Assembly (NCBI GenBank): GCA_963811425.1
Contig: CAWERV010000018.1
Span: forward strand, 195,332-259,331
DNA from: an uncultured Acidobacteriota bacterium
GTDB lineage: Bacteria; Acidobacteriota; Thermoanaerobaculia; UBA5066; Gp7-AA6
Direction of reading: 5' to 3'
DNA length: 64,000 nucleotides
Positions within the stretch are counted from its first letter, which is position 1. Each line of letters starts with the position of its first letter. Shown piece after piece: positions 1-64,000 of the stretch. Below the pieces are notes generated by a model that was given only the letters and a program-made list of their open reading frames with translations, made no database searches and was not told where the DNA came from. The translations under genes and the position numbers were made by a program.

Positions 1-1619
1 CGCCGATCATCTCGAAGTACTGCGTCTTGTGGCGGGACGGGGCGTCGGCGTTGGCCTTGTCGAAGGTGTACGCAAAACTCACGCCTTCGATCGGGCTTTG
101 CTTGATGCCGTCGACGGACTCGGGCTGCCGGATGCCGGATGCCTCGAGGATGGTCGGCACGACGTCGATGACGTGGTGGAATTGGTGGCGGATGCCGCCC
201 GCATCCTTGATGTGCCCCGGCCAGGAGATCGCCATGCCCTGCCGGATGCCGCCAAAGTGCGAGGCGATCTGCTTGGTCCAGTTGAACGGCGTGTCGAAGG
301 CCCACGCCCAGGCGACGGCCATGTGGTTGTAGGTCTGGTCCGAGCCCCAGGCGTCGTAGAAGTACTTGAGCTGGTCCTCGACCGGGACTTCGACGCCGTT
401 GAACATGGCGACTTCGTTCGGCGTGCCGATCAGCGTGCCCTCGGAGCTCGTGCCGTTGTCGCCGTTGATGTAGATGATCAGCGTGTTGTCGAGCTTGCCC
501 ATGTCCTCGACGGCCTGGATCACCCGGCCGATCTCGTGGTCGGTGTAGGCCACGTAGGCGGCGTAGACGTCGACCTGCCGGAGGAACATCTTCTTCTCGT
601 CGGCGTGCAGTTGGTCCCAGTCGCTTCAGGAGATCGTTCGGCCACGGCGTCAGCTTGGCGTCCTGCGGGATCACGCCAAGCCGCTTCTGGTTGGCGAAGA
701 TCTGTGTCGCGCAGCTCGTTCCAGCCCTTGTCGAACAGATGCATGTCGCTGATCTTCTTGATCCATTCGGGCGTCGGGTGGTGCGGCGCGTGGGTGCCGC
801 CCGGGACGTAGTAGCAGAAGAACGGCTTGCTTCGGGTCGATCTGCGTTGAGCTGGTTCAGCCAGTCGATGGCGTCGTCGGCCATCGGCCGTGGTCAGGTT
901 CCAGCCCGGCTTGCCGACGTAGGGGTAGATCTGCGGTCGTGTTGCGGAAGAGGTTCGGCTGCCACTGGCTCGTGTCGCCGCCGACGAATCCGTAGAAGTA
1001 GTCGAAGCCCATGCCGATCGGCCACTGGTCGAACGGTCCGGCCTGGCTCGCCTGCGAAGGCCGGCACGTTGTGGTCCTTGCCGAACCACGACGTGGCGTA
1101 GCCGTTGTCCTTCAGGATCCGGCCGATCGTCGCCTTGTCCTCGGTCGATGATGCTGTTGTAGCCGGGAAAGCCGGTGGACTGCTCGGAGATCACGCCGAA
1201 GCCGGCCGAGTGATGGTTGCGGCCGGTGATCAGCGCCGCCCGCGTCGGCGAGCAGAGCGCCGTCGAGTTGAAGCTGCGTGTAGCGCAGGCCGGCCTTCGC
1301 GATCCGGTCGAGGGCCGGCGTCGGGATGACGCCGCCGAAGGTGCTCGGAACGCCGTAGCCGACGTCGTCGGTCATGATGAGCAGCACGTTGGGCGCGCCC
1401 TTGGGCGGCACGACGCGCGGCGCCCACCAGGGTTTGGACTGCAGCGGCGTTGTCCTTGATGACGCCGCCGAACGGCGGGTCCGGCGGCGGAAGCTGCTTG
1501 CCGTCGATCGAGGTCGTCGCCCCCGGCGAGCCCGGCGGGGCGGCCTGCTGCGCGAGAGCCGGGAGCGCGGCCGCCAGAGCGAGGGGAAGCAGGGCGATGC
1601 GGATTCCCTTGGGCTGCAT
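1..1619 (-). pseudogene. Arylsulfatase (sulfatase family), 5' part only (3' end lies beyond window start); reading frame broken several times
   Basis: ATG at 1619 follows AAGGAGG. The signal peptide [24 protein letters not shown] (ORF 1230..1736), [20 protein letters not shown] (ORF 1112..1411) and FFCYYVPGGTHAPHHPTPEWIKK (ORF 520..1194) are consecutive parts of one sulfatase but lie in different frames. Confidence 0.7.
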
Positions 1620-1748
1620 ACGAGAGCCTCCTTGCCGGAAGGACAGACTACGGCCTGTCGCTAAGTGTCTTTTCCAACACGCGTCGTACGTGTTTTCGAT
1701 GTCGTGCTGAAGGATCCGGCGTTCGATCGATCTCATCCGCGCTACGAG

Positions 1749-2312
1749 CTACCGGACGCCGGCACCGCGACCTCCGACCCCCACGCCGTGGAAGCCGGCC
1801 CCGGCGCCGCCGCCGGCCCCGATCCAGTCGATGAACAGCGCCGACTGTCCGCCGCTCGCGGGAAGCTTGCCCTTGATGAGCTTGTAGTTGTAGACGAGAT
1901 CGGCACCGTCCATGCGGGGGTTGGTGATCTCCACGACGACGAGCGTGCTGTCGTCCTGTCCCGGCTCATAAACGGAGAGCACGGCATTCGGCGGGTCGGC
2001 GGCAAAATTGTCCTTGCCGGCCTTTGCCGTCCACTCCTGGAGGTAGTCGGACATCTTCATATGCCCGGCGAGTCGGACCGGCCGATCCGAAAAGTACAGG
2101 GTCTGTTGACCCACTTTGACCAGGCGGAGCGTTTTCGCGGCATCGTCCACCTTGAGGTCTTCGCCGACCTGGACGAACATGAGCTGAGCCTGTTGCTTTG
2201 GGGCCGGGGTCGCAGCCATAGCCGCCACCGGTAGGAGAACTGCGGCTGCGCCGAGAGCGATCGCCGCAAAGGCGCGATTCAGAAACCTGTGGAGATCAAC
2301 GGGTGTTCGCAT
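1749..2312 (-). CDS. Hypothetical secreted protein with Gly-rich C-terminal tail
   Basis: ORF 1749..2360. The internal ATG at 2312 gives a signal-peptide-like N-terminus (MRTPVDLHRFLNRAFAAIALGAAAVLLPVAAMAA). No family recognised. Confidence 0.5.
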   Translation of the reverse strand: MRTPVDLHRFLNRAFAAIALGAAAVLLPVAAMAATPAPKQQAQLMFVQVGEDLKVDDAAKTLRLVKVGQQTLYFSDRPVRLAGHMKMSDYLQEWTAKAGKDNFAADPPNAVLSVYEPGQDDSTLVVVEITNPRMDGADLVYNYKLIKGKLPASGGQSALFIDWIGAGGGAGAGFHGVGVGGRGAGVR

Positions 2313-2356
2313 GGGTTCGCTTTCTTCGTGGGGGGAAGGGGACCTGCCCCTCTCCC

Positions 2357-2773
2357 TCACTGTGTAATCTGGGCGAGGATCTTGGCCTTCGCCGCGTTGT
2401 AGTCGCTCTCGGTGATCAAGCCCTGCTTGTAGAGAGATTCCAGCTCCTGGAGCTGTTGCTGCGGCGTCTTCTGGGCAGGGGCCGCCTGCGCGGGCGCCGC
2501 CGACTTCGCCGCCGCCTGAGCCGCGGCCGCGGAAGCCTGCGCCGAAGCCGCTGCGGATTGCGCCGCCGCGGTCTGGGCTGCCGCCGACTGTTGCGCTGCC
2601 GCCGACTGTTGCGACGCCGCGGCGCTCTTTTCGGCTCCCGCGGAATACGCCACGACCGCAGTTCTCCGCCGGACGCCGAAAACGGCCGAACTGGGAGCCG
2701 CGTACACGAGCACAGCGACAGCGCCAAGAAGGACCCTGGCGAGAAGAGAGGTTCGAATTGGGTTTCGCATCAC
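2357..2773 (-). CDS. SHOCT-domain protein with Ala/Gln-rich low-complexity linker
   Basis: GTG start at 2773 and an N-terminal hydrophobic segment. The C-terminus LQELESLYKQGLITESDYNAAKAKILAQI fits the SHOCT short C-terminal domain pattern. Confidence 0.6.
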   Translation of the reverse strand: MMRNPIRTSLLARVLLGAVAVLVYAAPSSAVFGVRRRTAVVAYSAGAEKSAAASQQSAAAQQSAAAQTAAAQSAAASAQASAAAAQAAAKSAAPAQAAPAQKTPQQQLQELESLYKQGLITESDYNAAKAKILAQITQ

Positions 2774-2795
2774 GACAATCCTCCTTGTTCGGGCT

Positions 2796-3398
2796 TTACG
2801 ACTTCTTGCGCGTGTACTGGAGCTCCATGATCTTGGCCATCTTTCCGGTCAGATCCGCCTCCCAGAGCTCCGTTATGTGATCGCCGCTAGCGGCGATGCT
2901 GAGCCTCATCTCGAGCTTTCTCGGTTGGCCCGTGACCTCGTCGGCGATCGTCGCGGTCATCTTCGCGAGCCTGCCGGAAGCATCCATCGTCCCCGTGTAC
3001 CACTCCATGCCGGTGCTACCGGTGTCCATGTAAGTTGCAACGTACTTCTTCGCAACGTTGTCGTAGCCCGCATAGCCGATTCCGCTCCAGGGCGCGCCCC
3101 CGATGTATCCCGCCAGCATCTGTTGCACGTAGCGGTTGCCGAGCACCCAGCTCGCGACCGACGTCGCCGTCGACTCGTACGGGGGCTTGGAGGGATCGAG
3201 CCAGGTTCGGATCTTCACGTCGAAGGTGCCCACCAGGAAATCCAGCTTCTTCTGCGCCTCTCCCGGGGTCATCGCCTTCTCCATGGCCGCCGCGATCTCC
3301 GCGTCGGTCGGGGCCTTCGCCTTCTCCTGCGCGACGGAGCCGGCCGCGATAACAAAAACGGCGGCCGCCAGAACCGCCGCTCGACAGAATCCTTTCAT
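2796..3398 (-). CDS. DUF1579-family secreted protein
   Basis: ORF 2796..3422. The internal ATG at 3398 is preceded by GAGGAG and followed by a signal peptide. The sequence (FLVGTFDVKIRTW...GNRYVQQML...) resembles the DUF1579 family from memory. Confidence 0.6.
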   Translation of the reverse strand: MKGFCRAAVLAAAVFVIAAGSVAQEKAKAPTDAEIAAAMEKAMTPGEAQKKLDFLVGTFDVKIRTWLDPSKPPYESTATSVASWVLGNRYVQQMLAGYIGGAPWSGIGYAGYDNVAKKYVATYMDTGSTGMEWYTGTMDASGRLAKMTATIADEVTGQPRKLEMRLSIAASGDHITELWEADLTGKMAKIMELQYTRKKS

Positions 3399-3536
3399 TT
3401 CAACTCTCCTCATTCTCTGCACTCCAATTCACTCGTCGCCTCGACGAGGTATGGCGGAAACGCTATCCGACCGAATTGCGATAGGAACTGATACGAACAT
3501 ATCATTCGAGGCTCGCCCGGTGTTAGGCTCTGCGAA

Positions 3537-4886
3537 ATGCTCGGCGGCCGCCCGGCGACCACCCGAGGTTTCTTCATTGCCGCTCTGGCGGCGGTCGTCC
3601 TACTCTGGGGGTCGGCGGGCTGCTCTTACCTGAAGTGGCGACGCGAGAAGAAGGTGGAGCGCGCCGAACTCGCGAAGAGCCCCGGCAACCTGGCCCTGGA
3701 GAGAGAGTACGCGCCCCAGGACTGCTACGGCCTCGTGGGACGGGTCGCGGTGCCGGCCGCGACGAAGGGGCCGGTGCTCGCTGCCGCTTTCGAGCATGCG
3801 AGCCCGGCCCACGAAGTCGTGGGATCCCGCGAGGTGGTGCGGGAGACCGGCTATTACGGGCTCCTTCTCCCGGCGGGTACTTACGACCTCGCCTTCTTCG
3901 CGGATCTGAACCGTGACGGCTTCTTCGAGACGGACGAAGTCATCGGCCGCACGGCGCCGGATGCGCCGGTCATCGTGGGGCCGGCCGAGTCGAAGGACGG
4001 GGTCTCCGTGCTGGCCCCCAACGTCACCCTCGACCTCGCGGTGCCTTCCTCGGCGGAGGCCGCCGTCCGCGTCAAGGCCGTTCCCATTCCGTTCGTGGTC
4101 GAGTCGGTGGACGACCCGATCTTCGCTCCCGAGATGGGGGAGATGGGCGTCTATCAGCCGATTCAGTTTCTCGCGAAGACACAGAGCTGGTTCTTCTCGG
4201 TCGGCATTCCGGACTTCTCGAAGGTTCAGGTGGTGCTCGTCCATGGGATCGACGGGACACCCCGGGACTTCCGGACGCTCATCCCGAGCCTCGACCGTTC
4301 GCGCTATCAGATCTGGCTTTTCTACTACCCCTCGGGGCTTCGGCTCGACCAGGTCGGGGCGATTCTCGCGCACGGCGTCGAAAGGCTCGCGGCGGAGGGC
4401 CGGGCCAAAGACCTGCGGGTGGCGATCGTGGCCCACAGCATGGGAGGGCTCGTGGGCCGCCGCGCGGTCAACGAGATCTGCAAGTCGGGCAAACCACCCT
4501 ACCTGCGGCTGTACGCCTCCTTCGACACGCCCTATGGCGGCGTCGAGTCGGCGGCCGGCGCGGTCAAGCGAGGAACCGAGCTCGTTCCCTCCTGGGTGGA
4601 CGTCGCCTCGGGAAGCCCCTTCCTCACGCACCTCTACGAAACGCCTCTGCCGAAGGACCTCCCCTTTCATCTCTTCTTCGGCTGGGGCGAGAGCGGCGAC
4701 CACGGTCCGAGCCCGGCGGGAGACGGCACGATCGCACTGCCGAGCCAACTCGACCCGCACGTGCAGGCCGCGGCGACGCGCATGATGGGTTACGGCGACA
4801 CGCACGTCGGCATCCTGTCCGATGCCAACGCGTTGAAGGAGCTCTCGCGCGTGCTCGAACAGACGACGGCAGCAGCGAAGCCGTGA
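3537..4886 (+). CDS. Alpha/beta-hydrolase, lipase/esterase-like
   Basis: Intact 449-aa ORF with a nucleophile-elbow motif AHSMGG (GxSxG), preceded by VVLVHGIDGTPRDF. N-terminal signal/lipobox-like segment. Confidence 0.7.
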   Translation: MLGGRPATTRGFFIAALAAVVLLWGSAGCSYLKWRREKKVERAELAKSPGNLALEREYAPQDCYGLVGRVAVPAATKGPVLAAAFEHASPAHEVVGSREVVRETGYYGLLLPAGTYDLAFFADLNRDGFFETDEVIGRTAPDAPVIVGPAESKDGVSVLAPNVTLDLAVPSSAEAAVRVKAVPIPFVVESVDDPIFAPEMGEMGVYQPIQFLAKTQSWFFSVGIPDFSKVQVVLVHGIDGTPRDFRTLIPSLDRSRYQIWLFYYPSGLRLDQVGAILAHGVERLAAEGRAKDLRVAIVAHSMGGLVGRRAVNEICKSGKPPYLRLYASFDTPYGGVESAAGAVKRGTELVPSWVDVASGSPFLTHLYETPLPKDLPFHLFFGWGESGDHGPSPAGDGTIALPSQLDPHVQAAATRMMGYGDTHVGILSDANALKELSRVLEQTTAAAKP

Positions 4887-4933
4887 GGCGCCTGTTATTC
4901 TCGCGGGGATTTCCGGAAATGGAGGATGGGCCG

Positions 4934-6805
4934 ATGAGGATTCGTGTTTGTTCGTTGACGACCGCGGTTCTGCTCGTGGCCGCTGCCTGCCAGAGGAAAG
5001 AAGCGCCGGCGCCCGCCGCATCCGAAGCCAGCAGGGCGACGACCACGATGGCGGTACCCGCGCCCGGCGCCGCTCCTGCGGCCAATTCTCTCAAGAACGC
5101 CTATTTCGGCGACCTGCACCTGCACACCGGGTATTCCATGGACGCCTTCGCGATGAACACGCGGACCACTCCGGAAGACTCCTATCGCTACGCGATGGGG
5201 GAAACGGTCGAATACATGGGGAAACCGCAGAAGCGCATCGCGCCGCTCGATTTCCTCGCCGTCACCGATCACTCGGAGTACCTGGGCGTGGTGCGCGACA
5301 CGATCGATCCCAACGGCCCGTTCGCGAAGTCCGAGTGGTACACCACGATGACCAGCAAGGATCCGGCGGTCTCCGCCGCGGCGTTCCACAAGCTGATCGG
5401 CTCGACCGTCACCAACAAGCCATTGCCCGAGTTCTCGGACCCCGCGCTGCTTCGCTCGGCGTGGGCCAGGTACGCGGCCATCGCCGACAAGTACAACAAG
5501 CCCGGACAGTTCACGGCCTTCGTGGGGTTCGAGTGGACCTCGGCGCCGGACTTCCAGAACCTGCACCGCTGCGTCATCTTCGCCGACAGGGGACCCGACC
5601 TGCCTTTCACGGCATTCGATTCGTTGGACCCCGAAGAACTCTGGCGTTACCTCGAGCAACAGCGCAAGCAGGGCCTCGAGGTCATCGCCGTCCCCCACAA
5701 CGGCAACGCCAGCAACGGCTTGATGTTCAACACGCACGACATGTCCGGCAAGCCTCTCACCCGGGACTACGCCGAGCGCCGCATGGCAAACGAGCCTCTG
5801 GCGGAGATCATCCAAGGCAAGGGGCAGAGCGACACGAGCCCCTCCCTTTCACCAACGGACGAGTTCGCCAACTTCGAGATGTGGACCTATCTGATCGGGA
5901 CCGACACGAAAGCGAAGTCCGCTACCGGCAGCTACATGCGTCAGGCCTACGGCGTTGGCCAGGAGCTGCAGGAGACGCTCGGCGTCAATCCCTTCAAGTA
6001 CGGCATCGAAGCCGGGACCGACTTCCATTCCGGGATCTCCTCGACCGAGGCGAGCAACTACCCGGGCTCGCACGGCAACCAGGACAACGATCCGAAAACG
6101 GTAATCACCGCCACCACTTCGATCAGCGGCGAGCCTCCGACCACCGTCGGCTCGGGCGGACTGACCGGCGTTTGGGCCGAGGAGAACACGCGAAAGGCGC
6201 TCTTCGCCGCGATGAAGCGCAAGGAGACCTTCGGAACCTCCGGCGTGCGGATCAAGGTTCGCATGTTCGCCGGCTGGGACTATCCCAGGGACATGACGCA
6301 GAAGGCCGACTGGGTCAAGGCGGCCTATGACGGCGGCGTGCCGATGGGGGGCGACCTGCCCGCCCGGACCGGAGCCACCGGCCCGACTTTCGCCGTGCAC
6401 GCCGTCAAGGATCCCAACAGCGGCAACCTCGACCGCATCCAGATCATCAAGATCGCGACGAAGGGCGGGAAGAGCGAGGAGAGGGTCTTCGACGTCGTGT
6501 GGAGCGGCGATCGAAAGATCGATCCGAAGACCGGGAAGGTCCCTCTGATCGGCAATACGGTCGACGTGAAGACCGCCACCTACACGAATTCGATCGGCTC
6601 GACGGAGTTGATCGGCGAGTGGATGGATCCTGCGTTCGATCCCGATGCCAGCGCGACCTACTACGCCCGCGTTCTGGAGATTCCCACGCCGCGCTGGTCC
6701 ACCTATTGGGCGGCAAAGCTCGGCCTCCCGCCCAACCCCAACGTGGCGGAAACGGTGCAGCAGCGGGCCTGGACCTCGCCGATCTGGTACACGCCGACGC
6801 GCTGA
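4934..6805 (+). CDS. DUF3604-family protein (PHP-like metal hydrolase fold), lipoprotein signal
   Basis: ATG at 4934 lies 7 nt after GGAGGA. N-terminus is MRIRVCSLTTAVLLVAAAC. The YFGDLHLHTGYSMDAF motif is typical of DUF3604. Confidence 0.7.
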   Translation: MRIRVCSLTTAVLLVAAACQRKEAPAPAASEASRATTTMAVPAPGAAPAANSLKNAYFGDLHLHTGYSMDAFAMNTRTTPEDSYRYAMGETVEYMGKPQKRIAPLDFLAVTDHSEYLGVVRDTIDPNGPFAKSEWYTTMTSKDPAVSAAAFHKLIGSTVTNKPLPEFSDPALLRSAWARYAAIADKYNKPGQFTAFVGFEWTSAPDFQNLHRCVIFADRGPDLPFTAFDSLDPEELWRYLEQQRKQGLEVIAVPHNGNASNGLMFNTHDMSGKPLTRDYAERRMANEPLAEIIQGKGQSDTSPSLSPTDEFANFEMWTYLIGTDTKAKSATGSYMRQAYGVGQELQETLGVNPFKYGIEAGTDFHSGISSTEASNYPGSHGNQDNDPKTVITATTSISGEPPTTVGSGGLTGVWAEENTRKALFAAMKRKETFGTSGVRIKVRMFAGWDYPRDMTQKADWVKAAYDGGVPMGGDLPARTGATGPTFAVHAVKDPNSGNLDRIQIIKIATKGGKSEERVFDVVWSGDRKIDPKTGKVPLIGNTVDVKTATYTNSIGSTELIGEWMDPAFDPDASATYYARVLEIPTPRWSTYWAAKLGLPPNPNVAETVQQRAWTSPIWYTPTR

Positions 6806-6848
6806 GCCCCCGCACGGCACGAGGAGACGGCAACCCGCAGGGCCAGCC

Positions 6849-8123
6849 CTAGTTCCCCGGCGACCCCGGGGTTCCCGGCTGCACTCCAATGCGAGCGTCC
6901 TCGCCTTCCCCGGACAACAGCACCGGGGGATGCTTGGCCCATTCGTGGCCCTCGAGTGCCATCCCGTACGCGAGATCGAAGAGGGACCGCATGTAGGGAG
7001 TGTCGAAATCCGACGTGTGCGGGGTCTTGAACGTGGCCGGAATGTAAGCGAGATTGTAGTCCACGTGGTCCCGCCGGGTGATCGTGTAGATCCGGTACAG
7101 GTCCCCCATCCCCTGGTACTGGATCAGGCAGGAGATCGCCCGCATGGCGATCGGCAGCGTCCGGCGGTCCACTTGTGCCCACTCCGGATCGAGCCGGGCG
7201 TTCCGGATGACGTACAGCGTCCTCTGTCTCTCGCTGTCGTGCTCGGCCGACAGCTTCGCGAGCTCCGCCGCGATCGGGTACACGAACACCTGGTTCGAGG
7301 TGCCGCCGTCCACGTGCATCTCCTGGTACGCCTGCTCTCCCGTCTGCACGTCGATCATCACCGGCGGGAAGGTGCCGGGGATGGCCGCCGAAGCCATCAG
7401 GATCTTATGAACGAGCTCGAGCGCCCCCGGGCTGCGGGTGGCGGCGATCTTCGTGACGTTCCAGATGACGGGCCGCCGGGCGTCGAGGTTGGTCGTCCCG
7501 ACCATAAGGATGCGGCCCTTCTCGTACTCGGCCGCGATCGCGTCGAGCATCTCTTGCGTCACATACTTCTTGACGAGGCCGTAGAGAGGCGAGGTGTCTG
7601 CCATCGCGTCGCCGAAGAACGCGGAGAATACCGACCGCGGCTCGGCGATGTCCTTGAGGGACACCCCGGTATAGAGCGACTTCAGCTTCTCGTCGTACGC
7701 GGGCCCCAGGAACGCGAACGGAGCGATCAGCGCGCCCGTGCTGACACCCGTAACCAGCTTGAATCTCGGCCGGGTCCCGGCCCTGGTCCAGCCATTCAGA
7801 AGACCCGCTCCGTATGCTCCGTTGTCGCCGCCCCCGGAGATAGCGAGGTACGCAACGGGAGGCATCTGCGCCCCGTACTCCAGCTGGAGAGCTGCACGCT
7901 CCCGGGCCCACGAGTCCACGAAGTCCCGTTCGAACAGTTGCACGTCCTCCGCGTCGCGGGGGAAATACCGCATCCCCGGCGGGAAGCCGGCGACCTCCGC
8001 CTGGGTCACGAGGTTGGACGGCACGGCCGGCCGGCGCGGCGCGGACGCGCAGGCGCCGATGGACAAGGCCGCAGCCGCGACAAGGATTGCGGCGGTCGGC
8101 TTGCGGGCGGATGTTCCGGGCAT
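6849..8123 (-). CDS. Patatin-like phospholipase, lipoprotein signal
   Basis: Intact 424-aa ORF with the oxyanion motif LAISGGGDNGAYGAG and the serine-lipase motif GVSTG. Confidence 0.8.
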   Translation of the reverse strand: MPGTSARKPTAAILVAAAALSIGACASAPRRPAVPSNLVTQAEVAGFPPGMRYFPRDAEDVQLFERDFVDSWARERAALQLEYGAQMPPVAYLAISGGGDNGAYGAGLLNGWTRAGTRPRFKLVTGVSTGALIAPFAFLGPAYDEKLKSLYTGVSLKDIAEPRSVFSAFFGDAMADTSPLYGLVKKYVTQEMLDAIAAEYEKGRILMVGTTNLDARRPVIWNVTKIAATRSPGALELVHKILMASAAIPGTFPPVMIDVQTGEQAYQEMHVDGGTSNQVFVYPIAAELAKLSAEHDSERQRTLYVIRNARLDPEWAQVDRRTLPIAMRAISCLIQYQGMGDLYRIYTITRRDHVDYNLAYIPATFKTPHTSDFDTPYMRSLFDLAYGMALEGHEWAKHPPVLLSGEGEDARIGVQPGTPGSPGN

Positions 8124-8313
8124 TTCGGCCGAGGAGTCTACCTCTCAGCAACACACGCGGCACCCGCACCAGCGTGCTGGAGCGCAGTGACCACTCTTCC
8201 GGCCTCCAGGCGCACTTCATGCCCGCTTCAACGCGTACGGGTACAAAGGAGTGAACGCGCATGCCTCCCCTTCCGAAATCGCTCCCGCTCCAGCCGGAGA
8301 CGGAGCCCGCCTG

Positions 8314-8646
8314 ATGCCCGGAACCCGACCATGGCTCTTCCTTGCAGCCTCCGCTCTTTTCGAAGTCGTCTGGATCGTCAGCCTGAAGCTGACGGACGGC
8401 TTCGCACGGCTGGCTCCTCTGGTCGTCTACGCTGTCTCGGGCCTCGGCGCGGCGGTCCTGCTCTCGATGGCCATGAAGGTGATCCCCATGGGCACGGCCT
8501 ACGCCGTGTGGATGGGGCTCTCCGTCGTGGGCGCGCTCGCCGTCGACGTCGCTCTCTTCCGGGAACCCTGGAATGCCTTCCGGTTCGGGTGCGCGTTGCT
8601 GATACTGGCCGGTACGTGCGGCCTGAGGCTAACGACATCCCGCTGA
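8314..8646 (+). CDS. sugE: SMR-family small exporter (SugE/Gdx-like)
   Basis: ORF 8251..8646; the ATG at 8314 gives a ~110-aa four-TM protein. FEVVWIVSLK and GTAYAVWMG match conserved SMR/SugE blocks. Confidence 0.75.
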   Translation: MPGTRPWLFLAASALFEVVWIVSLKLTDGFARLAPLVVYAVSGLGAAVLLSMAMKVIPMGTAYAVWMGLSVVGALAVDVALFREPWNAFRFGCALLILAGTCGLRLTTSR

Positions 8647-8712
8647 CTCCGGCGCGAAGCCCTCTCTGGACCCTCGCCGAGTCGACGCATCGGCCTCCCC
8701 CGTTCCGGCAGG

Positions 8713-9186
8713 CTATTTGGCCGCGGCGGCGAGCTTCTCCGACCGCTTCCGCATCTCTTCCGGCGACACGTCCTCGACGTGGGTGGCAACGTACCACTGA
8801 TGGCCGAATGGATCCTCGAGCCCCCCCGTTCGGTCTCCGTAGAACTGGTCGGCAACCGGCCGCGTGAGTTTCGCTCCTGCGGCGACGGCGCGGTCGACCG
8901 TCTTGTCCACGTCGTCGACGTAGAGCAAGAGCGAGATCGGAGAGCCGCCGACGGACCTGGGCGAACGCGCTTTCATCTCGAGATTCTCATCGGCGAGCAT
9001 GACGTGCGAGTCGCCGATCTTCACTTCCGCGTGACCGATGCGGCCGCCGGGGGCCGGCATCCGCATCACCTCTTTGGCGCCGAAGGCCTTCTTGTAGAAC
9101 TCGATCGCTGCCGCGGCGCCGTCGACGATCAAGTACGGCGTGACGACGTGGTAGCCCTCGGGTATCGGCTTCACTTTTGTTGCCAT
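8713..9186 (-). CDS. VOC/glyoxalase-family protein (PhnB-like)
   Basis: Intact 157-aa ORF. VVTPYLIVDGAAAAIEFYKKAFGAKE...GHAEVKIGDSHVMLADE is a typical VOC-fold signature. Confidence 0.75.
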   Translation of the reverse strand: MATKVKPIPEGYHVVTPYLIVDGAAAAIEFYKKAFGAKEVMRMPAPGGRIGHAEVKIGDSHVMLADENLEMKARSPRSVGGSPISLLLYVDDVDKTVDRAVAAGAKLTRPVADQFYGDRTGGLEDPFGHQWYVATHVEDVSPEEMRKRSEKLAAAAK

Positions 9187-9402
9187 GGGACTTCTCCTTT
9201 CCGGGTCAAACGCGAACCACGGACCATCTTCTTATCAGACGGACGTGACGAAAATGAAGCCCTCGGGCACGTCGAGTAGCTTCTCGGCGCGAGAAAACAA
9301 GTGACGCCTCGAGGGCAGTGTCCATCGCGCCATTGGCGCGCCCTTTGCAGGATCAGTGGGGGGGATTGCAATGGGGCAGTCCGCGCTCTCAAGGAGGATC
9401 GG

Positions 9403-9717
9403 ATGAGAAAGCTTCTCGCTGCTTCACTGTTTCTGGTGGTCTTGATGTCGGCGGCCGCCCTCGCGGCTCAGTCGACCGACAATTCGTCCAGTGACAAGAC
9501 GATCTATGGAACGGTGAGCAAGGTCGACGCCGCCGCCAAACAAATGGTCGTCGAGGACAGCAACAATAAAGAGGTAACGATCTACTGGGACGACACCACG
9601 AAGTTCGAAGGCGGGCAACCCCAAGAAGGGGCGAGCGTAACGGTCTCCGTCGGAGAGCACGAGGGGAAGACCATGGCGAAATCGATCCAGACGCGCCCGC
9701 CGAAGAAGCCCTACTAG
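9403..9717 (+). CDS. Small secreted hypothetical protein
   Basis: ATG at 9403 lies 5 nt after AAGGAGG, followed by signal peptide [25 protein letters not shown] looks lower than the surroundings. Confidence 0.55.
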
Positions 9718-11078
9718 GCGAGCGGGCCCGTCCCGGGAGATCCCGAGCGCGACGGCCTCGCTACGGGCGGCCGATTGGCGATCGAGGCGTCGAGGATCTC
9801 GATGGGATGCGAGGGAGGGCAGGGTGAGGCCGCGCTGCCGCAGGAGCTTGCCGATCTGGAGCGTGCAGCCCGGGTTGGCGGTCGCGAGAAGGTCCGGCTT
9901 CGTCGCCAGCACGTTGTCGACCTTGCGCTCCCCGATCTCGTCGGCGGCTCGGGCTCGACCAGGTTGTAGATGCCGGCGCTGCCGCAGCACTGGTCGCCGT
10001 CGGGGATCTCGACGAGCGTCGAGCCCCGGGATCGCCGCGCAGCAGCGCGCGCGGCTGCTCGCGGATGCCCTGGGCGTGCGCGAGGTGGCAGGCGTCGTGG
10101 TAGGCGACGCGGGCGCGGATCGGGTGGCGCGGCGCGACGGGCGGCAGCGACGGCGAGGAACTCGGTGACGTCGCGCGACGTTCGCGGAGAAGGCGGCGGC
10201 GCGCGCGGCCCAGGCCGGGTCGCTTCGCGAAGAGCCGGCCGTAGTCCTTCAGGTTCGATCCGCAGCCGGCGGCGTTGACGAGGATGGCGTCGAGCCGTCC
10301 CTCTCGAACGCGTGCGATCAGGCTCGCGGGCGAAGCCGAGCGACTCCTCCTCGCGGCCCGCGTGGATCGAGAGCGCGCCGCAGCAGCCCTGCCCCTCCGG
10401 CACGACGACCTCGCAGCCCTCGGCGGCGAGGACGCGGAGCGTGGCCTCGTTCACGCCGGGAAAGAAGACGCGCTGGACGCAGCCCGCCGACGAGGCCGAC
10501 GCGGGCGCGGCGGGCCCCGACGGCCTCGACGCGACGCGGGAGGCGATCCGTCAGCGCTCGCGGCGCCGACGGCGCGGCATGAGCGCGTCGAGCTGCGCGA
10601 GCCGCCGCGGCAGGAGCCGGAGGAGCCCGCTTCGCGCGCACGAGAGCCACTGCAGGCCCGTCTTCGCGTAGAGCAGCGAGCAGCGCGCGCGAGGACCCGC
10701 AGCCGCGCCGGGTACGGGAAGAGCGAAAAGAGCACTCGCGGTGGAGCCGGTCGAAGCCGCGCCGCGTCGAAGCGCTTCTCGAGCCGCGCGCGCGTCTCCT
10801 CGATCAGCACGTCGTAGCGCACGCCCGAGGGACAGGCGGTCACGCAGCGCCATGCAGCCGAGGCAGCGGTCGAAGTGCTTCGCGACCGTCGTCGCTCCAT
10901 CGCGAGTCGTCCCGTCCGCGAGGCCGCGCATGAGGTCGATGCGGCCGCGCGGCGAGTCCATCTCCTCGCCCCAGGAGACCCAGGTCGGGCACGCCGGGAG
11001 GCAGAAGCCGCAGTGGACGCAGTCGTCGAGAGGGGCCGCCTGCGCGCGAGCTGCCGGCCGCGGCGCGGCCGCGGACAT
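9714..11078 (-). pseudogene. glcF: Glycolate oxidase Fe-S subunit GlcF, split over at least three frames
   Basis: The N-terminal piece with [14 protein letters not shown] is in ORF 10551..12068, the next with [12 protein letters not shown] in ORF 10451..10900, then [11 protein letters not shown] in ORF 9714..10454 and [16 protein letters not shown] in ORF 9424..9990. The C-terminus returns to ORF 9714..10454. Confidence 0.7.
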
Positions 11079-12350
11079 CAGATGCCTCCCACGAACCGGC
11101 CGGGAGCGAGCCGCCGCGTCGGGATCGAGGCGGTCCTTGACGCTCTCATCGAGCCGATCGCGGCGGGCGGCGGCCCCCAGACCGTCGACGCGCTCGCGCA
11201 CGCGAGTCGGGCGCTTCCTCGAGGACCAGCGAGCCTCCGCCGGCGGCGCGAGCAGCGCCCGCGCGGACGCGACCGCCGCGGCGACGCGTCGGTCGAGCGC
11301 GGCGCTCCCGGAGACGAAGCCGAGTCCGAGCGTGGGATACCAGACGAAGCCGGCGCTCTCGAGCGCGCCGAAGGAGCGGCGCGACAGCGTCTCGGCCGCG
11401 AGCGTCTCGAACGCGGACGGAAGCGCGGCGACCTTCGCCCGGAAGCGAGCCGGCCGTGCGCAGCGCGTCGTGCCGCGCCCAGAAGGCCTCGGCGCCGCCG
11501 CGTCGAGCGCGTCGCAGGCGGCGCCGCGCCTCGCGCCGAGGCGATCGAGGCGAGCCGCTCGCCCTGTTCGGCGACGCCCTCTGCCGAACCCCTCGAAGCG
11601 GACGCCGACATCGAAGCGCCGCCGTCCTCGCCAGAGCGCGACGACCGACGGTCGGCTCGAGCTGCGCCTCGCGCATGCGCCGCCACGAGCGGCTCGCACG
11701 CTCGCTCGCGCGCTTCGGCCCGGAGAGAAGAGCGTGACGCTCCTCCTCGGGCAGCGGGTGCAGCCGGAACGTCGCGGTCGCGACCAGGCCCGAGCGTGCC
11801 GAGCGAGCCGACCATCAGCTTCGGCAGGTCGAAGCCGGCGACGTTCTTGACGACCTTGCCGCCGCCGTGCGCGAGCGCCCCGTCGGCGCGCACGAGGGAG
11901 ACGCCGATGATGAGGTCGCGCAGCGAGCCGTAGCGCGCGCGCCGCGGGCCGAAGGCGTTCGCCGCGACGAGGCCGCCGATCGTCGCCCGCTCCGGCGAGC
12001 GGCGGATCGAGCGCGAGCCGCTGGCCGTGCGCGGCCGAGCAGCGCGCCTGCAGCGCCGCGAGCGTCACGCCCGCCTCGACGACGACGATCTGGTCGGAGG
12101 GCGCGTGCTCGACGATGCGGTCGAGGCGCTCCGTCCGCAGGACGGCGTCGAGGCGCTCGCGGGCGGCCGCCCGAGTCCGAGGTCCGTGCCGCCGCCGACG
12201 AAGGCGAGGCTCTTGCCGCTGCGCGCCGACTCGCGGAGGACCTCGGCCGCCTCCTCGACGCGTCGACGGCTCGAAGACGACCTCCGGGACGGACGCCGAG
12301 GATCGCGTCGGCGTCGGTCGCGGCCGCGGCGGCGGGAGCAGCGCTCACTC
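11078..12350 (-). pseudogene. glcE: Glycolate oxidase FAD-binding subunit GlcE, frameshifted (5' boundary approximate)
   Basis: [16 protein letters not shown] (ORF 12065..13315), [22 protein letters not shown] (ORF 10551..12068) and [26 protein letters not shown] (ORF 11078..11893) are consecutive GlcE segments in three frames. The stop overlaps the glcF ATG. Confidence 0.65.
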
Positions 12351-13829
12351 CGCGCCACGCCTCGCCCGAGAGCTCCGTCGGGTGCGGCACGTACGGACCC
12401 GGGCCGGTCGCCGCAGAGGCGCGGCGTCGGGAAGACCTTGCCCGGGTTGAGCAGCGCCGTCCGGATCGAACGCGCAGCGCACGAGGCCCATCGTCTCGAG
12501 GTCCTCCTCCGAGAACATCTCGGCCATGTAGGCGGCCTTGTCGGCGCCCACGCCGTGCTCGCCGGTGATCGAGCCGCCGTAGCGCACGCACATCCGCAGG
12601 ATCTCGCCGCCGAGCTCCTCGGCCGGCCTGCTCCTGGCCCGGCACGCGCGCGTCGTAGAGGACGAGCGGGTGGAGGTTGCCGTCGCCGGCGTGGAAGACG
12701 TTCGCGACGCGCAGGCCCGGCTTCTGCCGCGAGCTCGGCGATCTCGCGCAGCACCTCGGCGATCTCCGAGCGCGGGATGACGCCGTCCTGGACGATGTAG
12801 TTCGGGCTGATGCGGCCGACGGCGGCGAAGGCGCTCTTCCGGCCCTTCCACATGAGCGCGCGCTCGGCCTCGTCGCGCGGGTCCGGATCTCGATCGCGCC
12901 CGCCTCGCGCGCGAGCTCGACCGCGTTCTCGGACGTGTGCTCGACCTCGGCGAGCGGGCCCGTCGACGTCCATGAGGAGCGCCGCGCCGACGTCCGGCCA
13001 GTCGAGCCCGGTCGCGGCCTTGGCCGCCACGATCGCGAGGCGGTCCATCATCTCGATCGCGGCCGGGACGATGCCCGAGGCGATGATCGCCGAGACCGGC
13101 GCGCCCGCCTCGTCCGTCGAGGGGAACGTCGCGAAGAACGTGCGCGTGGCCTGCGGCTTGCGGAGGATCCGGAGCACGACCTCGGTGACGATGCCGAGCA
13201 TCCCCTCGCTGCCCGACGAGGACGCCCAGCAGGTCGTAGCCCGGCGTGTCGAGGACCGGGCCGCCGAGGTCCACGACCGCGCCCGTCCGCCGAGGACGAC
13301 CCGCGCGCCGAGCACGTGGTTCGACGGTGAAGCCGTACTTCAGGCAGTGCGCGCCGCCCGAGTTCTCGGCGACGTTGCCGCCGATCGTGCAGACGCTCTG
13401 CGAGGACGGGTCGGGCGCGTAGTAGTAGCCGGCGGCGCGCGATCGCCTTGCTGACGTCGAGGTTGATGACGCCGGGCTCGACGCGCATGAAGCCGTTCTC
13501 GAGGTCGACCTCGAGGATGCGCTTCATGCGCGAGAGCGCGACGACGACGCAGCCCGGGACGGGCAGCGCGCCGCCGGAGAGGCCGGTGCCGGCCCCCCGC
13601 GCGACGACCGGGAGGCCGCGCCTCGCGAGCGGCTGCGACGACGGCCGACGACCTCCTCGGTCGAGCGCGGGCAGGACGACGAGCCCGGGCCGCACGCGGA
13701 AGCTCGTGAGGCCGTCGCACTCGTAGGTCGACAGCTCCGCCTCGTCCGAGATGCAGTGCCGCTCGCCCGACGATCGCCGCCATCCGCGCGACGACGTCGA
13801 CGGGCCACGGGAACGGAGGCGGCGCTCAT
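12345..13829 (-). pseudogene. glcD: Glycolate oxidase subunit GlcD, frameshifted (3' boundary approximate)
   Basis: ATG at 13829 follows GAGGAA. The FAD-binding block [14 protein letters not shown] (ORF 13048..13695) and the later blocks [18 protein letters not shown] (ORF 12345..13274) and [15 protein letters not shown] (ORF 12065..13315) lie in different frames. Confidence 0.65.
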
Positions 13830-13839
13830 GGACCGTTCC

Positions 13840-15431
<1,592 letters not shown>

Positions 15432-15440
15432 TGCGCGAGC

Positions 15441-17250
15441 TCACTTGCCCGGCAGCGCCGGAATCGCACCCGGTGAACACGTAGGCCTGGAGCAGGGCGA
15501 TCAGCCCGATGATGGCGGCGCCCACGACCGAGTGCCACCAGACCTTGCGGAAGATCGGGCCCAGCGCGTGCGAGCGCTCGTCGGCGTCGTCGTAGCAGGC
15601 GGCGCAGGCGACCATGATCGACTGAGCGTCGATCATCTTGCCCATGACGCCGCCGGTCGAGTTGGTGGCCACGATCAGGACCTCGTTCAGGTGGAGCTGC
15701 TGCGCGGTGATGCGCTGGAGGCTGCCGAAGAGGGCGTTGCGACGCCGTGTCGGAGCCCGTCAGGAACACGCCGAGCCAGCCCAGGTAGGCGGCGAAGAAC
15801 GGATACACGACGCCGGCGCTGGTGAACGCGAGGCCGAGGACCGCGTCGGTGCCCGAGTAGCGGGTCAGGAACCCGAGCCCGAGCACCTGCCCGATGACGA
15901 GCACCGGGATCTTCATGCGCTCGGGCCGTCCGCACGATCGCCTCCCTCCACTGCGCCGCCCCAGAGCGCGAGCACGAGGCCGGAGAGCAGCGCCGCGAGG
16001 AAGACGCCCGTCCCGGCCGCCGAGAGCCAGTTGATGTGAACTGCGCGGCCTCGGGCTTCGGCGTCGCGGCGACGACGGGCGGCGTGCGCTGGACCTTGTT
16101 GTGCAGGGACGGCATGTCCCAGGCAGGCAGCGAGAGCGTCCCCTTGAGCGGAGAACCCAGGACGCGTCGTGTCGACCTTGACGCTCTGCGAAGAGGTTGT
16201 TGAGCTTCGTCTTCCAGTCGGGCATGCCCCAGAGCGCGCAGCAGAGGATCAGGATCGCCCACGGGCGTCCAGGCGTAGGCCGTCTGGCCCGCCGTGTACG
16301 TGTACTTCCACTCAGCGCCGCCGCGCCGCGCGCAGCCGCCTTCGCCGCACCCTCTCGCTCGGACCGCAGCAGGAAGCGCGTCTTCGGATGCCATACGAAC
16401 CGCAGGAAGAGCGCCGTGCAGATGACCGAGAAGACGCCCGAGACGACGTCGGTCATCAGGTGAGTCGGCTCGTATCCCGAGGCGAACCACTGCATGACCG
16501 CGAACGAGAGCGCCCGAACACGAGCGCGCCGGGCCACACCTCCCAGACTTCCTTCCAGGTGCCGCCTTCCATCATCACGAACGTCGCGACCAGCCAGAAC
16601 GGGCACCAGGACCGACACGAACGGAAGCTGGTGGCCGGCCATGGCGGAGAGCGTGCTGCTGGTCGAGTCCGCTGACGGCCGCGAGCGTCACGATCGGCGT
16701 GCCGATGGCGCCCCAGGCGACGGGCGCGGTGTTGGCGAGGAGGTTCAGGACGGCCGACTGGAAGGGCGAGAACCCGAGGCCCACCATGACGGCGCCCGCG
16801 ATCGCGACCGGCGTCCCGAAGCCCGACGTCCCCTCGATGATCGCGCCGAACGAGAAGGCGATCAGCAGGACCTGGAGCCGCCGGTCGAACGAGATGTGGA
16901 TGATCGACTCCTTGACGATCTCGAACTTCCCGGTGATCACCGTCATGGTGTAGAGGAACATGGCGGCGAGCACGATCCAGATGATCCCGAGGAAGCCCGA
17001 GAGGCACTCCGAGCGCGAAGGCCGAGAGCGCCGAGGGAAGCGACATGAGAAGGCGAGACAGGACGACGAGCGAAGGCCGCGATGACGCCGTAGAAGGCGG
17101 CGTAGGGCGCGGCGATGCCGAGATGCCGGACGCCCATCTCGTCCCGATGGGGATGGAGCGCGATGAAGTAGAGGAGGACGAGGATCGGGACGCGGCGACG
17201 AGGGTGGACAGGAAGACGTTGCCGAGCGGGTTGTAGTTCTGAAAGTACAT
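15441..17250 (-). pseudogene. L-lactate/glycolate permease (LctP family), frameshifted
   Basis: N-terminus MYFQNYNPLGNVFLSTLVAA (ORF 16456..17250). The core IIEGTSGFGTPVAIAGAVMVGLGF is in ORF 16575..17345. C-terminal segments are in ORFs 14624..16642 and 14530..15672, and an alternative-frame stop lies at 15441-15443. Confidence 0.65.
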
Positions 17251-17490
17251 GAGGACCTCGCTCTCGTTGGTGCGGCATCAACGACCGGCTGGAACGAAAA
17301 TCGAGCCCATTCCGCGGAAAGAACTGAGGCGAGTCTATCGCTCAATCCGGGTTCGGTCCTGAGCCGGCAGCGAGATTTCAGGCTCGGGGGCCGACGGTCG
17401 CGGCGGCCTTCACACCCCGTTTACACGGAGGGGGGGCGTCGCTCGGCGGGCGCCGCATGGATATGATTCGGGCCAAGAACGGAGGCACCT

Positions 17491-17904
17491 ATGAAACCTG
17501 CCATCTCGAGGGTCGCCGCACTGGGAGCGATGGTCGTGCTCGTCGGAGCCGCCGGCATCGGGGCGCTCCAGACCTCGCAAACCCCTGCCGTGAAGAGGAA
17601 TGTCGTGCTGAAGCAGGACATGACCATCCCCGGCCGGGAGGCCGTCATGGCCGTCGTCGAGATACCCCCGGGCGGCGCGGAAGGGCGGCACACTCACCCC
17701 GCCGAAGTGTTCGCCTTCGTCCAGGAAGGCAACCTGACACTCGAGATCGAGGGCAAGCCGACCGAGACCCTGAAGGCCGGGGACCATTTCTATGTCGCCC
17801 CGGGCCAGGTCCACCAGGGGACCAATAGCGGGAGCGCGCCCGTGAAGCTTCTCGTCGTTTTCGTCGCCGAAAAGGGAAAGCCGCTCACGACGCAAGCACC
17901 CTAG
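17491..17904 (+). CDS. Secreted cupin-domain protein
   Basis: Intact 137-aa ORF with a signal peptide. The cupin motifs are GAEGRHTHPAEVFAFVQEG and GDHFYVAPGQVHQG. Confidence 0.75.
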   Translation: MKPAISRVAALGAMVVLVGAAGIGALQTSQTPAVKRNVVLKQDMTIPGREAVMAVVEIPPGGAEGRHTHPAEVFAFVQEGNLTLEIEGKPTETLKAGDHFYVAPGQVHQGTNSGSAPVKLLVVFVAEKGKPLTTQAP

Positions 17905-17961
17905 GGCCGGGCCCGCGGCGGAACAGGCGGTAGTATCTCTGTCCGAGAACGGAGGAAGCAA

Positions 17962-18321
17962 ATGACGACGCGCCGTGCTCTGCTCTTCGCCTCGCTGATC
18001 CTGGTCGTGTCAGCGCCCGTTTCGATGCTCGCAGCCGCGGGTCCGCTGGAGGTGACCTTCTACTACCTGCCCGGCTGACCGATTTGCGCGAACATCAAGC
18101 CCGCCGTGAGCGGGTTGGAGAGCGAGTACAAGGGCAAGGTCCGGGGCCAGAATCTCGACGCCACCACTCCCGAGAACAAGAAGATCGTTCAGTCGCTGGG
18201 CTTCGAGAACCACGGCCTCGTCATCCGTTCCACCGACGGCAAGGTTCTCTGGAAGCAGCCCGACCACGAAGTAAAGATGGAAGATGTGCGCCGGGAGCTG
18301 GACAGGCTGCTCTCGAAATAG
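17962..18321 (+). CDS. Secreted thioredoxin-fold selenoprotein candidate; in-frame UGA (Sec) at 18076-18078 within a U-P-I-C redox motif
   Basis: ATG at 17962 follows GGAGG, then a signal peptide. Reading through TGA 18076 joins in frame to ORF 18106..18321, giving ...LEVTFYYLPG-U-PICANIKPAVSGLESEYKG.... A hairpin lies downstream of the TGA. The paralog at 40879 has the same TGA. Confidence 0.75.
18098..18116 (+). promoter_or_regulatory. Putative bacterial SECIS hairpin
   Basis: AGCCCGC/GCGGGUU stem (7 bp including one G-U) with loop CGUGA. The stem begins 19 nt after the UGA. The sequence is identical in the paralog at 41018-41036. Confidence 0.55.
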
Positions 18322-18339
18322 TCGACCGTTCCTTGAGTC

Positions 18340-19092
18340 CTAGCGGCTGGCCAGGCCCCCGGCGATTTCGCCGCCATCGATGATCACGGGGTGTCCCGTG
18401 ATGTACGGAGCCTCGTCGGAGGCCAGGAAAGCAAAGAGAGCGGCGATTTCGCTGGTCGTCGCGTGGCGGCCGAGGGGTATTTTGGCGTCCACCGCCGCCT
18501 TCATTTCCGGGGTGTATTCCGCTTCCTGCATGGCCGTCCAGACGTACCCGGGGCACACCGCGATCACGCGGATGGTCGGCGCCAGCTCCAGCGCCATCGT
18601 GCGGGTGAGCTCGATCACGCCGGCCTTCGCGGCGTTGTAGTCGGCGTACCGCGGATAACCGTTCATGCCCGAGGTCGAGCCCATGTTGATGATGACGCCG
18701 CCGCCACCCGCGAGCATGCGCCGCGCGGATTGCTGGGCCACGTAGAAGACGCCATCGAGATCGACGCTCATCACTTTGCGCCATTCCGCGGGCGTGATGT
18801 CCATGAAGTCGTGGCGCAGACTGATGCCGGCGTTGTTGATCGCGACGTCCACACCGCCCAGCAGCCCGTCGAGCTCCCGAAAGGCGCCATCCACGGCGGA
18901 AGCGTCGGATACGTCGGCATGGATCACACCGGCCAGGTTCGAATGTCTCTCCCGAAGGGCCCGACCGCCCGCTTCGTCGCTGTCGATCACCACGACGCTA
19001 GCCCCTTCCTCCAGGAACCGCTCCACCGTGGCCGCGCCGATTCCGCTCGCGCCGCCCGTGATCACCACTCGCTTGCGGGCCAGGCCTTTCAT
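18340..19092 (-). CDS. SDR-family oxidoreductase
   Basis: Intact 250-aa ORF with TGGASGIGAA Rossmann motif, NNAG, and YxxxK (YNAAKAG). Confidence 0.85.
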   Translation of the reverse strand: MKGLARKRVVITGGASGIGAATVERFLEEGASVVVIDSDEAGGRALRERHSNLAGVIHADVSDASAVDGAFRELDGLLGGVDVAINNAGISLRHDFMDITPAEWRKVMSVDLDGVFYVAQQSARRMLAGGGGVIINMGSTSGMNGYPRYADYNAAKAGVIELTRTMALELAPTIRVIAVCPGYVWTAMQEAEYTPEMKAAVDAKIPLGRHATTSEIAALFAFLASDEAPYITGHPVIIDGGEIAGGLASR

Positions 19093-19128
19093 CGGGATTC
19101 CTTCAGCATTCGTTAGGGCACGCGCCGA

Positions 19129-19893
19129 TCAGCCAGCGATGCCGCCGCCGTCCACCACCAGCGCCGCACCGGTCATGAACGACGAATCGTCCGAGGCGAG
19201 AAAGAGCGCCGCTCGCGCCAGCTCCGATGGCGTGCCGACCCGGCCGAGCGGACGATTGGCGGCGCCCTTCATGTAATCCGCGTAGGCCATTCGGCGAGCC
19301 CTGGCGTCGGAGGCCAGCATCGGTGTCTCGACATCGCCCGGGCAGAGACAGTTCACGCGAATGCCCTGCTTCCCGTGATCGATCGCCATCGCCTTGGTCA
19401 TCACGACGAGCCCGCCCTTGGCCGCGCAATAGGCAACGGCTTCGTCGCCGCCCTGAATGCCCCACCCGGACGCCTGATTGATGATCACGCCGCGCCGCTG
19501 CGCGATCATCGTCGGCAAAGAGTACCTGGCCATCAGCCACGCTCCCTTGAGGCTCGAGTCCACCGTCGCGTCCCACTCCTCTTCGGTACAGTCGACTGCG
19601 TTGTGCGGATGGAACACGCCCGCGTTGTTGAAGAGAATGTCGAGGCGGCCGCCGAATGCGCGCAACGTGTCCGCCACGACGCGTTCGCAATCGCCGGGAA
19701 GCCGGACGTCCGCCCTGGCGAAGACCGCCGTGCCGCCGGCCGCGGCGATCGCGGCGACCACCTTTCGGCCACGGGCGTCGTCACGGCCCGTCACCATCAC
19801 CCTGGCGCCCTCTTCCGCGAAAAGGAGGGCCGAGGCCTCGCCGATGCCTGACGTGGCACCCGTGATGATTGCGATGCGGTCTTTCAGCTTCAT
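19129..19893 (-). CDS. SDR-family oxidoreductase
   Basis: Intact 254-aa ORF with TGATSGIGEA, NNAG, and YCAAKGG. Confidence 0.85.
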   Translation of the reverse strand: MKLKDRIAIITGATSGIGEASALLFAEEGARVMVTGRDDARGRKVVAAIAAAGGTAVFARADVRLPGDCERVVADTLRAFGGRLDILFNNAGVFHPHNAVDCTEEEWDATVDSSLKGAWLMARYSLPTMIAQRRGVIINQASGWGIQGGDEAVAYCAAKGGLVVMTKAMAIDHGKQGIRVNCLCPGDVETPMLASDARARRMAYADYMKGAANRPLGRVGTPSELARAALFLASDDSSFMTGAALVVDGGGIAG

Positions 19894-19951
19894 CAGAGCG
19901 AATCTCGATTGCGGTCATCGGTAGCTTACCTCCTGGCCCCAAAAATCCTTC

Positions 19952-19986
19952 GGCGCTGAGCAGGAGTTCGTCTACTGCTATTGCCG
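19952..19986 (+). pseudogene. 3'-terminal remnant of a SAM-methyltransferase paralog
   Basis: The 35 nt ggcgctgagcaggagttcgtctactgctattgccg match 41821-41855 (the end of the methyltransferase gene 41251..41868) with one mismatch. No upstream part of the gene is present. Confidence 0.7.
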
Positions 19987-20443
19987 CGTCCTCAACTCGA
20001 GAAACGAGGCACGCGCAGCCAGGCACTGGGCGGGCGAGGCAGGATTGCGGGGCCCGAACCCTCGGGACGTTCATCGGTGCGGGAAGGGACGAGCGACCTA
20101 CTCCCTTCGCCCTGCGCCATTACGGGATCTCGTCGATCTGAAACTCTTGCGTCGGTAATAGAGCTTCCGCCCGCGCTACCGCCTCATGAACTCGACTTGC
20201 CGGAACGCCGTGAGCCGTCAGCCGTCAGCCGAGCGGCCAACGAAGACGCATTCGCAAAGTCGGGCCCGAAGCCGGGGCTCGACACGCGGAACAAGAGTTC
20301 GAAGGAGGGTGACGCGATCCGTCTGACTGTCACTATTCTCTGCGCCATGCGGCCCGCACTTATACACGTATGGGCATGAACGCCGGGTATTGCCGGGGGG
20401 CGGCGAGGATCCATACCACGGTCCTCCTTCGCCAGCCGATGTT

Positions 20444-20467
20444 AAGGACTCGCAAAGAGTCCGAGTC
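20444..20467 (+). repeat. Mini-copy of the array-repeat core motifs (AGGACTCG ... GAGTCCGAGTC)
   Basis: aaggactcgcaaagagtccgagtc contains the inverted pair GGACTC/GAGTCC and the GTCCGAGTC unit seen in the 13-mers of the 41.9-61.8 kb repeats. Confidence 0.45.
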
Positions 20468-20517
20468 GTTTGGCGTTTCTCTCTTGACGGATACTCGGCA
20501 ACAATAATAATCCGCCC

Positions 20518-22287
20518 GTGCCGATTCTTCTGCCAGGCCGTACGGCCGATGAAACAACTGCCGAGCAGCCTCCGTTCGGCGGCGCGGCCGGCATTGCCGT
20601 CGACCTCTTCCTGATCGCGACTCTTGCGGCGCTCGTCGGCGGCGTCGTCGTCCTCGCACAGCGGTGGAACGCCCCGATTCGCACGGCGACCCCGATCAAC
20701 CTCGACCCCAGAGCGTTGCCCGGCTACACGCTGCTCTCCCTCTCGCGAGGGTTCGCCGCCTATCTGCTTTCGCTCGTGTTCACGCTCGTTTACGGGACGA
20801 TTGCCGCGCACTCGAGACGCGCGGAGAAGGTGATGATCCCGCTGCTCGACATCGGTCAGGGAATCCCGGTGCTCGGCTTTCTGCCCGGTCTGGTGCTCGG
20901 GATGGTCGCGCTCTTTCCGCACTCGAACGTCGGGCTCGAGCTCGCATGCGTCCTCATGATCTTCACTGGCCAGGTCTGGAACATGGTGTTCTCGTTCTAC
21001 GGATCGGTGCGTTCCGTGCCGACGGAGCTCAGGGAAGTGGCCCGCATCCATCGGTTCGGCTGGTTCAAGACGTTCCGGACCGTGGAGGTCTCCTCGTCGG
21101 CGATCGGGCTGGTTTGGAACTCGATGATGTCGATGGCCGGAGGCTGGTTCTTTCTGACGGTCAACGAGGCGTTCACACTCGGCGATCGTGACTTTCGTCT
21201 TCCCGGGGTGGGCTCCTACATGGCAGTCGCCATAGCAAAGGGAGACCGCCGAGCGATGTGCTGGGCGATCGTCGCGATGGCGGTGATGATCCTCGCGGTC
21301 GATCAACTGCTTTGGAAGCCGCTCGTCGCATGGTCGGAGCGCTTTCGCCTCGAGGAGCTATCGTCGGCCGATAAGCCGAAGTCCTGGGTACTCGACCTCT
21401 TGCGGCGTTCGCCACTGATGCGCAGGCTGCGAAAATTGCGTCGGCAGCGCGACTCTGTCGCCGACGCACGAACAGTGCAGGATGTGTCTCGCAAGGCCGC
21501 CTTGCCCCAAGCCGACGCCGAGCGGGCCGGCGTCGTACTTCGGCAGTCTCTGCTCTGGCTGTTCGGGGTCGCAGCGGTCGGGAGCGCAGCCTGGGGCTGC
21601 TTCCGGCTCATTCACCTGCTTGCCGCAGTCCCGGAACGGGACTGGCGCACGCTTGCCGCAGCTCTGGGAGCCACGTTCCTCCGCACGGCCGGCGCCCTGG
21701 CCGTGGCGGCCATCTGGACCGTACCCGCGGGAATCCTCATTGGCCGCTCGCCGACGTGGTCCCGACGGCTGCAGCCCGTGGTCCAGTTGGTCGCCTCGTT
21801 CCCGGCACCGATGGTCTTCCCGCTGGTCACGGCCGCAATGCTGGCCTTCCGAATCCCGTTTGCCGTGATTGCGGCTGCGCTCATGCTGCTCGGTGCCCAG
21901 TGGTATGTTCTCTTCAACGTACTCGCCGGGGCGAGCGCCATCCCGCACGACCTCGAAGAAGCAGCGGAGACGTACCACGTCGACGGCGCCGCAAGGTGGA
22001 GGAAGCTCTTCCTGCCCGCGGTTTTCCCGTATCTCGTGACCGGACTCATCACCGCGGCAGGGGGAGCCTGGAATGCCTCGATCGTGGCCGAGACGCTGGA
22101 GTACCAGGGACACACGCTCGAGACCTTCGGTCTCGGGTCGACCATCACGCGTGCCACGCAGTCGGCCAACTTCCCCCTGCTCGCCGCCGGGGTGCTCACG
22201 ATGTCTGCCGCCCTGATCCTCCTGAACCGCGCCGTCTGGCGCCCGCTCTATCGGCTCGCCGAGTCGCGGTACGCTCTCAACCGATGA
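20518..22287 (+). CDS. ABC transporter permease, duplicated (two permease domains fused)
   Basis: Intact 589-aa polytopic ORF with two similar halves, as in nitrate/sulfonate/taurine-type fused permeases. Its stop overlaps the ATPase start (ATGA). Confidence 0.75.
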   Translation: MPILLPGRTADETTAEQPPFGGAAGIAVDLFLIATLAALVGGVVVLAQRWNAPIRTATPINLDPRALPGYTLLSLSRGFAAYLLSLVFTLVYGTIAAHSRRAEKVMIPLLDIGQGIPVLGFLPGLVLGMVALFPHSNVGLELACVLMIFTGQVWNMVFSFYGSVRSVPTELREVARIHRFGWFKTFRTVEVSSSAIGLVWNSMMSMAGGWFFLTVNEAFTLGDRDFRLPGVGSYMAVAIAKGDRRAMCWAIVAMAVMILAVDQLLWKPLVAWSERFRLEELSSADKPKSWVLDLLRRSPLMRRLRKLRRQRDSVADARTVQDVSRKAALPQADAERAGVVLRQSLLWLFGVAAVGSAAWGCFRLIHLLAAVPERDWRTLAAALGATFLRTAGALAVAAIWTVPAGILIGRSPTWSRRLQPVVQLVASFPAPMVFPLVTAAMLAFRIPFAVIAAALMLLGAQWYVLFNVLAGASAIPHDLEEAAETYHVDGAARWRKLFLPAVFPYLVTGLITAAGGAWNASIVAETLEYQGHTLETFGLGSTITRATQSANFPLLAAGVLTMSAALILLNRAVWRPLYRLAESRYALNR

Positions 22288-23627
22288 GCACGGCCAAGCC
22301 TCGCCTTCTCGACGCCGAGCCGCCCATCGCACAGGCGGAGCGCGTGACCAAGGTCTACCATGACGATGAAGGGCGCGAGCACGTTGTCTTGAAGGATGTC
22401 GACTTCTCGGTCCGAAAAGGCGAGACCGTCGCGATGCTCGGCCCGTCGGGATGCGGGAAGTCCACGCTGCTGCGGATCCTGATCGGGTTGATTCCCCCGA
22501 GTTCCGGAGAGCTGAAGGAGCACGGAAAGCCGCTCGCGGGCATTCACCCGGGCGCCTCCGTCGTGTTCCAGAACTTTGCGCTCTACCCCTGGCTGACCGT
22601 CGAGCAGAATGTGAAAGTGGGGCTCAACGGGGCACCGCTTCCGGAGGAGGAAACCGCTTCGCGCGTCGCGCAAGCCATCGACAAGGTGGGACTTGGCGGA
22701 GTCGAGCGCGCGTACCCGAAGGAGCTCTCGGGAGGCATGAAACAGCGCGTCGGAATCGCACGAGCGCTCGTCGGCGGGCCGGAGCTGCTCTGCATGGACG
22801 AGCCGTTTTCCGCCCTCGACGTGCTTACGGCCGAGCTTCTCCGGGCCGAAGTCTACCGGCTCTGGTCGGACCGTTCGAGCAGCCTGTCCTCGATCCTCAT
22901 CATCACGCACCTGATCGACGAGGCCGTGTACCTTGGCGATCGCATCGTCATCCTGGGCGCGAATCCGGGGACGATCAAACAAGAGATCGTCAATACGCTC
23001 CCCCACCCTCGGGAGTACCGGCATCCCGAGTTCCTGCGCATGGTCGAGGAAATCCACGACATCGTGACGGGGATCCACCTCCCGGAAGAGAAGCCGGCGG
23101 CGGCGACGACTGCGGGCGGCCGCCCCGTAGTCGGCCCGATCCGGCCGATCCCCGAGGCGCGGCCGAGCGAGGTCCTCGGTTTGCTCGAGATCCTGAGCGA
23201 TCACTCGAGTGAGCAGGACCTCTTCGAGCTCGACGCGATCACGGAATACGACTTCGGTCACACCATCGCGGTCGTGAAGGCCGCGGAGATGCTCGGACTA
23301 GCCGAGACGCCCGGAGATCTCGTTCGGCTCACGGACCTCGGCCACGAGATGGTTGCGGCGCCCGCGCAGGAGAAGAAACTCCTCTTCCGGAAGCGGCTTC
23401 TCACGCTGGGAACCTTCGCGGCCCTCATTCGCTACATGGCTGCCGAGCCGGACTCCGCCCACTCCGGGGAGGACGTCCGCACGTTCCTCGAAGAGCGGCT
23501 CCCGGGCCACTCCATCCCCGATTTGTTCCACACGATCGTCAACTGGGGCCGGTACGCGCAGCTCTGGCACTACGATGCCGCCTCGGACGAGCTGGCGCTC
23601 CATACCGGAAGGGATGAGGACGACTGA
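22284..23627 (+). CDS. ABC transporter ATP-binding protein with C-terminal AAA-associated domain
   Basis: ATG at 22284 within ORF 21756..23627. Walker A GPSGCGKST, signature LSGGMKQRV, Walker B LLCMDEPFSALD, plus a ~170-aa C-terminal extension. Confidence 0.85.
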   Translation: MSTAKPRLLDAEPPIAQAERVTKVYHDDEGREHVVLKDVDFSVRKGETVAMLGPSGCGKSTLLRILIGLIPPSSGELKEHGKPLAGIHPGASVVFQNFALYPWLTVEQNVKVGLNGAPLPEEETASRVAQAIDKVGLGGVERAYPKELSGGMKQRVGIARALVGGPELLCMDEPFSALDVLTAELLRAEVYRLWSDRSSSLSSILIITHLIDEAVYLGDRIVILGANPGTIKQEIVNTLPHPREYRHPEFLRMVEEIHDIVTGIHLPEEKPAAATTAGGRPVVGPIRPIPEARPSEVLGLLEILSDHSSEQDLFELDAITEYDFGHTIAVVKAAEMLGLAETPGDLVRLTDLGHEMVAAPAQEKKLLFRKRLLTLGTFAALIRYMAAEPDSAHSGEDVRTFLEERLPGHSIPDLFHTIVNWGRYAQLWHYDAASDELALHTGRDEDD

Positions 23628-23763
23628 TCGCGTGGGCGATGAATACTTCCCGAGTCGGCATGGTCCGTCTCGCCGCGACCTTGGTGGCCTGTGTCGAACC
23701 GTGCTTCCGACGTTGGGAGGGGCTCGTTAACCAGCATCAAGCATCGCGCTGCGCACGCCCGGC

Positions 23764-25870
23764 TCACTGAAAATCCCGCGGGAACGTTTCCTTCCAGCTC
23801 TTTTCGCGCACGAGCGCTCCGTTGCTGAGGAGACGCCGCGAAGTCTCGTAGTAGAAGTTGTCCCGGTCGCTCCGCAGCAGGACGGTGCACTCCCACCGGA
23901 GCGTCCGGTCGGAGAGCCTGACCTCCGTCGCGTATTCCCCGCGCACCGACACGCGGTCGGGCCGGCCGTCCTCGGCCTCGTGGGTGATGGACTCGGTCCG
24001 GCGTTCCTCGCCCCACGGGAACCGCTCGGCGCTGGTGGAGGTCGCGACGACCTTCGCCTTGCCCGTCCTCGGGTTGCGGTCGACGGACTCGATCTCACCG
24101 TACCCGGAGGGCGTCCCGGTGTCGAGAGGCTCGAAGCCCTCGAGACGCCCCTCGGGCCGCGGGATCGGCTGGTACTCCGGACTCGGCCGCTGGGCCTTCG
24201 GCGCGACCGGGAGAATCAGGCGCGAGCCGGCGGCGCCTAGGTGGAGCGCCGTCGTCATGGCGTAGGGCGTCGGCCAGATCATCGGCCACTGGGCGTTGGA
24301 GACCGAGAGCCGGATGCGGTGCCCCTTCGGAAAGACCCAGGACGTGAAGTGGAGCTCGATCTCGAGAGGAAAGGCTTTTCCCGGTTCGAGCGCCTTCGGC
24401 TCGCGCGAGGATTCCCGGTGGGAGCCGTTCTGGCCGGCGTTGGCGACGAGCGTGACCGTGCCGTCCGGGGCGACGTCGTTGATGCGCGCGAACCAGTGAG
24501 CCAGCGGCGCGTCGGCCGAAACGCGCAGCAGCGCGCGCGGCAGCCCGAGGATCTCCAGGTCGTCTTCGAGAGGCGGCGTCTCGTAGACGAGGCTGAAGGC
24601 GTCCGTCGGGCGCTGGTCGGGCGCGACGTCGCCGAACCACATCACGGGCCCTCCCGCCTCCACGCCCGTGGTCGGCACGTAGCGAAGCTCGGCTTTGGCG
24701 TCCCCGGGCGCCTCGCCCGAGAGTGACCCGTCGGGCCGCGGATAGAGCGTGCGCTCGCGGATCCGCGCCACCGGCCAGCCGTCCTCGTAGCGCCAGAAGC
24801 CCGGCGCGAACTCGAGATATGGGCCCGGGGGGTGCCACTGCCTCACGTAGACGGAAAGCCGCGGCTCGCGCATGATCCCGGTGTCGAGGCCCTTCAGCCA
24901 CTGGTCGAACCAGCGCAGGGCCTCGCGTTTGAAATCGAAGCCGGGCTTCGGATACGGCTCATCGGGATACGTGTGGTTCCATGCGCCCACGATCGCCTTG
25001 ACCGGCGCCTTCAGGTGCTCGAGCATCCGCGGCACGCTGTCGCGGTAGCCGTCGTACCACCCTCCCACGACGAAAGTCGGGATCTTGATCGCGTCGTAGC
25101 GTGTCTTGAGTGCCGTGCGGTCCCAGAAGGGACCGTCGCGCTGCTGGTGCTTGTAGACGAGCATCCACGGCGGCTGGTCGAAGCGCTCGCGAAAGTAGGT
25201 TTCGTCGATCCGGTAGTCGGGCGCCGCGGGCATCGCGTTGGCGAGGTCCTGGCTCATCTCCCAGGAGTCCACGTGCATCATCCCGTCCATGAAATGCACG
25301 TCGTCCTCGTAGAGGTCGTCGGTCGCGTCCACAGCGAGGATCGGCTTTCAGGGCGGGCGGATTTCTCATCGCCATGTGGATCGAGTTGAATCCGCCCCAG
25401 GAAATGCCGAACATTCCGACGTTGCCGTTGGAGAACTTCTGGCGCGCGAGCCAGGCGATCACGTCCTCGCCGTCCCGCTGCTCGATCTCGGAGTACTCGT
25501 ACGGGATGAGCGCGCCTTCGCTCGAGCCCGTGCCGCGGATGTCCACGCGCGCGACGACGTAGCCGCGCCGCACGAAGTACGCGTAGAAGGGGTACCGGTC
25601 GCCGCGTCCTTCCGTCTTGCGGTAGGGCAGGTACTCGAGGAGCACCGGGAACGTTCCTCGGTCTCCAGCGCCCTTCGGCCGCCACAGGTCCACGGACAGC
25701 CGCACACCGTCTCTCATGGGGATCCAGGTTTCCTCCATCGCGACGTCGAAGCGCGCCGGCGACGGCTCCTCGGCCGGTCGGACCACGGCGGCATCGGCGA
25801 AGCACGTCCCTCCGAGGAGGCCGAGGGCGAGCCCCAGCGCGACCGCCGCGGCGGCGGCCTGCGGGGGCAC
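23764..25870 (-). pseudogene. CocE/NonD-family hydrolase (S15 X-Pro dipeptidyl-peptidase-like) with one frameshift near 25342
   Basis: The N-terminal part (ORF 24959..25870, GISWGG nucleophile motif) runs into ORF 23764..25332. Removing one base at about 25342 restores ...PPALKAILAVDATDDLY.... Confidence 0.75.
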
Positions 25871-25935
25871 CGGCTCAGTCCGTCACCTTCCGGTTCTCGC
25901 GGCAAACTCGACGTCTCCATCCGGGCCATGGTCCG

Positions 25936-26178
25936 CTAACTGAGTATGGACAGAACGACGAAGGGCACCAGATTGAACAACAGGATTCCTATCTTGAAGA
26001 TACTCATCCCCGAGTAGTGGAGAGCGTCGAACTGCTCGCGCGATAGCCGAAACCACCTGCCGTGAATGCGCTGAAGTAAATCATGCGCAGACACGAAGAA
26101 GAGGAACCAAACGAGCAAGATGCCGTAGTCGATGACCGTGCACCACAGGAGAAATTTGCGAATGAATCCGATGGTCAT
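25936..26178 (-). CDS. Small two-TM membrane protein (DUF6868-like), conspicuously low GC
   Basis: Intact 80-aa ORF with two hydrophobic helices. The family resemblance is from memory only. Its AT-richer composition contrasts with the neighbours. Confidence 0.5.
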   Translation of the reverse strand: MTIGFIRKFLLWCTVIDYGILLVWFLFFVSAHDLLQRIHGRWFRLSREQFDALHYSGMSIFKIGILLFNLVPFVVLSILS

Positions 26179-26249
26179 TTTCTCCTCCCGAGCGATCGAG
26201 AATGCGGTCCCGCTCCGAGTCTAATGCGGCCGCCACGAGCAGAACCCCG

Positions 26250-26317
26250 GGAATGGCACCGTAGGCCGTGCAAGCTCAATGACTTGAGATCACGTGTCCG
26301 AATCCTGTGTCCGAGTC
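26250..26317 (+). repeat. Degenerate, shortened copy of the array repeat
   Basis: ggaatggcaccgtaggccgtgcaagctcaa...cacgtgtccgaatcctgtgtccgagtc aligns by eye with the consensus GAATGAGTGGTGAGCCGTGTAGGACTCGAA...CGTGTCCGAGTCCTGTGTCCGAGTC, in the same orientation. Confidence 0.6.
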
Positions 26318-26323
26318 CCGCGC

Positions 26324-27115
26324 TTATGAGATTCGTGCCCGCCACTTCAAGTAAGGAATTGAAACGGCCGCCGAGGCAAGCACGTACGCGAGGACCAGGG
26401 CGATGGTTCGCGGCCCGGGCACCGTCGATGCGGCAAGCATGGCGATTCCGACGTGCCGCGAGGCGCACGAGACGGCGAGCGCCGTCCGGTCGGCGGGGTC
26501 CGGTCCGCCCAGGACGTGCCCGATCGCCAGCGCGACCGCCGTCATTCCCACGAGCGCGAAAAGGGGGCCCCAACCGATCTCCGTGAGGAGGCGCCAGTGC
26601 AGCGCGAGTAACGCGAGCGCGGCCACCGCGAGTGCGACGCCCGCCACGCCGAGGATCCGCTGAGACAGGCGCTCGGCGACTCTCGATAGCGGCCATCGCA
26701 GGAGCATACCCACCACCAGAGGAGCCAGGAACGCCTTCGCGATGATGAGGGCCACCGCGCGCGGCTCCACGGAGGATTCCCTTCCGAAGAGCGGAGCGAG
26801 AAGCGCCAGCCAGGCGGGCACGACGGCGATCGCCAGCAGCGAAGAGGTGACGACCAGGCTGAAGACGTAGCCCTCCCGGCCGATCTTCATCAACTTCTTC
26901 GGAAGCAGCGGCGCTCCAGCCGAGATGGCGAGAACGAGGATTGCCGTCTTCACCGGGGCCCCAAGGGGTAGGGTCTTCACCACGAGCAGGGCGGCGAGGG
27001 GCACGGCGACGTACATCGCCAACAGCGAACGCAGGAGCTCCTTCGGGCGCCGCCAGAGGTACGTGAGGTCGGCGGGCGTGGACCCGAGCCCGACCAACCG
27101 CACCGGTGAAGCCAT
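26324..27115 (-). CDS. Polytopic membrane transporter, bile-acid:Na+ symporter (BASS)-like
   Basis: Intact 263-aa ORF, multi-TM. The family call comes from general sequence character only. Confidence 0.45.
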   Translation of the reverse strand: MASPVRLVGLGSTPADLTYLWRRPKELLRSLLAMYVAVPLAALLVVKTLPLGAPVKTAILVLAISAGAPLLPKKLMKIGREGYVFSLVVTSSLLAIAVVPAWLALLAPLFGRESSVEPRAVALIIAKAFLAPLVVGMLLRWPLSRVAERLSQRILGVAGVALAVAALALLALHWRLLTEIGWGPLFALVGMTAVALAIGHVLGGPDPADRTALAVSCASRHVGIAMLAASTVPGPRTIALVLAYVLASAAVSIPYLKWRARIS

Positions 27116-27134
27116 GGTCTAGAATCCCCGTCCG

Positions 27135-28034
27135 GTGAAACGACTCGGTCTTCTTGCGACGGGTATCCTCCTATTCGCTCCGCGTGTCGCTTCGGCGCAG
27201 CAGCTCACACCGCGAGCCTACCTGCCCGCTCCCGTGGACCTGAACGTCGTCAGCCTTCCCCTCACGTACCAGACGGGCTCGGTCATCACCGATCCGTCCC
27301 TGCCCGTCCAGAACGTGAATGCGAAGGTCGAAGCCGTTACGGCCTTTTATGAGCGAACGTTCGGCTTTCTCGGCCGCTCCGCCAGCGCGGCGATCGCCCT
27401 CCCCTACGTCTGGGCGAAAGCGACAGGCGACGTCGAGGAGCAGGCACGGTCCATTACGCGCTCGGGTCAGGGGGACATGGTGCTGCGGTTGGTGTCGAAC
27501 ATCGTTGGAGGCCCCGCTCTCACGAGACAGGAGTTCGCTCAGGCGCCTCCGCAGACGACCCTTGGGGCGAGCCTGGTGGTCTCGATGCCCACGGGCCAGT
27601 ACGACGGCGCGAAGCTCGTCAACATCGGCACGAACCGCTGGGCGTTCAAGCCGGAAATCGGGTTCTCTCACCCGGCGGGCCGGTGGACCTTCGATCTCTA
27701 CGCGGGGGCCTGGTTCTTCACGCCAAACGACGACTTCTTTGGCGGGCACCGCCGAACGCAGGCCCCCCTCGTCGCCTTTCAGGGCCACATCATCTACACG
27801 CTCTCACCGGGGGGAGTCTGGATGGCCCTCGATGGGACGTGGTATTCCGGCGGGCAGACGACCGTCAACGGCGTGCTCAACGCGGACCGGCTGAGCAACA
27901 CGCGGGTCGGAGCCACGATCGCGGTCCCGATCGACCGCACCCAGTCGATCAAGGCAACGTGGTCAAGAGGAGCGAGCGTCCGCTTTGGCCAGAATTTCAC
28001 GACGGTCGGCGCCAGTTACACTCGCGCGTTCTGA
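27135..28034 (+). CDS. Outer-membrane beta-barrel transporter (MetA-pathway/phenol-degradation-like family)
   Basis: Signal peptide ending ASAQQ, alternating beta-strand pattern, and a C-terminal aromatic residue (…YTRAF). Confidence 0.6.
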   Translation: MKRLGLLATGILLFAPRVASAQQLTPRAYLPAPVDLNVVSLPLTYQTGSVITDPSLPVQNVNAKVEAVTAFYERTFGFLGRSASAAIALPYVWAKATGDVEEQARSITRSGQGDMVLRLVSNIVGGPALTRQEFAQAPPQTTLGASLVVSMPTGQYDGAKLVNIGTNRWAFKPEIGFSHPAGRWTFDLYAGAWFFTPNDDFFGGHRRTQAPLVAFQGHIIYTLSPGGVWMALDGTWYSGGQTTVNGVLNADRLSNTRVGATIAVPIDRTQSIKATWSRGASVRFGQNFTTVGASYTRAF

Positions 28035-28046
28035 CGGGCAGAAACG

Positions 28047-28087
28047 GGTCTCGACGAGTTGCGACGGGGTGTCCGAGCGTCCGAGTC
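28047..28087 (+). repeat. Partial (3'-half) copy of the array repeat
   Basis: ggtctcgacgagttgcgacggggtgtccgagcgtccgagtcatt aligns with the consensus AGGTCAACGAGTTGGAGCCGCGTGTCCGAGTCCTGTGTCCGAGTCAT. Confidence 0.55.
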
Positions 28088-28120
28088 ATTGGCAAGGGAG
28101 TCCGCGCCCGCGCAGCGGAC

Positions 28121-29782
28121 TCAGGTCAGCGCGAGGTATTCGTGCGCGAGACGTACGACCATCGATCCCTCGCCGACGGCAGAGGCCACGCGGTTCATCG
28201 CTCCGGCGCGCACGTCGCCCGCCGCGAACACGCCGGGCACGCTCGTCTCGAGCGGGAGCGGCTCTCGCTGCTCCTTCCAGGTTCGAGGGTAGGCTTCGGC
28301 GGCCATCAGGTCGCGTCCGGTGAGCACGAACCCCTTCGCATCGCGCAGCACGCCGGCCGGCAGCCATTCGCTTCGCGGACGCGTGCCGATGAAGATGAAG
28401 ACCGCGTCGGCCTCCTCGGTCCTGCACGATCCATCGTCGAGGAACCGGAGGGTTACCCGCTCGACGCGGCCCTCGCCTTCGACGCCCGCGATTTCCGTCC
28501 GAGGGCGCAGGCGGATGTTGGATGTCTTGCCGATCTGTTCGATGAGGTATTGCGACATCGTCTCCCGGAGGCCCTCGCGTCGCACGACTATCTCCACCTC
28601 CGCCGCGTATCGGGCCAGGTGCATGGCTCCCTGGCCGGCGGAGTTTCCGCCACCCACGACGAGAACGTGCCGGCCGCGGAACGCCGGCGCTTCGGTGGTC
28701 GCGGCGCCATAGTAGACGCCCGCGCCGGTATGTTCCGCCACGCCGGGAGCCGGATGCTCCCGGTAGAACATGCCCGTGGCCGCGAGCATGGCTCGCGTGA
28801 CCAGCTCGCGTCCGTCGGTGAGCGCCAAGCGCTTGTAGCCGCCGTCGATCGAGACGCCCGTCACCTCGAGCGGCGCGAGGAATTCGGCGCCGAGCCGCTG
28901 CGCCTGCATGATGGCCCGGCGCGTCAGATCGCTGCCGCTGACGCCGGCGGGGAACCCGAGGTAGTTTTCGATGCGCGAGCTCGTCCCCGCCTGCCCGCCC
29001 GGGGCGTGGCGATCGAGCAGGATCGTCCGAAGCCCCTCGGAGGCGCCGTACACCGCGGCCGCGAGCCCGGCGGGGCCCGCCCCGACGGCCACGAGGTCAT
29101 AGACGTCGAAGGCCGCCTGGAGCGGCCGGCCGAGGCGCTCGGCCACCTGGCGCGGCTCCGGGTTGGTCAGCACGCTCCCGTCCTCGAAGAACAGGACCGG
29201 CAAGGCGTCGCTCGGAACGCCCGCCGCCTCGAGCAGCGTCCGCGCCTCGGCGTCCCGTTCGACGTCGAGCCAGCGATAGGGGATGAGATTGCCCGCCAGG
29301 AAATCCTTGATCGCGTGCGATCGCGTCGCCCACTGGTGCCCGATCAGGCGCAGGCCCGTCGCCTCCGGCAGGGACTCGGCCTGCCACGCGTCGAGCAGAT
29401 CGTCGACCACCGGGAAGAGGCGTTCCTCCGGCGGGTCCCATGGCTTCGACAGGTAGTGATCGAGGTGCGCCTCGTTGATGGCCCGGATCGCCGCCTCGAT
29501 GTCGGAGTACGCCGTCAACAGGACCCGCCGGGCCAGGGGGTAGACCTCGCGCGAGCGGGCGAGCAGCTCGCCGCCGAGCATCCCCGGCATGCGCTGATCG
29601 CTGATCAGCATCGCCAGCGAATCGCCGCGGCTCTTGAGCTCCCGGGCCGTCGCGAGCGCTTCGGAACCCGAGGCCGCGCTGATGACCGTGTACTGGTCCC
29701 GGTATCGGGAGCGCAGGTCGCGCCGCACCGCGGCGAGAACCTGCGGATCGTCGTCCACGACGAGAAGAACGGGTTTGTTCAC
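28121..29782 (-). CDS. Fused response regulator / thioredoxin-reductase-like FAD oxidoreductase (no CxxC)
   Basis: GTG at 29782 overlaps the kinase stop (GTGA). The receiver domain has VLLVVDDD...ISDQRMP...YLSKPW. A Cys-less glutaredoxin-like linker follows, then GAGPAGLAAAVYGASEG and GGGNSAG dinucleotide motifs. The TrxB active-site position reads YGAATTEA. Confidence 0.8.
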   Translation of the reverse strand: MNKPVLLVVDDDPQVLAAVRRDLRSRYRDQYTVISAASGSEALATARELKSRGDSLAMLISDQRMPGMLGGELLARSREVYPLARRVLLTAYSDIEAAIRAINEAHLDHYLSKPWDPPEERLFPVVDDLLDAWQAESLPEATGLRLIGHQWATRSHAIKDFLAGNLIPYRWLDVERDAEARTLLEAAGVPSDALPVLFFEDGSVLTNPEPRQVAERLGRPLQAAFDVYDLVAVGAGPAGLAAAVYGASEGLRTILLDRHAPGGQAGTSSRIENYLGFPAGVSGSDLTRRAIMQAQRLGAEFLAPLEVTGVSIDGGYKRLALTDGRELVTRAMLAATGMFYREHPAPGVAEHTGAGVYYGAATTEAPAFRGRHVLVVGGGNSAGQGAMHLARYAAEVEIVVRREGLRETMSQYLIEQIGKTSNIRLRPRTEIAGVEGEGRVERVTLRFLDDGSCRTEEADAVFIFIGTRPRSEWLPAGVLRDAKGFVLTGRDLMAAEAYPRTWKEQREPLPLETSVPGVFAAGDVRAGAMNRVASAVGEGSMVVRLAHEYLALT

Positions 29783-31196
29783 GCCCGGCCTTCGGAGCCC
29801 TCGGCTTCGGCGATGGGCAGCGTGACCTGAAACTCCGTGCGGCCCGGCTGCGACGCGACTGAGATTTCGCCCTCGTTGTGCTGAACGAGCCTGCGGACGA
29901 TGTCGAGGCCGAGCCCCGTCCCCTGCCCCGCCTTCTTGGTCGTGAAGAAGGGATCGAAGATCCGGTCGCGGATCTCGGCGGGAATGCCGGGCCCGTTGTC
30001 GGTGATCCGCACGACGACCCGCCGGGACCCGCGGCCGGCCACGACCTCGACGCGGCCCGATTCCGGGACGGCATCGAGCGCGTTGTCGATCAGGTTCCCC
30101 CAGATCTGGTTCAACTCGCCGGCGAACCCTTGAACGCGCGGAAGACCCGGTTCCACCCGGACGGACACCGCGACGGATTTTCCGCGCGCCTTCGATTTCA
30201 GAACGGCGACCGTGTTTCCGAGGCTCTGGACGAGATCCACCGGACCCGCGGCGGTCCCCTGGTCCATGTGCGTGAAGCCCTTGACCGCCAGCACGAGTCC
30301 CGCGATCCGCGTCGCCGCATCCTGGATCTCGGAGGCGAGGCGCCGGACCGAGCATCCGGCGGCCGCCCAGCGCAGCGCGGAGCTCAGCGCGCGTCCCTCG
30401 ACGACGCCGGCGAGCTCGATCGAGCGCCCCGGTCGTCACGGCGGTTTCGGCGAGCGTCTCGGCGGCGGCCGTGTCGAGGCCCCGGTTGGCGAGCCAGTCG
30501 GTGATGGCTCTCTTCGCGTTCGGCTTGCTCGATCGGTGACCGAACTCCCTGCTCGGGCGTTGCCGCGCACGCGTTGCGCACACCGTCGATCGCGTCGAAC
30601 TGGGCATCCGTCAGCCCGGACCCGCAGAGCACGCGTGTCGCCTGCTCGACGTCCTCGATCCGGCTCCCGAGGAGCGCCGCGCTGCGTTCGATCGCGGACG
30701 CGGGGTTGTTGAGTTCGTGGGCGAGGCCCGCCGACAAGCGTCCGAGGGAGATCATCTTCTCGTCGTGCAGCTCGCTCGACGTGAAGTCCCGGGCCCGATC
30801 GACCATCCGATGGACCAGGATCGACGTGAGTTCGTGGCACTCCTCGGTCAGCGCGCGAAGGCGCTCGCGAGGGACCACGAGCACGTCCGCAGGCTCTTCG
30901 ACCATCGACTCGCCGGGCGAGTTGACCAGGCGGGAGTACGGAAGAACCCCGCCGACGTCTCCTCCTGTCCACTCGAAGAGCTTGTACGGTCCGGCGCCGC
31001 GATCGACGAAGAGGCTGATGCGGCCCGAGAGCATGACGAACAGGCCCTCGACAGGCGCGCCCTTCGCGGAGAGAGCGCCGCCCGCTTCGATTCGCCGAAC
31101 GAACCCGTGCGCGGCGAGCCACTCGAGCTCCTCGCGCGGCGCGGCTCCAACCGTCCGGTGATTCGCAAGCCGCTCGACGAGGTCAGTCGTTGTCAT
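29779..31196 (-). pseudogene. Sensor histidine kinase with N-terminal cyclic-nucleotide-binding domain; frame broken at least twice (about 30300-30500)
   Basis: The cNMP-binding domain and the H-box LGRLSAGLAHELNNP are in ORF 30384..31196. A middle piece is in the frame of ORF 28121..30607. The HATPase part (DNGPGIP, GTGLGL) is in ORF 29779..30294. Confidence 0.7.
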
Positions 31197-31310
31197 CCGC
31201 GTCCCACTCGGGCTCGCATCCTACATCGGACCGCCAGCCGGAGCCTCTCGCGCCCCGTTGCCTCGGTGAGCCCGGATACTGCAATCACCAGGAGGGCGAT
31301 GCGGATCTGA

Positions 31311-31350
31311 AAGAAACAATAAAGAAGCAATAAGGAAGCGATTAAGAACC
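31311..31350 (+). promoter_or_regulatory. Phased 11-bp purine-rich direct repeats (about 3.5 units) in a divergent intergenic region
   Basis: aagaaacaata / aagaagcaata / aggaagcgatta / agaacc form an AT-rich island in GC-rich DNA, between the kinase gene (minus) and the gene starting at 31432 (plus). Confidence 0.4.
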
Positions 31351-31431
31351 CGCGCGTCGGGGCTCGCGGCGGCCAGGATAGGGATGCCCGGGCGGGGAAT
31401 GCGATTTGCTTCGCCAGGGCCGGACGAGAAT

Positions 31432-32295
31432 ATGAAAGGGACCAGACGCACCGCCGCGCTTCGAGTCTTGCCGCTTCTTTTCTGCGGGATTGCGGGACTC
31501 CGTTCGCCAGCGATTGCGGCCGACATGCCGTCTGCGGTTTCTCTGGATCTCGGCTACCGGCAAATGTACCGGCTCGACTTCGGGGGCGCCCTGACCGTCT
31601 TCGCCGCCTGGCAGCAATCTCACCCGGGGGATCCGATGGGACCGGCCTCGGAGGCGGCGGGCACTCTGTTCTCGGAGTTGAACCGCCTCGGGATTCTCGA
31701 GGCCCAGTTCTTCACCCGGGACGAGAGCTTCCTTCGTCGCACGAGCCTGCGCCCGGATCCCGTGGCCCGCGTCCAGTTCGACGCCGCGCTCGAGCGATCC
31801 GACACTCTCGCGCGCGAGCGCATCGCGAAGGAACCCCGGGATACGGATGCCCTCTTCGCGCTCACTCTCGTCTACGGGTTGAAGGCGGACTACGAGTCGC
31901 TCATCGAGAACCGGAACCTCGCGGCCCTGGGACCGACGCGCCGGGCCACGGAGTGGGCCCAAAAGCTACTGGCCGTGGACCCGAACTACGGGGACGCCTA
32001 CCTCGCCACGGGCCTCTCGAAGTACCTCATCGGGAGCAGCCCGGCCCCCGTGCGTTGGCTCTTGAGCCTCGGAGGCTATTCGGGAGACGTCGGCCGGGGA
32101 ATCCAGGAGCTGGGGTGGACGGCGGATAGGGGGCGCTACCTCGCTCCGTTCGCCAAGCTGCTCCTGGCCATCGCCTACCTGCGGCAGAGCGACGGCCCCC
32201 GCGCGCGCTGGATGCTCGAGCAATTGCGCGAGGAGTTTCCGGAGAACCCGCTCTACTCCCGTGAGATTGCTCGGATCGACGCAGATCGGTACTGA
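31432..32295 (+). CDS. Hypothetical secreted protein, helical/TPR-like
   Basis: ORF 31384..32295. The internal ATG at 31432 gives signal peptide MKGTRRTAALRVLPLLFCGIAGLRSPAIAA. No confident family. Confidence 0.5.
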   Translation: MKGTRRTAALRVLPLLFCGIAGLRSPAIAADMPSAVSLDLGYRQMYRLDFGGALTVFAAWQQSHPGDPMGPASEAAGTLFSELNRLGILEAQFFTRDESFLRRTSLRPDPVARVQFDAALERSDTLARERIAKEPRDTDALFALTLVYGLKADYESLIENRNLAALGPTRRATEWAQKLLAVDPNYGDAYLATGLSKYLIGSSPAPVRWLLSLGGYSGDVGRGIQELGWTADRGRYLAPFAKLLLAIAYLRQSDGPRARWMLEQLREEFPENPLYSREIARIDADRY

Positions 32296-32368
32296 GGTCG
32301 TCATCGAACCTACTCGAAGCTCACCTTGATCTGTTAGCATTTGAAGGCCAGCAAGAAGGAGTTGATCG

Positions 32369-32659
32369 ATGAAGATGATGAAGGGAACACGGATCGGCGC
32401 AACCGTGACGCTGTTCGTCTGGTGCGGTTGGATCGCGCTTAGCGCAACTTCGTCCGCGTCGATGGACATACAGAAACAGGCCAAGGCTGCCGGCGTGGAC
32501 GTAAAGAACTGCCAGTACTGCCACGTCGACAAACTTCCCAAGAAGGATTCCCACGAGATGAACGACGTCGGCAAGTGGCTCGTGGCGGAGAAAGACAAGA
32601 AGGGCGCCAAGGCCGTGGACGGCGCGTGGGTCAAGGACTACCCCGGCAACAAGAAGTGA
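32369..32659 (+). CDS. Small secreted monoheme c-type cytochrome
   Basis: AAGGAG RBS, a signal peptide, and a single CQYCH heme-binding motif. 96 aa. Confidence 0.65.
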   Translation: MKMMKGTRIGATVTLFVWCGWIALSATSSASMDIQKQAKAAGVDVKNCQYCHVDKLPKKDSHEMNDVGKWLVAEKDKKGAKAVDGAWVKDYPGNKK

Positions 32660-32855
32660 AGTCTCGCCTCGCCGGCGCCTTCCTCCTCCACGGAGCGGTT
32701 CTTCTTTTCGACGACCCTACGGCCTTTGGTGCCCGCGGCCTCGGGCTGGCTTGACACACGGGCGCGGTCCGATTCGACGTTTCACGTGATGAGACTGCAT
32801 CACTCCCGGGACCATCTCGCCGTGCTCTATTCGCCGGTGGAAACCGAGGTGACCG

Positions 32856-33074
32856 ATGCATCCGATGATAGTCGCCGATCCGGAGTCGAAGAACCATCTC
32901 GGCGGGAACGGTCGCTTTGCTCCCCTCGCCGGGCTTGTCGCAATTGTCATCGGTGCATCCGTTGCCGGCCCGACCGGAGCGGCCATCGGCATGATTGCTC
33001 TGTTTCTGCTCCTCGAGTTCAGCCACAACACCGCCGGCTCTCGGCATTGGGCCGGTCGCGAGAATCGGGACTAG
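32856..33074 (+). CDS. Possible small membrane protein (Gly-zipper-like TM helix)
   Basis: ATG lies 4 nt after GAGGTG. The TM-like segment is LAGLVAIVIGASVAGPTGAAIGMIALFLLLEF. Third-position GC is fairly high. No homology evidence. Confidence 0.35.
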   Translation: MHPMIVADPESKNHLGGNGRFAPLAGLVAIVIGASVAGPTGAAIGMIALFLLLEFSHNTAGSRHWAGRENRD

Positions 33075-33099
33075 AGTAGCGACGCCGGGAGGAACGCAC

Positions 33100-34497
33100 A
33101 TGGTGAAGGTGGCGACGTCCGTCCGATGGGCGATCGGGATGGTGTCCCTTCTCGTGGCCGTTTCGAGCGGCGAAGCGCAGACGAAGGTCGTGAAGGGGAC
33201 TCCGAGGAAGGCTGCCCCTGCGATCTCCGCCGAGAGCCGCCCGTGTGTCACTTGCCACGAGCAGAAGACGCCGGGGATCGTGGCGCAGTGGAGACACAGC
33301 GGGCACGCGCGCCAGGGCGTGGGATGCTGGGAGTGCCACAACGCTTCGGCGAAGGATCCGGGGGCGTTCGAGCACGAAGGCGCCGTGATTCTCACGGTGG
33401 TCACGCCAAATTCGTGCGCGTCCTGCCATGGCGACATCGTGGCGGAGAACTCGCGCAGCCACCACGCGGCGGCGGCGTCGTTCATCGGGTCGCTCGACAA
33501 CGTCCTCGGCGAGGTGGTCGAGGGGCGCCTCGCGGCGGTCAACGGCTGCTGGCAGTGCCACGGCTCGACGGTTGCGATCCTGAAGAATCCGGACGGCTCG
33601 ATTCGAACGAGCGCGATCGGCGCGCCGATGCTCGATCCGGCCACCTGGCCGAACACGGGGATCGGCCGGGTCAACCTCGATGGCTCGCTCGGCGCGTGCA
33701 CCGCCTGCCACAGCCGCCACGCTTTCTCGAAGGCGATGGCCCGCCAACCCGAGGTATGCGGCAAATGCCACCTCGGCCCCGATCACCCGCAGGCCGAGAT
33801 CTACGACGAGAGCAAGCACGGGATCGCCTACCGGACGCAGAAGTCGGAGATGAATCTCGACTCCGATCATTGGATCGTCGGCATGGACTACACCGCGGCG
33901 CCCACCTGCTCGACCTGTCACATGTCCGCCACGTCCGCCCAGGCGGTCACGCATGACGTCGGCGCACGGATCTCCTGGACACTTCGCCCAGTGATTTCGA
34001 AGAAGCTCGAGAACTGGGAGGCCAAGCGCACGGCCATGAAGGAGGTCTGCGGACACTGCCACGGAATGGCCTTCATCGACTCGTTCTACAAGTCCTATGA
34101 CGCGACGATCGATCTGTGGAACACGAAGTTCGGACAGCCGGCGACGGGCATCATGAATTCCCTGCGCGAGGCGGGAAAGCTCACGCCGACTCCTTTCGAC
34201 GAGGAGATCGAGTGGACGTACTACCGCCTCTGGCATCATGAGGGCAGGCGCGCGCGGATGGGGGCGTCGATGCAAGGGCCGGACTTCGTGCAGTGGCACG
34301 GCTTTTTCGAGGCGGCCGAAAACTTCTACATGAAGTTCCTGCCGCAGGCGAAGGAGGCGGCCAAGGGGGACCCGAAGGTGCTTGCCGCCATCCAGGCCGT
34401 CGAGGACGACCGCCCCAACCTGTGGCGCAAGGGCCTCTCGCCCGAGGAGCGCAAGAAGATCGACGAGTTCTACAAGGAGCGCTACGGAGAGCAGTAG
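33100..34497 (+). CDS. Octaheme c-type cytochrome, hydroxylamine-oxidoreductase (HAO)-family-like
   Basis: ATG at 33100 follows GGGAGGAA, then a signal peptide. There are eight CxxCH motifs (CVTCH, CWECH, CASCH, CWQCH, CTACH, CGKCH, CSTCH, CGHCH). The C-terminal WHHEG...GPD block resembles the HAO family. Confidence 0.75.
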   Translation: MVKVATSVRWAIGMVSLLVAVSSGEAQTKVVKGTPRKAAPAISAESRPCVTCHEQKTPGIVAQWRHSGHARQGVGCWECHNASAKDPGAFEHEGAVILTVVTPNSCASCHGDIVAENSRSHHAAAASFIGSLDNVLGEVVEGRLAAVNGCWQCHGSTVAILKNPDGSIRTSAIGAPMLDPATWPNTGIGRVNLDGSLGACTACHSRHAFSKAMARQPEVCGKCHLGPDHPQAEIYDESKHGIAYRTQKSEMNLDSDHWIVGMDYTAAPTCSTCHMSATSAQAVTHDVGARISWTLRPVISKKLENWEAKRTAMKEVCGHCHGMAFIDSFYKSYDATIDLWNTKFGQPATGIMNSLREAGKLTPTPFDEEIEWTYYRLWHHEGRRARMGASMQGPDFVQWHGFFEAAENFYMKFLPQAKEAAKGDPKVLAAIQAVEDDRPNLWRKGLSPEERKKIDEFYKERYGEQ

Positions 34498-34560
34498 CCC
34501 ACGGATTCCTCGGCCCACGACAGGTCACTCACGGAGTTCTGTCCCGCCGGCTCCGGAGCC

Positions 34561-34773
34561 TCAAAGTTTCGGTGCGGACTCCGGGACGCCCAGGCGCCGC
34601 AGGAACCACATCATCGGACAGGTGCCCGAAAAAGCGGACTGCAGCAAGTTCGCGCCGACGAACGCGGTGAAGAGAAAGAACGCCGGATGGACGAACCATC
34701 CGAGCGCCACCGACAGCAGGACGAATGCTCCCGCAATCCCGCGCAGCCATTCATTGATGGGTTTCCTGGTCAT
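34561..34773 (-). CDS. DUF2892 (YgaP-like) small membrane protein
   Basis: 70-aa product MTRKPINEWLRGIAGAFVLLS...GTCPMMWFLRRLG. Its ATG overlaps the RND stop (ATGA). Confidence 0.65.
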   Translation of the reverse strand: MTRKPINEWLRGIAGAFVLLSVALGWFVHPAFFLFTAFVGANLLQSAFSGTCPMMWFLRRLGVPESAPKL

Positions 34774-37700
34774 GCCAGACTCCTTTCGAGCTCGGACGAG
34801 GAAGCGCCGGCGCCGGCCGCCGACCGTTTCTCCTCCGAGCGTTTGAGCAGGTAATAGAGAACAGGGACGGCCGCCCGCGACAGGAGTGTCGCGGCAACCT
34901 CGCCCGCCATCATCGAGACGGCGAGCCCCTGGAAGATCGGGTCGAGCAGCATCACCGACGACCCGACCACCACGGCGGCCGCCGTCAGGAGCATCGGGCG
35001 GAATCGCACCTCGCCGGCATCGAGCACCGCCTCGGAGAGCCCCATCCCTTCCCGACGGCGCAGCTCGATGAAGTCGACGAGGATGATCGAGTTGCGCACG
35101 ATGATTCCGGCGCCGGCGATGAAGCCGATCATCGAGGTGGCCGTGAAGAAGACTCCGAAGAGCCCGTGCGCCGGAAGGATGCCGACGAGCGTGAGCGGGA
35201 TCGGCGCCATGATGACGAGCGGAACCGTGAAGCTTCGGAACCAGCCGACAACGAGAACGTAAATCAGCACGAGCACGGCGGCGAAAGCGAGCCCGAGGTC
35301 CCGAAACACCTCGTAAGTCACGTACCACTCGCCGTCCCACTTCAGGCCGTAGCGCGCGGTGTCGAACGGCGCCGTCGCCGTACGAGTTGCGATGCGGTAC
35401 CCACCCGGCAAAGCGATCTTCGCGATGCCTTTCTCGAGGGCTGCGATCGCGTACACGGGGGCTTCCTTCCTCCCGCCAACGTCCGCAGTGACATAGACGA
35501 CTGGCTTGAGGTTCTTGTGGTAGATCGATGTCTCCTGCGGCTCCAGTTCGAAGCGGCCGATCTCGGAGAGCGGCACGAGCCGGCCGCCCGCGCCGGGCAA
35601 AGTGAGCCCCGACAAGGCCGTGAAGTCGTGACGCCGCTCCGGCCCGAGCTCGACGACGAGCGGGATCCGCTCGCGGATGTCCGGCAGCTGGATCTCTCCG
35701 GCCGTATCGCGCCCGAGCGCGAGCCGCAGGGTCGCGGCCACGTCCGCCTCGCGGATCCCGGAGAGCCCGGCCTTCTCGCGGTCGAGCCGAAAAACCGCCT
35801 TGTCGCGAGGGCTCTCGACGTACCAGTCGACGTCCACCACGCCCTCGGTGCGGGAGAAGACGTCGCGCACTTTCCGCGCAACCTCGCGCCGGCCGGCGTC
35901 GTCCGGGCCATAGATCTCCGCCACGAGCGTCTCGAGCACCGGTGGCCCCGGCGGCACTTCGGCCACCTTGACGCGCGCGTCGTAGCGCCGGGCCACCGTG
36001 TCGACGATCGGCCGGGCCGCCCGGGCGATGGCGTGGGAGGAGCGATGCCGCTTGCCGCGGGGAGCGAGCGAGACCTGCACGTCGCCCTGGTGCGAACCGG
36101 ACCTCAGGAAGTAGTGACGCACGAGCCCGTTGAAGTTGTAGGGGGCGGCGGTGCCGGCGTAGACCTCGGTGCCGACCACCTCGGGGAGCTGCGACAGCGC
36201 ACTCGCCATCTCGGACAGAGCCCGGTGCGTCGTCTCGAGAGTCGTCCCTTCCTTAAAGTCAACGACGACCTGGAACTCGTTCTTGTTGTCGAACGGCAGC
36301 ATCTTGACGATCACGACACCGAGCGGGAGGAGCGCCATCGCAGCAGCGAGGAGAGCCCCGATGCCCGCAAAGAAGAGGATCCGCGCTCGGCCACCGCCCT
36401 CCGTCACGAGCGGGGTCATTGCCCTCCGGTAAAGCGCGCCGAGCTTGCCGCTCCCGGCCTTGCCGTGCGCGAGCTTTTCCGCGGGCACGCCGCGGAAGAG
36501 CCGGCGTGTCGCCCAGGGAGAGACGGCAAACGCGATGATCAGGGAGAAGAGCATCGCCGCGGAGGCCCCGACGGGGATCGGCCGCATGTAGGGGCCCATC
36601 AGGCCTCCGACGAACCCCATCGGCACGATCGCCGCGATGACAGCAAAGGTCGCCAGGATCGTCGGGTTGCCCACTTCGTCGGTCGCCTCGATCGCGACCC
36701 GGGCGAGTGTGCGGCCCCGCGCGGATGGAAGTCGCAGGTGCCGAACGATGTTCTCGACGACGACGATCGCGTCGTCCACGAGGATCCCGATCGAGAAGAT
36801 CAGCGCGAAGAGCGTGATGCGGTTGAGCGTGTATCCGAGAATCGAGAACACAAAGAGCGTGAGAGCGAGCGTGACGGGCACGGCGAGCAGCACGACGCCG
36901 GCCTCGCGGCGCCCGAGGACGACCGCCATGAGCAGCGCCACCGATAGCGTGGCAATTCCCATGTGCTTCAAGAGCTCGTTGGACTTCTCCGAGGCGGTCT
37001 CCCCGTAGTCGCGCGTCACCGTCGTTCGGACGCCCGACGCAATTAGACGCGGGCGCAGGTGCTCGAGCTTGCGCTCGATCGCGTGAACGACCGTGATCGC
37101 GTTGGCGCCGCGCCGCTTGCTCACCGAAAGCGTCACCGCGGGCAACTGCCCCGCCGTGCCAGGCTGCCCATGTGTCACGTAGGACGACGGTTCTTCGGGT
37201 CCATCGACGACGCGGGCCACGTCGTCGAGGCGAACGGAGCGCCCGCCAGTTTCGGCGACGACGACAGCTCCGAGCTCCTCGGCGCTCCTCACGAAACCGC
37301 CGGCCTCGACGTTGATCTCGCGGTCGCCTGCAACCAGAGCGCCGACGACGGTGCGCCGGCTCGCGGCCTCGAGCGCGCTGAGGACCGCGGTCCCGGAAAG
37401 CCCCCGGGCGGATAGGCGCGCCGGGTCGAGCTCCACGCGGAACTCGCGACGCAGGCCGCCGATGAGCGCCGTATCCGAGACCTCCGGGATCGTCTTGATC
37501 TCATTCTCCACTTCGGCCGCGATCTGCCGCAGCGTCGCGGAGTCCTGCGTTCCGCTCCAGAATGTCATCGCCCAGACAGGCACGTCGTCGATCGAGCGGG
37601 CCTTGATGAGCGGCGGAGCCAGATCGTGAGGCCACTCGCCCGCAAGGGCGTCGAGCTTGCCCCGAACGCGAACTAGCGCGCGATCGGGGTCCTCCCCCAC

Positions 37701-38043
37701 GCGAAAGCGCACGACCAGCATCGCGCGCCCCGGCGAAGAGGTCGAGTACACGTATTCGACCCCAGGGAATCGACCAGAACACCTTCTCGAGGGGACCGAC
37801 GGCCTCACGCTCGACCTCGACCGAGCTGCGGCCCGGCACCGACGCAAACACGTCGATCATCGGAACCTTGATCTGCGGTTCCTCCTCGCGTGGCGTAATG
37901 ACGACGGCGAGTGCACCGAGCGCCAGGGCGAAGAGAACGAAGAGCGGCGTCAGCTTCGAGTCGATGAAGGCTGCGGCCAGACGGCCGGCGACACCGAAGC
38001 GTCGCGGCTCGGGACCCGGGGGACCCGGCAAGTCGGAGCTCAT
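34770..38043 (-). CDS. RND efflux permease (AcrB/CzcA superfamily); one apparent 1-nt insertion near 37764
   Basis: ORF 34770..37847 (1025 aa, 12-TM RND architecture) lacks its N-terminus. That part is encoded from ATG 38043 in ORF 37501..38202 (MSSDLPG...FIDSKLTPLFVLFALALG). Removing one base at about 37764 restores ...FWSIPGVEYVYSTS.... Confidence 0.8.
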
Positions 38044-39089
38044 GGTGTAACCCGCGTACCGGCGTCGAGATCTGCCGGAGGATCGAGGACCACACGCTCC
38101 CCTGCCTCGAGGCCGGATCGAATCTCCACCAGGCCGCCCTTCGCGTGCGCGCCCGTCCGAACGTACCGCAACGCGACGGCGCCACCCGACTCCACCGCCC
38201 ACGCCAGCTCGAGTCCGCCGCGCGCAACGATGGCGCGCTGCGGCGCGAGCAGCCGCATCTCTTTCGGCCCAGCCAGATGCAGGCGCACGAAGGTCCCGAC
38301 CGCCGGCTCGACGCCGGGCGGAAGGTCCACCCGCACCGTGCGGCGCCGCGTAGCCGGATCGATCGCGCCGGCGATTTCGGCGACGCGCCCTGCGTGCGTC
38401 TGGCCATCGACCTCGACGGCCACTTCCTCGCCGATCGCGAGCCGCGCGGCCTCCTGCTCTCCCGGCGCCGCCTCGACGCGCCGGCCCCCGACCGAGGCCA
38501 GCCGCACCAAGGGGCGCCCGGGGATCGCGAGGTCCCCGGGCGAGACGAGCCTCTCGACGACCACGGCGTCGAACGGAGCGACCAGGACGGCCTGCGCGCG
38601 ATCGGTCTCCACGCGTCGCAGCGCGGCCTGCGCCCCGGCGCTTTCGGCGGAGGCCAGCGCCTCGTCCTGGCGCGCTCGGTCGAGCTCGAAGGTGGCAGCG
38701 GCGCCCTTGCCCTCGAGCCGTTCAAATCGCGAGCGATTCTTGCGGGCGAGCGCGAGCGCCGAGTCTGCCGCGGCGACTGCGGCCCGTGCTCCTTCGACCG
38801 CGCCGTCTGCCTCGCGCTGTTCGAGGCGGACGAGGACCTCTCCGGCACGCACCGTCCGGCCGGGCACGGCGCGGACCTCGACCACCGGCGCCGCCAGGCG
38901 GCTCGCGAGCGTGGACTCTGAGCGCCCGACCACCGTGCCGTCGACCTCGACCTCGCTCGCTTCTTGCCGCTGCTCGACCACGGCGGTCGAGAGCGCGCGA
39001 GCGCCAGATGCGGTCGGAGCTTCCGCCTTCCGGGCGCAGCCGCCCGCGGCAAGAGCGACCACTGTCAGGATTCCCAGGATGCGTCTCAA
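38040..39089 (-). CDS. RND periplasmic adaptor (membrane fusion protein), lipoprotein
   Basis: A TTG at 39089 overlapping the tolC stop (TTGA) gives LRRILGILTVVALAAGGC (lipobox). Coiled-coil and beta-barrel MFP character. Its stop overlaps the RND ATG. Confidence 0.75.
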   Translation of the reverse strand: MRRILGILTVVALAAGGCARKAEAPTASGARALSTAVVEQRQEASEVEVDGTVVGRSESTLASRLAAPVVEVRAVPGRTVRAGEVLVRLEQREADGAVEGARAAVAAADSALALARKNRSRFERLEGKGAAATFELDRARQDEALASAESAGAQAALRRVETDRAQAVLVAPFDAVVVERLVSPGDLAIPGRPLVRLASVGGRRVEAAPGEQEAARLAIGEEVAVEVDGQTHAGRVAEIAGAIDPATRRRTVRVDLPPGVEPAVGTFVRLHLAGPKEMRLLAPQRAIVARGGLELAWAVESGGAVALRYVRTGAHAKGGLVEIRSGLEAGERVVLDPPADLDAGTRVTP

Positions 39090-40375
39090 CCCTCGTCTCC
39101 CTCCGGCGGCAGGCCGAGCGCCAGCCGTAGATTCGCGCTGGCGATGATCCCGTCGGCGCCGGCCGCTGCGGCGCCCATCTGGGCCCGCAGCTCCGCCGCG
39201 CGCGCCTCGAGCAGATCGGACAATTTCGCAACCCCTTCCGCGTAGCGCGCCTGCTGGATCTCGCGGGCCTGCCGCGCCGCAGCCTCGGCCTCTTCGAAGG
39301 CTCTCTGTCGCGCGGCCGCGGCCACCAGCTCCGCGCGGGCACGCGTCACTTCGCTCGCCGCGGACCGACGCTCTCCGCGCGCGGCGGCCTCGGCTGAGCG
39401 AGCCGCGGCCCGCGCCTCGGCGACGCGGGCATCGATGCCACCCGAGGCGAAGATGGGGACGCGGAAGCCCGCGAAAACCGTCGCGGAAGTGCCATACCGG
39501 CCGCCCGGCGTCGGCGCGTGCAGCTCGTACAGTCCCGAAAGAACGAGTGTCGGCCAACGGGAGGCAGCCGCCGCGCGCTCCGACTCCTGCGCCGCCGAAG
39601 CGGCGAGCGTCGCTGCCGCGACGTCGGCCCGCTCGGAGGACGCCTCCGGCGGAGAGGGAGGCGTCGGCGGCAACTGTGCGAGCGGACGAGCCGCGGCCGC
39701 CGCTCCGATGAGGGCACCGAGAGCCGCCCGCGAAACTTCGAGGGCGGCCTGCTGCCCAGCGCGCTCGGCTCGCACCTCCGCCAGCGCCGCCCGTGCGCGT
39801 GCCGGGTCGGCGGCCGTCGTCAGACCTTCCTCGGCCAGAGCCGCGGCAATGGCGACGTCCTCCTCGGCGTCGGCCTCCCGCTGGCGCAGGATTTCGAGCG
39901 CATCCTCGGCTCGCCTCGCCTCCGAAAAGGCGGCGATGGCCTGAAACACGGCCATGTCCCGAGCCCGCTGCGAGGCGAGGTCTGCCGCCCCGGCCGCATC
40001 GACAGACGCCCGCGCAGCGGCCCGCGTGGCGCCAAAGAGATCGACCGTCCAGGCCGCGGCGAGCGAACCGCTCCAGTCCCTCGTAAAGGAGGGCTGGTTC
40101 GGATCCGAGGCAAAGAACTCCTCCGCCGAAAACCGCTTCTGCTCGAGTGCCAGAGAGAAGGCCGTCACGGGATTGTCCGAGGAGAGGAAGCCGGCATTGA
40201 CGAAAAGCGAGGGACCGAGCAGAGACCGCGCCCCGGCCTGCCGGGCCCGCGCGCCTTGGCTGTCGGCGCGCGCCCGTTCGACGGCGGGTGCACCCGCTGC
40301 GGCGAGCGCAGCCGCCTCCCGGAGCGTCAGCGGCTCCGAAACGGTCGCGACGGCGAAGAGAAGGCCAAGCAGCAC
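39086..40375 (-). CDS. TolC-family outer-membrane efflux protein
   Basis: Intact 429-aa ORF with GTG start at 40375. Two-repeat Ala-rich coiled-coil composition typical of outer membrane factors. Confidence 0.75.
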   Translation of the reverse strand: MLLGLLFAVATVSEPLTLREAAALAAAGAPAVERARADSQGARARQAGARSLLGPSLFVNAGFLSSDNPVTAFSLALEQKRFSAEEFFASDPNQPSFTRDWSGSLAAAWTVDLFGATRAAARASVDAAGAADLASQRARDMAVFQAIAAFSEARRAEDALEILRQREADAEEDVAIAAALAEEGLTTAADPARARAALAEVRAERAGQQAALEVSRAALGALIGAAAAARPLAQLPPTPPSPPEASSERADVAAATLAASAAQESERAAAASRWPTLVLSGLYELHAPTPGGRYGTSATVFAGFRVPIFASGGIDARVAEARAAARSAEAAARGERRSAASEVTRARAELVAAAARQRAFEEAEAAARQAREIQQARYAEGVAKLSDLLEARAAELRAQMGAAAAGADGIIASANLRLALGLPPEGDEG

Positions 40376-40381
40376 GGCGAG

Positions 40382-40415
40382 CTTGACTATATGAGTATAT
40401 AGCTATATAGTCAAG
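40382..40415. promoter_or_regulatory. Palindromic operator carrying two overlapping mirror-image promoters (tolC operon and arsR)
   Basis: CTTGACTATAT-n12-ATATAGTCAAG has perfect 11-bp arms. Read on either strand it gives TTGACT-n17-TATAGT. It is an AT-rich island lying 7 nt from the tolC GTG (40375) and 5 nt from the arsR GTG (40420). Confidence 0.65.
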
Positions 40416-40419
40416 TACT

Positions 40420-40824
40420 GTGAATTCCTCAGTTTTCGGCTACCCTCTACCCGTGGCGACCCTCAGCCCGCTCTCAGAGCGTGCCCGCGAGCGCATCGCC
40501 GAGCGCTTTCGTGCTCTGGGCGAGCCGATGCGCCTCAAGATCCTCGAGCGCCTCTTTCGCTCGCCCGCATCGGTCGGAGACATACTGGGTTCCGTTGGCG
40601 GCACACAGGCCAACGTCAGCAAGCACCTCGCCCTACTCCACGCGGGCGGCCTCGTCCGGCGGCGGCGCGAAGGTCTCAAGACTGTCTATTCGATCGCCGA
40701 CCCCACTCTCGAGCGCATTTGCGCGATCGTCTGTGACGCGGTAGCGCGTGACGCACGTGAGGAGGCTGAGGCCACGGCTCCTGCCACCGTCCAGTCCCGC
40801 TCCGCGCGCCGCAAGCACCGGTAG
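40420..40824 (+). CDS. ArsR/SmtB-family transcriptional regulator
   Basis: The FRALGEPMRLKILERL...VGDILGSVGGTQANVSKHLALLHAGGLV winged-HTH signature. The start may instead be the GTG at 40453. Confidence 0.8.
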   Translation: MNSSVFGYPLPVATLSPLSERARERIAERFRALGEPMRLKILERLFRSPASVGDILGSVGGTQANVSKHLALLHAGGLVRRRREGLKTVYSIADPTLERICAIVCDAVARDAREEAEATAPATVQSRSARRKHR

Positions 40825-40878
40825 CGTCGAGCGGATGGAGCAATTGCAGTGGTATGGTCTTCCGAAGACGGAGGGGGT

Positions 40879-41241
40879 ATGAAGACTCGCCGCGCGCTGC
40901 TCTTCGCCGCTCTGATCTCGTTCACGATAGCGTCTGCCTTGGCACTTCCAGAGAAGACCGCGGTGCTGGAGGTAACCTTCTACTACCTGCCCGGCTGACC
41001 GATTTGCGCAAAGATCAAGCCCGCCGTGAGCGGGTTGGAGCAGGAGTACAAGGGCAGGGTCCGGGGCCAGAACCTGGACGCGACAACTGCCGAGAACAAG
41101 AAGATCGTTCAGTCGCTCGGCTTCGAGGACCACGGCCTCGTCATTCGTTCCGCTGACGGCAGGGTTCTCTGGAAGCAGCCCGACCACCAGGTGAAGATCG
41201 AGGACGTGCGCGGGGAGCTCGAGAAGCTACTTTCGAAATAG
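40879..41241 (+). CDS. Secreted thioredoxin-fold selenoprotein candidate (paralog of 17962..18321); in-frame UGA at 40996-40998
   Basis: ATG at 40879 follows GGAGGGGG, then a signal peptide. Reading through TGA 40996 joins in frame to ORF 41026..41241: ...LEVTFYYLPG-U-PICAKIKPAVSGLEQEYKG.... Confidence 0.75.
41018..41036 (+). promoter_or_regulatory. Putative bacterial SECIS hairpin (second copy)
   Basis: Same AGCCCGC-CGUGA-GCGGGUU hairpin at the same distance from the UGA as at 18098. Confidence 0.55.
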
Positions 41242-41250
41242 CCGCAGCTG

Positions 41251-41868
41251 ATGGATGACAGGAAGCACTGGGACGCTGTTTACACGACGAAGGGTCCGGA
41301 GAACCTAAGCTGGTTCCGGCCTCACCTCGAGCGGTCACTCGCGTTCCTCGATGCCGCGAAACTCCCAAAGACCGCCGCCGTAATCGATGTCGGCGGTGGT
41401 GCGTCGACCCTGGTCGACGACCTCCTGGACCGCGGGTACTCGAACATCACCGTGTTGGACCTGTCCAACGCAGCCCTGGAAGCGGCACGGGCCCGCCTCG
41501 GCAAGCGCGCGGAACGAGTCCATTGGATCTGCGCCGACATCACGGACGCTACACTGCCCCACAGCGCTTACGACTTCTGGCACGACCGCGCCGTGTTTCA
41601 CTTTCTCCGCGATTCCGCAGCGCGCTCTCGATACGTTGAGGCTGTTCGAAGATCACTCAAGCCAGGGGGGCACATCGTTGTCGCCACATTCGGGCCGCAT
41701 GGCCCGGAAAAGTGCAGCGGCCTAGAGGTCTTGCACTTCTCTCCCGAGGCGCTTCACGACGAGTTCGGACCTGAGTTTGCACGGCTCGCGAGCACGACGG
41801 AGATACACACCACGCCGTGGGGCGCCGAGCAGGAGTTCGTCTACTGCTATTGCCGAATGCCTTACTGA
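41251..41868 (+). CDS. Class I SAM-dependent methyltransferase
   Basis: Intact 205-aa ORF with SAM-binding motif I VIDVGGGAS and post-I acidic residue (VLDLS). Substrate not inferable. Confidence 0.75.
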   Translation: MDDRKHWDAVYTTKGPENLSWFRPHLERSLAFLDAAKLPKTAAVIDVGGGASTLVDDLLDRGYSNITVLDLSNAALEAARARLGKRAERVHWICADITDATLPHSAYDFWHDRAVFHFLRDSAARSRYVEAVRRSLKPGGHIVVATFGPHGPEKCSGLEVLHFSPEALHDEFGPEFARLASTTEIHTTPWGAEQEFVYCYCRMPY

Positions 41869-41908
41869 AGAGACGAAGACCGGAGATTGGCTGCAGGCGA
41901 CCGGCAGG

Positions 41909-42000
41909 ATGAGTGGTGAGCCGTGCAGGACTCGAACCTACGAGAAGTTCACAACGGATCAACGAGTTGGAGCCGCGTGTTCGAGTCCTGTGTCCGAGTC
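41909..42000 (+). repeat. Array repeat copy R1
   Basis: atgagtggtgagccgtgcaggactcgaacctacgagaagttcacaacggatcaacgagttggagccgcgtgttcgagtcctgtgtccgagtc. Confidence 0.9.
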
Positions 42001-42128
42001 GGAAAAGCCCGACGCGCCAAGCGCTTTTCTCAGGGTCGGTCCGCGGCTCAGGCGGCCCAATGCTGAGGTAGCATTCCGCCCACCGCAGCGCAGACCATGG
42101 ACATTTTGAGAGTTGAAAGGAAGGTGTC

Positions 42129-43595
42129 TTGATGACGCGATCGCGACTTTGGACCTACGTCTCGTGTGGGCTACTCGCCACTACATTCGTGGCGTGCGGC
42201 CAAAAGGTCGAGCAGAAGGCCGCAGAGGTGGCCAAGGCACCCGAGAACTTGGTCAGGGAAACCGAGGCCCGCGAGGCCGGGATCGACGCCTACATCTACG
42301 CCTATCCGCTCGTGACGATGGAACTGACCCGCAGGGTCTCGACGAACGTCGCCGCGCCCGAGGGCAGCAAGGCTCCGATGGGGCAATTTGCCAAACTCCG
42401 CGGGTACCCGGCCGTCGATGACCATACGGTGACCGCCCCGAACGCGGACACCTTGTACACCGTGCTGTGGATCGATGTGTCCAAGGAACCCTGGATCGTG
42501 ACCTCTCCGGATATGAAGGGCCGCTTCTTTCTCCTCCCGATCCTGGACGGCTGGACCACGGTTTTCGCTGACCCGGGTAAACGAACGACAGGAACCGCCG
42601 CGCAGAAGTTTGCGATCACCGGCCCGGGCTGGAGCGGAACCCTTCCCGCTGGCGTCACGGAATACAAGTCGGCGACCGGCATGGTGTGGCTCCTGGGCCG
42701 GATCTACTGCACTGGGACACCCGATGACTACAAGGCTGTCCATGCGTTGCAGGACAAGATGACGGCAGTGCCGCTGTCTGCCTACGGCCAGTCCTTTACG
42801 CCGACACCAGGCGCTGTCGACTCCAGCGTCGACATGAAGACTTCGATCCGCGATCAAGTCAACGCGATGGACGCAGCGTCCTTCTTCAAGCTCTTTGCGC
42901 AGCTCATGAAGACCAATCCGCCGACAGCGGAAGATGCTCCGATGGTGGCGAGGCTCGCCAAGCTCGGGATCGTGCCGGGACAGGATTTCGACGTCTCCAG
43001 ACTCGACCCGGCAGTCGCGAAGGGTCTTGCTGACGTCCCCAAGAAGGCCCAGGACAAGATCATGTCCTGGATGAAGGAAGGGATCGTTGGAGGCGACATC
43101 AAGTTCACGGATGGCTGGCTGTTTACGACGAAGACCGGCATCTACGGGACTGCCTACCGCCAGCGCGCGCTGATCACGGCGATTGGTCTTGGAGCGAACC
43201 GGCCGCAGGATGCGGTCTACCCCACGTCCGAAGGACCGGACATCGTCAAGAAATACAGCGGCGCGAACAAGTACGTCTTGCACTTCAACAAGGGCGAACT
43301 CCCGCCGGTGGACGGCTTCTGGTCGCTGACGATGTACGACGCCAACTACTTCTTCGTGCCGAATCCGATCAACCGATACACGGTGAGCCAGCGCAACAAG
43401 CTCAAGGCCAACGCCGACGGGTCCGTCGACCTGTACGTCCAGAACGAGTCGCCCGGCAAAGACAAGGAAGAGAATTGGCTCCCGGCGCCGAAGGACCAGT
43501 TCATCCTGATGATGCGGCTGTACTGGCCAAAGGAGAAGCCGCCATCCATCCTCGACGGCAGCTGGAAGATCCCGGGCGTCAAGGAAGTCAGTTAA
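42129..43595 (+). CDS. DUF1254/DUF1214-domain lipoprotein
   Basis: Intact 488-aa ORF with lipobox LLATTFVAC. GIDAYIYAYPLV (DUF1254-like) and FWSLTMYD...NPINRY (DUF1214-like) blocks. Confidence 0.75.
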   Translation: MMTRSRLWTYVSCGLLATTFVACGQKVEQKAAEVAKAPENLVRETEAREAGIDAYIYAYPLVTMELTRRVSTNVAAPEGSKAPMGQFAKLRGYPAVDDHTVTAPNADTLYTVLWIDVSKEPWIVTSPDMKGRFFLLPILDGWTTVFADPGKRTTGTAAQKFAITGPGWSGTLPAGVTEYKSATGMVWLLGRIYCTGTPDDYKAVHALQDKMTAVPLSAYGQSFTPTPGAVDSSVDMKTSIRDQVNAMDAASFFKLFAQLMKTNPPTAEDAPMVARLAKLGIVPGQDFDVSRLDPAVAKGLADVPKKAQDKIMSWMKEGIVGGDIKFTDGWLFTTKTGIYGTAYRQRALITAIGLGANRPQDAVYPTSEGPDIVKKYSGANKYVLHFNKGELPPVDGFWSLTMYDANYFFVPNPINRYTVSQRNKLKANADGSVDLYVQNESPGKDKEENWLPAPKDQFILMMRLYWPKEKPPSILDGSWKIPGVKEVS

Positions 43596-43619
43596 GAGAG
43601 ACGCACCCGAAGCAGCCCT

Positions 43620-43670
43620 CGCGAGGCGCCGGCACGGCGCAGCCGCTCCGGCGCCTCGCGTCTGGTTTCT
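43620..43670 (+). terminator. Intrinsic terminator after the DUF1254/DUF1214 gene
   Basis: Perfect 13-bp inverted repeat CGCGAGGCGCCGG (43620-43632) / CCGGCGCCTCGCG (43648-43660) with a 15-nt loop, followed by TCTGGTTTCT. Confidence 0.6.
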
Positions 43671-43700
43671 CGTCCAAGTCCCGTGTCCTCGTTTTCCCCT

Positions 43701-43784
43701 GGTGAGCCGTGCGCAGGACTCGAAACTACGAGAAGTTCACAACAGGTCAGGGACCACCACGCGTCCGAGTCCTGTGTCCGAGTC
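43701..43784 (+). repeat. Array repeat copy R2 (most divergent in its middle)
   Basis: ggtgagccgtgcgcaggactcgaaactacgagaagttcacaacaggtcagggaccaccacgcgtccgagtcctgtgtccgagtc. Confidence 0.85.
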
Positions 43785-43841
43785 ACCGTTTGCGCCTCGC
43801 CCCGGCCCGTGCGACAATGTCGTACACACAGGAGATCACCA

Positions 43842-44057
43842 GTGACGACCCTGACCATACGGCTCGACCGGAAACTCGAGAAGGCGCTTGAACGCATCGC
43901 GACGAATACCGGAAGGACCAAGAGCGAAATTGCGCGCGAGGCGCTGAGACGTCAAGTCGCAGTCGCTCGTTTTCGGGAACTGCGGAAGAAGGCCTTGCCG
44001 TTCGCCGAGGCGCAAGGGCTCGTGACGGATGAAGATGTCTTTCGAGCCCTCTCGTGA
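43842..44057 (+). CDS. Ribbon-helix-helix antitoxin (CopG/VapB-like)
   Basis: GTG at 43842 follows AGGAG. TLTIRLDRKLEKALERIATNTGRTKSEIAREALRR is an RHH signature. Its stop overlaps the toxin start (GTGA). Confidence 0.7.
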   Translation: MTTLTIRLDRKLEKALERIATNTGRTKSEIAREALRRQVAVARFRELRKKALPFAEAQGLVTDEDVFRALS

Positions 44058-44461
44058 GAGTCTTCCTGGATGCGAACGTGCTCTTGAGCGCGTTCGCATC
44101 TCGGGGGCTGTGCGCTGACCTCCTGGAGGTCGTTTTGCTCGAGCACGACCTGGTTCTCGGGCACAACGTCGTCCGAGAGCTGAGCAAGGCGCTACGCCAG
44201 AAACTCAAGCTGCCGCCGGCCCGTGCAGCAGAGATCGTCGAATTCGTTTCCGGCGAAGCGGCTCAGCTCGTCGATGAGTCCCTGCCCAGCGGCGCCAGAG
44301 TCGACCCCGACGATGCGCTCGTGCTCGGGGAGGCGATCGCGGCTCATGCGGAAGGCTTCGTGACCGGGGATGCGGCCCTTCTCAAGCTCGGCACGGTCGA
44401 GAAGCTCGCCATCGTCACGCCCCGGCGGTTCTGGGAAGTCCTTCACACGGACAAGCCATAG
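44054..44461 (+). CDS. PIN-domain toxin (VapC-like)
   Basis: 135-aa ORF. N-terminal VFLDANVLLSA and later acidic residues (VDPDDALVLGEA, GDAALL) are typical of PIN nucleases. Confidence 0.75.
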   Translation: MRVFLDANVLLSAFASRGLCADLLEVVLLEHDLVLGHNVVRELSKALRQKLKLPPARAAEIVEFVSGEAAQLVDESLPSGARVDPDDALVLGEAIAAHAEGFVTGDAALLKLGTVEKLAIVTPRRFWEVLHTDKP

Positions 44462-44569
44462 CAGCCTGTTGGGCATCAATCACGTCTTGACTCTATCTGC
44501 GTCCATTCGTGGCTCACCCCCCCCGAGCAACGGCTCGTTGTTGGAATTCGTGAGAAGGCGTGAGACAGG

Positions 44570-44663
44570 ATGAGTGGTGAGCCGTGTAGGACTCGAACCT
44601 GCTGGAAGTTCACAACAGGTCACCGAGTTGGAACCGCGTGTCCGAGTCCTGAGTCCGAGTCCT
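44570..44663 (+). repeat. Array repeat copy R3 (with about 40 nt of extra 3' homology to R4, up to 44703)
   Basis: atgagtggtgagccgtgtaggactcgaacctgctggaagttcacaacaggtcaccgagttggaaccgcgtgtccgagtcctgagtccgagtcct. Confidence 0.9.
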
Positions 44664-44867
44664 CCTTACGGTTGACGAAACCCCTGACTGCACGCCGGGC
44701 ACCGAACAAGCGTCTGCCTCCCGCCATTTAGCTCGGCTACGATCCTGAGAAGACCCGGTCCTGGATGTCGCTCTCCCCGCATCACAGGCGGGTCAGTAGA
44801 ATGCCGGCAGCAGAGTTGCTCCGACGGAAAGGAGACCCGCGATGAAATATCAGCAGAGGGTCGCTCG

Positions 44868-45602
44868 ATGAGCGCGTACGCCGCCGCGATGTGGGGCGGG
44901 CTGGCCGCGGCGTCGCTGCTTCTGGGCGCGGGGCTGGCCCTGCGGTGGTCGCTCTCGGAGCGGCTCACGGGCGCGATCATGGGATTCGGGTCCGGCGCTC
45001 TCATCAGCAGCATCGCCTACGAGCTCGTGCCGGAATCGAAGATCGCCGGCGGCGGGCGATGGATCGTCCTCGCCTTCGCCCTTGGAGCGCTGGTCTTCTT
45101 CGTCGCCGATTGGGCGATCGACCGCAGCGGGGGCGCCGAACGCAAGAGCATCGAGGGAGGCAAGGGTGGGGGATCGGGCACTGCGATCTTCCTCGGGACA
45201 CTGCTCGACGGCGTGCCCGAGTCGCTGATCCTCGGCATGGGCCTGGCGACGGGCGGAGCGATCAGCGTCGCGTTTCTGACGGCGGTCTTCGTCTCGAACG
45301 TTCCGGAAGGGGTGGCGGGAACGCGCTCTCTCGTGGCCGCGGGCCGTACTCCGCGGCACGTTGTCGGCATGTGGACGGCGCTCATCATCGCATCGGCGAT
45401 CGCGTCGGCCCTCGGTTACGCGATCGTCCGCTCGATCCCGGCGGCCGACGGGCGATATGCCAAGGCCTTCGCCGCGGGAGCCGTTCTGACGATGCTTTCC
45501 GACGTCATGATGCCGGAGGCCTTCGAACACGGCGGCAAGCTCGTCGGCCTGCTGGCCACGCTGGGCTTCTCGACGGCGGCGATCCTCTCGGTGATGGAAT
45601 AG
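44868..45602 (+). CDS. ZIP-family divalent-metal transporter (ZupT-like)
   Basis: Intact 244-aa polytopic ORF. LLDGVPESLILGMG and SNVPEGVAG resemble conserved ZIP helices IV/V. Confidence 0.75.
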   Translation: MSAYAAAMWGGLAAASLLLGAGLALRWSLSERLTGAIMGFGSGALISSIAYELVPESKIAGGGRWIVLAFALGALVFFVADWAIDRSGGAERKSIEGGKGGGSGTAIFLGTLLDGVPESLILGMGLATGGAISVAFLTAVFVSNVPEGVAGTRSLVAAGRTPRHVVGMWTALIIASAIASALGYAIVRSIPAADGRYAKAFAAGAVLTMLSDVMMPEAFEHGGKLVGLLATLGFSTAAILSVME

Positions 45603-45603
45603 C

Positions 45604-45626
45604 CGCGTACGGCGCACGCGCTTTTT
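45604..45626 (+). terminator. Candidate intrinsic terminator after the ZIP gene
   Basis: CGCGT / ACGCG 5-bp stem with a 7-nt loop, followed by CTTTTTCGGTTTCG. This is a rare T-run in this GC-rich DNA. Confidence 0.45.
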
Positions 45627-45654
45627 CGGTTTCGCGAGAAATCGTGAGAGGGAG

Positions 45655-45747
45655 TGAGTGGTGAGCCGTGTAGGACTCGAACCTAACAGGAGTTCAAAAC
45701 AGGTCAATCACTTGGAGTTGCGTGTCCAAGTCCTGTGTCCGAGTCCT
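45655..45747 (+). repeat. Array repeat copy R4 (extra 3' homology to R3, up to 45787)
   Basis: tgagtggtgagccgtgtaggactcgaacctaacaggagttcaaaacaggtcaatcacttggagttgcgtgtccaagtcctgtgtccgagtcct. Confidence 0.9.
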
Positions 45748-45978
45748 CCTTGCGGTTGACGAAACCCCTGGATGGAGGCCGGGCACCCTGCAGTCGCCAG
45801 ATCGCTCCGATTTCGCTCCACCTCGAAGGCGCAGCGATCGGCCCGACCCAGTCCGAACTCTCATCGTGTCGAGCCGATCTACGGTGTCGGGATCCGCCAC
45901 GACGGCTCGGCCACGAGCTTTGGCCATCCGGCTCTCCCCGAGAGTGGCAGGATGGCGTTCAGGTAAACTCCGAACCTG

Positions 45979-48234
45979 TTGGCAGACACCTCATCGATTC
46001 TCGGTCGCACCGTCTCCCACTACACCGTCCTGGAACAACTGGGTGGTGGCGGGATGGGCGTGGTCTACAAGGCCACCGACACGCGCCTCGGCCGGAGCGT
46101 TGCCCTGAAATTCCTTCCCGATGACATTTCCCAGGACCCACAGGCGATCGAGCGATTCCGCCGAGAAGCGCGCGCCGCATCCGCGCTCAATCATCCCAAT
46201 ATCTGCACCATTCACGACATCGGAGAGTTCGAGGGTCGACCGTTCATCGCCATGGAGTTGCTCGAGGGCGAGACTCTCAAGCATCGTCTCGCCGGGAAGC
46301 CCATCGAAGTCTCGGAGCTCCTGGAGATCGGCATCCAGATAGCCAACGGGCTCGATGCGGCTCACTCGAGGGGTATCGTGCATCGCGACATCAAGCCGGC
46401 GAACATCTTTCTGGTGTCGCGCGGGCCAGCAAAGCTCCTGGACTTCGGTCTGGCGAAGCTCGCGCCCGCCGTCCGGCAGTCCGCCGACTCGGTGGGCGCC
46501 ACATTTATTCCCGATCAGACCCACGCCCCCGAGGGAGGGCATCTGACGAGTCCGGGCAGCTCGATGGGCACGATCCTCTACATGTCACCCGAGCAGGCGC
46601 GCGGCGAGGAGCTGGACGCGCGATCGGATCTGTTTTCGCTCGGCGTCGTGCTCTACGAGATGGCGACGGGTCTTCCTCCCTTCTCCGCTTCGACCTCGGC
46701 GCTCATTTTCGACGGAATCCTGCATTCCGCACCGACACCGGCAAGAGAGCTGAATCCGCGGCTGCCGGCGGCGATCGAAGGCCTCCTGAACAAGACCCTC
46801 GAGAAGGATCCCGATCTGCGGTGCCAGACGGCAGCCGAACTTCGAGCCGACCTGAAACGGCTCAAGCGCGACATCGAGTCCGGCCGGCGACCCGTCGCCG
46901 AGAAGACCGTCTCGGGTTCAGGGGCGCACCCGTCTGCGGCCACGCAAAAATCGGTCGCGGTGCTCTACTTCGAGAACCAGAGCGGCGCGAAAGAGGACGA
47001 ATATTTCCGCGACGGGATCACCGAAGACATCGTCACGGAGCTGTCGAAGATCGCGAAACTCGAGATCTTTCCGCGCTCGGAGATGCTCGCGTTTCGCGAC
47101 AAGCCGGTGACCGCGCTCCAGGTCGGCCAGCAGCTCGGCGCCGCCTACGTGCTCGAGGGGTCCATCCGACGCGCCAGCAACCGGGTGCGGATCACCGCGC
47201 AGCTCGTGGAAGCCTCGACGAAACGTTCCGTCTGGGCGGAGCGATACGACCGCCAGCTCGAGGACGTCTTCGCCATCCAGGAGGAAATCGCCCGGAGCAT
47301 CGCCCAGGCGCTGCGCATCACGCTGACGCCGCAGGAAGAGACGACGATCGCGCGCAAGCCCACGGACAACCCGCTGGCCTACGACTTCTACCTCCGCGGC
47401 AAGAGCTACTCGCGCCGGGAGAACATCGATTACGGCCTGCAGATGTTCGAGCAGGCCATCCAGCTGGACCCGAAGTTTGCCCTGGCGCACGCCGGGATTG
47501 CCCAGCTCTGCGGGCTCATCTACGAGCTTCGGGAACAGAAGCCGGAGTGGCTCGAACGAGCGAAGGCGGCCTGCGATAAGGCCGCGGCTCTCGTGCCGGA
47601 CATGCCGGAGATTCTCGTCGCAAAGGCTCGGATCTCCTACACGCAGAAGAAATACGACGAGGCCGCGCTGCTGGCATGGCGCGCCATCGAGCGCAAGCCG
47701 GACTGCGACGGCTCCTGGAACATCCTCGGCCGCGCGTATTTCGCCGCCGGCCGCTTCGAAGACGCCGCGGCGCTCACGGATCGAGCCATCGAAGCCAACG
47801 GCGACGACTACAACACGTTTCTCCCCTACGTGAACGCGCTGCAGCGGCTAGGGCGGACGAGCGAAAACTTGAAGCTGCGCAAGCAGATGGTCAAGATCCT
47901 CCGCCAGCAACTCGAACAGGTGCCGGAAGACGTGCGCGCCCGGATCCTGTTGTCCGCGTACCTCGCCTATCTGGACGAGGACCCGGACGAGTGCATCCGG
48001 CACCTGCAGACCGCGGTGGCTCTGCGCCCCGGCGATTCCAACACTCTCTACAACGCGGCTTGCACCTATGGTGTCCTCGGGAAGAAGGCCGAGGCGCTCG
48101 ACACGCTCAAGAAGGCCTTCGCGGCCGGATATGGCAACCCGAATTGGGCGGCCAATGATTCTGACCTCGATTGCCTGCACGACGACCCTGATTTCCAGAA
48201 ACTGGTCGGCCTCAGCGAACGCTCCGCATCGTAG
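45979..48234 (+). CDS. Ser/Thr protein kinase with TolB-like middle region and C-terminal TPR repeats
   Basis: TTG start. Kinase motifs are [27 protein letters not shown] and SPEQ. The [11 protein letters not shown]...[17 protein letters not shown] module comes next, followed by TPR-like repeats. Confidence 0.85.
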
Positions 48235-48264
48235 AATCGCCCGAATCCAGCGCTCCAGCTCCTC

Positions 48265-48411
48265 CGACGGGTCGATCCGCTCATCGACGTCGCGCCGTCG
48301 GTACCGGACGGTCTCGCCGCCGTGGTCGCAAAGGCCATGCGCAAGCTGCCGGAGGAGCGCTTCGCTTCGGCGTCAGCGCTCCGCGATGCCCTTCTGGCGT
48401 CGCCCCCGTAA
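48265..48411 (+). pseudogene. Remnant of a second Ser/Thr kinase (C-lobe subdomain XI only)
   Basis: Translates as RVDPLIDVAPSVPDGLAAVVAKAMRKLPEERFASASALRDALLASPP-stop. It has no start codon and no upstream kinase motifs. It lies in the same frame as, and directly after, the TAG of the intact kinase. Confidence 0.6.
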
Positions 48412-48619
48412 ACCTACAACTGGGGTCAACCTCGAAAGGTAGTTGTGCAATCCGGCCGGGCGCACGCGGACACCGTCCTCGATCCGGTCGCTCGGGTCGA
48501 GGACGACCGCCTCTCCCTCTTTCTAGAGGCCTACGGTCTCCCGAGGTCCACGACGACAAGATAAGCGGCCGGCTAGGGAAATCTCTTCCCTCGGGTGCCG
48601 TTTGTCACGAGGCCCTTGA

Positions 48620-48654
48620 GGAAACTACGTGCCCGAGTTTGTGTCCCGAGTCCT
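48620..48654 (+). repeat. Degenerate copy of the tandem 13-mer part of the array repeat
   Basis: ggaaactacgtgcccgagtttgtgtcccgagtcct compares with the consensus CGTGTCCGAGTCCTGTGTCCGAGTCCT. Confidence 0.45.
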
Positions 48655-48771
48655 CGGCCCAAAAACACCCACTTTTCTCAATTTGGCCGATCGCAGCGGA
48701 ATCCTAGGAACCTGCTCAACTTACTCTGCGACCGCGCGTTGTTGGGCTTCGTTGGAACCTGTGAGAGGGGC

Positions 48772-48862
48772 TGAGTGGTGAGCCGTGTAGGACTCGAACC
48801 TTCAGGAAGTTCACAACAGGTCAACGAGTTGGAGCCGCGTGTCCGAGTCCTGTGTCCGAGTC
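48772..48862 (+). repeat. Array repeat copy R5
   Basis: tgagtggtgagccgtgtaggactcgaaccttcaggaagttcacaacaggtcaacgagttggagccgcgtgtccgagtcctgtgtccgagtc. Confidence 0.9.
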
Positions 48863-48969
48863 ATCCGCGCCCTATTCGACAGCACGTCGCGCCTCGCAGC
48901 GACGCGCTTGCGTCCGGCCGGCAAGTTCATCCCCTCCAGCGCGATCGTTGTGCCGTGCTTCGCGAGACT

Positions 48970-49299
48970 CTACTTCGCCTTCCGATGCCCCTCGGCAACG
49001 GCGTGGTTTCCCCTGCGTCCCAGGGCGCTGGGGAGCCTGGCCATGCCAGCTCGCGCACGCGCGAGATCGTAGGAGCTCTGAAGGTTGATCCAGAACTCCG
49101 GCGTCGTCCTTAGAGCCGAAGAGAACAAGAGCGCCGTCTCCGGGGTCACTCCCCGCTTGCCGTTGACGATCTCGTTCACCCGCTGGATCGGGATCCCGAG
49201 ATGGTTCGCGAACTCGACCTGTGTGACACCCATCGGATTCAGAAACTCCTCAACGAGCATTTCGCCCGGATGTGTCGGAATTCGGCTGGTCGGCAACAT
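48970..49299 (-). CDS. higA: HigA-family antitoxin (XRE-type HTH)
   Basis: HPGEMLVEEFLNPMGVTQVEFANHLGIPIQRVNEIVNGKRGVTPETALLFSSALRTTPEFWINLQ is the HigA/VapI signature. Confidence 0.85.
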   Translation of the reverse strand: MLPTSRIPTHPGEMLVEEFLNPMGVTQVEFANHLGIPIQRVNEIVNGKRGVTPETALLFSSALRTTPEFWINLQSSYDLARARAGMARLPSALGRRGNHAVAEGHRKAK

Positions 49300-49314
49300 G
49301 ACTCCCCCCTTGGT

Positions 49315-49605
49315 CTAGTGGTAATCGGTCAGGGTCACGTCTCGCGCGAGGCCATCTTCCCAGCGAAAGACGATTCGCCATTGATCGTTCACGCGGATGC
49401 TGTGAAAACCCTTCCAGTCGCCCTTCAGCGCTTCCAGTCGGTTGCCAGGAGGCGCCTTCAGGTCAGCCAGGATGTGAGCCGCTTCGATCATGTCGAGCTT
49501 TCTCTTCGCCGCGCTTAAGACGTCCGGGCCTACCCGTCTCGTCCGGGAAGAGGTCTGGCCGTCGTAAATCTCCTCGGTCACGGCATCCCCGAAGGAGGCG
49601 ATCAC
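49315..49605 (-). CDS. higB: HigB-family toxin (RelE/ParE superfamily, plasmid maintenance system killer)
   Basis: 96 aa. PPGNRLEALKGDWKGFHSIRVNDQWRIVFRWEDG is the HigB signature. It lies upstream of higA, as usual for higBA. Confidence 0.85.
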   Translation of the reverse strand: MIASFGDAVTEEIYDGQTSSRTRRVGPDVLSAAKRKLDMIEAAHILADLKAPPGNRLEALKGDWKGFHSIRVNDQWRIVFRWEDGLARDVTLTDYH

Positions 49606-49690
49606 CCGCGAATACTACACGACTACCGTGCAATCGTGCAAGAGCCGGGGCACAAGCCGCCGGCGACCGGAAATGCACCGACGAGAGGCT

Positions 49691-49780
49691 CAGTGGTGAG
49701 CCGTGTAGGACTCGAACCTACGAGAAGTTCACAACAAATCAGCCACTTGGCGCATGTGTCCGAGTCCTGTGTCCGAAGTC
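49691..49780 (+). repeat. Array repeat copy R6
   Basis: cagtggtgagccgtgtaggactcgaacctacgagaagttcacaacaaatcagccacttggcgcatgtgtccgagtcctgtgtccgaagtc. Confidence 0.9.
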
Positions 49781-49807
49781 ATTTCGGAGGACGCTCTTGG
49801 AAGCTGT

Positions 49808-50659
49808 CTAGAGCGCTCCGAAGATCGGCGTGAGCTCGATGCCGATCGTCCAACGGGGAAACGAGCTCGACGGGCGCGCGGCGTAGTAGCCGCCCTCGAT
49901 CGAGAAGCTGAGCGGCTGCTTGCCGATGGTGAAGACCTTGCCGACCTGCAGTCCGACGGGAAACGTGGCGGCGCCGTGGTCCTTCCAGTTGAAGACCCAG
50001 TTGAAATCGCTGTAGCCCGCGAACCAGCCCTCCGGCAGGTTGTACGTCAATGAAGGCGTGACGATCAGGTTGTTGACGTCCGGCCGATTGGGGCTGCCGG
50101 CGTAGGAGATCGGGTTCTGCAGCACCGCTCCGGCGACGAGGTGCTTCACTCCGGTGTAGATCAAGGCAAAGGACGGGCCCGCCTGCCACTTGCCGTTGCC
50201 CAGGACGGGAGAGCTCGCCGTGGGAAAGACGAGCGCCGGACCGAAACCCCACCGGCCCCAGGACTGCGAAATCGTCACGAGATCGAAGACCTGAAGATCC
50301 CCGACTCCGGCCTGGCTGACCGGCGACGGAAGTGAGGGAAACGGGAGCGTGATCTTCATCAGCTGGGTAAAGGGAATGGCCTTAGAGGGAAGGATCGGAA
50401 GGACCGGCTGGAGCTGAAAGATATTGCCGGCGCCCGTGAATCCGGGGAGATCCGGCACGATCGCGTCGCGGAATTGCAACAGGGTCGTCGGCGAGGTCGG
50501 GTTGTTGGCGGCGTTGGCCAGGTCGCGCGCGGTAACGGCGCCTCCCCCCGACTCCGGGGCGGCTGGCGGCCCCGGCGGGGGATCGGGCGGCGTCTGGGCC
50601 ACGGCGCGGCCGGCCACGAACAATCCGAGCGCCAGGACGATTCGAAAATTGCAGCCCAT
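49808..50659 (-). CDS. Outer-membrane beta-barrel protein (family not recognised)
   Basis: ATG at 50659 follows AAGGAGAA, with signal peptide MGCNFRIVLALGLFVAGRAVAQ. Alternating-strand pattern throughout. Confidence 0.6.
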   Translation of the reverse strand: MGCNFRIVLALGLFVAGRAVAQTPPDPPPGPPAAPESGGGAVTARDLANAANNPTSPTTLLQFRDAIVPDLPGFTGAGNIFQLQPVLPILPSKAIPFTQLMKITLPFPSLPSPVSQAGVGDLQVFDLVTISQSWGRWGFGPALVFPTASSPVLGNGKWQAGPSFALIYTGVKHLVAGAVLQNPISYAGSPNRPDVNNLIVTPSLTYNLPEGWFAGYSDFNWVFNWKDHGAATFPVGLQVGKVFTIGKQPLSFSIEGGYYAARPSSSFPRWTIGIELTPIFGAL

Positions 50660-50670
50660 GAATTTCTCCT

Positions 50671-52101
50671 TCAGAAATCGACGCCGACCCGCGTTTGAAA
50701 GATGTTCATGTTGCCGTCCAAAGGTCCTCCCGACACCCGCCCGTGGCCGTACTCGAACATCCACTTCAGCTGAGGCCGCAGGTACCAGTTCAGCCCCGTC
50801 ATGAGCATGCCGAGGCGGCCGCCATGGACGTTGCCGTCGGTCAGGTCCGTGAAGGAGTAGCGGACCGCCACCTCGAACGCGCCCCATCCCGTCCTGCCGA
50901 AGTCGCAATTCTTGTTTGGGACGACGCGCGAGAAGTCGCCCTTTGCCCGGTCGTAGGGGCGGCTCTCCCCCGTCAGAAACCAGCTCGCGAGAACGTAGAG
51001 CCCTCCGAAGTTCAAGAGCTCACCGCCGTTTTCCCCGACAAAGGAATGGATGAACTCTGCCTGGAGATTGAGCGGCCCGTTCACCCAGGAGACTTCGGCA
51101 TCGAGCGTCCCGGACCCGCTCGCATCGATGTTGCCGGTGTCGATGACGTAGGGCGCGATGTAGCTCTCCGGGCGCGATTGGTAGCGCACGACGCTCGCGG
51201 CCGAATACTGGACGCCGAGGCTCAACCCGACGTGGAGAAACCTTGCCGAGGAAGGGTCGTCGGAGTCCACGTGGTAGATCGGCAGGCCCGTGACCCGGCC
51301 GATGAAGCTTCCGAAGCGCTTCGAGGCGTTGCCGTACTCGCTCGTTCCGGCGCCCGGGCCGAAGATGCCCAGCTGAAAGGTTGCCCTCTCGCCATCGAAC
51401 GGCTTGCCGACCTGGAAGCCCGCTTCGATGCCCGGAGCGATGGCCTGGAGAGGAGCGGCTGGCTCCATCAGCGGGATGTCCCAGCTGCTGGTGATGACCT
51501 GGAGGCCCATCGACGGTTGGAACTGGCCCAACTGCAGCGAGCCGACGTAGTCGATCTTCGAGAACTCGAGATATGCCTGCTGGAGGTTGAACTGATTCGG
51601 GACGTAGCCGAGCTCGAACTTGTAGCGGAACGGCATGAGCAGAACGGAATCTCCTTCCGCGATGAGTCGCAGGCGCCGCAGCTGCACGCCGTCGTCGAAG
51701 CCCGTCAGGTTGCCCGTCGTCGTGAAGGCAGCGCCGTCCACCTCGACTCGGGCACCGAGGCGGCCTGTGAGCTTGAGTTGCTCGAGATGAATATCGGCGA
51801 GAGGGTCGGATTCGGCGCGCGGCATGCCCAGTTCTTCCGCCAGGCTTCTCAGGTGCGTGCTCTGTCGCAACTCCAGGAACAGGCCATCCCATCCCTCCCA
51901 CGAGAAGACCCACCTGTGGGACTCTTGCTTGTGAGCCGGTGCCGAGCCGCAGGCCTCCGCGGGCGCGCAGGGCACAAGCGCGACCTGGCCGGACGTTTTC
52001 GGTTGCGACGGAGCCTCCTCGCCCCGGGCGACCAGCACGTTCGCCGCGAGGGCGAGGGCGCAAGCCAGGTGAAGTCTTCCCGTTCGGCAATTGACAACCA
52101 C
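50671..52101 (-). CDS. Phosphate-selective porin O/P family protein
   Basis: 476-aa ORF with GTG start. Beta-barrel pattern ending ...FQTRVGVDF. The resemblance to the OprO/OprP family is from memory. Confidence 0.6.
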   Translation of the reverse strand: MVVNCRTGRLHLACALALAANVLVARGEEAPSQPKTSGQVALVPCAPAEACGSAPAHKQESHRWVFSWEGWDGLFLELRQSTHLRSLAEELGMPRAESDPLADIHLEQLKLTGRLGARVEVDGAAFTTTGNLTGFDDGVQLRRLRLIAEGDSVLLMPFRYKFELGYVPNQFNLQQAYLEFSKIDYVGSLQLGQFQPSMGLQVITSSWDIPLMEPAAPLQAIAPGIEAGFQVGKPFDGERATFQLGIFGPGAGTSEYGNASKRFGSFIGRVTGLPIYHVDSDDPSSARFLHVGLSLGVQYSAASVVRYQSRPESYIAPYVIDTGNIDASGSGTLDAEVSWVNGPLNLQAEFIHSFVGENGGELLNFGGLYVLASWFLTGESRPYDRAKGDFSRVVPNKNCDFGRTGWGAFEVAVRYSFTDLTDGNVHGGRLGMLMTGLNWYLRPQLKWMFEYGHGRVSGGPLDGNMNIFQTRVGVDF

Positions 52102-52102
52102 G

Positions 52103-53203
52103 CTATTTCGGGGAGGCGAACCACTTTCGTTGGATTTCCTCGTAGCTGCCGTCGGCGTACATCTCGAGCAGGGCCTCGTCGATCTGCTTGCGCAGCGGGC
52201 TCCCCTGCGCGACGGCGATCCCGAGCTTTTGGGGCATGAACACCGGACCGACGACCTGGAGCAACCCCTTGCCCCGCCGCGCCGCCCAATACTGGAGCGT
52301 CGGCGCCTCGTACACGATGGCCTGGGCCTGCCGCCCCATGAGCAGGGCGTATCCGGTTTCGGCGTCGGCCATCGGCGTGAACGGCAGACCGAGTCGCGTC
52401 AGGTATTGGGCGGCCGTGCTCCCGGGGATCGTCGCGATCGTCTTGCCGGGCAGATCCTCGGGGCCCCTGATGTCGGAGCGAAGCTGGCGGACGGTCAGCG
52501 AGGACGTCACGGTCGCCGTGAGCTGCGCGATCAGTCCGACGCCGAGGAGCCACATGAAGACCACCGTGAGCCGCCGGACGACTTCCGGGGTCTCGCGGTC
52601 GCCATACTCGCCCGTCGCGATGATGAGCACCACGCCCCAGAGCCCCTCCCCGATGCCTCGGAGGTATCCCTTCTGAAAGCTCGGGTTGCGCCGGCGCTCG
52701 ATGAACCAGAGCACGTGGGCGAGCAGAAACACTGCGATGGCACCCGCCGCCAGCAGCTTCCGCAGGGCCGGCGAGAAGAGCGAGACGACCGTCGTCCAAA
52801 AGGGTTCCGTGCGGTCCACGCGAACCATGATCTGCAGACCCGAGTCGAGATAAGGGATCGTGAAATCGACCTTTTCCTCCCGCTCGGGCGTCATCACGAT
52901 AGCCGAGATGGCAACGTCCACCTTGCCGTTCGCGACCGCCTGCACCTGATCGCTCTGGCTGTGGAGACCCAGGTCCAGGGAGGAGGAATCCACGCGAATG
53001 CGCCGCGCGAGGGCGTTCCAGAGGTCGACGCTGAAGCCGGTCAATTGTCCGTCCTGCTGGATCACGAACGGCGGGATTTGTCCCGTGGCGACGCGGAGAG
53101 TCCGGGCAGGGGCCGTCGCGCCCTCGGCGTCCGCCACGCCGGCGCCGGCGAGCGCCGCCAGGAGGACGACTCCGGCGGATCGCGCCCCACGCGGAGCGCT
53201 CAT
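52103..53203 (-). CDS. GluR0-like ligand-gated K+ channel (periplasmic-binding-protein lobes interrupted by an M1-P-M2 pore)
   Basis: SBP family-3 lobe 1 (LRVATGQIPPFV...GFSVDLW...DVAISAIVMTPERE) is followed by TM, pore loop ATGEYGD (compare the K+ filter TxGYGD) and TM. Lobe 2 follows (GKTIATIPGSTAAQYL...KLGIAVAQGSPL). Confidence 0.75.
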   Translation of the reverse strand: MSAPRGARSAGVVLLAALAGAGVADAEGATAPARTLRVATGQIPPFVIQQDGQLTGFSVDLWNALARRIRVDSSSLDLGLHSQSDQVQAVANGKVDVAISAIVMTPEREEKVDFTIPYLDSGLQIMVRVDRTEPFWTTVVSLFSPALRKLLAAGAIAVFLLAHVLWFIERRRNPSFQKGYLRGIGEGLWGVVLIIATGEYGDRETPEVVRRLTVVFMWLLGVGLIAQLTATVTSSLTVRQLRSDIRGPEDLPGKTIATIPGSTAAQYLTRLGLPFTPMADAETGYALLMGRQAQAIVYEAPTLQYWAARRGKGLLQVVGPVFMPQKLGIAVAQGSPLRKQIDEALLEMYADGSYEEIQRKWFASPK

Positions 53204-54595
53204 TCCGACTCGAGCACGGCCTCGACGCGCCCCGCGCGAATCGCCTTCTTGAGCGCCCCGTGGTCCCGCTCGCTCTGGTCGGCGTAGGCGACGGCAAAGG
53301 CCGCGATGGCCTTGTCGAAGGCGTCGCTCTTACCCAGATAGCCGCTGATCTGTGCCGGCTCCGACAGACCGGGCGTGAGCCCGCGCCAGCGTCCTGGCGC
53401 AGATTTCCGCGTACTGGGTCATCATGACGGGCTTGAAGAGCTCGACCATGGGCGAGATCTTCATGTCCTTGAGCCGCCGGACGTAGAAATGCCGGCCGAG
53501 CTTGCCCTTCGTCCAGCCGAGGAAGATGTCGCTCGCCGACTGCATGAGTCGGTACCCGTTGACGACGCGCTGCCCGTGATTCGGGTAGACGCTCCTGCCG
53601 GCGTAGGGCTCGAGAACCGAGCGGCGGGCCTCCTTGACCTGGAGGAAGAGGGGATCGCGATCACTGGCCATCAGCAGCATGACGGCGCAGAAAGTTCCGA
53701 CGCTGCCGACCCCGACGACCTTGATCGCGATGTCTTTGAGCTCGAATCGGTCGAGCAGGACGCGCCGGTCCTCCTGCAGGGACTCCCGGTAAGCGCCGAA
53801 GGCCTCCCGCGCGCGCGTCAGGAGGGCCTCCCCGCCCTCGTTCTGCGGGTGGTAGATCAGCGGAGGGTTGTCCTTGATGACGGGCTTCTTCCCGGCTAGC
53901 GCGGCGAGCTTCGGGAAATCGTGCTCCTGCACGCTGCGAGCACGGGCTTTCGCCAGCAACCTCTGGTGCCGCTGGCGGGTTTCCTTGTCCCTGAGCGTGG
54001 GCAACGTCTTCTCCACCTCGATGCTCGAGTACCAGACGTCCAGCACCGACATCTGGGCAAATTCCGCCATGTGCTCGCGGTAGGAGCGAACGCAGGAAAG
54101 CGCGGCATCTCGAGCCGCCCGCTCGCTGAAGCCGTTGTTCCGACAGGCCAGGACCACGCTCGCCGCGAGACGTTTGACGTCCCACTCCCAGGGCGCGGGC
54201 AGAGTCTCGTCCATGTCGTTGACGTCGAAGATGACCCGGCGTTCGGGCGTTGCGAAATCGCCGAAGTTGAGGAGGTGGCAGTCGCCGCACGCCTGCACTT
54301 GAAGGCCGGTGGCCGGCATGCCGGCCAGGTCGGCGGCCATGTTGAGCGCCGCCCCCCGATAGAAGGTGAACGGCGTCTTCACCATCCGTCCGTAACGAAT
54401 GGGGATCAGCTCGGGAATGCGCCCCTTGTTCGACGCTTCGAGCAGACTAAGAGGGTCGCGGCGATCGTGCGGCGGCTTCCATCCAGCGTGGGAGCGGCGC
54501 GGACACTTGTCCCGCAAGCGCTTTCCGATCTCCGAGAGCTTCTCCGGAGAGAGACGCGGCCTGGCTGGCCCGAACGCGCGGCCGGAAGGTTTCAT
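53200..54595 (-). pseudogene. DUF2252-family protein with one frameshift near 53362
   Basis: ORF 53330..54595 carries DUF2252 blocks (IPIRYGRM..PFTFYRGAA, ACGDCHLLNFG). The expected C-terminus PAQISGYLGKSDAFDKAIAAFAVAYADQSERDH continues in another frame down to a stop overlapping the channel ATG (ATGA). Confidence 0.7.
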
Positions 54596-54646
54596 ACTCC
54601 CTCCTTCTCTGGGGAGAGACTCAGCGTGGCGTCAGCGCGCCGAGGA

Positions 54647-54678
54647 GAGTCCACGGCTCAAAACTTCGTGAGGTTCGG
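54647..54678 (+). repeat. Inverted, rearranged fragment of the tRNA-like part of the array repeat
   Basis: The plus strand reads GAGTCC-ACGGCTCA-AAACTTCGTGAGGTTCGG. The minus-strand consensus of the array repeat is AACTTCTCGTAGGTTCGAGTCCTACACGGCTCA. The same blocks appear in opposite orientation and in permuted order. Confidence 0.4.
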
Positions 54679-54923
54679 CGCCGGTGGCGAGCATTGCAAC
54701 GATTGCCTGTCTCTGGCGCGTGATCTCCATCGTCATCTCCTCGTCGAGTCGACGAACGTCTCGCCTACCCTGCCTTCTTGGGGTACTGGATGTTCTTCAG
54801 CGAAGACAGTCGTCAGCACGGAGCACTCCCTGAAAAGTCAGCGCGTCACTACAACGCGATCCAAGGCGCGAGCCGCTCCCTGCGGAGCGGCCCGCGTCGT
54901 GGACGATGGGACGGACCAACGGC

Positions 54924-56591
54924 TCAGTGCGCTCCGACGGTCTGAGGCAACTTGATCGGATCGTACGGGAGCGGATTCTCGGGATTCTGCAGATTCGGGA
55001 TCATGTCGTTGGAAGCTCCGCCGGGGAATCGCTTCTTGTTCGGAAACTGGACGATGGACTTGTTGAACTCCATGAGCGGAATGTCCCCGAGCGAAATGGC
55101 CCAGCCATTGTCCATGCCTGCGTAGCGCCCCGCCGACGAGGTCGGATTGCGCACAGCCACCGCGCCGTTGAACGTCATGTCGTACTTCTCGTACGGGTCC
55201 ATCGTGAGGTTGTAGGTCGAACCGATGGCGCCAAGGTCCAGCGTCGGCCCCAGCCACGTGTCCTTCGAGGAGTAAAGCATCTTCCATGCAATCTTCAGGT
55301 CGGGATTCTCCGGGTCACCGCCGACGTCGGCACGCATGCCCAGAAACTTCTCGCCGTCGGTGTAGATCCAGCCATTGCGCGCCGAATGCTTCGCCTTGCC
55401 GGTGACGTAGGCCGTGTTGTCGATGCCGTCGAAGTAGATGGGCTTGCCGTTGTTGTCCTTCCAGGCGCCGTGCGGAGGCGGGGTGAGGCCGGCCATCGTG
55501 GCCGTCGTGGGCCACACGTCCATGTGCGACATCATTTCGATGAGGACCTGTCCCGCCGGTATCCGGCCCGGCGCCCACATGATGCCCGGCACCCGGAACG
55601 CCCCTTCGAAGCCCGTGCCTTTCTCGCCGCGGTACGGGTTGGTGCCCGCGTCGGGCCAGGCGTCCTGCCAGGCGCCGTTGTCTGCCGTGTGGATGACGAT
55701 GGTGTCGGGCGCCGCCGCACGGATGGCATCCATGATCCGGCCGATGTTGTAGTCCATTTCCATCATCTTGTCGGAGTAGTTGCCGAGGTGTGACTTGCCC
55801 TGGAATGCCTTGTTCGGGCTGGTCGGCTGGTGCATGCCCATGAAGTTCACGCTCATGAAGAACGGCTTGCCGTCCTTGGCGTGCTGCTTGATGTAGGCGA
55901 CCGCCGAATCCGTCTGGCGGACGTCGAAATCGGCCAGGTTCTCCAGCGTGATCACGGCGCCGTTGTTGCCCTTGACCGCGGGCTTGCCCGCCGTGCCCTC
56001 CCATTCATACCGGTTCACCACCTTCTGGTACATGTCCCAGTATTCCTTGTTGTACTTCGGGAACCACGGGTGCGCATTGGGTGCCGTGTCTTCATACCCA
56101 TAGACACCCGGGTAGTAGGCTGCGAACTGCTTCATCTCGTCGAAGCCGTGCTCGATCGGGTAAAACTTCGGCACGTCGCCGAGATGCCACTTGCCGGAGA
56201 AGTAAGTCTGGTAGCCGTTTTTCCTGAAGAACTCGGCGATGGTCGGCGTGTCCGCGTCCAGGCCGTTCGGGTCGCCGGGGACGACCACGACCGACAGGGC
56301 CGTGCGGACCGGGATGCGACCGGTCATGAACGAGGCGCGGCCCGCCGTGCAGCTGGCCTGGCCGTACCAGCTCGTGAACATCGCGCCTTCTTTGGCCATT
56401 CGATCGATGTTCGGCGTGGGATGCCCAAGCGCCGCGCCGCCGTGGTAGACGCCGTAGTCGCCCCAGCCGACGTCGTCGCTCATGAGCATGACGACGTTGG
56501 GCTTCTTGCCCGACGCCTGGCCGAGTGCCGTCAGGCTCGCCGTCAGGCCGAGCAGGACGGCCAGGAACATTCGATACCTGGATTTAGACAT
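54924..56591 (-). CDS. Arylsulfatase (intact), secreted
   Basis: 555-aa ORF with a signal peptide. NVVMLMSDDVGWGD and the active-site region SCTAGRASFMTGR (Cys-type sulfatase motif variant). Confidence 0.85.
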   Translation of the reverse strand: MSKSRYRMFLAVLLGLTASLTALGQASGKKPNVVMLMSDDVGWGDYGVYHGGAALGHPTPNIDRMAKEGAMFTSWYGQASCTAGRASFMTGRIPVRTALSVVVVPGDPNGLDADTPTIAEFFRKNGYQTYFSGKWHLGDVPKFYPIEHGFDEMKQFAAYYPGVYGYEDTAPNAHPWFPKYNKEYWDMYQKVVNRYEWEGTAGKPAVKGNNGAVITLENLADFDVRQTDSAVAYIKQHAKDGKPFFMSVNFMGMHQPTSPNKAFQGKSHLGNYSDKMMEMDYNIGRIMDAIRAAAPDTIVIHTADNGAWQDAWPDAGTNPYRGEKGTGFEGAFRVPGIMWAPGRIPAGQVLIEMMSHMDVWPTTATMAGLTPPPHGAWKDNNGKPIYFDGIDNTAYVTGKAKHSARNGWIYTDGEKFLGMRADVGGDPENPDLKIAWKMLYSSKDTWLGPTLDLGAIGSTYNLTMDPYEKYDMTFNGAVAVRNPTSSAGRYAGMDNGWAISLGDIPLMEFNKSIVQFPNKKRFPGGASNDMIPNLQNPENPLPYDPIKLPQTVGAH

Positions 56592-56715
56592 TTCTCCAAC
56601 CCTCCTTGACGCTGTTGTCTTTCCGCTCGCTTTGAGTGATACAGGTTTACAGCCTGGCCGGCGCGTTGGCCACTAGACCTTGGTTCAGGCGGGGCGCGCA
56701 TGTCCGCTCGAGGTG

Positions 56716-57099
56716 TCACGAGGCGCACCCCCTCGTGCGCAGCGCCGTCTCGACCGCCCCGAGGAGCTCGTCGTTGGGGAAGGGTTTCCGGAGCAGCCGG
56801 ACGCCTCCGGCCTCGGACGCCGCCCGGTCGAGCGACGGGTCGTCGCTCGCCGTGATGAACAGCGCGGGAAGCCCGGGGTGCGAGGAGCGCAGGCGCGACT
56901 GCACGTCGAACCCCGACAGCTGCGGCATGTGGACGTCGAGGATCACGCAGTCGGGCCGGAACGCCTCGAGGGAGGCGAGGAGCTCCTCGCCGGACGAGTA
57001 GGCGGCGACCTGGTAATCCGCCAGTCGCAGGAGACGGCTGAGTGTCTTGAGTACGGGCGCTTCGTCGTCGACGATAGCGACGCGGGTACCTGCTGCCAT
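56716..57099 (-). CDS. Single-domain response regulator (receiver only)
   Basis: 127 aa with VAIVDDE...ILDVHMP...LRKPF receiver motifs. Confidence 0.8.
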   Translation of the reverse strand: MAAGTRVAIVDDEAPVLKTLSRLLRLADYQVAAYSSGEELLASLEAFRPDCVILDVHMPQLSGFDVQSRLRSSHPGLPALFITASDDPSLDRAASEAGGVRLLRKPFPNDELLGAVETALRTRGCAS

Positions 57100-57167
57100 T
57101 GCCCCACGCTACGGCGCGAGCGCGGGAACCGGCAGTAGGACCTTGGTCTAGTCGGCTCCCGGCGAAC

Positions 57168-57842
57168 CTATGCGCGACGGGGCTTCCGCGGATTCCCCGA
57201 GCTCGACGGCGCGTCGGTTCTCGTCCCGACGCCGAGCCTCGCCGCGATGATCATCAGCTCGGCGACCGTTCGCGCCTGCATCCGCTCCATGAGGTGGGCG
57301 CGATGGAACTTGACCGTCTGCTCGACGATTCCGAGGTCGCCCGCGATCTGCTTGTTGAGCCGGCCCGCTACGATCCCCTCCAGAACCTCGCGCTCGCGCG
57401 CGGTCAGGAGGGCCAGCCGCCGCCGAAGCTCCGCGGTGTCCGCCGCGGCCTGCCGCGAAGCCGCACCCTGGTCGATTGCCGAGCGGAGGGCGGGGATCAG
57501 GGCGGCGGCCCGGACGGGCTTGGTCAGGAAGTCGGCGGCGCCGGCCTTGATCGCACGGACGGACATGGGGATGTCGCCGTGTCCGGTTATGAACACGATC
57601 GGCGCGGCGCGGACGGCTTCGGCGAGGCGGCGCTGTAGCTCCAGTCCGTCGATGCCCGGCAGGTTCACGTCGAGGAGGAGGCACGCCGGCGTCTCGGGGC
57701 CCGGATGAGCGAGGAACGCTTCGGCGGAATCGAATGTCTCGACCCGGAAGCCCTCAGCCCGCAGGAGGCGGGAGAGTGCCTTCAGTACTCCCGCGTCATC
57801 GTCGACGACGAAAACCGTCTCCCGCGCGGCTTCCGTTGTCAT
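57168..57842 (-). CDS. LuxR/FixJ-family response regulator
   Basis: ATG at 57842 overlaps the kinase stop (ATGA). Receiver domain (VFVVDDD...LLDVNLPG...FLTKP) plus C-terminal LTAREREVLEGIVAGRLNKQIAGDLGIVEQTVKFHR HTH. Confidence 0.85.
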   Translation of the reverse strand: MTTEAARETVFVVDDDAGVLKALSRLLRAEGFRVETFDSAEAFLAHPGPETPACLLLDVNLPGIDGLELQRRLAEAVRAAPIVFITGHGDIPMSVRAIKAGAADFLTKPVRAAALIPALRSAIDQGAASRQAAADTAELRRRLALLTAREREVLEGIVAGRLNKQIAGDLGIVEQTVKFHRAHLMERMQARTVAELMIIAARLGVGTRTDAPSSSGNPRKPRRA

Positions 57843-60027
57843 GACTCGTGACGCGAGGGCAGGGTGACGCAGAAGATCGCCCCGCCCCCCGGGCCGTTGG
57901 ACGCCGCCAGGCTTCCCTGGTGCGTGGCGACGATCGAGCGACAGATTGCGAGACCCATGCCGATTCCGGCGGGCTTCGTGCTCCAGAACGGCTCGAGCAA
58001 CTCTTTCAGATTGTCCGGGGGTATTCCGGGACCGTTGTCGGTGACGAAGATGCGGGTACTCGAGTCGATGGCTTCCGTGCGGATACCGACCCTCCTTTCG
58101 TGTTCGTCGATGCCGCTCACCGCGTCGGCGGCGTTGAGGACCAGGTTCAACAGGACCTGCTGCATCTGAACGCGATCGCCGTCGACGGTCGGAAGCGAGG
58201 AATCCAGTTCCGTGACGACCCGGACCTGGCGCTCCAGGAAGTCGGACCGGACGAGTTCCAGCGTCTCGAGGATCAGCCTGTTCGTGTCGATGGGCTCGAG
58301 CTGCAGCTCGCTTCGCCTCTGGAAGAGCGTCCTGAGATGCCGGATCACCTCCGCGGCGCGAACGCCCTCCGTGACGATGTCGTCGCAGATGGCCCGAAGC
58401 TCGGCAAGATCGATCGGCTCGCGACCCAGGATCTTCTGCACCGCCTCGGCATTGCCGAGGATGGCGGCCAGCGGCTGGTTCATCTGGTGCGCAATGGACG
58501 CGGAAAGCTGCCCCAGCGTCGAGACGCGGCTCATGTGGCGAAGGGCGGTGCGGTCCCGCTCGGCCTGCAACTCGGCGAGCTTGCGGGGCGTGATGTCGAG
58601 CGTCACGCCGAGCAGGTGCTGTCCGTCTCCCTTTTCCATGCGCGCCCCGCGCGACGACCCAGCGCACCTCGCCATCAGGCCGTAAGAGGCGGTACTCGAC
58701 GTCCAGATCCGAACCCTCCACGGCTTGCCGCGCGGCTTGCTCGACGGCTTCGCGATCCGCAGGGTGCGCGGCTTCGAGGGCCTGGCGGAGCCCGCCCGTC
58801 TGCTGCGCGCGATGAGCCGGGATTCCAGAGCCCGTCGCCCCCGACGTCCCACACCCACATCGAGAGCTCCGCTGCGCGCGCCGCGAGCGTCATGCGCTCC
58901 CTGCTCTCCTCCAACGCGGCCGCCGTTCGGCGCCGCAATCGCCGTTCGACAAGGAGCGCGGCGATCAGCCCGGCCTGAACAAGAAAGGTGACGAGGCCGA
59001 CGATCGCCGTCGTGCGGTGCGCCTGCAAGAACGTCGGCTCCCGGAAGTGCCAAACGGCTCCAGCGGGAATCTCCCGCTCGGCGATCCCCCACCGGCGGGC
59101 CTGCCGCCAGTCGAGGTGGAGCGCGGTCGCCGTGAGCTCCGGCAGGCGGAGCGACGAGGGCTTGGCGCCGGCGAGAAGCTCGGTGACAATCCCCGCGGCC
59201 TCGCGCCCCATGCCTCTGAACGTCGGCATTCGCCCGCCGACGACGCCCGTGCCGAGGAATGAATCGTAAGGCGCGTAAACGGGAGCCGTCGTCGCGCCGG
59301 CAATGAGCTCCACGGAATCGTGCGGAGTGAAAACGCGGCCATCCCCGTCCTCGAAGTAGCCGGGTGAGAAGACAATGGCGTCCCCTCGGAGCCCGCGCAG
59401 ACGTTCGAGGACCTCGCCGGTCGGTAGGCCGGCGAGGAATTCGGGCTTCGCACGGCCGGAAAACGCCGGCGCCTCCGTCCTCAGTCGTGTCTCCCAGTCA
59501 CGGTCCCACACCGAAGCCCCCGTCACGACGATGAGGCGCCGGACCTTCGGATGCCAGGCCAGGGCCTGCTCAATCGTGGCGGAAAAATCCCACTCGATCG
59601 GGACACCAACCACGTCGGGCGGCAACGCCGGCATTTTTCGCAGATACGAGCGGGAGACGGCCACATGGACGACTGGCGTCTGAGGGAAGAGCTGGTCGTG
59701 ATGACCCAGGATGAACTCGAGAGCATCCTCGGCAGCCACGACGATCACGTCCGGCAGCCGAGTGGCGTATTTCTCCCTCAGGTACGTGGCCATGGTGTCG
59801 CTGTAAGCCGGCCCACCGAAGTGAGGCACGTCGAGGAACTCGGCGAAGAGCTCCACGTGTCGATCTGCCAACATCGCGAACGTCTCGCGCAGGCCGCGCT
59901 CGATCTCGATGTTCGCCGGCAGCAGTCGGGCATTCGAGAAGATGACGAGAACGTCTTTGTTCTCCACGGCCGGCGCTGACGGGGCGTGCGCGAGCCCCAG
60001 CGCGGCCAGGAGCATGCCGGTACACAT
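57839..60027 (-). pseudogene. Sensor histidine kinase (periplasmic substrate-binding-like domain, PAS, HisKA, HATPase); frame broken several times around 58620-58850
   Basis: The N-terminal sensor and TM part is in ORF 58675..60156 (start ATG 60027). A PAS piece DLDVEYRLLRPDGEVRWVVARG is in ORF 57168..58721. The H-box LGQLSASIAHQMNQP and the HATPase part (DNGPGIP, GIGMGL) are in ORF 57839..59092. Confidence 0.7.
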
Positions 60028-60102
60028 CGCCGTTCTCACGCGGGTATTCTCTGCGAGAACGCAGACGACTGACGAGGCGGAAAGGCCCCGAACCCGAATT
60101 GA

Positions 60103-60207
60103 ATGAGTAGTGAGCCGTGTAGGACTCGAACCTACGAGAAGTTCACAACAGGTCAACGAGTTGGAGCCACGTGTCCGAGTCCTGTGTCCGAGTCCTTTGT
60201 CCGAGTC
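60103..60207 (+). repeat. Array repeat copy R7 (three 13-mers)
   Basis: atgagtagtgagccgtgtaggactcgaacctacgagaagttcacaacaggtcaacgagttggagccacgtgtccgagtcctgtgtccgagtcctttgtccgagtc. Confidence 0.9.
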
Positions 60208-60233
60208 GGTCTACGACGAAAGTCGGCACCGCC

Positions 60234-61559
60234 TCACTTGGAAGCGCCAAACAACTCCACGGTCGCAAACGGCTCGGCCGACCACGGCCGGAAGCGGTTG
60301 AGCGTGAACTTCGTTTTCTGCCCGGGCTTCACGTCCACCAGCACGTAGTTGTATTCCTCCTTCGGAGACGCGCCCTTCCAGTACAGGTCCGGCGGGTAGC
60401 CCTCGGGCACCTTGATGTGCGTCCTGCCGGGGAGAATCGGGTCCTGTTCCGCACCCCCTCCGCCTAGCAGCAGGTACTTCACCCCGTCCACCTCGTAGAG
60501 CTCGGTCGTGTGCACGTGCCCGTTGAAGACGGTGATGTCGAGGTCCTTGGCATAAGCGGCAATCGTCTTGTGGGGATTCTGCGCCTCGGGAATGGCGCCC
60601 ATGCCGGAGCGGCAGAAGACCGGATTGTGGAAGGCGATGAAAACTTTCTTTGTCCCCGCAGCCTTGGCCTCGTCCAGCCACGCCTGCATCTGCTTCATCT
60701 GTTCCGGGAAGGAGGGGCGCGTGGAATCCCACGACGTCGGCTCCTTGTAGTTGTACTGGCCGGTCCAGAGGAAGATGAAGCGAGCGCCGTCGTAGTCGAA
60801 CTTGTAGATGAGCTGCTTGTCGGTCACGCCGAACTTCTTGAGGTACGGGAAGGCCGTCAGCAAACCTTCGACGTCGGAGTCGTTCCAGACTTCGTGATTG
60901 CCGACGGCGGGATAGACGCGGCCCGGTAGGCCCGCAGCCTGCATCTTCTTGCTCGCGAGCGGCAACTGCTTCAGGACCTCCTCGTTGACGAGCTTCCAGT
61001 AGGGGTTGTCGGACGGTTTGACGCCCTGCTTGCCCCACCACACCATGTCCCCGGTGTTGAGAATGAAATTGGCTCGCCCGCTCTTGACGTCCTTCACGAT
61101 CTCACGGGCCACCCACTCGCCGCCCTCCAAGCGGAACATCGTGCGGCGCACACCCGGCAGCAGCTTGACGTCCTCGACCGACGCCTCCGTGACCCAGCCC
61201 TTGTCGAACGTCAGGGTCGTCACCTCGTTGGCGGTCATGAACGGCATGACCATCTGCACCAGCTCTTTGTTCGCTGGGTCGTAGATCAGCTTGACGTCCT
61301 TCTCCACGAGCGCATCCGCGACCTTCTCCGGCAGCACAAGCTCGAACAGGTCCACCATCAGCTTGCGAGCTTCCGCCTCCTGATCCTGCTTGTACGGGAG
61401 GTACATCATCGAGCGTGAGTCACCGTACACGGCAAACGAAAAGCTGGAATCGGCAGGCTTCGGCGCCTGCTGCGCTGCCGCCGGGAGACCCGGAACCAGC
61501 ATCGCAACCAATACGAACCACGATCGCGTCGATCTCAGAGTGGCGGAGACGGGACTCAC
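60234..61559 (-). CDS. Secreted metallophosphoesterase
   Basis: GTG at 61559 lies 5 nt after GGAGG, then a signal peptide. Calcineurin-like motifs are GDSR, GDMVWWG, GNHE and GHVH. Confidence 0.75.
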   Translation of the reverse strand: MSPVSATLRSTRSWFVLVAMLVPGLPAAAQQAPKPADSSFSFAVYGDSRSMMYLPYKQDQEAEARKLMVDLFELVLPEKVADALVEKDVKLIYDPANKELVQMVMPFMTANEVTTLTFDKGWVTEASVEDVKLLPGVRRTMFRLEGGEWVAREIVKDVKSGRANFILNTGDMVWWGKQGVKPSDNPYWKLVNEEVLKQLPLASKKMQAAGLPGRVYPAVGNHEVWNDSDVEGLLTAFPYLKKFGVTDKQLIYKFDYDGARFIFLWTGQYNYKEPTSWDSTRPSFPEQMKQMQAWLDEAKAAGTKKVFIAFHNPVFCRSGMGAIPEAQNPHKTIAAYAKDLDITVFNGHVHTTELYEVDGVKYLLLGGGGAEQDPILPGRTHIKVPEGYPPDLYWKGASPKEEYNYVLVDVKPGQKTKFTLNRFRPWSAEPFATVELFGASK

Positions 61560-61718
61560 GGGGGCCTCCTGTTCTTTTGTCAGCCGCTCGAAAACGGCGG
61601 GCGGCCTTCGGTGGCCGCCGCCAAGGATACTGGAGCTACTGCCCGGACTGATGGTCGATGGCTTCCTGGACCTTTGCCTTGATCGCCTCCAGGTTGAAGC
61701 AGGCCGGCAACGAGCGGA

Positions 61719-61823
61719 ATGAGTGGTGAGCCGTGTAGGACTCGAACCTACTAGAAGTTCATAACAGGTCAACGAGTTGGAGCTGCGTGTCCGAGTCCTG
61801 TGTCCGAGTCTTCTGTCCGAGTC
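61719..61823 (+). repeat. Array repeat copy R8 (three 13-mers)
   Basis: atgagtggtgagccgtgtaggactcgaacctactagaagttcataacaggtcaacgagttggagctgcgtgtccgagtcctgtgtccgagtcttctgtccgagtc. Confidence 0.9.
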
Positions 61824-62065
61824 ATTCCGTGCGGGGGCATCGTCGCTGCTGGCTATGAGCCGTGCCCTGACGATGGGCAACGAGGGCATCGACTAGAATT
61901 CGCGGCCAGTGAAACGACTCGGTCTGCTCACGACCGGGCTGCCGTTGGCAGAGTTCGGCGCTGCCTCGGCGCAGCTGCAGCAGGCTGCCGGGCTTGCATG
62001 CCGGCTCACGTGAGCGTGAACCGCTTGATGGTGGCTCGGAGCTTCTGCGATGGGGAGGAGTCAGC

Positions 62066-62797
62066 ATGAGCGCAATCGCGATCAGCGGGATCGTGTTTGC
62101 CTGTGTTTTTGGGGGGGCGCTCGGCGGGATGGGTCTTCGCGCAGTTCTGCCCGAGCACCATCGGAGCGGAGAATCGAAAGACCTTGTGAGAGCAGCGATG
62201 GCCCTGATTGGAACGATGTCTGCTCTCGTTCTCGGACTGCTGGTGGGCTCGGCCAAGAACGCCTTCGATGCGCAAAAAGACGAGTTGACGTCGCTATCGG
62301 CTGGGGTCCTCCTCGTCGATCAAACCCTGTCCCTTTACGGACCGGAAACGAAGGATGCCCGGGAAACGCTCCGAGAAGTCGTTGCCGGAGCCAGGGAGCA
62401 GATCTGGGGCGGCGGGGCGAACATGAAGCGGGCCGACGCCATCTACACGGCCATACACCGCCTTTCGCCGAAAGACCCCGAGCAGCAGGCGCTGAAGAAT
62501 CAGGTCTCCTCCCTGGTCGCAGATCTCGCGAAGACGCGCCTACTGATGGCCACGCAGCGAAGCGTCTCGATATCGGTTCCGCTATTGGTCATGCTGGTTT
62601 TCTGGCTCACGATCAACTTCGTCAGTTTCGGCCTATTCGCGCATCCCAACGCCACCGTCGTCACCGCGCTTTTCGTGTCTGCCCTCTCGGTGGCAGGCGC
62701 CATTTTCCTCATTCTGGAAATGAGTCACCCGTTCGGGGGACTGATCGAAGTCTCGGACGCCCCATTGCGCCATGCTCTCTCGCAATTGGGCCGGTAG
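62066..62797 (+). CDS. DUF4239-family membrane protein
   Basis: ATG at 62066 follows GGGGAGGAG. TM helices at both ends flank a soluble middle. The family resemblance is from memory. Confidence 0.55.
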   Translation: MSAIAISGIVFACVFGGALGGMGLRAVLPEHHRSGESKDLVRAAMALIGTMSALVLGLLVGSAKNAFDAQKDELTSLSAGVLLVDQTLSLYGPETKDARETLREVVAGAREQIWGGGANMKRADAIYTAIHRLSPKDPEQQALKNQVSSLVADLAKTRLLMATQRSVSISVPLLVMLVFWLTINFVSFGLFAHPNATVVTALFVSALSVAGAIFLILEMSHPFGGLIEVSDAPLRHALSQLGR

Positions 62798-63077
62798 CGG
62801 AGAGAGGCGGGTGGCTAGCATTCGACCCCTGATTTGGGACTGCCCGGGACACTAAGGGCGGGAGCTTGCGTGGTCGCGCCTCCCCCCACTTGTCGCGCTA
62901 GTCGACTGGCGGGTCTGTTGCGTCGGGCCTCAAGCCGGAGCCCACCTGACGGTTGGCGCGTCAGCGGCGAGTGAGGATGGATCGGCTCGATGACCCGCCC
63001 GGATATCCGAGGTCGCGTCTGCTGAGGGCGTGGAGCGCGGCAGGAGCAGCCGAGCAGCTACGTTCTCAGCGTCGTCC

Positions 63078-63302
63078 TCAGTACGGCTCGCCGTCGAGAC
63101 TCACCGTTTCGGCCTTCGCACCGGGCGTCTCGATCTGGACTTGAGGAGCGTCGAACTTGGAGCACCTTGCGCTGAATACGGGTGCACCGCACGATGAGCA
63201 GGAGAAGCGCACGTGCACGTCGGGGGGATCCATCGGGTCCCGCGTCCAATCGTCAGCCGTATCGCATTCCCCGCATTCCCATTTCACAGCCCAACGCGCC
63301 AT
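63078..63302 (-). CDS. Small Cys-rich (zinc-ribbon-like) hypothetical protein
   Basis: ATG at 63302 lies 8 nt after AGGAGG. The 74-aa product carries CGEC ... CSSC pairs. Confidence 0.45.
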   Translation of the reverse strand: MARWAVKWECGECDTADDWTRDPMDPPDVHVRFSCSSCGAPVFSARCSKFDAPQVQIETPGAKAETVSLDGEPY

Positions 63303-63577
63303 GACCTCTACCTCCTGAGGAAACACCCCGGATCGCCCGTCCTGCATGATGGGATTGCATCCATGGCCCTGCCACAGGATACCCAGGGTTGCACCGGTCA
63401 AGAGCTACGATCTCAAGGCTTGCACCCGCCATTTTCGACCTTATGATGCAGATGCATCGGGTGGCTCGCTCTCATTGAGAGCAAGTTTAGCCCGGTAAGA
63501 GTTTCGCGTGTCGTTGACGATGGAGGGTTGAGAGATAGAGATGTTCACCAGCGATCAGATCCGGCTCGTGACAAGCG

Positions 63578-64000
63578 ATGAATGAGGCCGGGCATGCCGT
63601 GACGTCCTCCGACCCGACGAAGCCCACCTCCACGAAGGCGAAGAGCCGGCGGGTCCTGGCTCCGATCGAGCGCTTCTCGGAGATCCTTTTCGGCCTCATC
63701 ATGGTCCTGACGTTTACGGGCTCCCTGTCGGCCGCCAGGAGTGGCCGCAACGAAGTCCGGACCATGCTGATCGGCGCCCTCGGCTGCAACCTTGCCTGGG
63801 GGATCATCGACGCGATCTTCTACCTCTTGAACACCCTCGCGGACAGGGGGCACGCGATCGCCGCGTTGCGGCGCCTGCGCACCACCGCAGACCCGGCGAC
63901 AGCGCACGCCCTGATCGCCGAGGAGCTGCCTCCGGGCGTCGTCTCGGTCCTGCGCCCGGAGGAACTCGAAACACTGCGCCAGCGGCTGACGGCTCTGCCG
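63578..64000 (+). CDS. Membrane protein, VIT1/CCC1-family-like, 3'-truncated by window end
   Basis: Not in the ORF track because it has no stop. An ATG at 63578 follows an in-frame TGA, and the frame stays open to 64000. ERFSEILFGLIMVLTFTGSLS resembles bacterial VIT-family N-termini. Confidence 0.45.
   Translation, partial: MNEAGHAVTSSDPTKPTSTKAKSRRVLAPIERFSEILFGLIMVLTFTGSLSAARSGRNEVRTMLIGALGCNLAWGIIDAIFYLLNTLADRGHAIAALRRLRTTADPATAHALIAEELPPGVVSVLRPEELETLRQRLTALP

Follow-up and report, generated by a model that had tools for sequence, protein, structure and literature searches.

Results

Genes flanking the divergent intergenic region

The window, by which we mean the whole 64,000-nucleotide stretch of DNA analyzed here, contains an efflux operon and an arsR-family gene that are divergently oriented. 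Measured between the first possible start codons, the tolC GTG at 40375 on the minus strand and the arsR GTG at 40420, the gap between them is 44 nt, in agreement with the preliminary description of this locus. The genes are:

34561..34773, minus strand: DUF2892 gene (YgaP-like transmembrane protein; profile YgaP-like_TM), with an ATG at 34773 overlapping the RND stop codon (ATGA)
34770..37990, minus strand: RND permease (ACR_tran), with a frameshift near 37765 in the assembly; the upper coordinate is approximate
38040..39089, minus strand: membrane-fusion (adaptor) lipoprotein (HlyD_D23, HlyD_3; lipobox), with a TTG start at 39089 overlapping the tolC stop codon (TTGA)
39086..40375, minus strand: tolC-like outer-membrane factor, 429 aa, GTG start, first gene of the operon (OEP domain)
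40420..40824, plus strand: arsR-family repressor, 134 aa, GTG start (HTH_5 and NF033788 above cut-off)

Profile searches bear out the identities previously proposed for the OEP/TolC, RND, DUF2892, and ArsR proteins. The membrane-fusion protein is also present, but its HlyD_D23 and HlyD_3 matches lie in another frame than the one first assigned, that of ORF 38040..39557, and ORF 37805..39052 was rejected as the membrane-fusion gene since it has no Pfam match. Translation of this gene likely starts at TTG 39089, which is followed by a lipoprotein signal (…LAAGGC). The downstream genes of the pump operon have Shine-Dalgarno-like sites and overlapping stop and start codons.

Two further observations concern the surroundings of the module. 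The RND permease is split, with ACR_tran positions 5-71 in ORF 37501..38202 and positions 72-1020 in ORF 34770..37847. The frame breaks between ...FWSIP and GVEYVY... (~37760-37850 in the window), whereas a single frame covers the gene in five orthologous loci; either the assembly has a one-base error here or the operator-controlled pump gene is truly a pseudogene. The selenoprotein and SAM-methyltransferase genes at 40854-41868 were considered as part of the module and set aside, as they have no counterpart downstream of orthologous arsR genes; they appear to be a lineage-specific addition beside a tRNA-Lys cassette array.

A conserved, A+T-rich inverted repeat occupies the gap

The intergenic region has a G+C content of 46%, against a background of 65-80%, and contains the following feature:

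40382..40415, no strand assigned: 34-bp inverted repeat, with perfect 11-nt arms, a partly symmetric 12-nt center, and a dyad axis between 40398 and 40399

Read from the window sequence, the element is CTTGACTATAT-GAGTATATAGCT-ATATAGTCAAG, that is, CTTGACTATAT-N12-ATATAGTCAAG. A repeat finder places the arms at 40382-40392 and 40405-40415, each 11 nt long and separated by 12 nt, with 100% complementarity. Within the center, symmetry is confined to the middle TATATA, and the match falls to 85% when the arms are extended to 20 nt. The earlier designation as a perfect palindrome thus holds for the 11-nt arms but not for the whole element, the center of which is only partly symmetric.

Taken alone, a bare inverted repeat is a weak statistical case, because G+C-rich repeats of equal length arise by chance: Markov simulations yield ~1.3 perfect inverted repeats of at least 11 nt per 64 kb, and these are G+C-rich. 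In the 4.4-Mb genome, only seven places have an inverted repeat with A+T-rich arms. A search for the half-site, which the preliminary description had proposed, was carried out across the assembly (4.4 Mb in 31 contigs, 90% complete) and returned the element's own two arms as the only exact matches. The three matches with one mismatch are all solitary, with no inverted partner nearby, and a control pattern, the half-site read backwards, gave more genome matches than the real one. A weight-matrix scan of the genome likewise found no second site for the central 20-mer. The uniqueness of the site argues for a local regulon and against a wider one.

The window corresponds to C18:195332-259331 of the assembly. 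The nearest public relatives of the source organism, an uncultured soil acidobacterium, are uncultured Acidobacteriota of the class Thermoanaerobaculia. Of the 36 further genomes in the genus, 10 encode the ArsR protein, which is also present in a sister family. In each of 18 species-level Thermoanaerobaculia genomes, where identities are 63-91% for ArsR and 54-87% for TolC, the element recurs between tolC and arsR, and the gene order is DUF2892-RND-MFP-TolC <> ArsR throughout (18/18 loci). A 32-bp core (40383-40414) is nearly invariant among these genomes, whereas the adjoining bases are randomized, and the aligned elements give a sharply bounded consensus, TTGACTATATGA-sy-ATATrG-y-TATATAGTCAA. 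This conservation across 18 species settles that the element sequence is under selection. In the corresponding logo, information content is ~1.85 bits per position in the blocks matching promoter hexamers, ~1.45 in the inner, non-hexamer stretch 40392-40405, and ~0.3 in the flanks. The conserved inner bases (T/G/A at 40392-40394, ATAT at 40397-40400, G at 40402, and TA at 40404-40405) are unexplained by promoter hexamers and point to a bound protein.

These properties bear on the alternative that the palindrome is no protein-binding control site but a structural element (a cruciform, RNA hairpin, or terminator) or a relic of a mobile element. The length and deviant composition of the inverted repeat would accord with this, but the element matches no Rfam family and is present in a single copy in the genome, its stem is A+T-rich and lacks a T tract, no terminator-like site is predicted there, and its position between the same two genes is constant. 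Because the conserved, non-complementary center in addition argues for sequence-specific recognition over base pairing, we regard a purely structural role as extremely improbable.

The same 32-bp element was also observed on a contig labeled as an uncultured member of the Gaiellaceae (Actinomycetota), beside an arsR that is 69-73% identical. The arsR gene there is split by a frameshift and tolC is present only as a fragment; the contig is either a mis-binned piece of an acidobacterial genome or the product of horizontal transfer.

Two predicted promoters in mirror image

Both strands of the element read TTGACT-17-TATAGT, with 10 of 12 consensus matches each, and no such sites (0.0) were obtained in 50 shuffles of the region. 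The predicted promoter elements are:

40383..40388, plus strand: -35 hexamer TTGACT of the predicted arsR promoter (consensus scan; TTGAC invariant in 17-18 of 18 loci)
40406..40411, plus strand: -10 hexamer TATAGT of the predicted arsR promoter (T1, A2, G5, and T6 invariant; the arsR GTG is at the 9th base after it)
40409..40414, minus strand: -35 hexamer TTGACT of the predicted tolC-operon promoter (Verrucomicrobiota relatives have TTGACA at the matching place)
40386..40391, minus strand: -10 hexamer TATAGT of the predicted tolC-operon promoter (the tolC GTG is at the 11th base after it)

The -35 hexamer of each promoter had been described as overlapping the -10 hexamer of the other, and it does so by 3 bp on each side: the plus-strand -35 (40383-40388) shares 3 bp with the minus-strand -10 (40386-40391), and the mirror overlap is found opposite. 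The two -10 hexamers are 14 bp apart.

A match to consensus hexamers is by itself no proof of function. In the 18 species, however, both hexamer pairs are conserved, which upholds the earlier proposal of two mirror-image sigma-70-type promoters at the level of prediction. Variation within the -10 hexamers is limited to positions 3 and 4, and T1, A2, and T6 are fixed, as expected of working -10 elements; neither A2 nor T6 ever varies. TTGAC is likewise fixed in the 18-sequence alignment, with the exception of one TAGAC.

The mirror-image pair is unusually canonical for its genome. Among 249 leaderless-type promoters of this genome (see below), only 13 have a TTG -35 element at a spacing of 16-18 bp. 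A strong -35 is therefore out of the ordinary for this genome, and TTGAC might also serve as a contact for protein. The mirror geometry was found at this locus only, among 359 promoter-like sites of the genome, and the idea that it is a general habit of the genome was therefore rejected.

arsR and tolC are predicted to be leaderless or nearly so

The preliminary description had left a choice between leaderless or near-leaderless mRNAs and start codons further downstream than annotated. Downstream starts can be ruled out. Translation of arsR cannot begin before GTG 40420, because an in-frame TAG is located at 40408-40410, and this GTG is the only possible start upstream of a conserved N-terminal (F/C)GYP motif, which synonymous variation between species shows to be translated. 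TolC requires its signal peptide, which in all orthologs starts with the first codon. The other option, leaderless or near-leaderless mRNAs, agrees with the distances observed: the first in-frame start of either gene comes 6-12 nt after the -10 hexamer in 18/18 loci, with a candidate arsR start at the 9th base in 13 of them and tolC starts at the 7th-12th, while the few bases between the -10 hexamer and the start codon vary freely. The 44-bp gap also leaves no room for a Shine-Dalgarno site before either gene. With a -10 hexamer a few bases before the start codon and no Shine-Dalgarno site, arsR and tolC both have the predicted hallmarks of leaderless genes.

A genome-wide survey of 2405 long, high-GC3 ORFs gave a matching picture. 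TANNNT hexamers are concentrated 7-10 nt ahead of start codons; with the start codon at bases 7 to 12 after the hexamer, the counts were 84, 35, 43, 49, 20, and 19, over a background of ~9, and the main peak is at base 7. The control hexamer ATNNNT gave a flat profile (TNNNAT was dropped as a control since it overlaps TATAAT-like -10 hexamers). About 249 of the 2405 ORFs have a TANNNT hexamer with the start codon 7-12 nt downstream, most of them without a recognizable TTG -35, and a separate Shine-Dalgarno peak is seen at a spacing of 5-8. After matches to TTGNNN-N16-18-TANNNT, long ORFs begin at positions 7-12 ~2.3 times more often than further downstream. These statistics point to leaderless or near-leaderless mRNAs as a frequent feature of the genome, and arsR and tolC fit the same range of distances. 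Because their starts, at bases 9 and 11, fall beyond the main peak (base 7), short leaders of 2-4 nt or an unusual choice of start site must be assumed.

This offset is one reason to consider that one or neither promoter is functional, that transcription of at least one gene starts inside the coding region of its neighbor to give a longer leader without a Shine-Dalgarno site, and that the palindrome serves purely as a roadblock or operator; the limited weight of consensus matches is another. We judge this quite improbable on several grounds. No other promoter-like site was found within 39800-41000, the leaderless-type start distance has been kept in 18 species despite free variation of the intervening bases, leaderless genes seem common in this genome, and Shine-Dalgarno sites precede the genes internal to the operon but would not fit before the two first genes.

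The inner dyad as candidate operator

If the outer hexamers serve as promoters, the conserved bases between them call for a different explanation, and comparison with more distant relatives suggests one. The feature in question is:

40391..40406, no strand assigned: inner dyad ATGAGTATATAGCTAT (ATGAGT-ATAT-AGCTAT), imperfect, 16 bp, half-site centers 11 bp apart; proposed ArsR operator

Distant arsR homologs from Verrucomicrobiota, other Thermoanaerobaculia, a Balneolales genome, and Pyrinomonas carry an upstream ATAAC-N6-GTTAT dyad (for example, ATAACCATATAGTTAT). Allowing up to one mismatch and searching from -130 to +20 of 78 loci, we found AT[AG]AC-N6-G[CT]TAT before 31 of the 78 arsR homologs, from several phyla. 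This frequency is ~70 times the background elsewhere in the same loci, where there were 29 matches in 766,610 bp (0.0057 per 150 bp). The center of the window's palindrome, ATGAGTATATAGCTAT, is this clade-wide dyad on the same axis, and some orthologs match the dyad at 15 of 16 positions (ATGACCATATAGTTAT). The recognition helix, TQANVSKHL, is identical in the window's ArsR and the distant homologs.

The placement of the dyad in relatives separates the two parts of the element. In a sister Thermoanaerobaculia group the 17-bp spacer of TTGAAA-N17-TAGGTT contains it, and the Verrucomicrobiota loci have it within the promoter of a divergent ygaP-like gene, TTGACA-N16-TAnnnT. The outer TTGAC blocks thus act like -35 elements, and the inner dyad acts like the operator of the clade. 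Consistent with this assignment, in the crystal structure of SqrR bound to DNA an ArsR-family dimer reads successive major grooves (preprint 10.64898/2026.05.15.721447), so half-sites 11 bp apart would suit one ArsR dimer, whereas arm centers 23 bp apart would be out of its reach. The outer arms, 23 bp apart, are best read as shared -35/-10 hexamers. Thus, of the earlier proposal that one dimeric ArsR shuts both promoters, the shared repressor site gains support from the conserved non-hexamer spacer, but the 11-nt arms are not supported as the half-sites of one dimer. An inverted repeat lying over the predicted promoters of arsR and its neighbor, and conserved beside arsR in 18 species, has the attributes of an ArsR-family operator.

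The main competing explanation is that two ArsR dimers (a dimer of dimers) bind an extended operator that takes in the whole 32-34-bp palindrome, with the TTGACTATAT arms as protein-contact half-sites and the likeness to promoter hexamers secondary. Some ArsR/SmtB proteins are known to load more than one dimer per operator. All 32 bp are conserved, beyond the hexamers, the element contains nested repeats (TGACTATA/TGAGTATA, direct and 8 bp apart, and TGAGTATATAG/CTATATAGTCA, inverted and adjacent), and canonical -35 elements are rare among the leaderless promoters of the genome, all of which would accord with a larger operator. However, the two-sided TTGAC is group-specific: in Verrucomicrobiota relatives that share the recognition helix, TTGACA is confined to one side, precisely the one where a -35 for the divergent gene is needed. 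In addition, variation in the arms tracks the information content of -10 and -35 elements, and both genes need a promoter in the 44-bp gap or else inside the neighboring gene. On balance, we consider a two-dimer operator unlikely.

Two findings count against the inner dyad as the operator of a single dimer. The conservation of TGA at 40392-40394 is asymmetric. Furthermore, a second set of Thermoanaerobaculia (group B, 62-70% identity) has the same recognition helix as the window's ArsR but altered half-sites, with cATTGAC-N17-GATGAT followed by ATCGCCATATGGCGAT centered on a leaderless ATG.

The group B loci (L047, L049-L069, in a sister family) show this arrangement ~60 nt upstream of the arsR match. 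There, ATCGCCATATGGCGAT is a 16-bp palindrome, the ATG within it is at the 7th base after the -10 hexamer, and the arsR genes are frequently present as two tandem copies that follow a co-directional TolC-RND cluster. In the Verrucomicrobiota loci L081, L084, and L094-L112, arsR diverges from a ygaP-like gene of ~190 aa (rhodanese domain with a DUF2892 tail). The -35 of the ygaP-like promoter is the reverse complement of arsR's ATG TCA A, which explains why the Ser codon of arsR is always TCA. A start at the 7th base downstream of the -10 hexamer is frequent for the ygaP-like gene (several loci), which suggests that this gene is leaderless.

An ArsR-family protein with a probable thiol sensor

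The regulator scores above cut-off for HTH_5 (32.2 bits versus 22) and NF033788 (77.1 bits versus 55), and its matches among solved structures are all ArsR-family proteins, the best being the non-metal regulator Rv0081 (E = 1.6e-12). It is a member of the ArsR family that falls outside all characterized subgroups: the match to Rv0081 reaches only that E-value, the score for the BigR equivalog NF040642 is low (31.5 bits versus a cut-off of 155), that for CmtR is also far below its equivalog cut-off, and identity to E. coli YgaV is 32%. The region upstream of E. coli ygaV contains no similar dyad and, given this and the low identity, ygaV was dropped as an operator reference.

In the alignment, the canonical metal motifs (alpha-3N CXC and alpha-5 DxHx10HxxE/H) are absent: there is no Cys in alpha-3 and no His/Asp/Glu motif in alpha-5. 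In place of the latter, alpha-5 has a conserved C-x3-C (ICAIVCD). The window's ArsR also lacks the sensing Cys pair that SqrR/BigR/YgaV persulfide sensors have in alpha-2 and alpha-5, its alpha-2 (KILERLF) being free of Cys. The sensor is probably thiol-based. The CxxxC in alpha-5 is conserved in Thermoanaerobaculia, and the Verrucomicrobiota relatives have SqrR/BigR-like cysteines in alpha-2 and alpha-5.

The arrangement of sensor cysteines varies within the clade. Among the homologs, C-x3-C in alpha-5 (the window protein's own residues ~100-106) was seen in Thermoanaerobaculia, Pyrinomonas, and two Opitutae-group (Verrucomicrobiota) loci. Other Verrucomicrobiota relatives have a single Cys in alpha-2, one in alpha-5, and one in the beta-hairpin. 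Several ArsR orthologs have an N-terminal Cys beside the (F/C)GYP motif, which the window's protein is without.

Discussion

Our results support, with moderate confidence, a model in which the gap is a composite control region: a central-dyad ArsR operator inside two fully overlapping mirror-image promoters that produce near-leaderless mRNAs. From sequence, conservation, and genome statistics, we infer the promoters and their activity, the transcription start sites, the binding and stoichiometry of the repressor, and the inducer. In the model, two sigma-70-type promoters with identical hexamers and 17-bp spacers would overlap in full, and each 9-bp block TTGACTATA would provide both the -35 of the outward promoter (firing away from the block) and, on the other strand, the -10 of the inward promoter (firing towards the block). 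Transcripts would begin 0-4 nt before the arsR and tolC GTG codons and hence be leaderless or nearly so. The adjacent ArsR-family repressor would bind the central dyad at 40391-40406, where one dimer would fill both spacers and touch the inner edge of both -10 hexamers, blocking RNA polymerase both ways. A thiol-reactive inducer would modify the sensor cysteines (CxxxC, helix alpha-5) and thereby release the repressor. Once it is gone, polymerase would be able to bind in either orientation but never in both at once.

A more ambitious version of this model combines the 32-bp core as a two-way switch with an old, portable arsR cassette, sulfur- or selenium-responsive export, and symmetrization by a 1-bp change. 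Both polymerase orientations may compete for one symmetric site of equal strength, and, after the repressor leaves, regulator and pump may fire mutually exclusively at a ratio of ~1:1. The cassette, consisting of arsR and a 30-bp operator-promoter, may be common to Acidobacteriota and Verrucomicrobiota and may always govern DUF2892/YgaP-linked export genes, with reactive sulfur or selenium species as inducers. In Thermoanaerobaculia, a 1-bp change may have turned the ancestral arsR start ATATGTCAA into the second -10 hexamer ATATAGTCAA. We consider it doubtful that all of these parts hold together.

To our knowledge, the source class of Acidobacteria has never been cultured and its transcription signals are essentially unknown. 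In this context, our analysis indicates that leaderless mRNAs are common in the class, as ~8-10% of the long ORFs tested carry the signature. It also defines a predicted cross-phylum operator, ATAAC-N6-GTTAT, for an uncharacterized ArsR clade linked to DUF2892/YgaP genes. Promoter and operator information is highly compressed at this locus, with every base of TTGACTATA predicted to serve two promoters, and the 44-bp gap is a concrete, synthesizable regulatory part. If the geometry works as predicted, compact two-way expression parts could be modeled on it, and it would lend itself to the study of polymerase competition at fully overlapping promoters. The current understanding of repression is unchanged by the locus.

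Among the known systems closest to the present one are the persulfide-sensing ArsR regulators SqrR, BigR, and YgaV. The resemblance to these proteins, and to the E. coli ygaVP system, lies in the Verrucomicrobiota relatives, which adjoin divergent ygaP-like genes and have cysteines in alpha-2 and alpha-5, and in the DUF2892 gene that ends the window's operon. In contrast, the window's ArsR has no alpha-2 Cys and scores far below the BigR cut-off. SqrR itself reads ATTC half-sites (10.64898/2026.05.15.721447). As in the ArsR/SmtB systems (SmtB-smtA, ZiaR-ziaA, CzrA, NmtR, and CadC, with their 12-2-12 sites), a winged-helix repressor adjoins an efflux system and an A+T-rich inverted repeat lies over the promoter. 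However, the dyad here is AT[AG]AC-N6-G[CT]TAT and not the TGAA...TTCA core, and the alpha-3N and alpha-5 metal motifs are absent while CxxxC is present in alpha-5.

The predicted promoters also invite comparison with the bidirectional promoters of Warman and Grainger, in which -10 elements overlap and start sites are 10, 18, or 23 bp apart (PMC12825309; bioRxiv 10.1101/2020.01.31.928960). In that class, a pseudo-symmetric sequence engages polymerase either way, the binding of one polymerase excludes the other, and the gene pairs often comprise a regulator and its target, for example acrA/acrR. The element does not belong to it: the -10 hexamers at 40386-40391 and 40406-40411 are separate, 14 bp apart, and each overlaps the -35 of the opposing promoter. 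A distance of ~39-45 bp is predicted between the start sites. Warman-type geometry, with overlapping -10-like hexamers on both strands, was observed elsewhere in the genome in two copies of GTCTAGCGTTTTGACGTTAAGAC (C10:147339 and C15:177316), which look like a repeated element.

The closest parallels in design are tetA/tetR of Tn10 and bioA/bioBFCD of E. coli, the latter with the 40-bp bioO palindrome, in which overlapping divergent promoters share one operator region. As predicted from its sequence and from conservation, the present locus likewise has overlapping divergent promoters and one shared operator. The likeness extends to divergent transcription, overlapping polymerase footprints, and a symmetric operator that shuts both ways. 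In contrast to tetA/tetR and bioO, the promoters here are exact mirror images that share bases through their 3-bp -35/-10 overlaps, and the whole intergenic region is only 44 bp, with both first genes apparently leaderless as far as sequence can predict. Thus, the locus is a conserved, compact variant of the known design of overlapping divergent promoters under one operator rather than a new mechanism.

Follow-up and report, generated by a model that had tools for sequence, protein, structure and literature searches.

A stack of small integrase-less cassettes, probably accreted at a tRNA-Lys(CTT) gene, in an uncultured Acidobacteriota bacterium

Here we describe a region in the genome of an uncultured Acidobacteriota bacterium that is best explained as a stack of small, integrase-less, CIME-like cassettes, which probably formed (we place the probability at roughly 0.75) by tandem accretion at the 3′ end of a tRNA-Lys(CTT) gene through a tRNA-targeting tyrosine integrase acting in trans. 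Tandem accretion is a known process, which here takes an unusually regular, integron-like form. The region lies in a 64-kb stretch of DNA (hereafter the window) and would form the portion of a genomic island that is farther from the tRNA. We found no tRNA-Lys gene in the 64-kb window; the tRNA-Lys(CTT) gene must be expected to the right of it, on the minus strand.

Results

The window contains eight repeats of ~95 nt. All eight had been reported as co-oriented in an earlier sequence-only reading, and all were recovered where that reading had placed them, on one strand and with pairwise identities of 76–94% (Table 1). That reading considered the site unfamiliar, which turned out to be incorrect, since the repeat consists of the 3′ end of tRNA-Lys(CTT) and an attP-type arm. 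Read on the minus strand, its final part consists of the 3′-terminal 28 nt of the tRNA (T arm, acceptor strand, and CCA) followed by CTCA, and this tRNA part is preceded by a non-tRNA P arm of ~60 nt with two to three tandem 13-mers (GTGTCCGAGTCCT in plus-strand letters). We interpret the repeat as an attR-type junction, in which an element-derived P arm is fused to the O core. The 32-nt core GTAGGTTCGAGTCCTACACGGCTCACCACTCA can be found with at most one mismatch in seven of the eight copies, all on the minus strand, where shuffled sequences are expected to yield none; GTCCGAGTC occurs 18 times in the window, always on the plus strand, the expected number being 1.8. Repeat 2 has a 2-nt insertion at the junction of the acceptor and T stems, is without CTCA, and carries a P arm of reduced length.

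A third component, the class-A P′ module, is present in full ahead of repeat 5, where it holds two TGTCCGAGT-like sites (48621-48654) and terminates in ...CGTTGTTGGGCTTCGTTGGAACCTGTGAGAGGGGCTGAG. Short class-A P′ arms can be found ahead of repeat 3 (at about 44520-44569) and repeat 4. The module also precedes the O core in cassettes of other genomes that carry unrelated cargo and, in CAVXRK, it precedes the intact tRNA. The 13-mers of the P arm are candidate integrase-binding sites. In the O core, the T stem (GTAGG/CCTAC) around the 7-nt T loop could offer inverted core sites and an overlap region, within which crossover may take place; such an arrangement is typical of tRNA-targeting tyrosine integrases.

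Table 1. Repeats, cassettes, and eroded or missing sites in the 64-kb window.
Feature	Position	Strand	Description
Eroded copy	26273-26321	-	P arm only, array orientation kept, E 3e-8
Weak eroded P-arm copy	28043-28091	-	
Junction of two cassettes	34514-34534	.	Full repeat here in relatives L017 and L007, absent in window
Repeat 1	41909-42001	-	Leftmost intact copy; 1 mismatch to 32-nt core
Repeat 1, O core	41910-41941	-	
Repeat 1, P arm	41942-42000	-	Two 13-mers
Cassette 1	42002-43699	+	DUF1254/DUF1214 protein, 42129-43595
Repeat 2	43700-43790	-	Greatest divergence among the eight copies
Cassette 2	43791-44569	+	RHH antitoxin and PIN toxin
Repeat 3	44570-44668	-	O 44571-44602, P arm next
Cassette 3	44669-45653	+	244-aa protein, 44868-45602, no family match
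Repeat 4	45654-45752	-	O 45655-45686, P arm next
Cassette 4 cargo	45753-48539	+	Ser/Thr kinase with TPR repeats, 45979-48234
Full class-A P′ module	48540-48771	.	~230 nt, no conserved ORF
Repeat 5	48772-48867	-	O 48772-48803, P arm next
Cassette 5	48868-49690	-	HigB 49315-49605, HigA 48970-49299
Repeat 6	49691-49781	-	O 49690-49721, P arm next
Cassette 6	49782-60102	-	10.3 kb, 8 genes
Repeat 7	60103-60207	-	O 60104-60135, CCA to CTA; three 13-mers in P arm
Cassette 7	60208-61718	-	Metallophosphoesterase
Repeat 8	61719-61823	-	O 61720-61751, perfect match to tRNA 3′ end; three 13-mers in P arm
Right-hand continuation	61824-64000	+	Porin N-terminal stub; bestrophin-like/DUF4239 gene, 62066-62797; small DUF7836-like ORF

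Each of the seven complete cassettes in the window is bounded by repeats and carries no recombinase; they range in size from 0.8 to 10 kb, and the genes of four cassettes point along the plus strand, those of the other three along the minus strand. Their gene content agrees with the earlier annotation in most intervals (DUF1254/DUF1214, RHH and PIN, Ser/Thr kinase, HigB/HigA, the 10-kb block, metallophosphoesterase, and DUF4239), with the exception of a proposed ZIP transporter at 44868-45602, the product of which had no Pfam or NCBIfam match. Cassette 6 encodes an unknown protein, a porin O/P, an SBP_bac_3/ligand-gated channel protein, a DUF2252 protein, a sulfatase, a response regulator, an RR-LuxR protein, and a second unknown protein, and a search for an internal repeat within it detected none. 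As listed, the metallophosphoesterase ORF enters repeat 8, so its real start should lie downstream of that repeat. The two terminators that had been described ahead of repeats do exist as hairpins, but such sites are not enriched in the window (16 vs. 12.9 +/- 4.1 in shuffles).

The array region extends beyond the interval from 41.9 to 61.8 kb, since the segments tested in 18–38 kb, and one at 63.4–64 kb, correspond to cassettes that adjoin repeats in other genomes. The segment at 28109-31245, which follows the weak eroded copy, is the tRNA-adjacent cassette of locus L009, and the segment at 63448-64000 has its counterpart directly after a full repeat in two loci, L013 and L011, and after a partial, O-only copy in L008. 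The repeat missing at 34514-34534 is most simply explained by a deletion in the window. This absence and the two P-only copies (26.3 and 28.0 kb) fit older, inner units of the array. Both the tRNA nature of the repeat and the eroded copies at 26273-26321 and 28043-28091 had been missed in the sequence-only reading.

A genome scan returned 28 blocks with the repeat, and a metagenome scan returned a further 28 stretches, on contigs that carry no taxonomic label. Twenty-seven of the genome-scan blocks come from MAGs labelled Acidobacteriota, all of which are Thermoanaerobaculia or unclassified Acidobacteriota, and the remaining block is one 4-kb contig in a MAG labelled Fimbriimonadaceae. In both scans, copies were co-oriented within every locus. 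On Mb-scale contigs, they form one co-oriented cluster that spans tens of kb. At least 12 units are present in the CAVXRK array. An intact, 100% identical tRNA-Lys(CTT) gene is found at the array end in all 10 loci where that end is visible, in the same sense as the fragments and with the array on its 3′ side. Across genomes, the 5′ flank of this gene is syntenic and the 3′ flank is variable.

Comparison of related loci showed that cassette content and order differ by genome, with breakpoints at the repeats and similarity that starts at the opening repeat, which supports the earlier proposal that self-contained cassettes accrete site-specifically; the repeats would be relics of recombination sites. 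The HigBA cassette is present in seven loci (the window and six others) and is tRNA-adjacent in L019, while the RHH-PIN cassette is present in five (the window and four others) and is tRNA-adjacent in L004; their order and distance to the tRNA vary between genomes. Similarity runs from the opening repeat to the next repeat in HigBA cassettes, and from the opening repeat to about 100 nt before the next repeat in RHH-PIN cassettes. The other cassettes are mostly unique. Among HigBA cassettes, O and P together are 84–88% identical, compared with only ~66% for the cargo. Gene conversion among repeats could account for part of this conservation, and homologous recombination between the ~95-nt repeats could be another source of the reordering. 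Neither excised circles nor empty sites were seen.

As the sequence-only reading had stated, the window contains no detectable recombinase: no tyrosine recombinase was found among its ORFs of at least 50 aa by HMM and jackhmmer searches, and Pfam returned no recombinase among the ORFs scanned in 0–10 kb and 17–64 kb. There is also no integrase gene in the window and the repeat-bearing sequence combined (about 345 kb), and the integrases present in related arrays are all non-IntI pseudogenes (L028 and L010). In L028, an integrase C-terminal pseudogene abuts a repeat and reads into its O side. Its closest full-length relative, P0122, and the P0122 homologue P0226 have the same geometry, ending 65 nt and 17 nt, respectively, from the 3′ end of tRNA-Lys(CTT) at the same syntenic locus. 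Both match Pfam Phage_integrase (34.6 bits for P0122 and 38.5 bits for P0226; cut-off 27.1 bits), and each lies inside an element of at least 11 kb with HTH_17 (excisionase-like) genes. P0122 shares a contig with array block L026. The spacer between integrase and tRNA contains two copies of CGGACAC, a 7-mer whose reverse complement opens the 13-mer of the cassettes. The P0122/P0226 family is the best candidate for the integrase that would act in trans, and its connection to the cassette site is suggested by one pseudogene, the shared locus, and the shared 7-mer; a P arm was not recovered from the elements that bear these integrases.

Discussion

We propose that each new insertion at the tRNA would rebuild the tRNA gene and push older units inward, which would explain the uniform orientation of the repeats. 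Since the units lack an integrase but have retained P, O, and in many cases a conserved P′ arm, their behavior would be that of CIME-type or satellite cassettes, and an integrase supplied in trans could excise, re-insert, and reorder them. We infer such trans action, as well as mobility of the cassettes at the present day. We put forward more tentatively, at somewhat less than even odds, that Thermoanaerobaculia possess a dedicated cassette-capture platform that arose independently of integrons in evolution. Each cassette would then carry an attP-like site of ~320 bp (P′ module, tRNA-Lys T-arm core, and 13-mer P arm), and a lambda-type integrase encoded elsewhere would insert cassettes at tRNA-Lys(CTT), excise them, and reshuffle them. 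If this is the case, the platform would generate hypervariable arrays that are tens of kb long.

The most serious alternative, which we regard as unlikely, is that the region is a fossil island, in which the repeats are inert scars of full-size, integrase-bearing elements whose contents have mostly been deleted, the cassettes are immobile today, and the order differs between genomes because repeats recombined homologously with one another or because the islands decayed independently. The integrase pseudogenes within arrays L028 and L010, the eroded or missing repeats in the window, and the absence of an integrase from the ~345 kb searched all speak for this reading, and just such decay has been described for CIMEs (PMC5704250). 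However, both arms are kept even in 0.8-kb cassettes, and cassettes with unrelated cargo, in different species-level genomes, share the P arm and the ~230-nt P′ module, which are better conserved than protein-coding cargo at equal divergence. The tRNA-adjacent slot, which is the newest, also holds different cassettes in different genomes, including the 0.9-kb units HigBA and RHH-PIN. A further alternative is a dispersed tRNA-derived repeat (REP, MITE, or SINE-like) that propagates on its own and has come to lie in intergenic DNA by chance. Its short size, its intergenic position, and a solitary copy that one MAG carries on another of its contigs (L022) are in keeping with this, but the distribution contradicts it, and we consider it the least probable reading of all. 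Mb-scale contigs carry copies only as one co-oriented cluster, no locus contains a minus-orientation copy, terminal inverted repeats with target duplications are absent, and the arrays, where their end is visible, stop at a tRNA gene. The search of other genomes, which had been suggested as a check on the sequence-only reading, returned co-oriented clusters at one main locus per genome rather than scatter in both orientations, in agreement with its view that REP or MITE scatter fits less well.

The integron resemblance that had been noted earlier holds for the cassettes, since genomes differ in which ones they carry and in what order, and the breakpoints fall at the sites; it does not extend to the sites themselves. 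If the array were an integron or CALIN, the repeats would be attC-type sites that recombine as single-stranded hairpins through an IntI-like integrase. Like such arrays, this one has a single site for each cassette, includes toxin-antitoxin cassettes, and is highly diverse in its cassettes, and the T-arm part GGACTCGAAC matches the first 13-mer GTCCGAGTCC in inverted orientation, a pairing seen in some single-sequence folds. This explanation is nevertheless largely refuted, and we give it very little weight. No fold is conserved among 74 distinct copies (RNAalifold -6.2 kcal/mol, one covarying pair), and fold z-scores range from -2.6 to +0.55, with five of six folds within 1.5 sd of shuffles and the value of -2.6 confined to the plus strand of copy 1. 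R″/R′ boxes (GTTRRRY) are absent at the repeat boundaries, the site is the 3′ end of a tRNA of which an intact copy stands at the array end in 10 related loci, and no IntI was found among the window ORFs or in related arrays. Furthermore, both strands carry genes and cassette 6 comprises 10 kb and eight genes, which departs from a layout of promoterless, co-oriented cassettes read from Pc.

Tandem accretion as proposed here has its nearest counterparts among ICEs, IMEs, and CIMEs. These elements accumulate in tandem at tRNA genes, for example at the tRNA-Lys 3′ end in Streptococcus agalactiae and in the ICESt1/CIME tandem of S. thermophilus, and CIMEs, which have lost the integrase and kept attL and attR, are mobilised by the integrase of a partner (PMC5704250). 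The array shares with them probable integration at a tRNA 3′ end and direct repeats of the tRNA end between tandem elements. It differs in number and size: the window has eight units and CAVXRK has at least 12, the majority being 0.8–3.7 kb long with one to few genes. To our knowledge, published ICE/IME/CIME tandems consist of two or three large elements. The array also differs in having a dedicated, conserved arm module common to unrelated cargo and in its Acidobacteriota host, and no conjugation or mobilisation genes were seen in it.

Three other systems invite comparison. In the tycheposon islands of Prochlorococcus, which are tRNA-adjacent and carry adaptive cargo, each further integration at the shared site displaces the earlier elements into the island, and partial tRNAs and fragmented integrases are scattered (bioRxiv 10.1101/2020.12.28.424599). 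The array resembles these islands in its expected tRNA-adjacent position, proposed successive same-site integration, tRNA fragments, and, in related arrays, broken integrases, and distant P0122 relatives (L070 and L072), the only ones in which Prim-Pol/DnaB-like modules were seen, add to the likeness; its units are, in contrast, far smaller and more regular, most lack a hallmark gene, and their arms are conserved besides the tRNA part. Sedentary chromosomal integrons and CALINs have a similar outcome, namely a long run of small, diverse cassettes with one site each, toxin-antitoxin cassettes inside, and an order that varies by genome. The array has no IntI, attI, attC structure or consensus, common promoter, or common orientation; its site is instead a double-strand, attP/attB-like, tRNA-derived one, and its anchor would be a tRNA gene. 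In IMEX at dif (CTX/TLC/RS1 of Vibrio cholerae), integrase-less elements are stacked at one site and use the host XerCD. The array likewise consists of tandem integrase-less elements at one chromosomal site, which would use a recombinase that they do not encode themselves, but where IMEX rely on XerCD and dif, it has a tRNA T-arm site with extra arm repeats and a candidate phage-type integrase.

Results

The repeat contains the 3′ end of a tRNA-Lys gene

All eight co-oriented copies that the sequence-only reading had reported were recovered in place and on one strand, and share 76-94% pairwise identity. Two eroded copies on the same strand were located with a profile from 47 copies (Table of window features). 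The 32-nt core was found with at most one mismatch in seven window copies and not at all in shuffles, and GTCCGAGTC occurs 18 times in the window (expected, 1.8), every time on the plus strand; counts this far above shuffles and expectation exclude chance as the source of the repeat. Two to three tandem units of the 13-mer GTGTCCGAGTCCT (plus strand) are present in each window repeat, and at least five in the related repeat-bearing locus L021. The 13-mer GTGTCCGAGTCNT is present twice in most repeats, three times in window repeats 7 (60163-60207) and 8 (61779-61823) and at least five times in L021 (578-716), a variation that points to slippage or to selection for how many candidate binding sites a repeat carries. 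The window also contains a 52-nt near-perfect palindrome (88%) at 13482-13532.

Read on the minus strand, every repeat copy terminates in GTAGGTTCGAGTCCTACACGGCTCACCA followed by CTCA, where GTAGGTTCGAGTCCTACACGGCTCACCA comprises the T stem-loop, the 3′ acceptor strand, the discriminator base and CCA. The last 28 nt of an intact tRNA-Lys(CTT) gene plus four downstream bases make up the repeat core (O), and the remaining ~60 nt (the P arm) are non-tRNA. No tRNA was called in the window by ARAGORN, as the copies hold just the 3′ third of a tRNA, and no known RNA was found there with Rfam. Intact tRNA-Lys(CTT) genes, 100% identical to one another, lie at the end of the repeat cluster in ten loci (five genome-scan blocks, and four complete and one truncated metagenome loci), in all cases in the same sense as the fragments and with the cluster on the 3′ side of the gene. 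On this sequence anatomy, each repeat reads as a P-O junction of the attR type, with the sequence to the left of O (plus strand) being the P′ arm of an older neighbouring unit. Copies differ in the second base of the T stem's 5′ strand (GTAGG, GAAGG, GCAGG, TTAGG) and the sequence is constant 3′ of that base, which would place the crossover 3′ of this T-stem position, most likely within the T loop (TTCGAGT).

Arrays are single, co-oriented clusters in Thermoanaerobaculia

We searched a single genome of each species for a degenerate 28-nt pattern derived from the repeat, such that related genomes were seen solely as 8-kb blocks with an exact pattern match. Of the 28 blocks obtained, 27 came from MAGs labelled Thermoanaerobaculia or unclassified Acidobacteriota, and one from a 4-kb contig of a MAG labelled Fimbriimonadaceae. 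Viral contigs gave no match to the repeat. Copies are co-oriented within each of ~50 loci and, on Mb-scale contigs, limited to a single stretch: CAVXRK010000004.1 carries eight exact-pattern copies, or 12 by profile search, in the 123-168 kb interval with the tRNA at the end, CAWJYL010000001.1 carries five exact-pattern copies in 24 kb, and a 2.95-Mb contig contains one block only. Such clustering rules out REP or MITE scatter, the outcome that the sequence-only reading had named as counting against its own proposal. The 5′ side of the tRNA gene (ThiS and neighbours) is syntenic between genomes, and the 3′ side is not.

Two loci depart from this layout. L022 (CAWJYL010000002.1, 2.18 Mb) has a lone full repeat, and the main array of that MAG lies on another contig; a second locus, rearrangement or faulty binning could each account for this. 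In L021 (5.5-kb contig), the repeat runs opposite to the direction set by the conserved tRNA 5′ flank, with no tRNA between the two, which could reflect inversion or misassembly.

Cassettes are reshuffled between genomes

Fifty O-to-O intervals span 0.8-10.4 kb (median ~2 kb); two short intervals outside this range (173 and 267 nt) have a partial copy close behind a full one. When cassette interiors were clustered, two toxin-antitoxin cassettes recurred, a HigBA unit in seven loci and an RHH-PIN unit in five, and nearly all others were unique. Similarity to the window begins at the opening repeat of the cassette (43700 for RHH-PIN, 48772 for HigBA); it also stops at the next repeat (49780) for HigBA, and ends at 44472, ~100 nt short of repeat 3, for RHH-PIN. 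The check for presence, absence and reordering of cassettes that the sequence-only reading had called for was thus positive, with cassette order differing between genomes and similarity opening at repeats.

Order of cassettes in five repeat-bearing loci (u, unique cassette)
Locus	Cassette order
CAWJYL	RHH-PIN, HigBA
L004	HigBA, RHH-PIN, tRNA
L017	u, HigBA, RHH-PIN
L019	HigBA, tRNA
Window	u, RHH-PIN, u, u, HigBA, u, u

Pfam bore out most genes earlier assigned to the window cassettes; a "ZIP transporter" was an exception and had no family hit. Terminator-like sites were not enriched at cassette ends, and the array (62-67% GC) shows no clear difference from the window mean (66%). Stretches of 71-76% GC occur at 10000-16000 and 38000-40000, and ORF calling was poor in the 10-16 kb region.

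Several outlying window segments are cassettes in other loci, which indicates that the island begins at ~18 kb or earlier, continues past 64 kb and has eroded sites in its tRNA-distal part. At 34514/34534 the repeat is absent from the window, and L017 and L007 carry a repeat at the matching junction. As the AcrB end of the RND operon directly follows a repeat in L007, multi-gene operons also appear to move as cassettes.

Window features within and around the eroded part of the island
Position	Feature	Relation to repeats
18334-19930	Two SDR genes	After repeat in L028
26273-26321	Eroded repeat copy, same strand	
28043-28091	Eroded repeat copy, same strand	
28109-31245		tRNA-adjacent cassette in L009
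33757-34514		Before repeat in L017
34534-38213	AcrB	After repeat in L007
34773-40824	Complete RND efflux operon (AcrB, unassigned ORF, OEP) with divergent ArsR regulator	Inside eroded part of island
63448-64000		After full repeat in L013 and L011; after partial copy in L008

A paralogous frame, consisting of an 81-aa ORF and a methyltransferase 3′ end, occurs twice (17942-18324 vs 40861-41244, 82% identity; 19952-19986 vs 41821-41855, 97%). The first copy has two SDR genes (18343-19914, minus strand) where the methyltransferase body would be; in L028 this SDR pair is a cassette adjacent to a repeat and to an integrase pseudogene. A Phenol_MetA_deg porin gene (27123-28031) also has its N-terminus (VKRLGLL...) and the bases upstream of it repeated (27108-27163 vs 61882-61937), the second copy being a 34-codon stub directly right of repeat 8 that looks like a gene remnant from rearrangement.

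Unrelated cassettes have a common arm module

HigBA cassettes with ~66% identical cargo are 84-88% identical across O and P. Thirteen distinct cassette ends have a common P′ arm ending ...CGTTGTTGG..TTCGT.GGAAA.CGTGAGAG.G..TGAG, and in six of these the common module extends to ~230 nt, with two further TGTCCGAGT sites, on cassettes of unrelated cargo. One copy of this module, which contains no conserved ORF, lies immediately before the intact tRNA in CAVXRK. Arms common to unrelated cargo define P′, O and P as a conserved ~320-bp attP-like site. Gene conversion between repeats could be part of the source of this conservation.

Related integrases are found at the same tRNA gene

Every ORF of 50 aa or more from the window and 56 repeat-bearing loci (~345 kb) was searched with a small tyrosine-recombinase HMM and jackhmmer, which were used instead of single-sequence phmmer with lambda Int and XerD because a control showed the latter to be insensitive. 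Consistent with the earlier report that the window lacks a recombinase, none was found there by these searches or by Pfam (ORFs in 0-10 and 17-64 kb), and the whole ~345 kb gave two matches only, in L010 and L028.

The L010 match (4877-5593; Phage_integrase, E 2.6e-20) lacks the catalytic Tyr and lies beside an O-only copy. We rejected it as the cognate enzyme, since its relatives in other metagenomes are near tRNA-Met and not tRNA-Lys; it is probably from a different element, and its presence suggests that more than one integrase family uses the island. The reading frame (4814-5593) has a truncated C-terminus and is unrelated to the L028 type, and the adjoining O-only tRNA-Lys fragment is inside the CAVXRK array.

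The L028 match (3987-4475) is a C-terminal integrase fragment that keeps the RRY motif and reads toward the O side of a repeat, with its stop ~45 nt away, which is the lambda int-attP geometry. A word-index search with this fragment returned only itself; an exhaustive representative search found relatives, of which the best full-length one was P0122 (400 aa, 56% identity), located on the same contig (JAYRMU010000016.1) as array block L026. The P0122 gene stops 65 nt short of the 3′ end of an intact tRNA-Lys(CTT); for P0226, a homologue with 57% identity, the distance to the tRNA is 17 nt. Genes past the tRNA in both loci match the syntenic flank of array ends, and on the element side small ORFs, HTH_17 (excisionase-like) genes among them, extend over 11 kb or more. 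Between integrase and tRNA, the motif CGGACAC occurs twice, 11 nt apart, in both elements, and L028 has two ACGGAC at the matching place; CGGACAC is reverse-complementary to the first half of the 13-mer found in cassettes. On JAYRMU the tRNA (92 kb) is followed by the integrase element (92 to 103 kb or further) and then by a co-oriented P-O repeat (171.6 kb), the order that an accretion model predicts. More distant P0122 relatives (~40% identity) have a tRNA-Asn target or no tRNA, so tRNA-Lys specificity is a property of the P0122/P0226 subgroup.

Discussion

Our observations cover the anatomy of the sites, the tRNA origin of the repeat, the polarity of the arrays and the reshuffling of cassettes from genome to genome, and they place an integrase family at the same attB; cassette mobility is what we infer from comparing species-level genomes. 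Circular units would be inserted at the tRNA T arm by P0122-type integrases, and cassettes without an integrase but with the ~320-bp site would use such an enzyme in trans. Any two O cores could then recombine and release one or more cassettes, which may re-enter at the tRNA.

In the main rival explanation, decayed elements would have left a fossil array in which homologous recombination alone did the reshuffling. Small intact two-armed units, a P′ module common to different cassettes and a tRNA-adjacent slot held by different cassettes speak against it and make it the less likely of the two, and the ~320-bp site on differing cargo argues, from sequence comparison, for a family of non-autonomous units rather than random deletion relics. 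The sequence-only reading was right in substance about cassette accretion and wrong in detail in describing an integron-like array with an unfamiliar site, which is the tRNA-Lys 3′ end. Folding similar to attC was supported neither by single folds nor by an alignment fold.

The regularity of the array, the conserved arm module and the spread over a soil lineage are notable, and full-text literature searches on this theme returned no account of long, regular, integrase-less mini-cassette arrays that sit at a tRNA gene and have an arm module in common. Mobilisation in trans, if it occurs, would make these cassettes a second, independently evolved route to integron-like arrays of single-function cassettes, one that uses a tRNA-targeting integrase of the ordinary kind and attP/attB chemistry on double-stranded DNA, and which would explain the assembly of a large flexible-gene region in Thermoanaerobaculia, a common soil lineage. 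The combination of tRNA 3′ fragments and a conserved arm provides a searchable signature for such platforms elsewhere.

The likeness to integrons is in outcome only. The array differs from them in IntI, attC and cassette orientation. It resembles the tandem accretion of ICEs, IMEs and CIMEs (integrase-less units keeping both att sites) at tRNA genes (PMC5704250) and tycheposon-seeded islands (10.1101/2020.12.28.424599), and mobilisation in trans would broaden the CIME/tycheposon concept, which covers a few large elements, to take in long, regular mini-cassette arrays.
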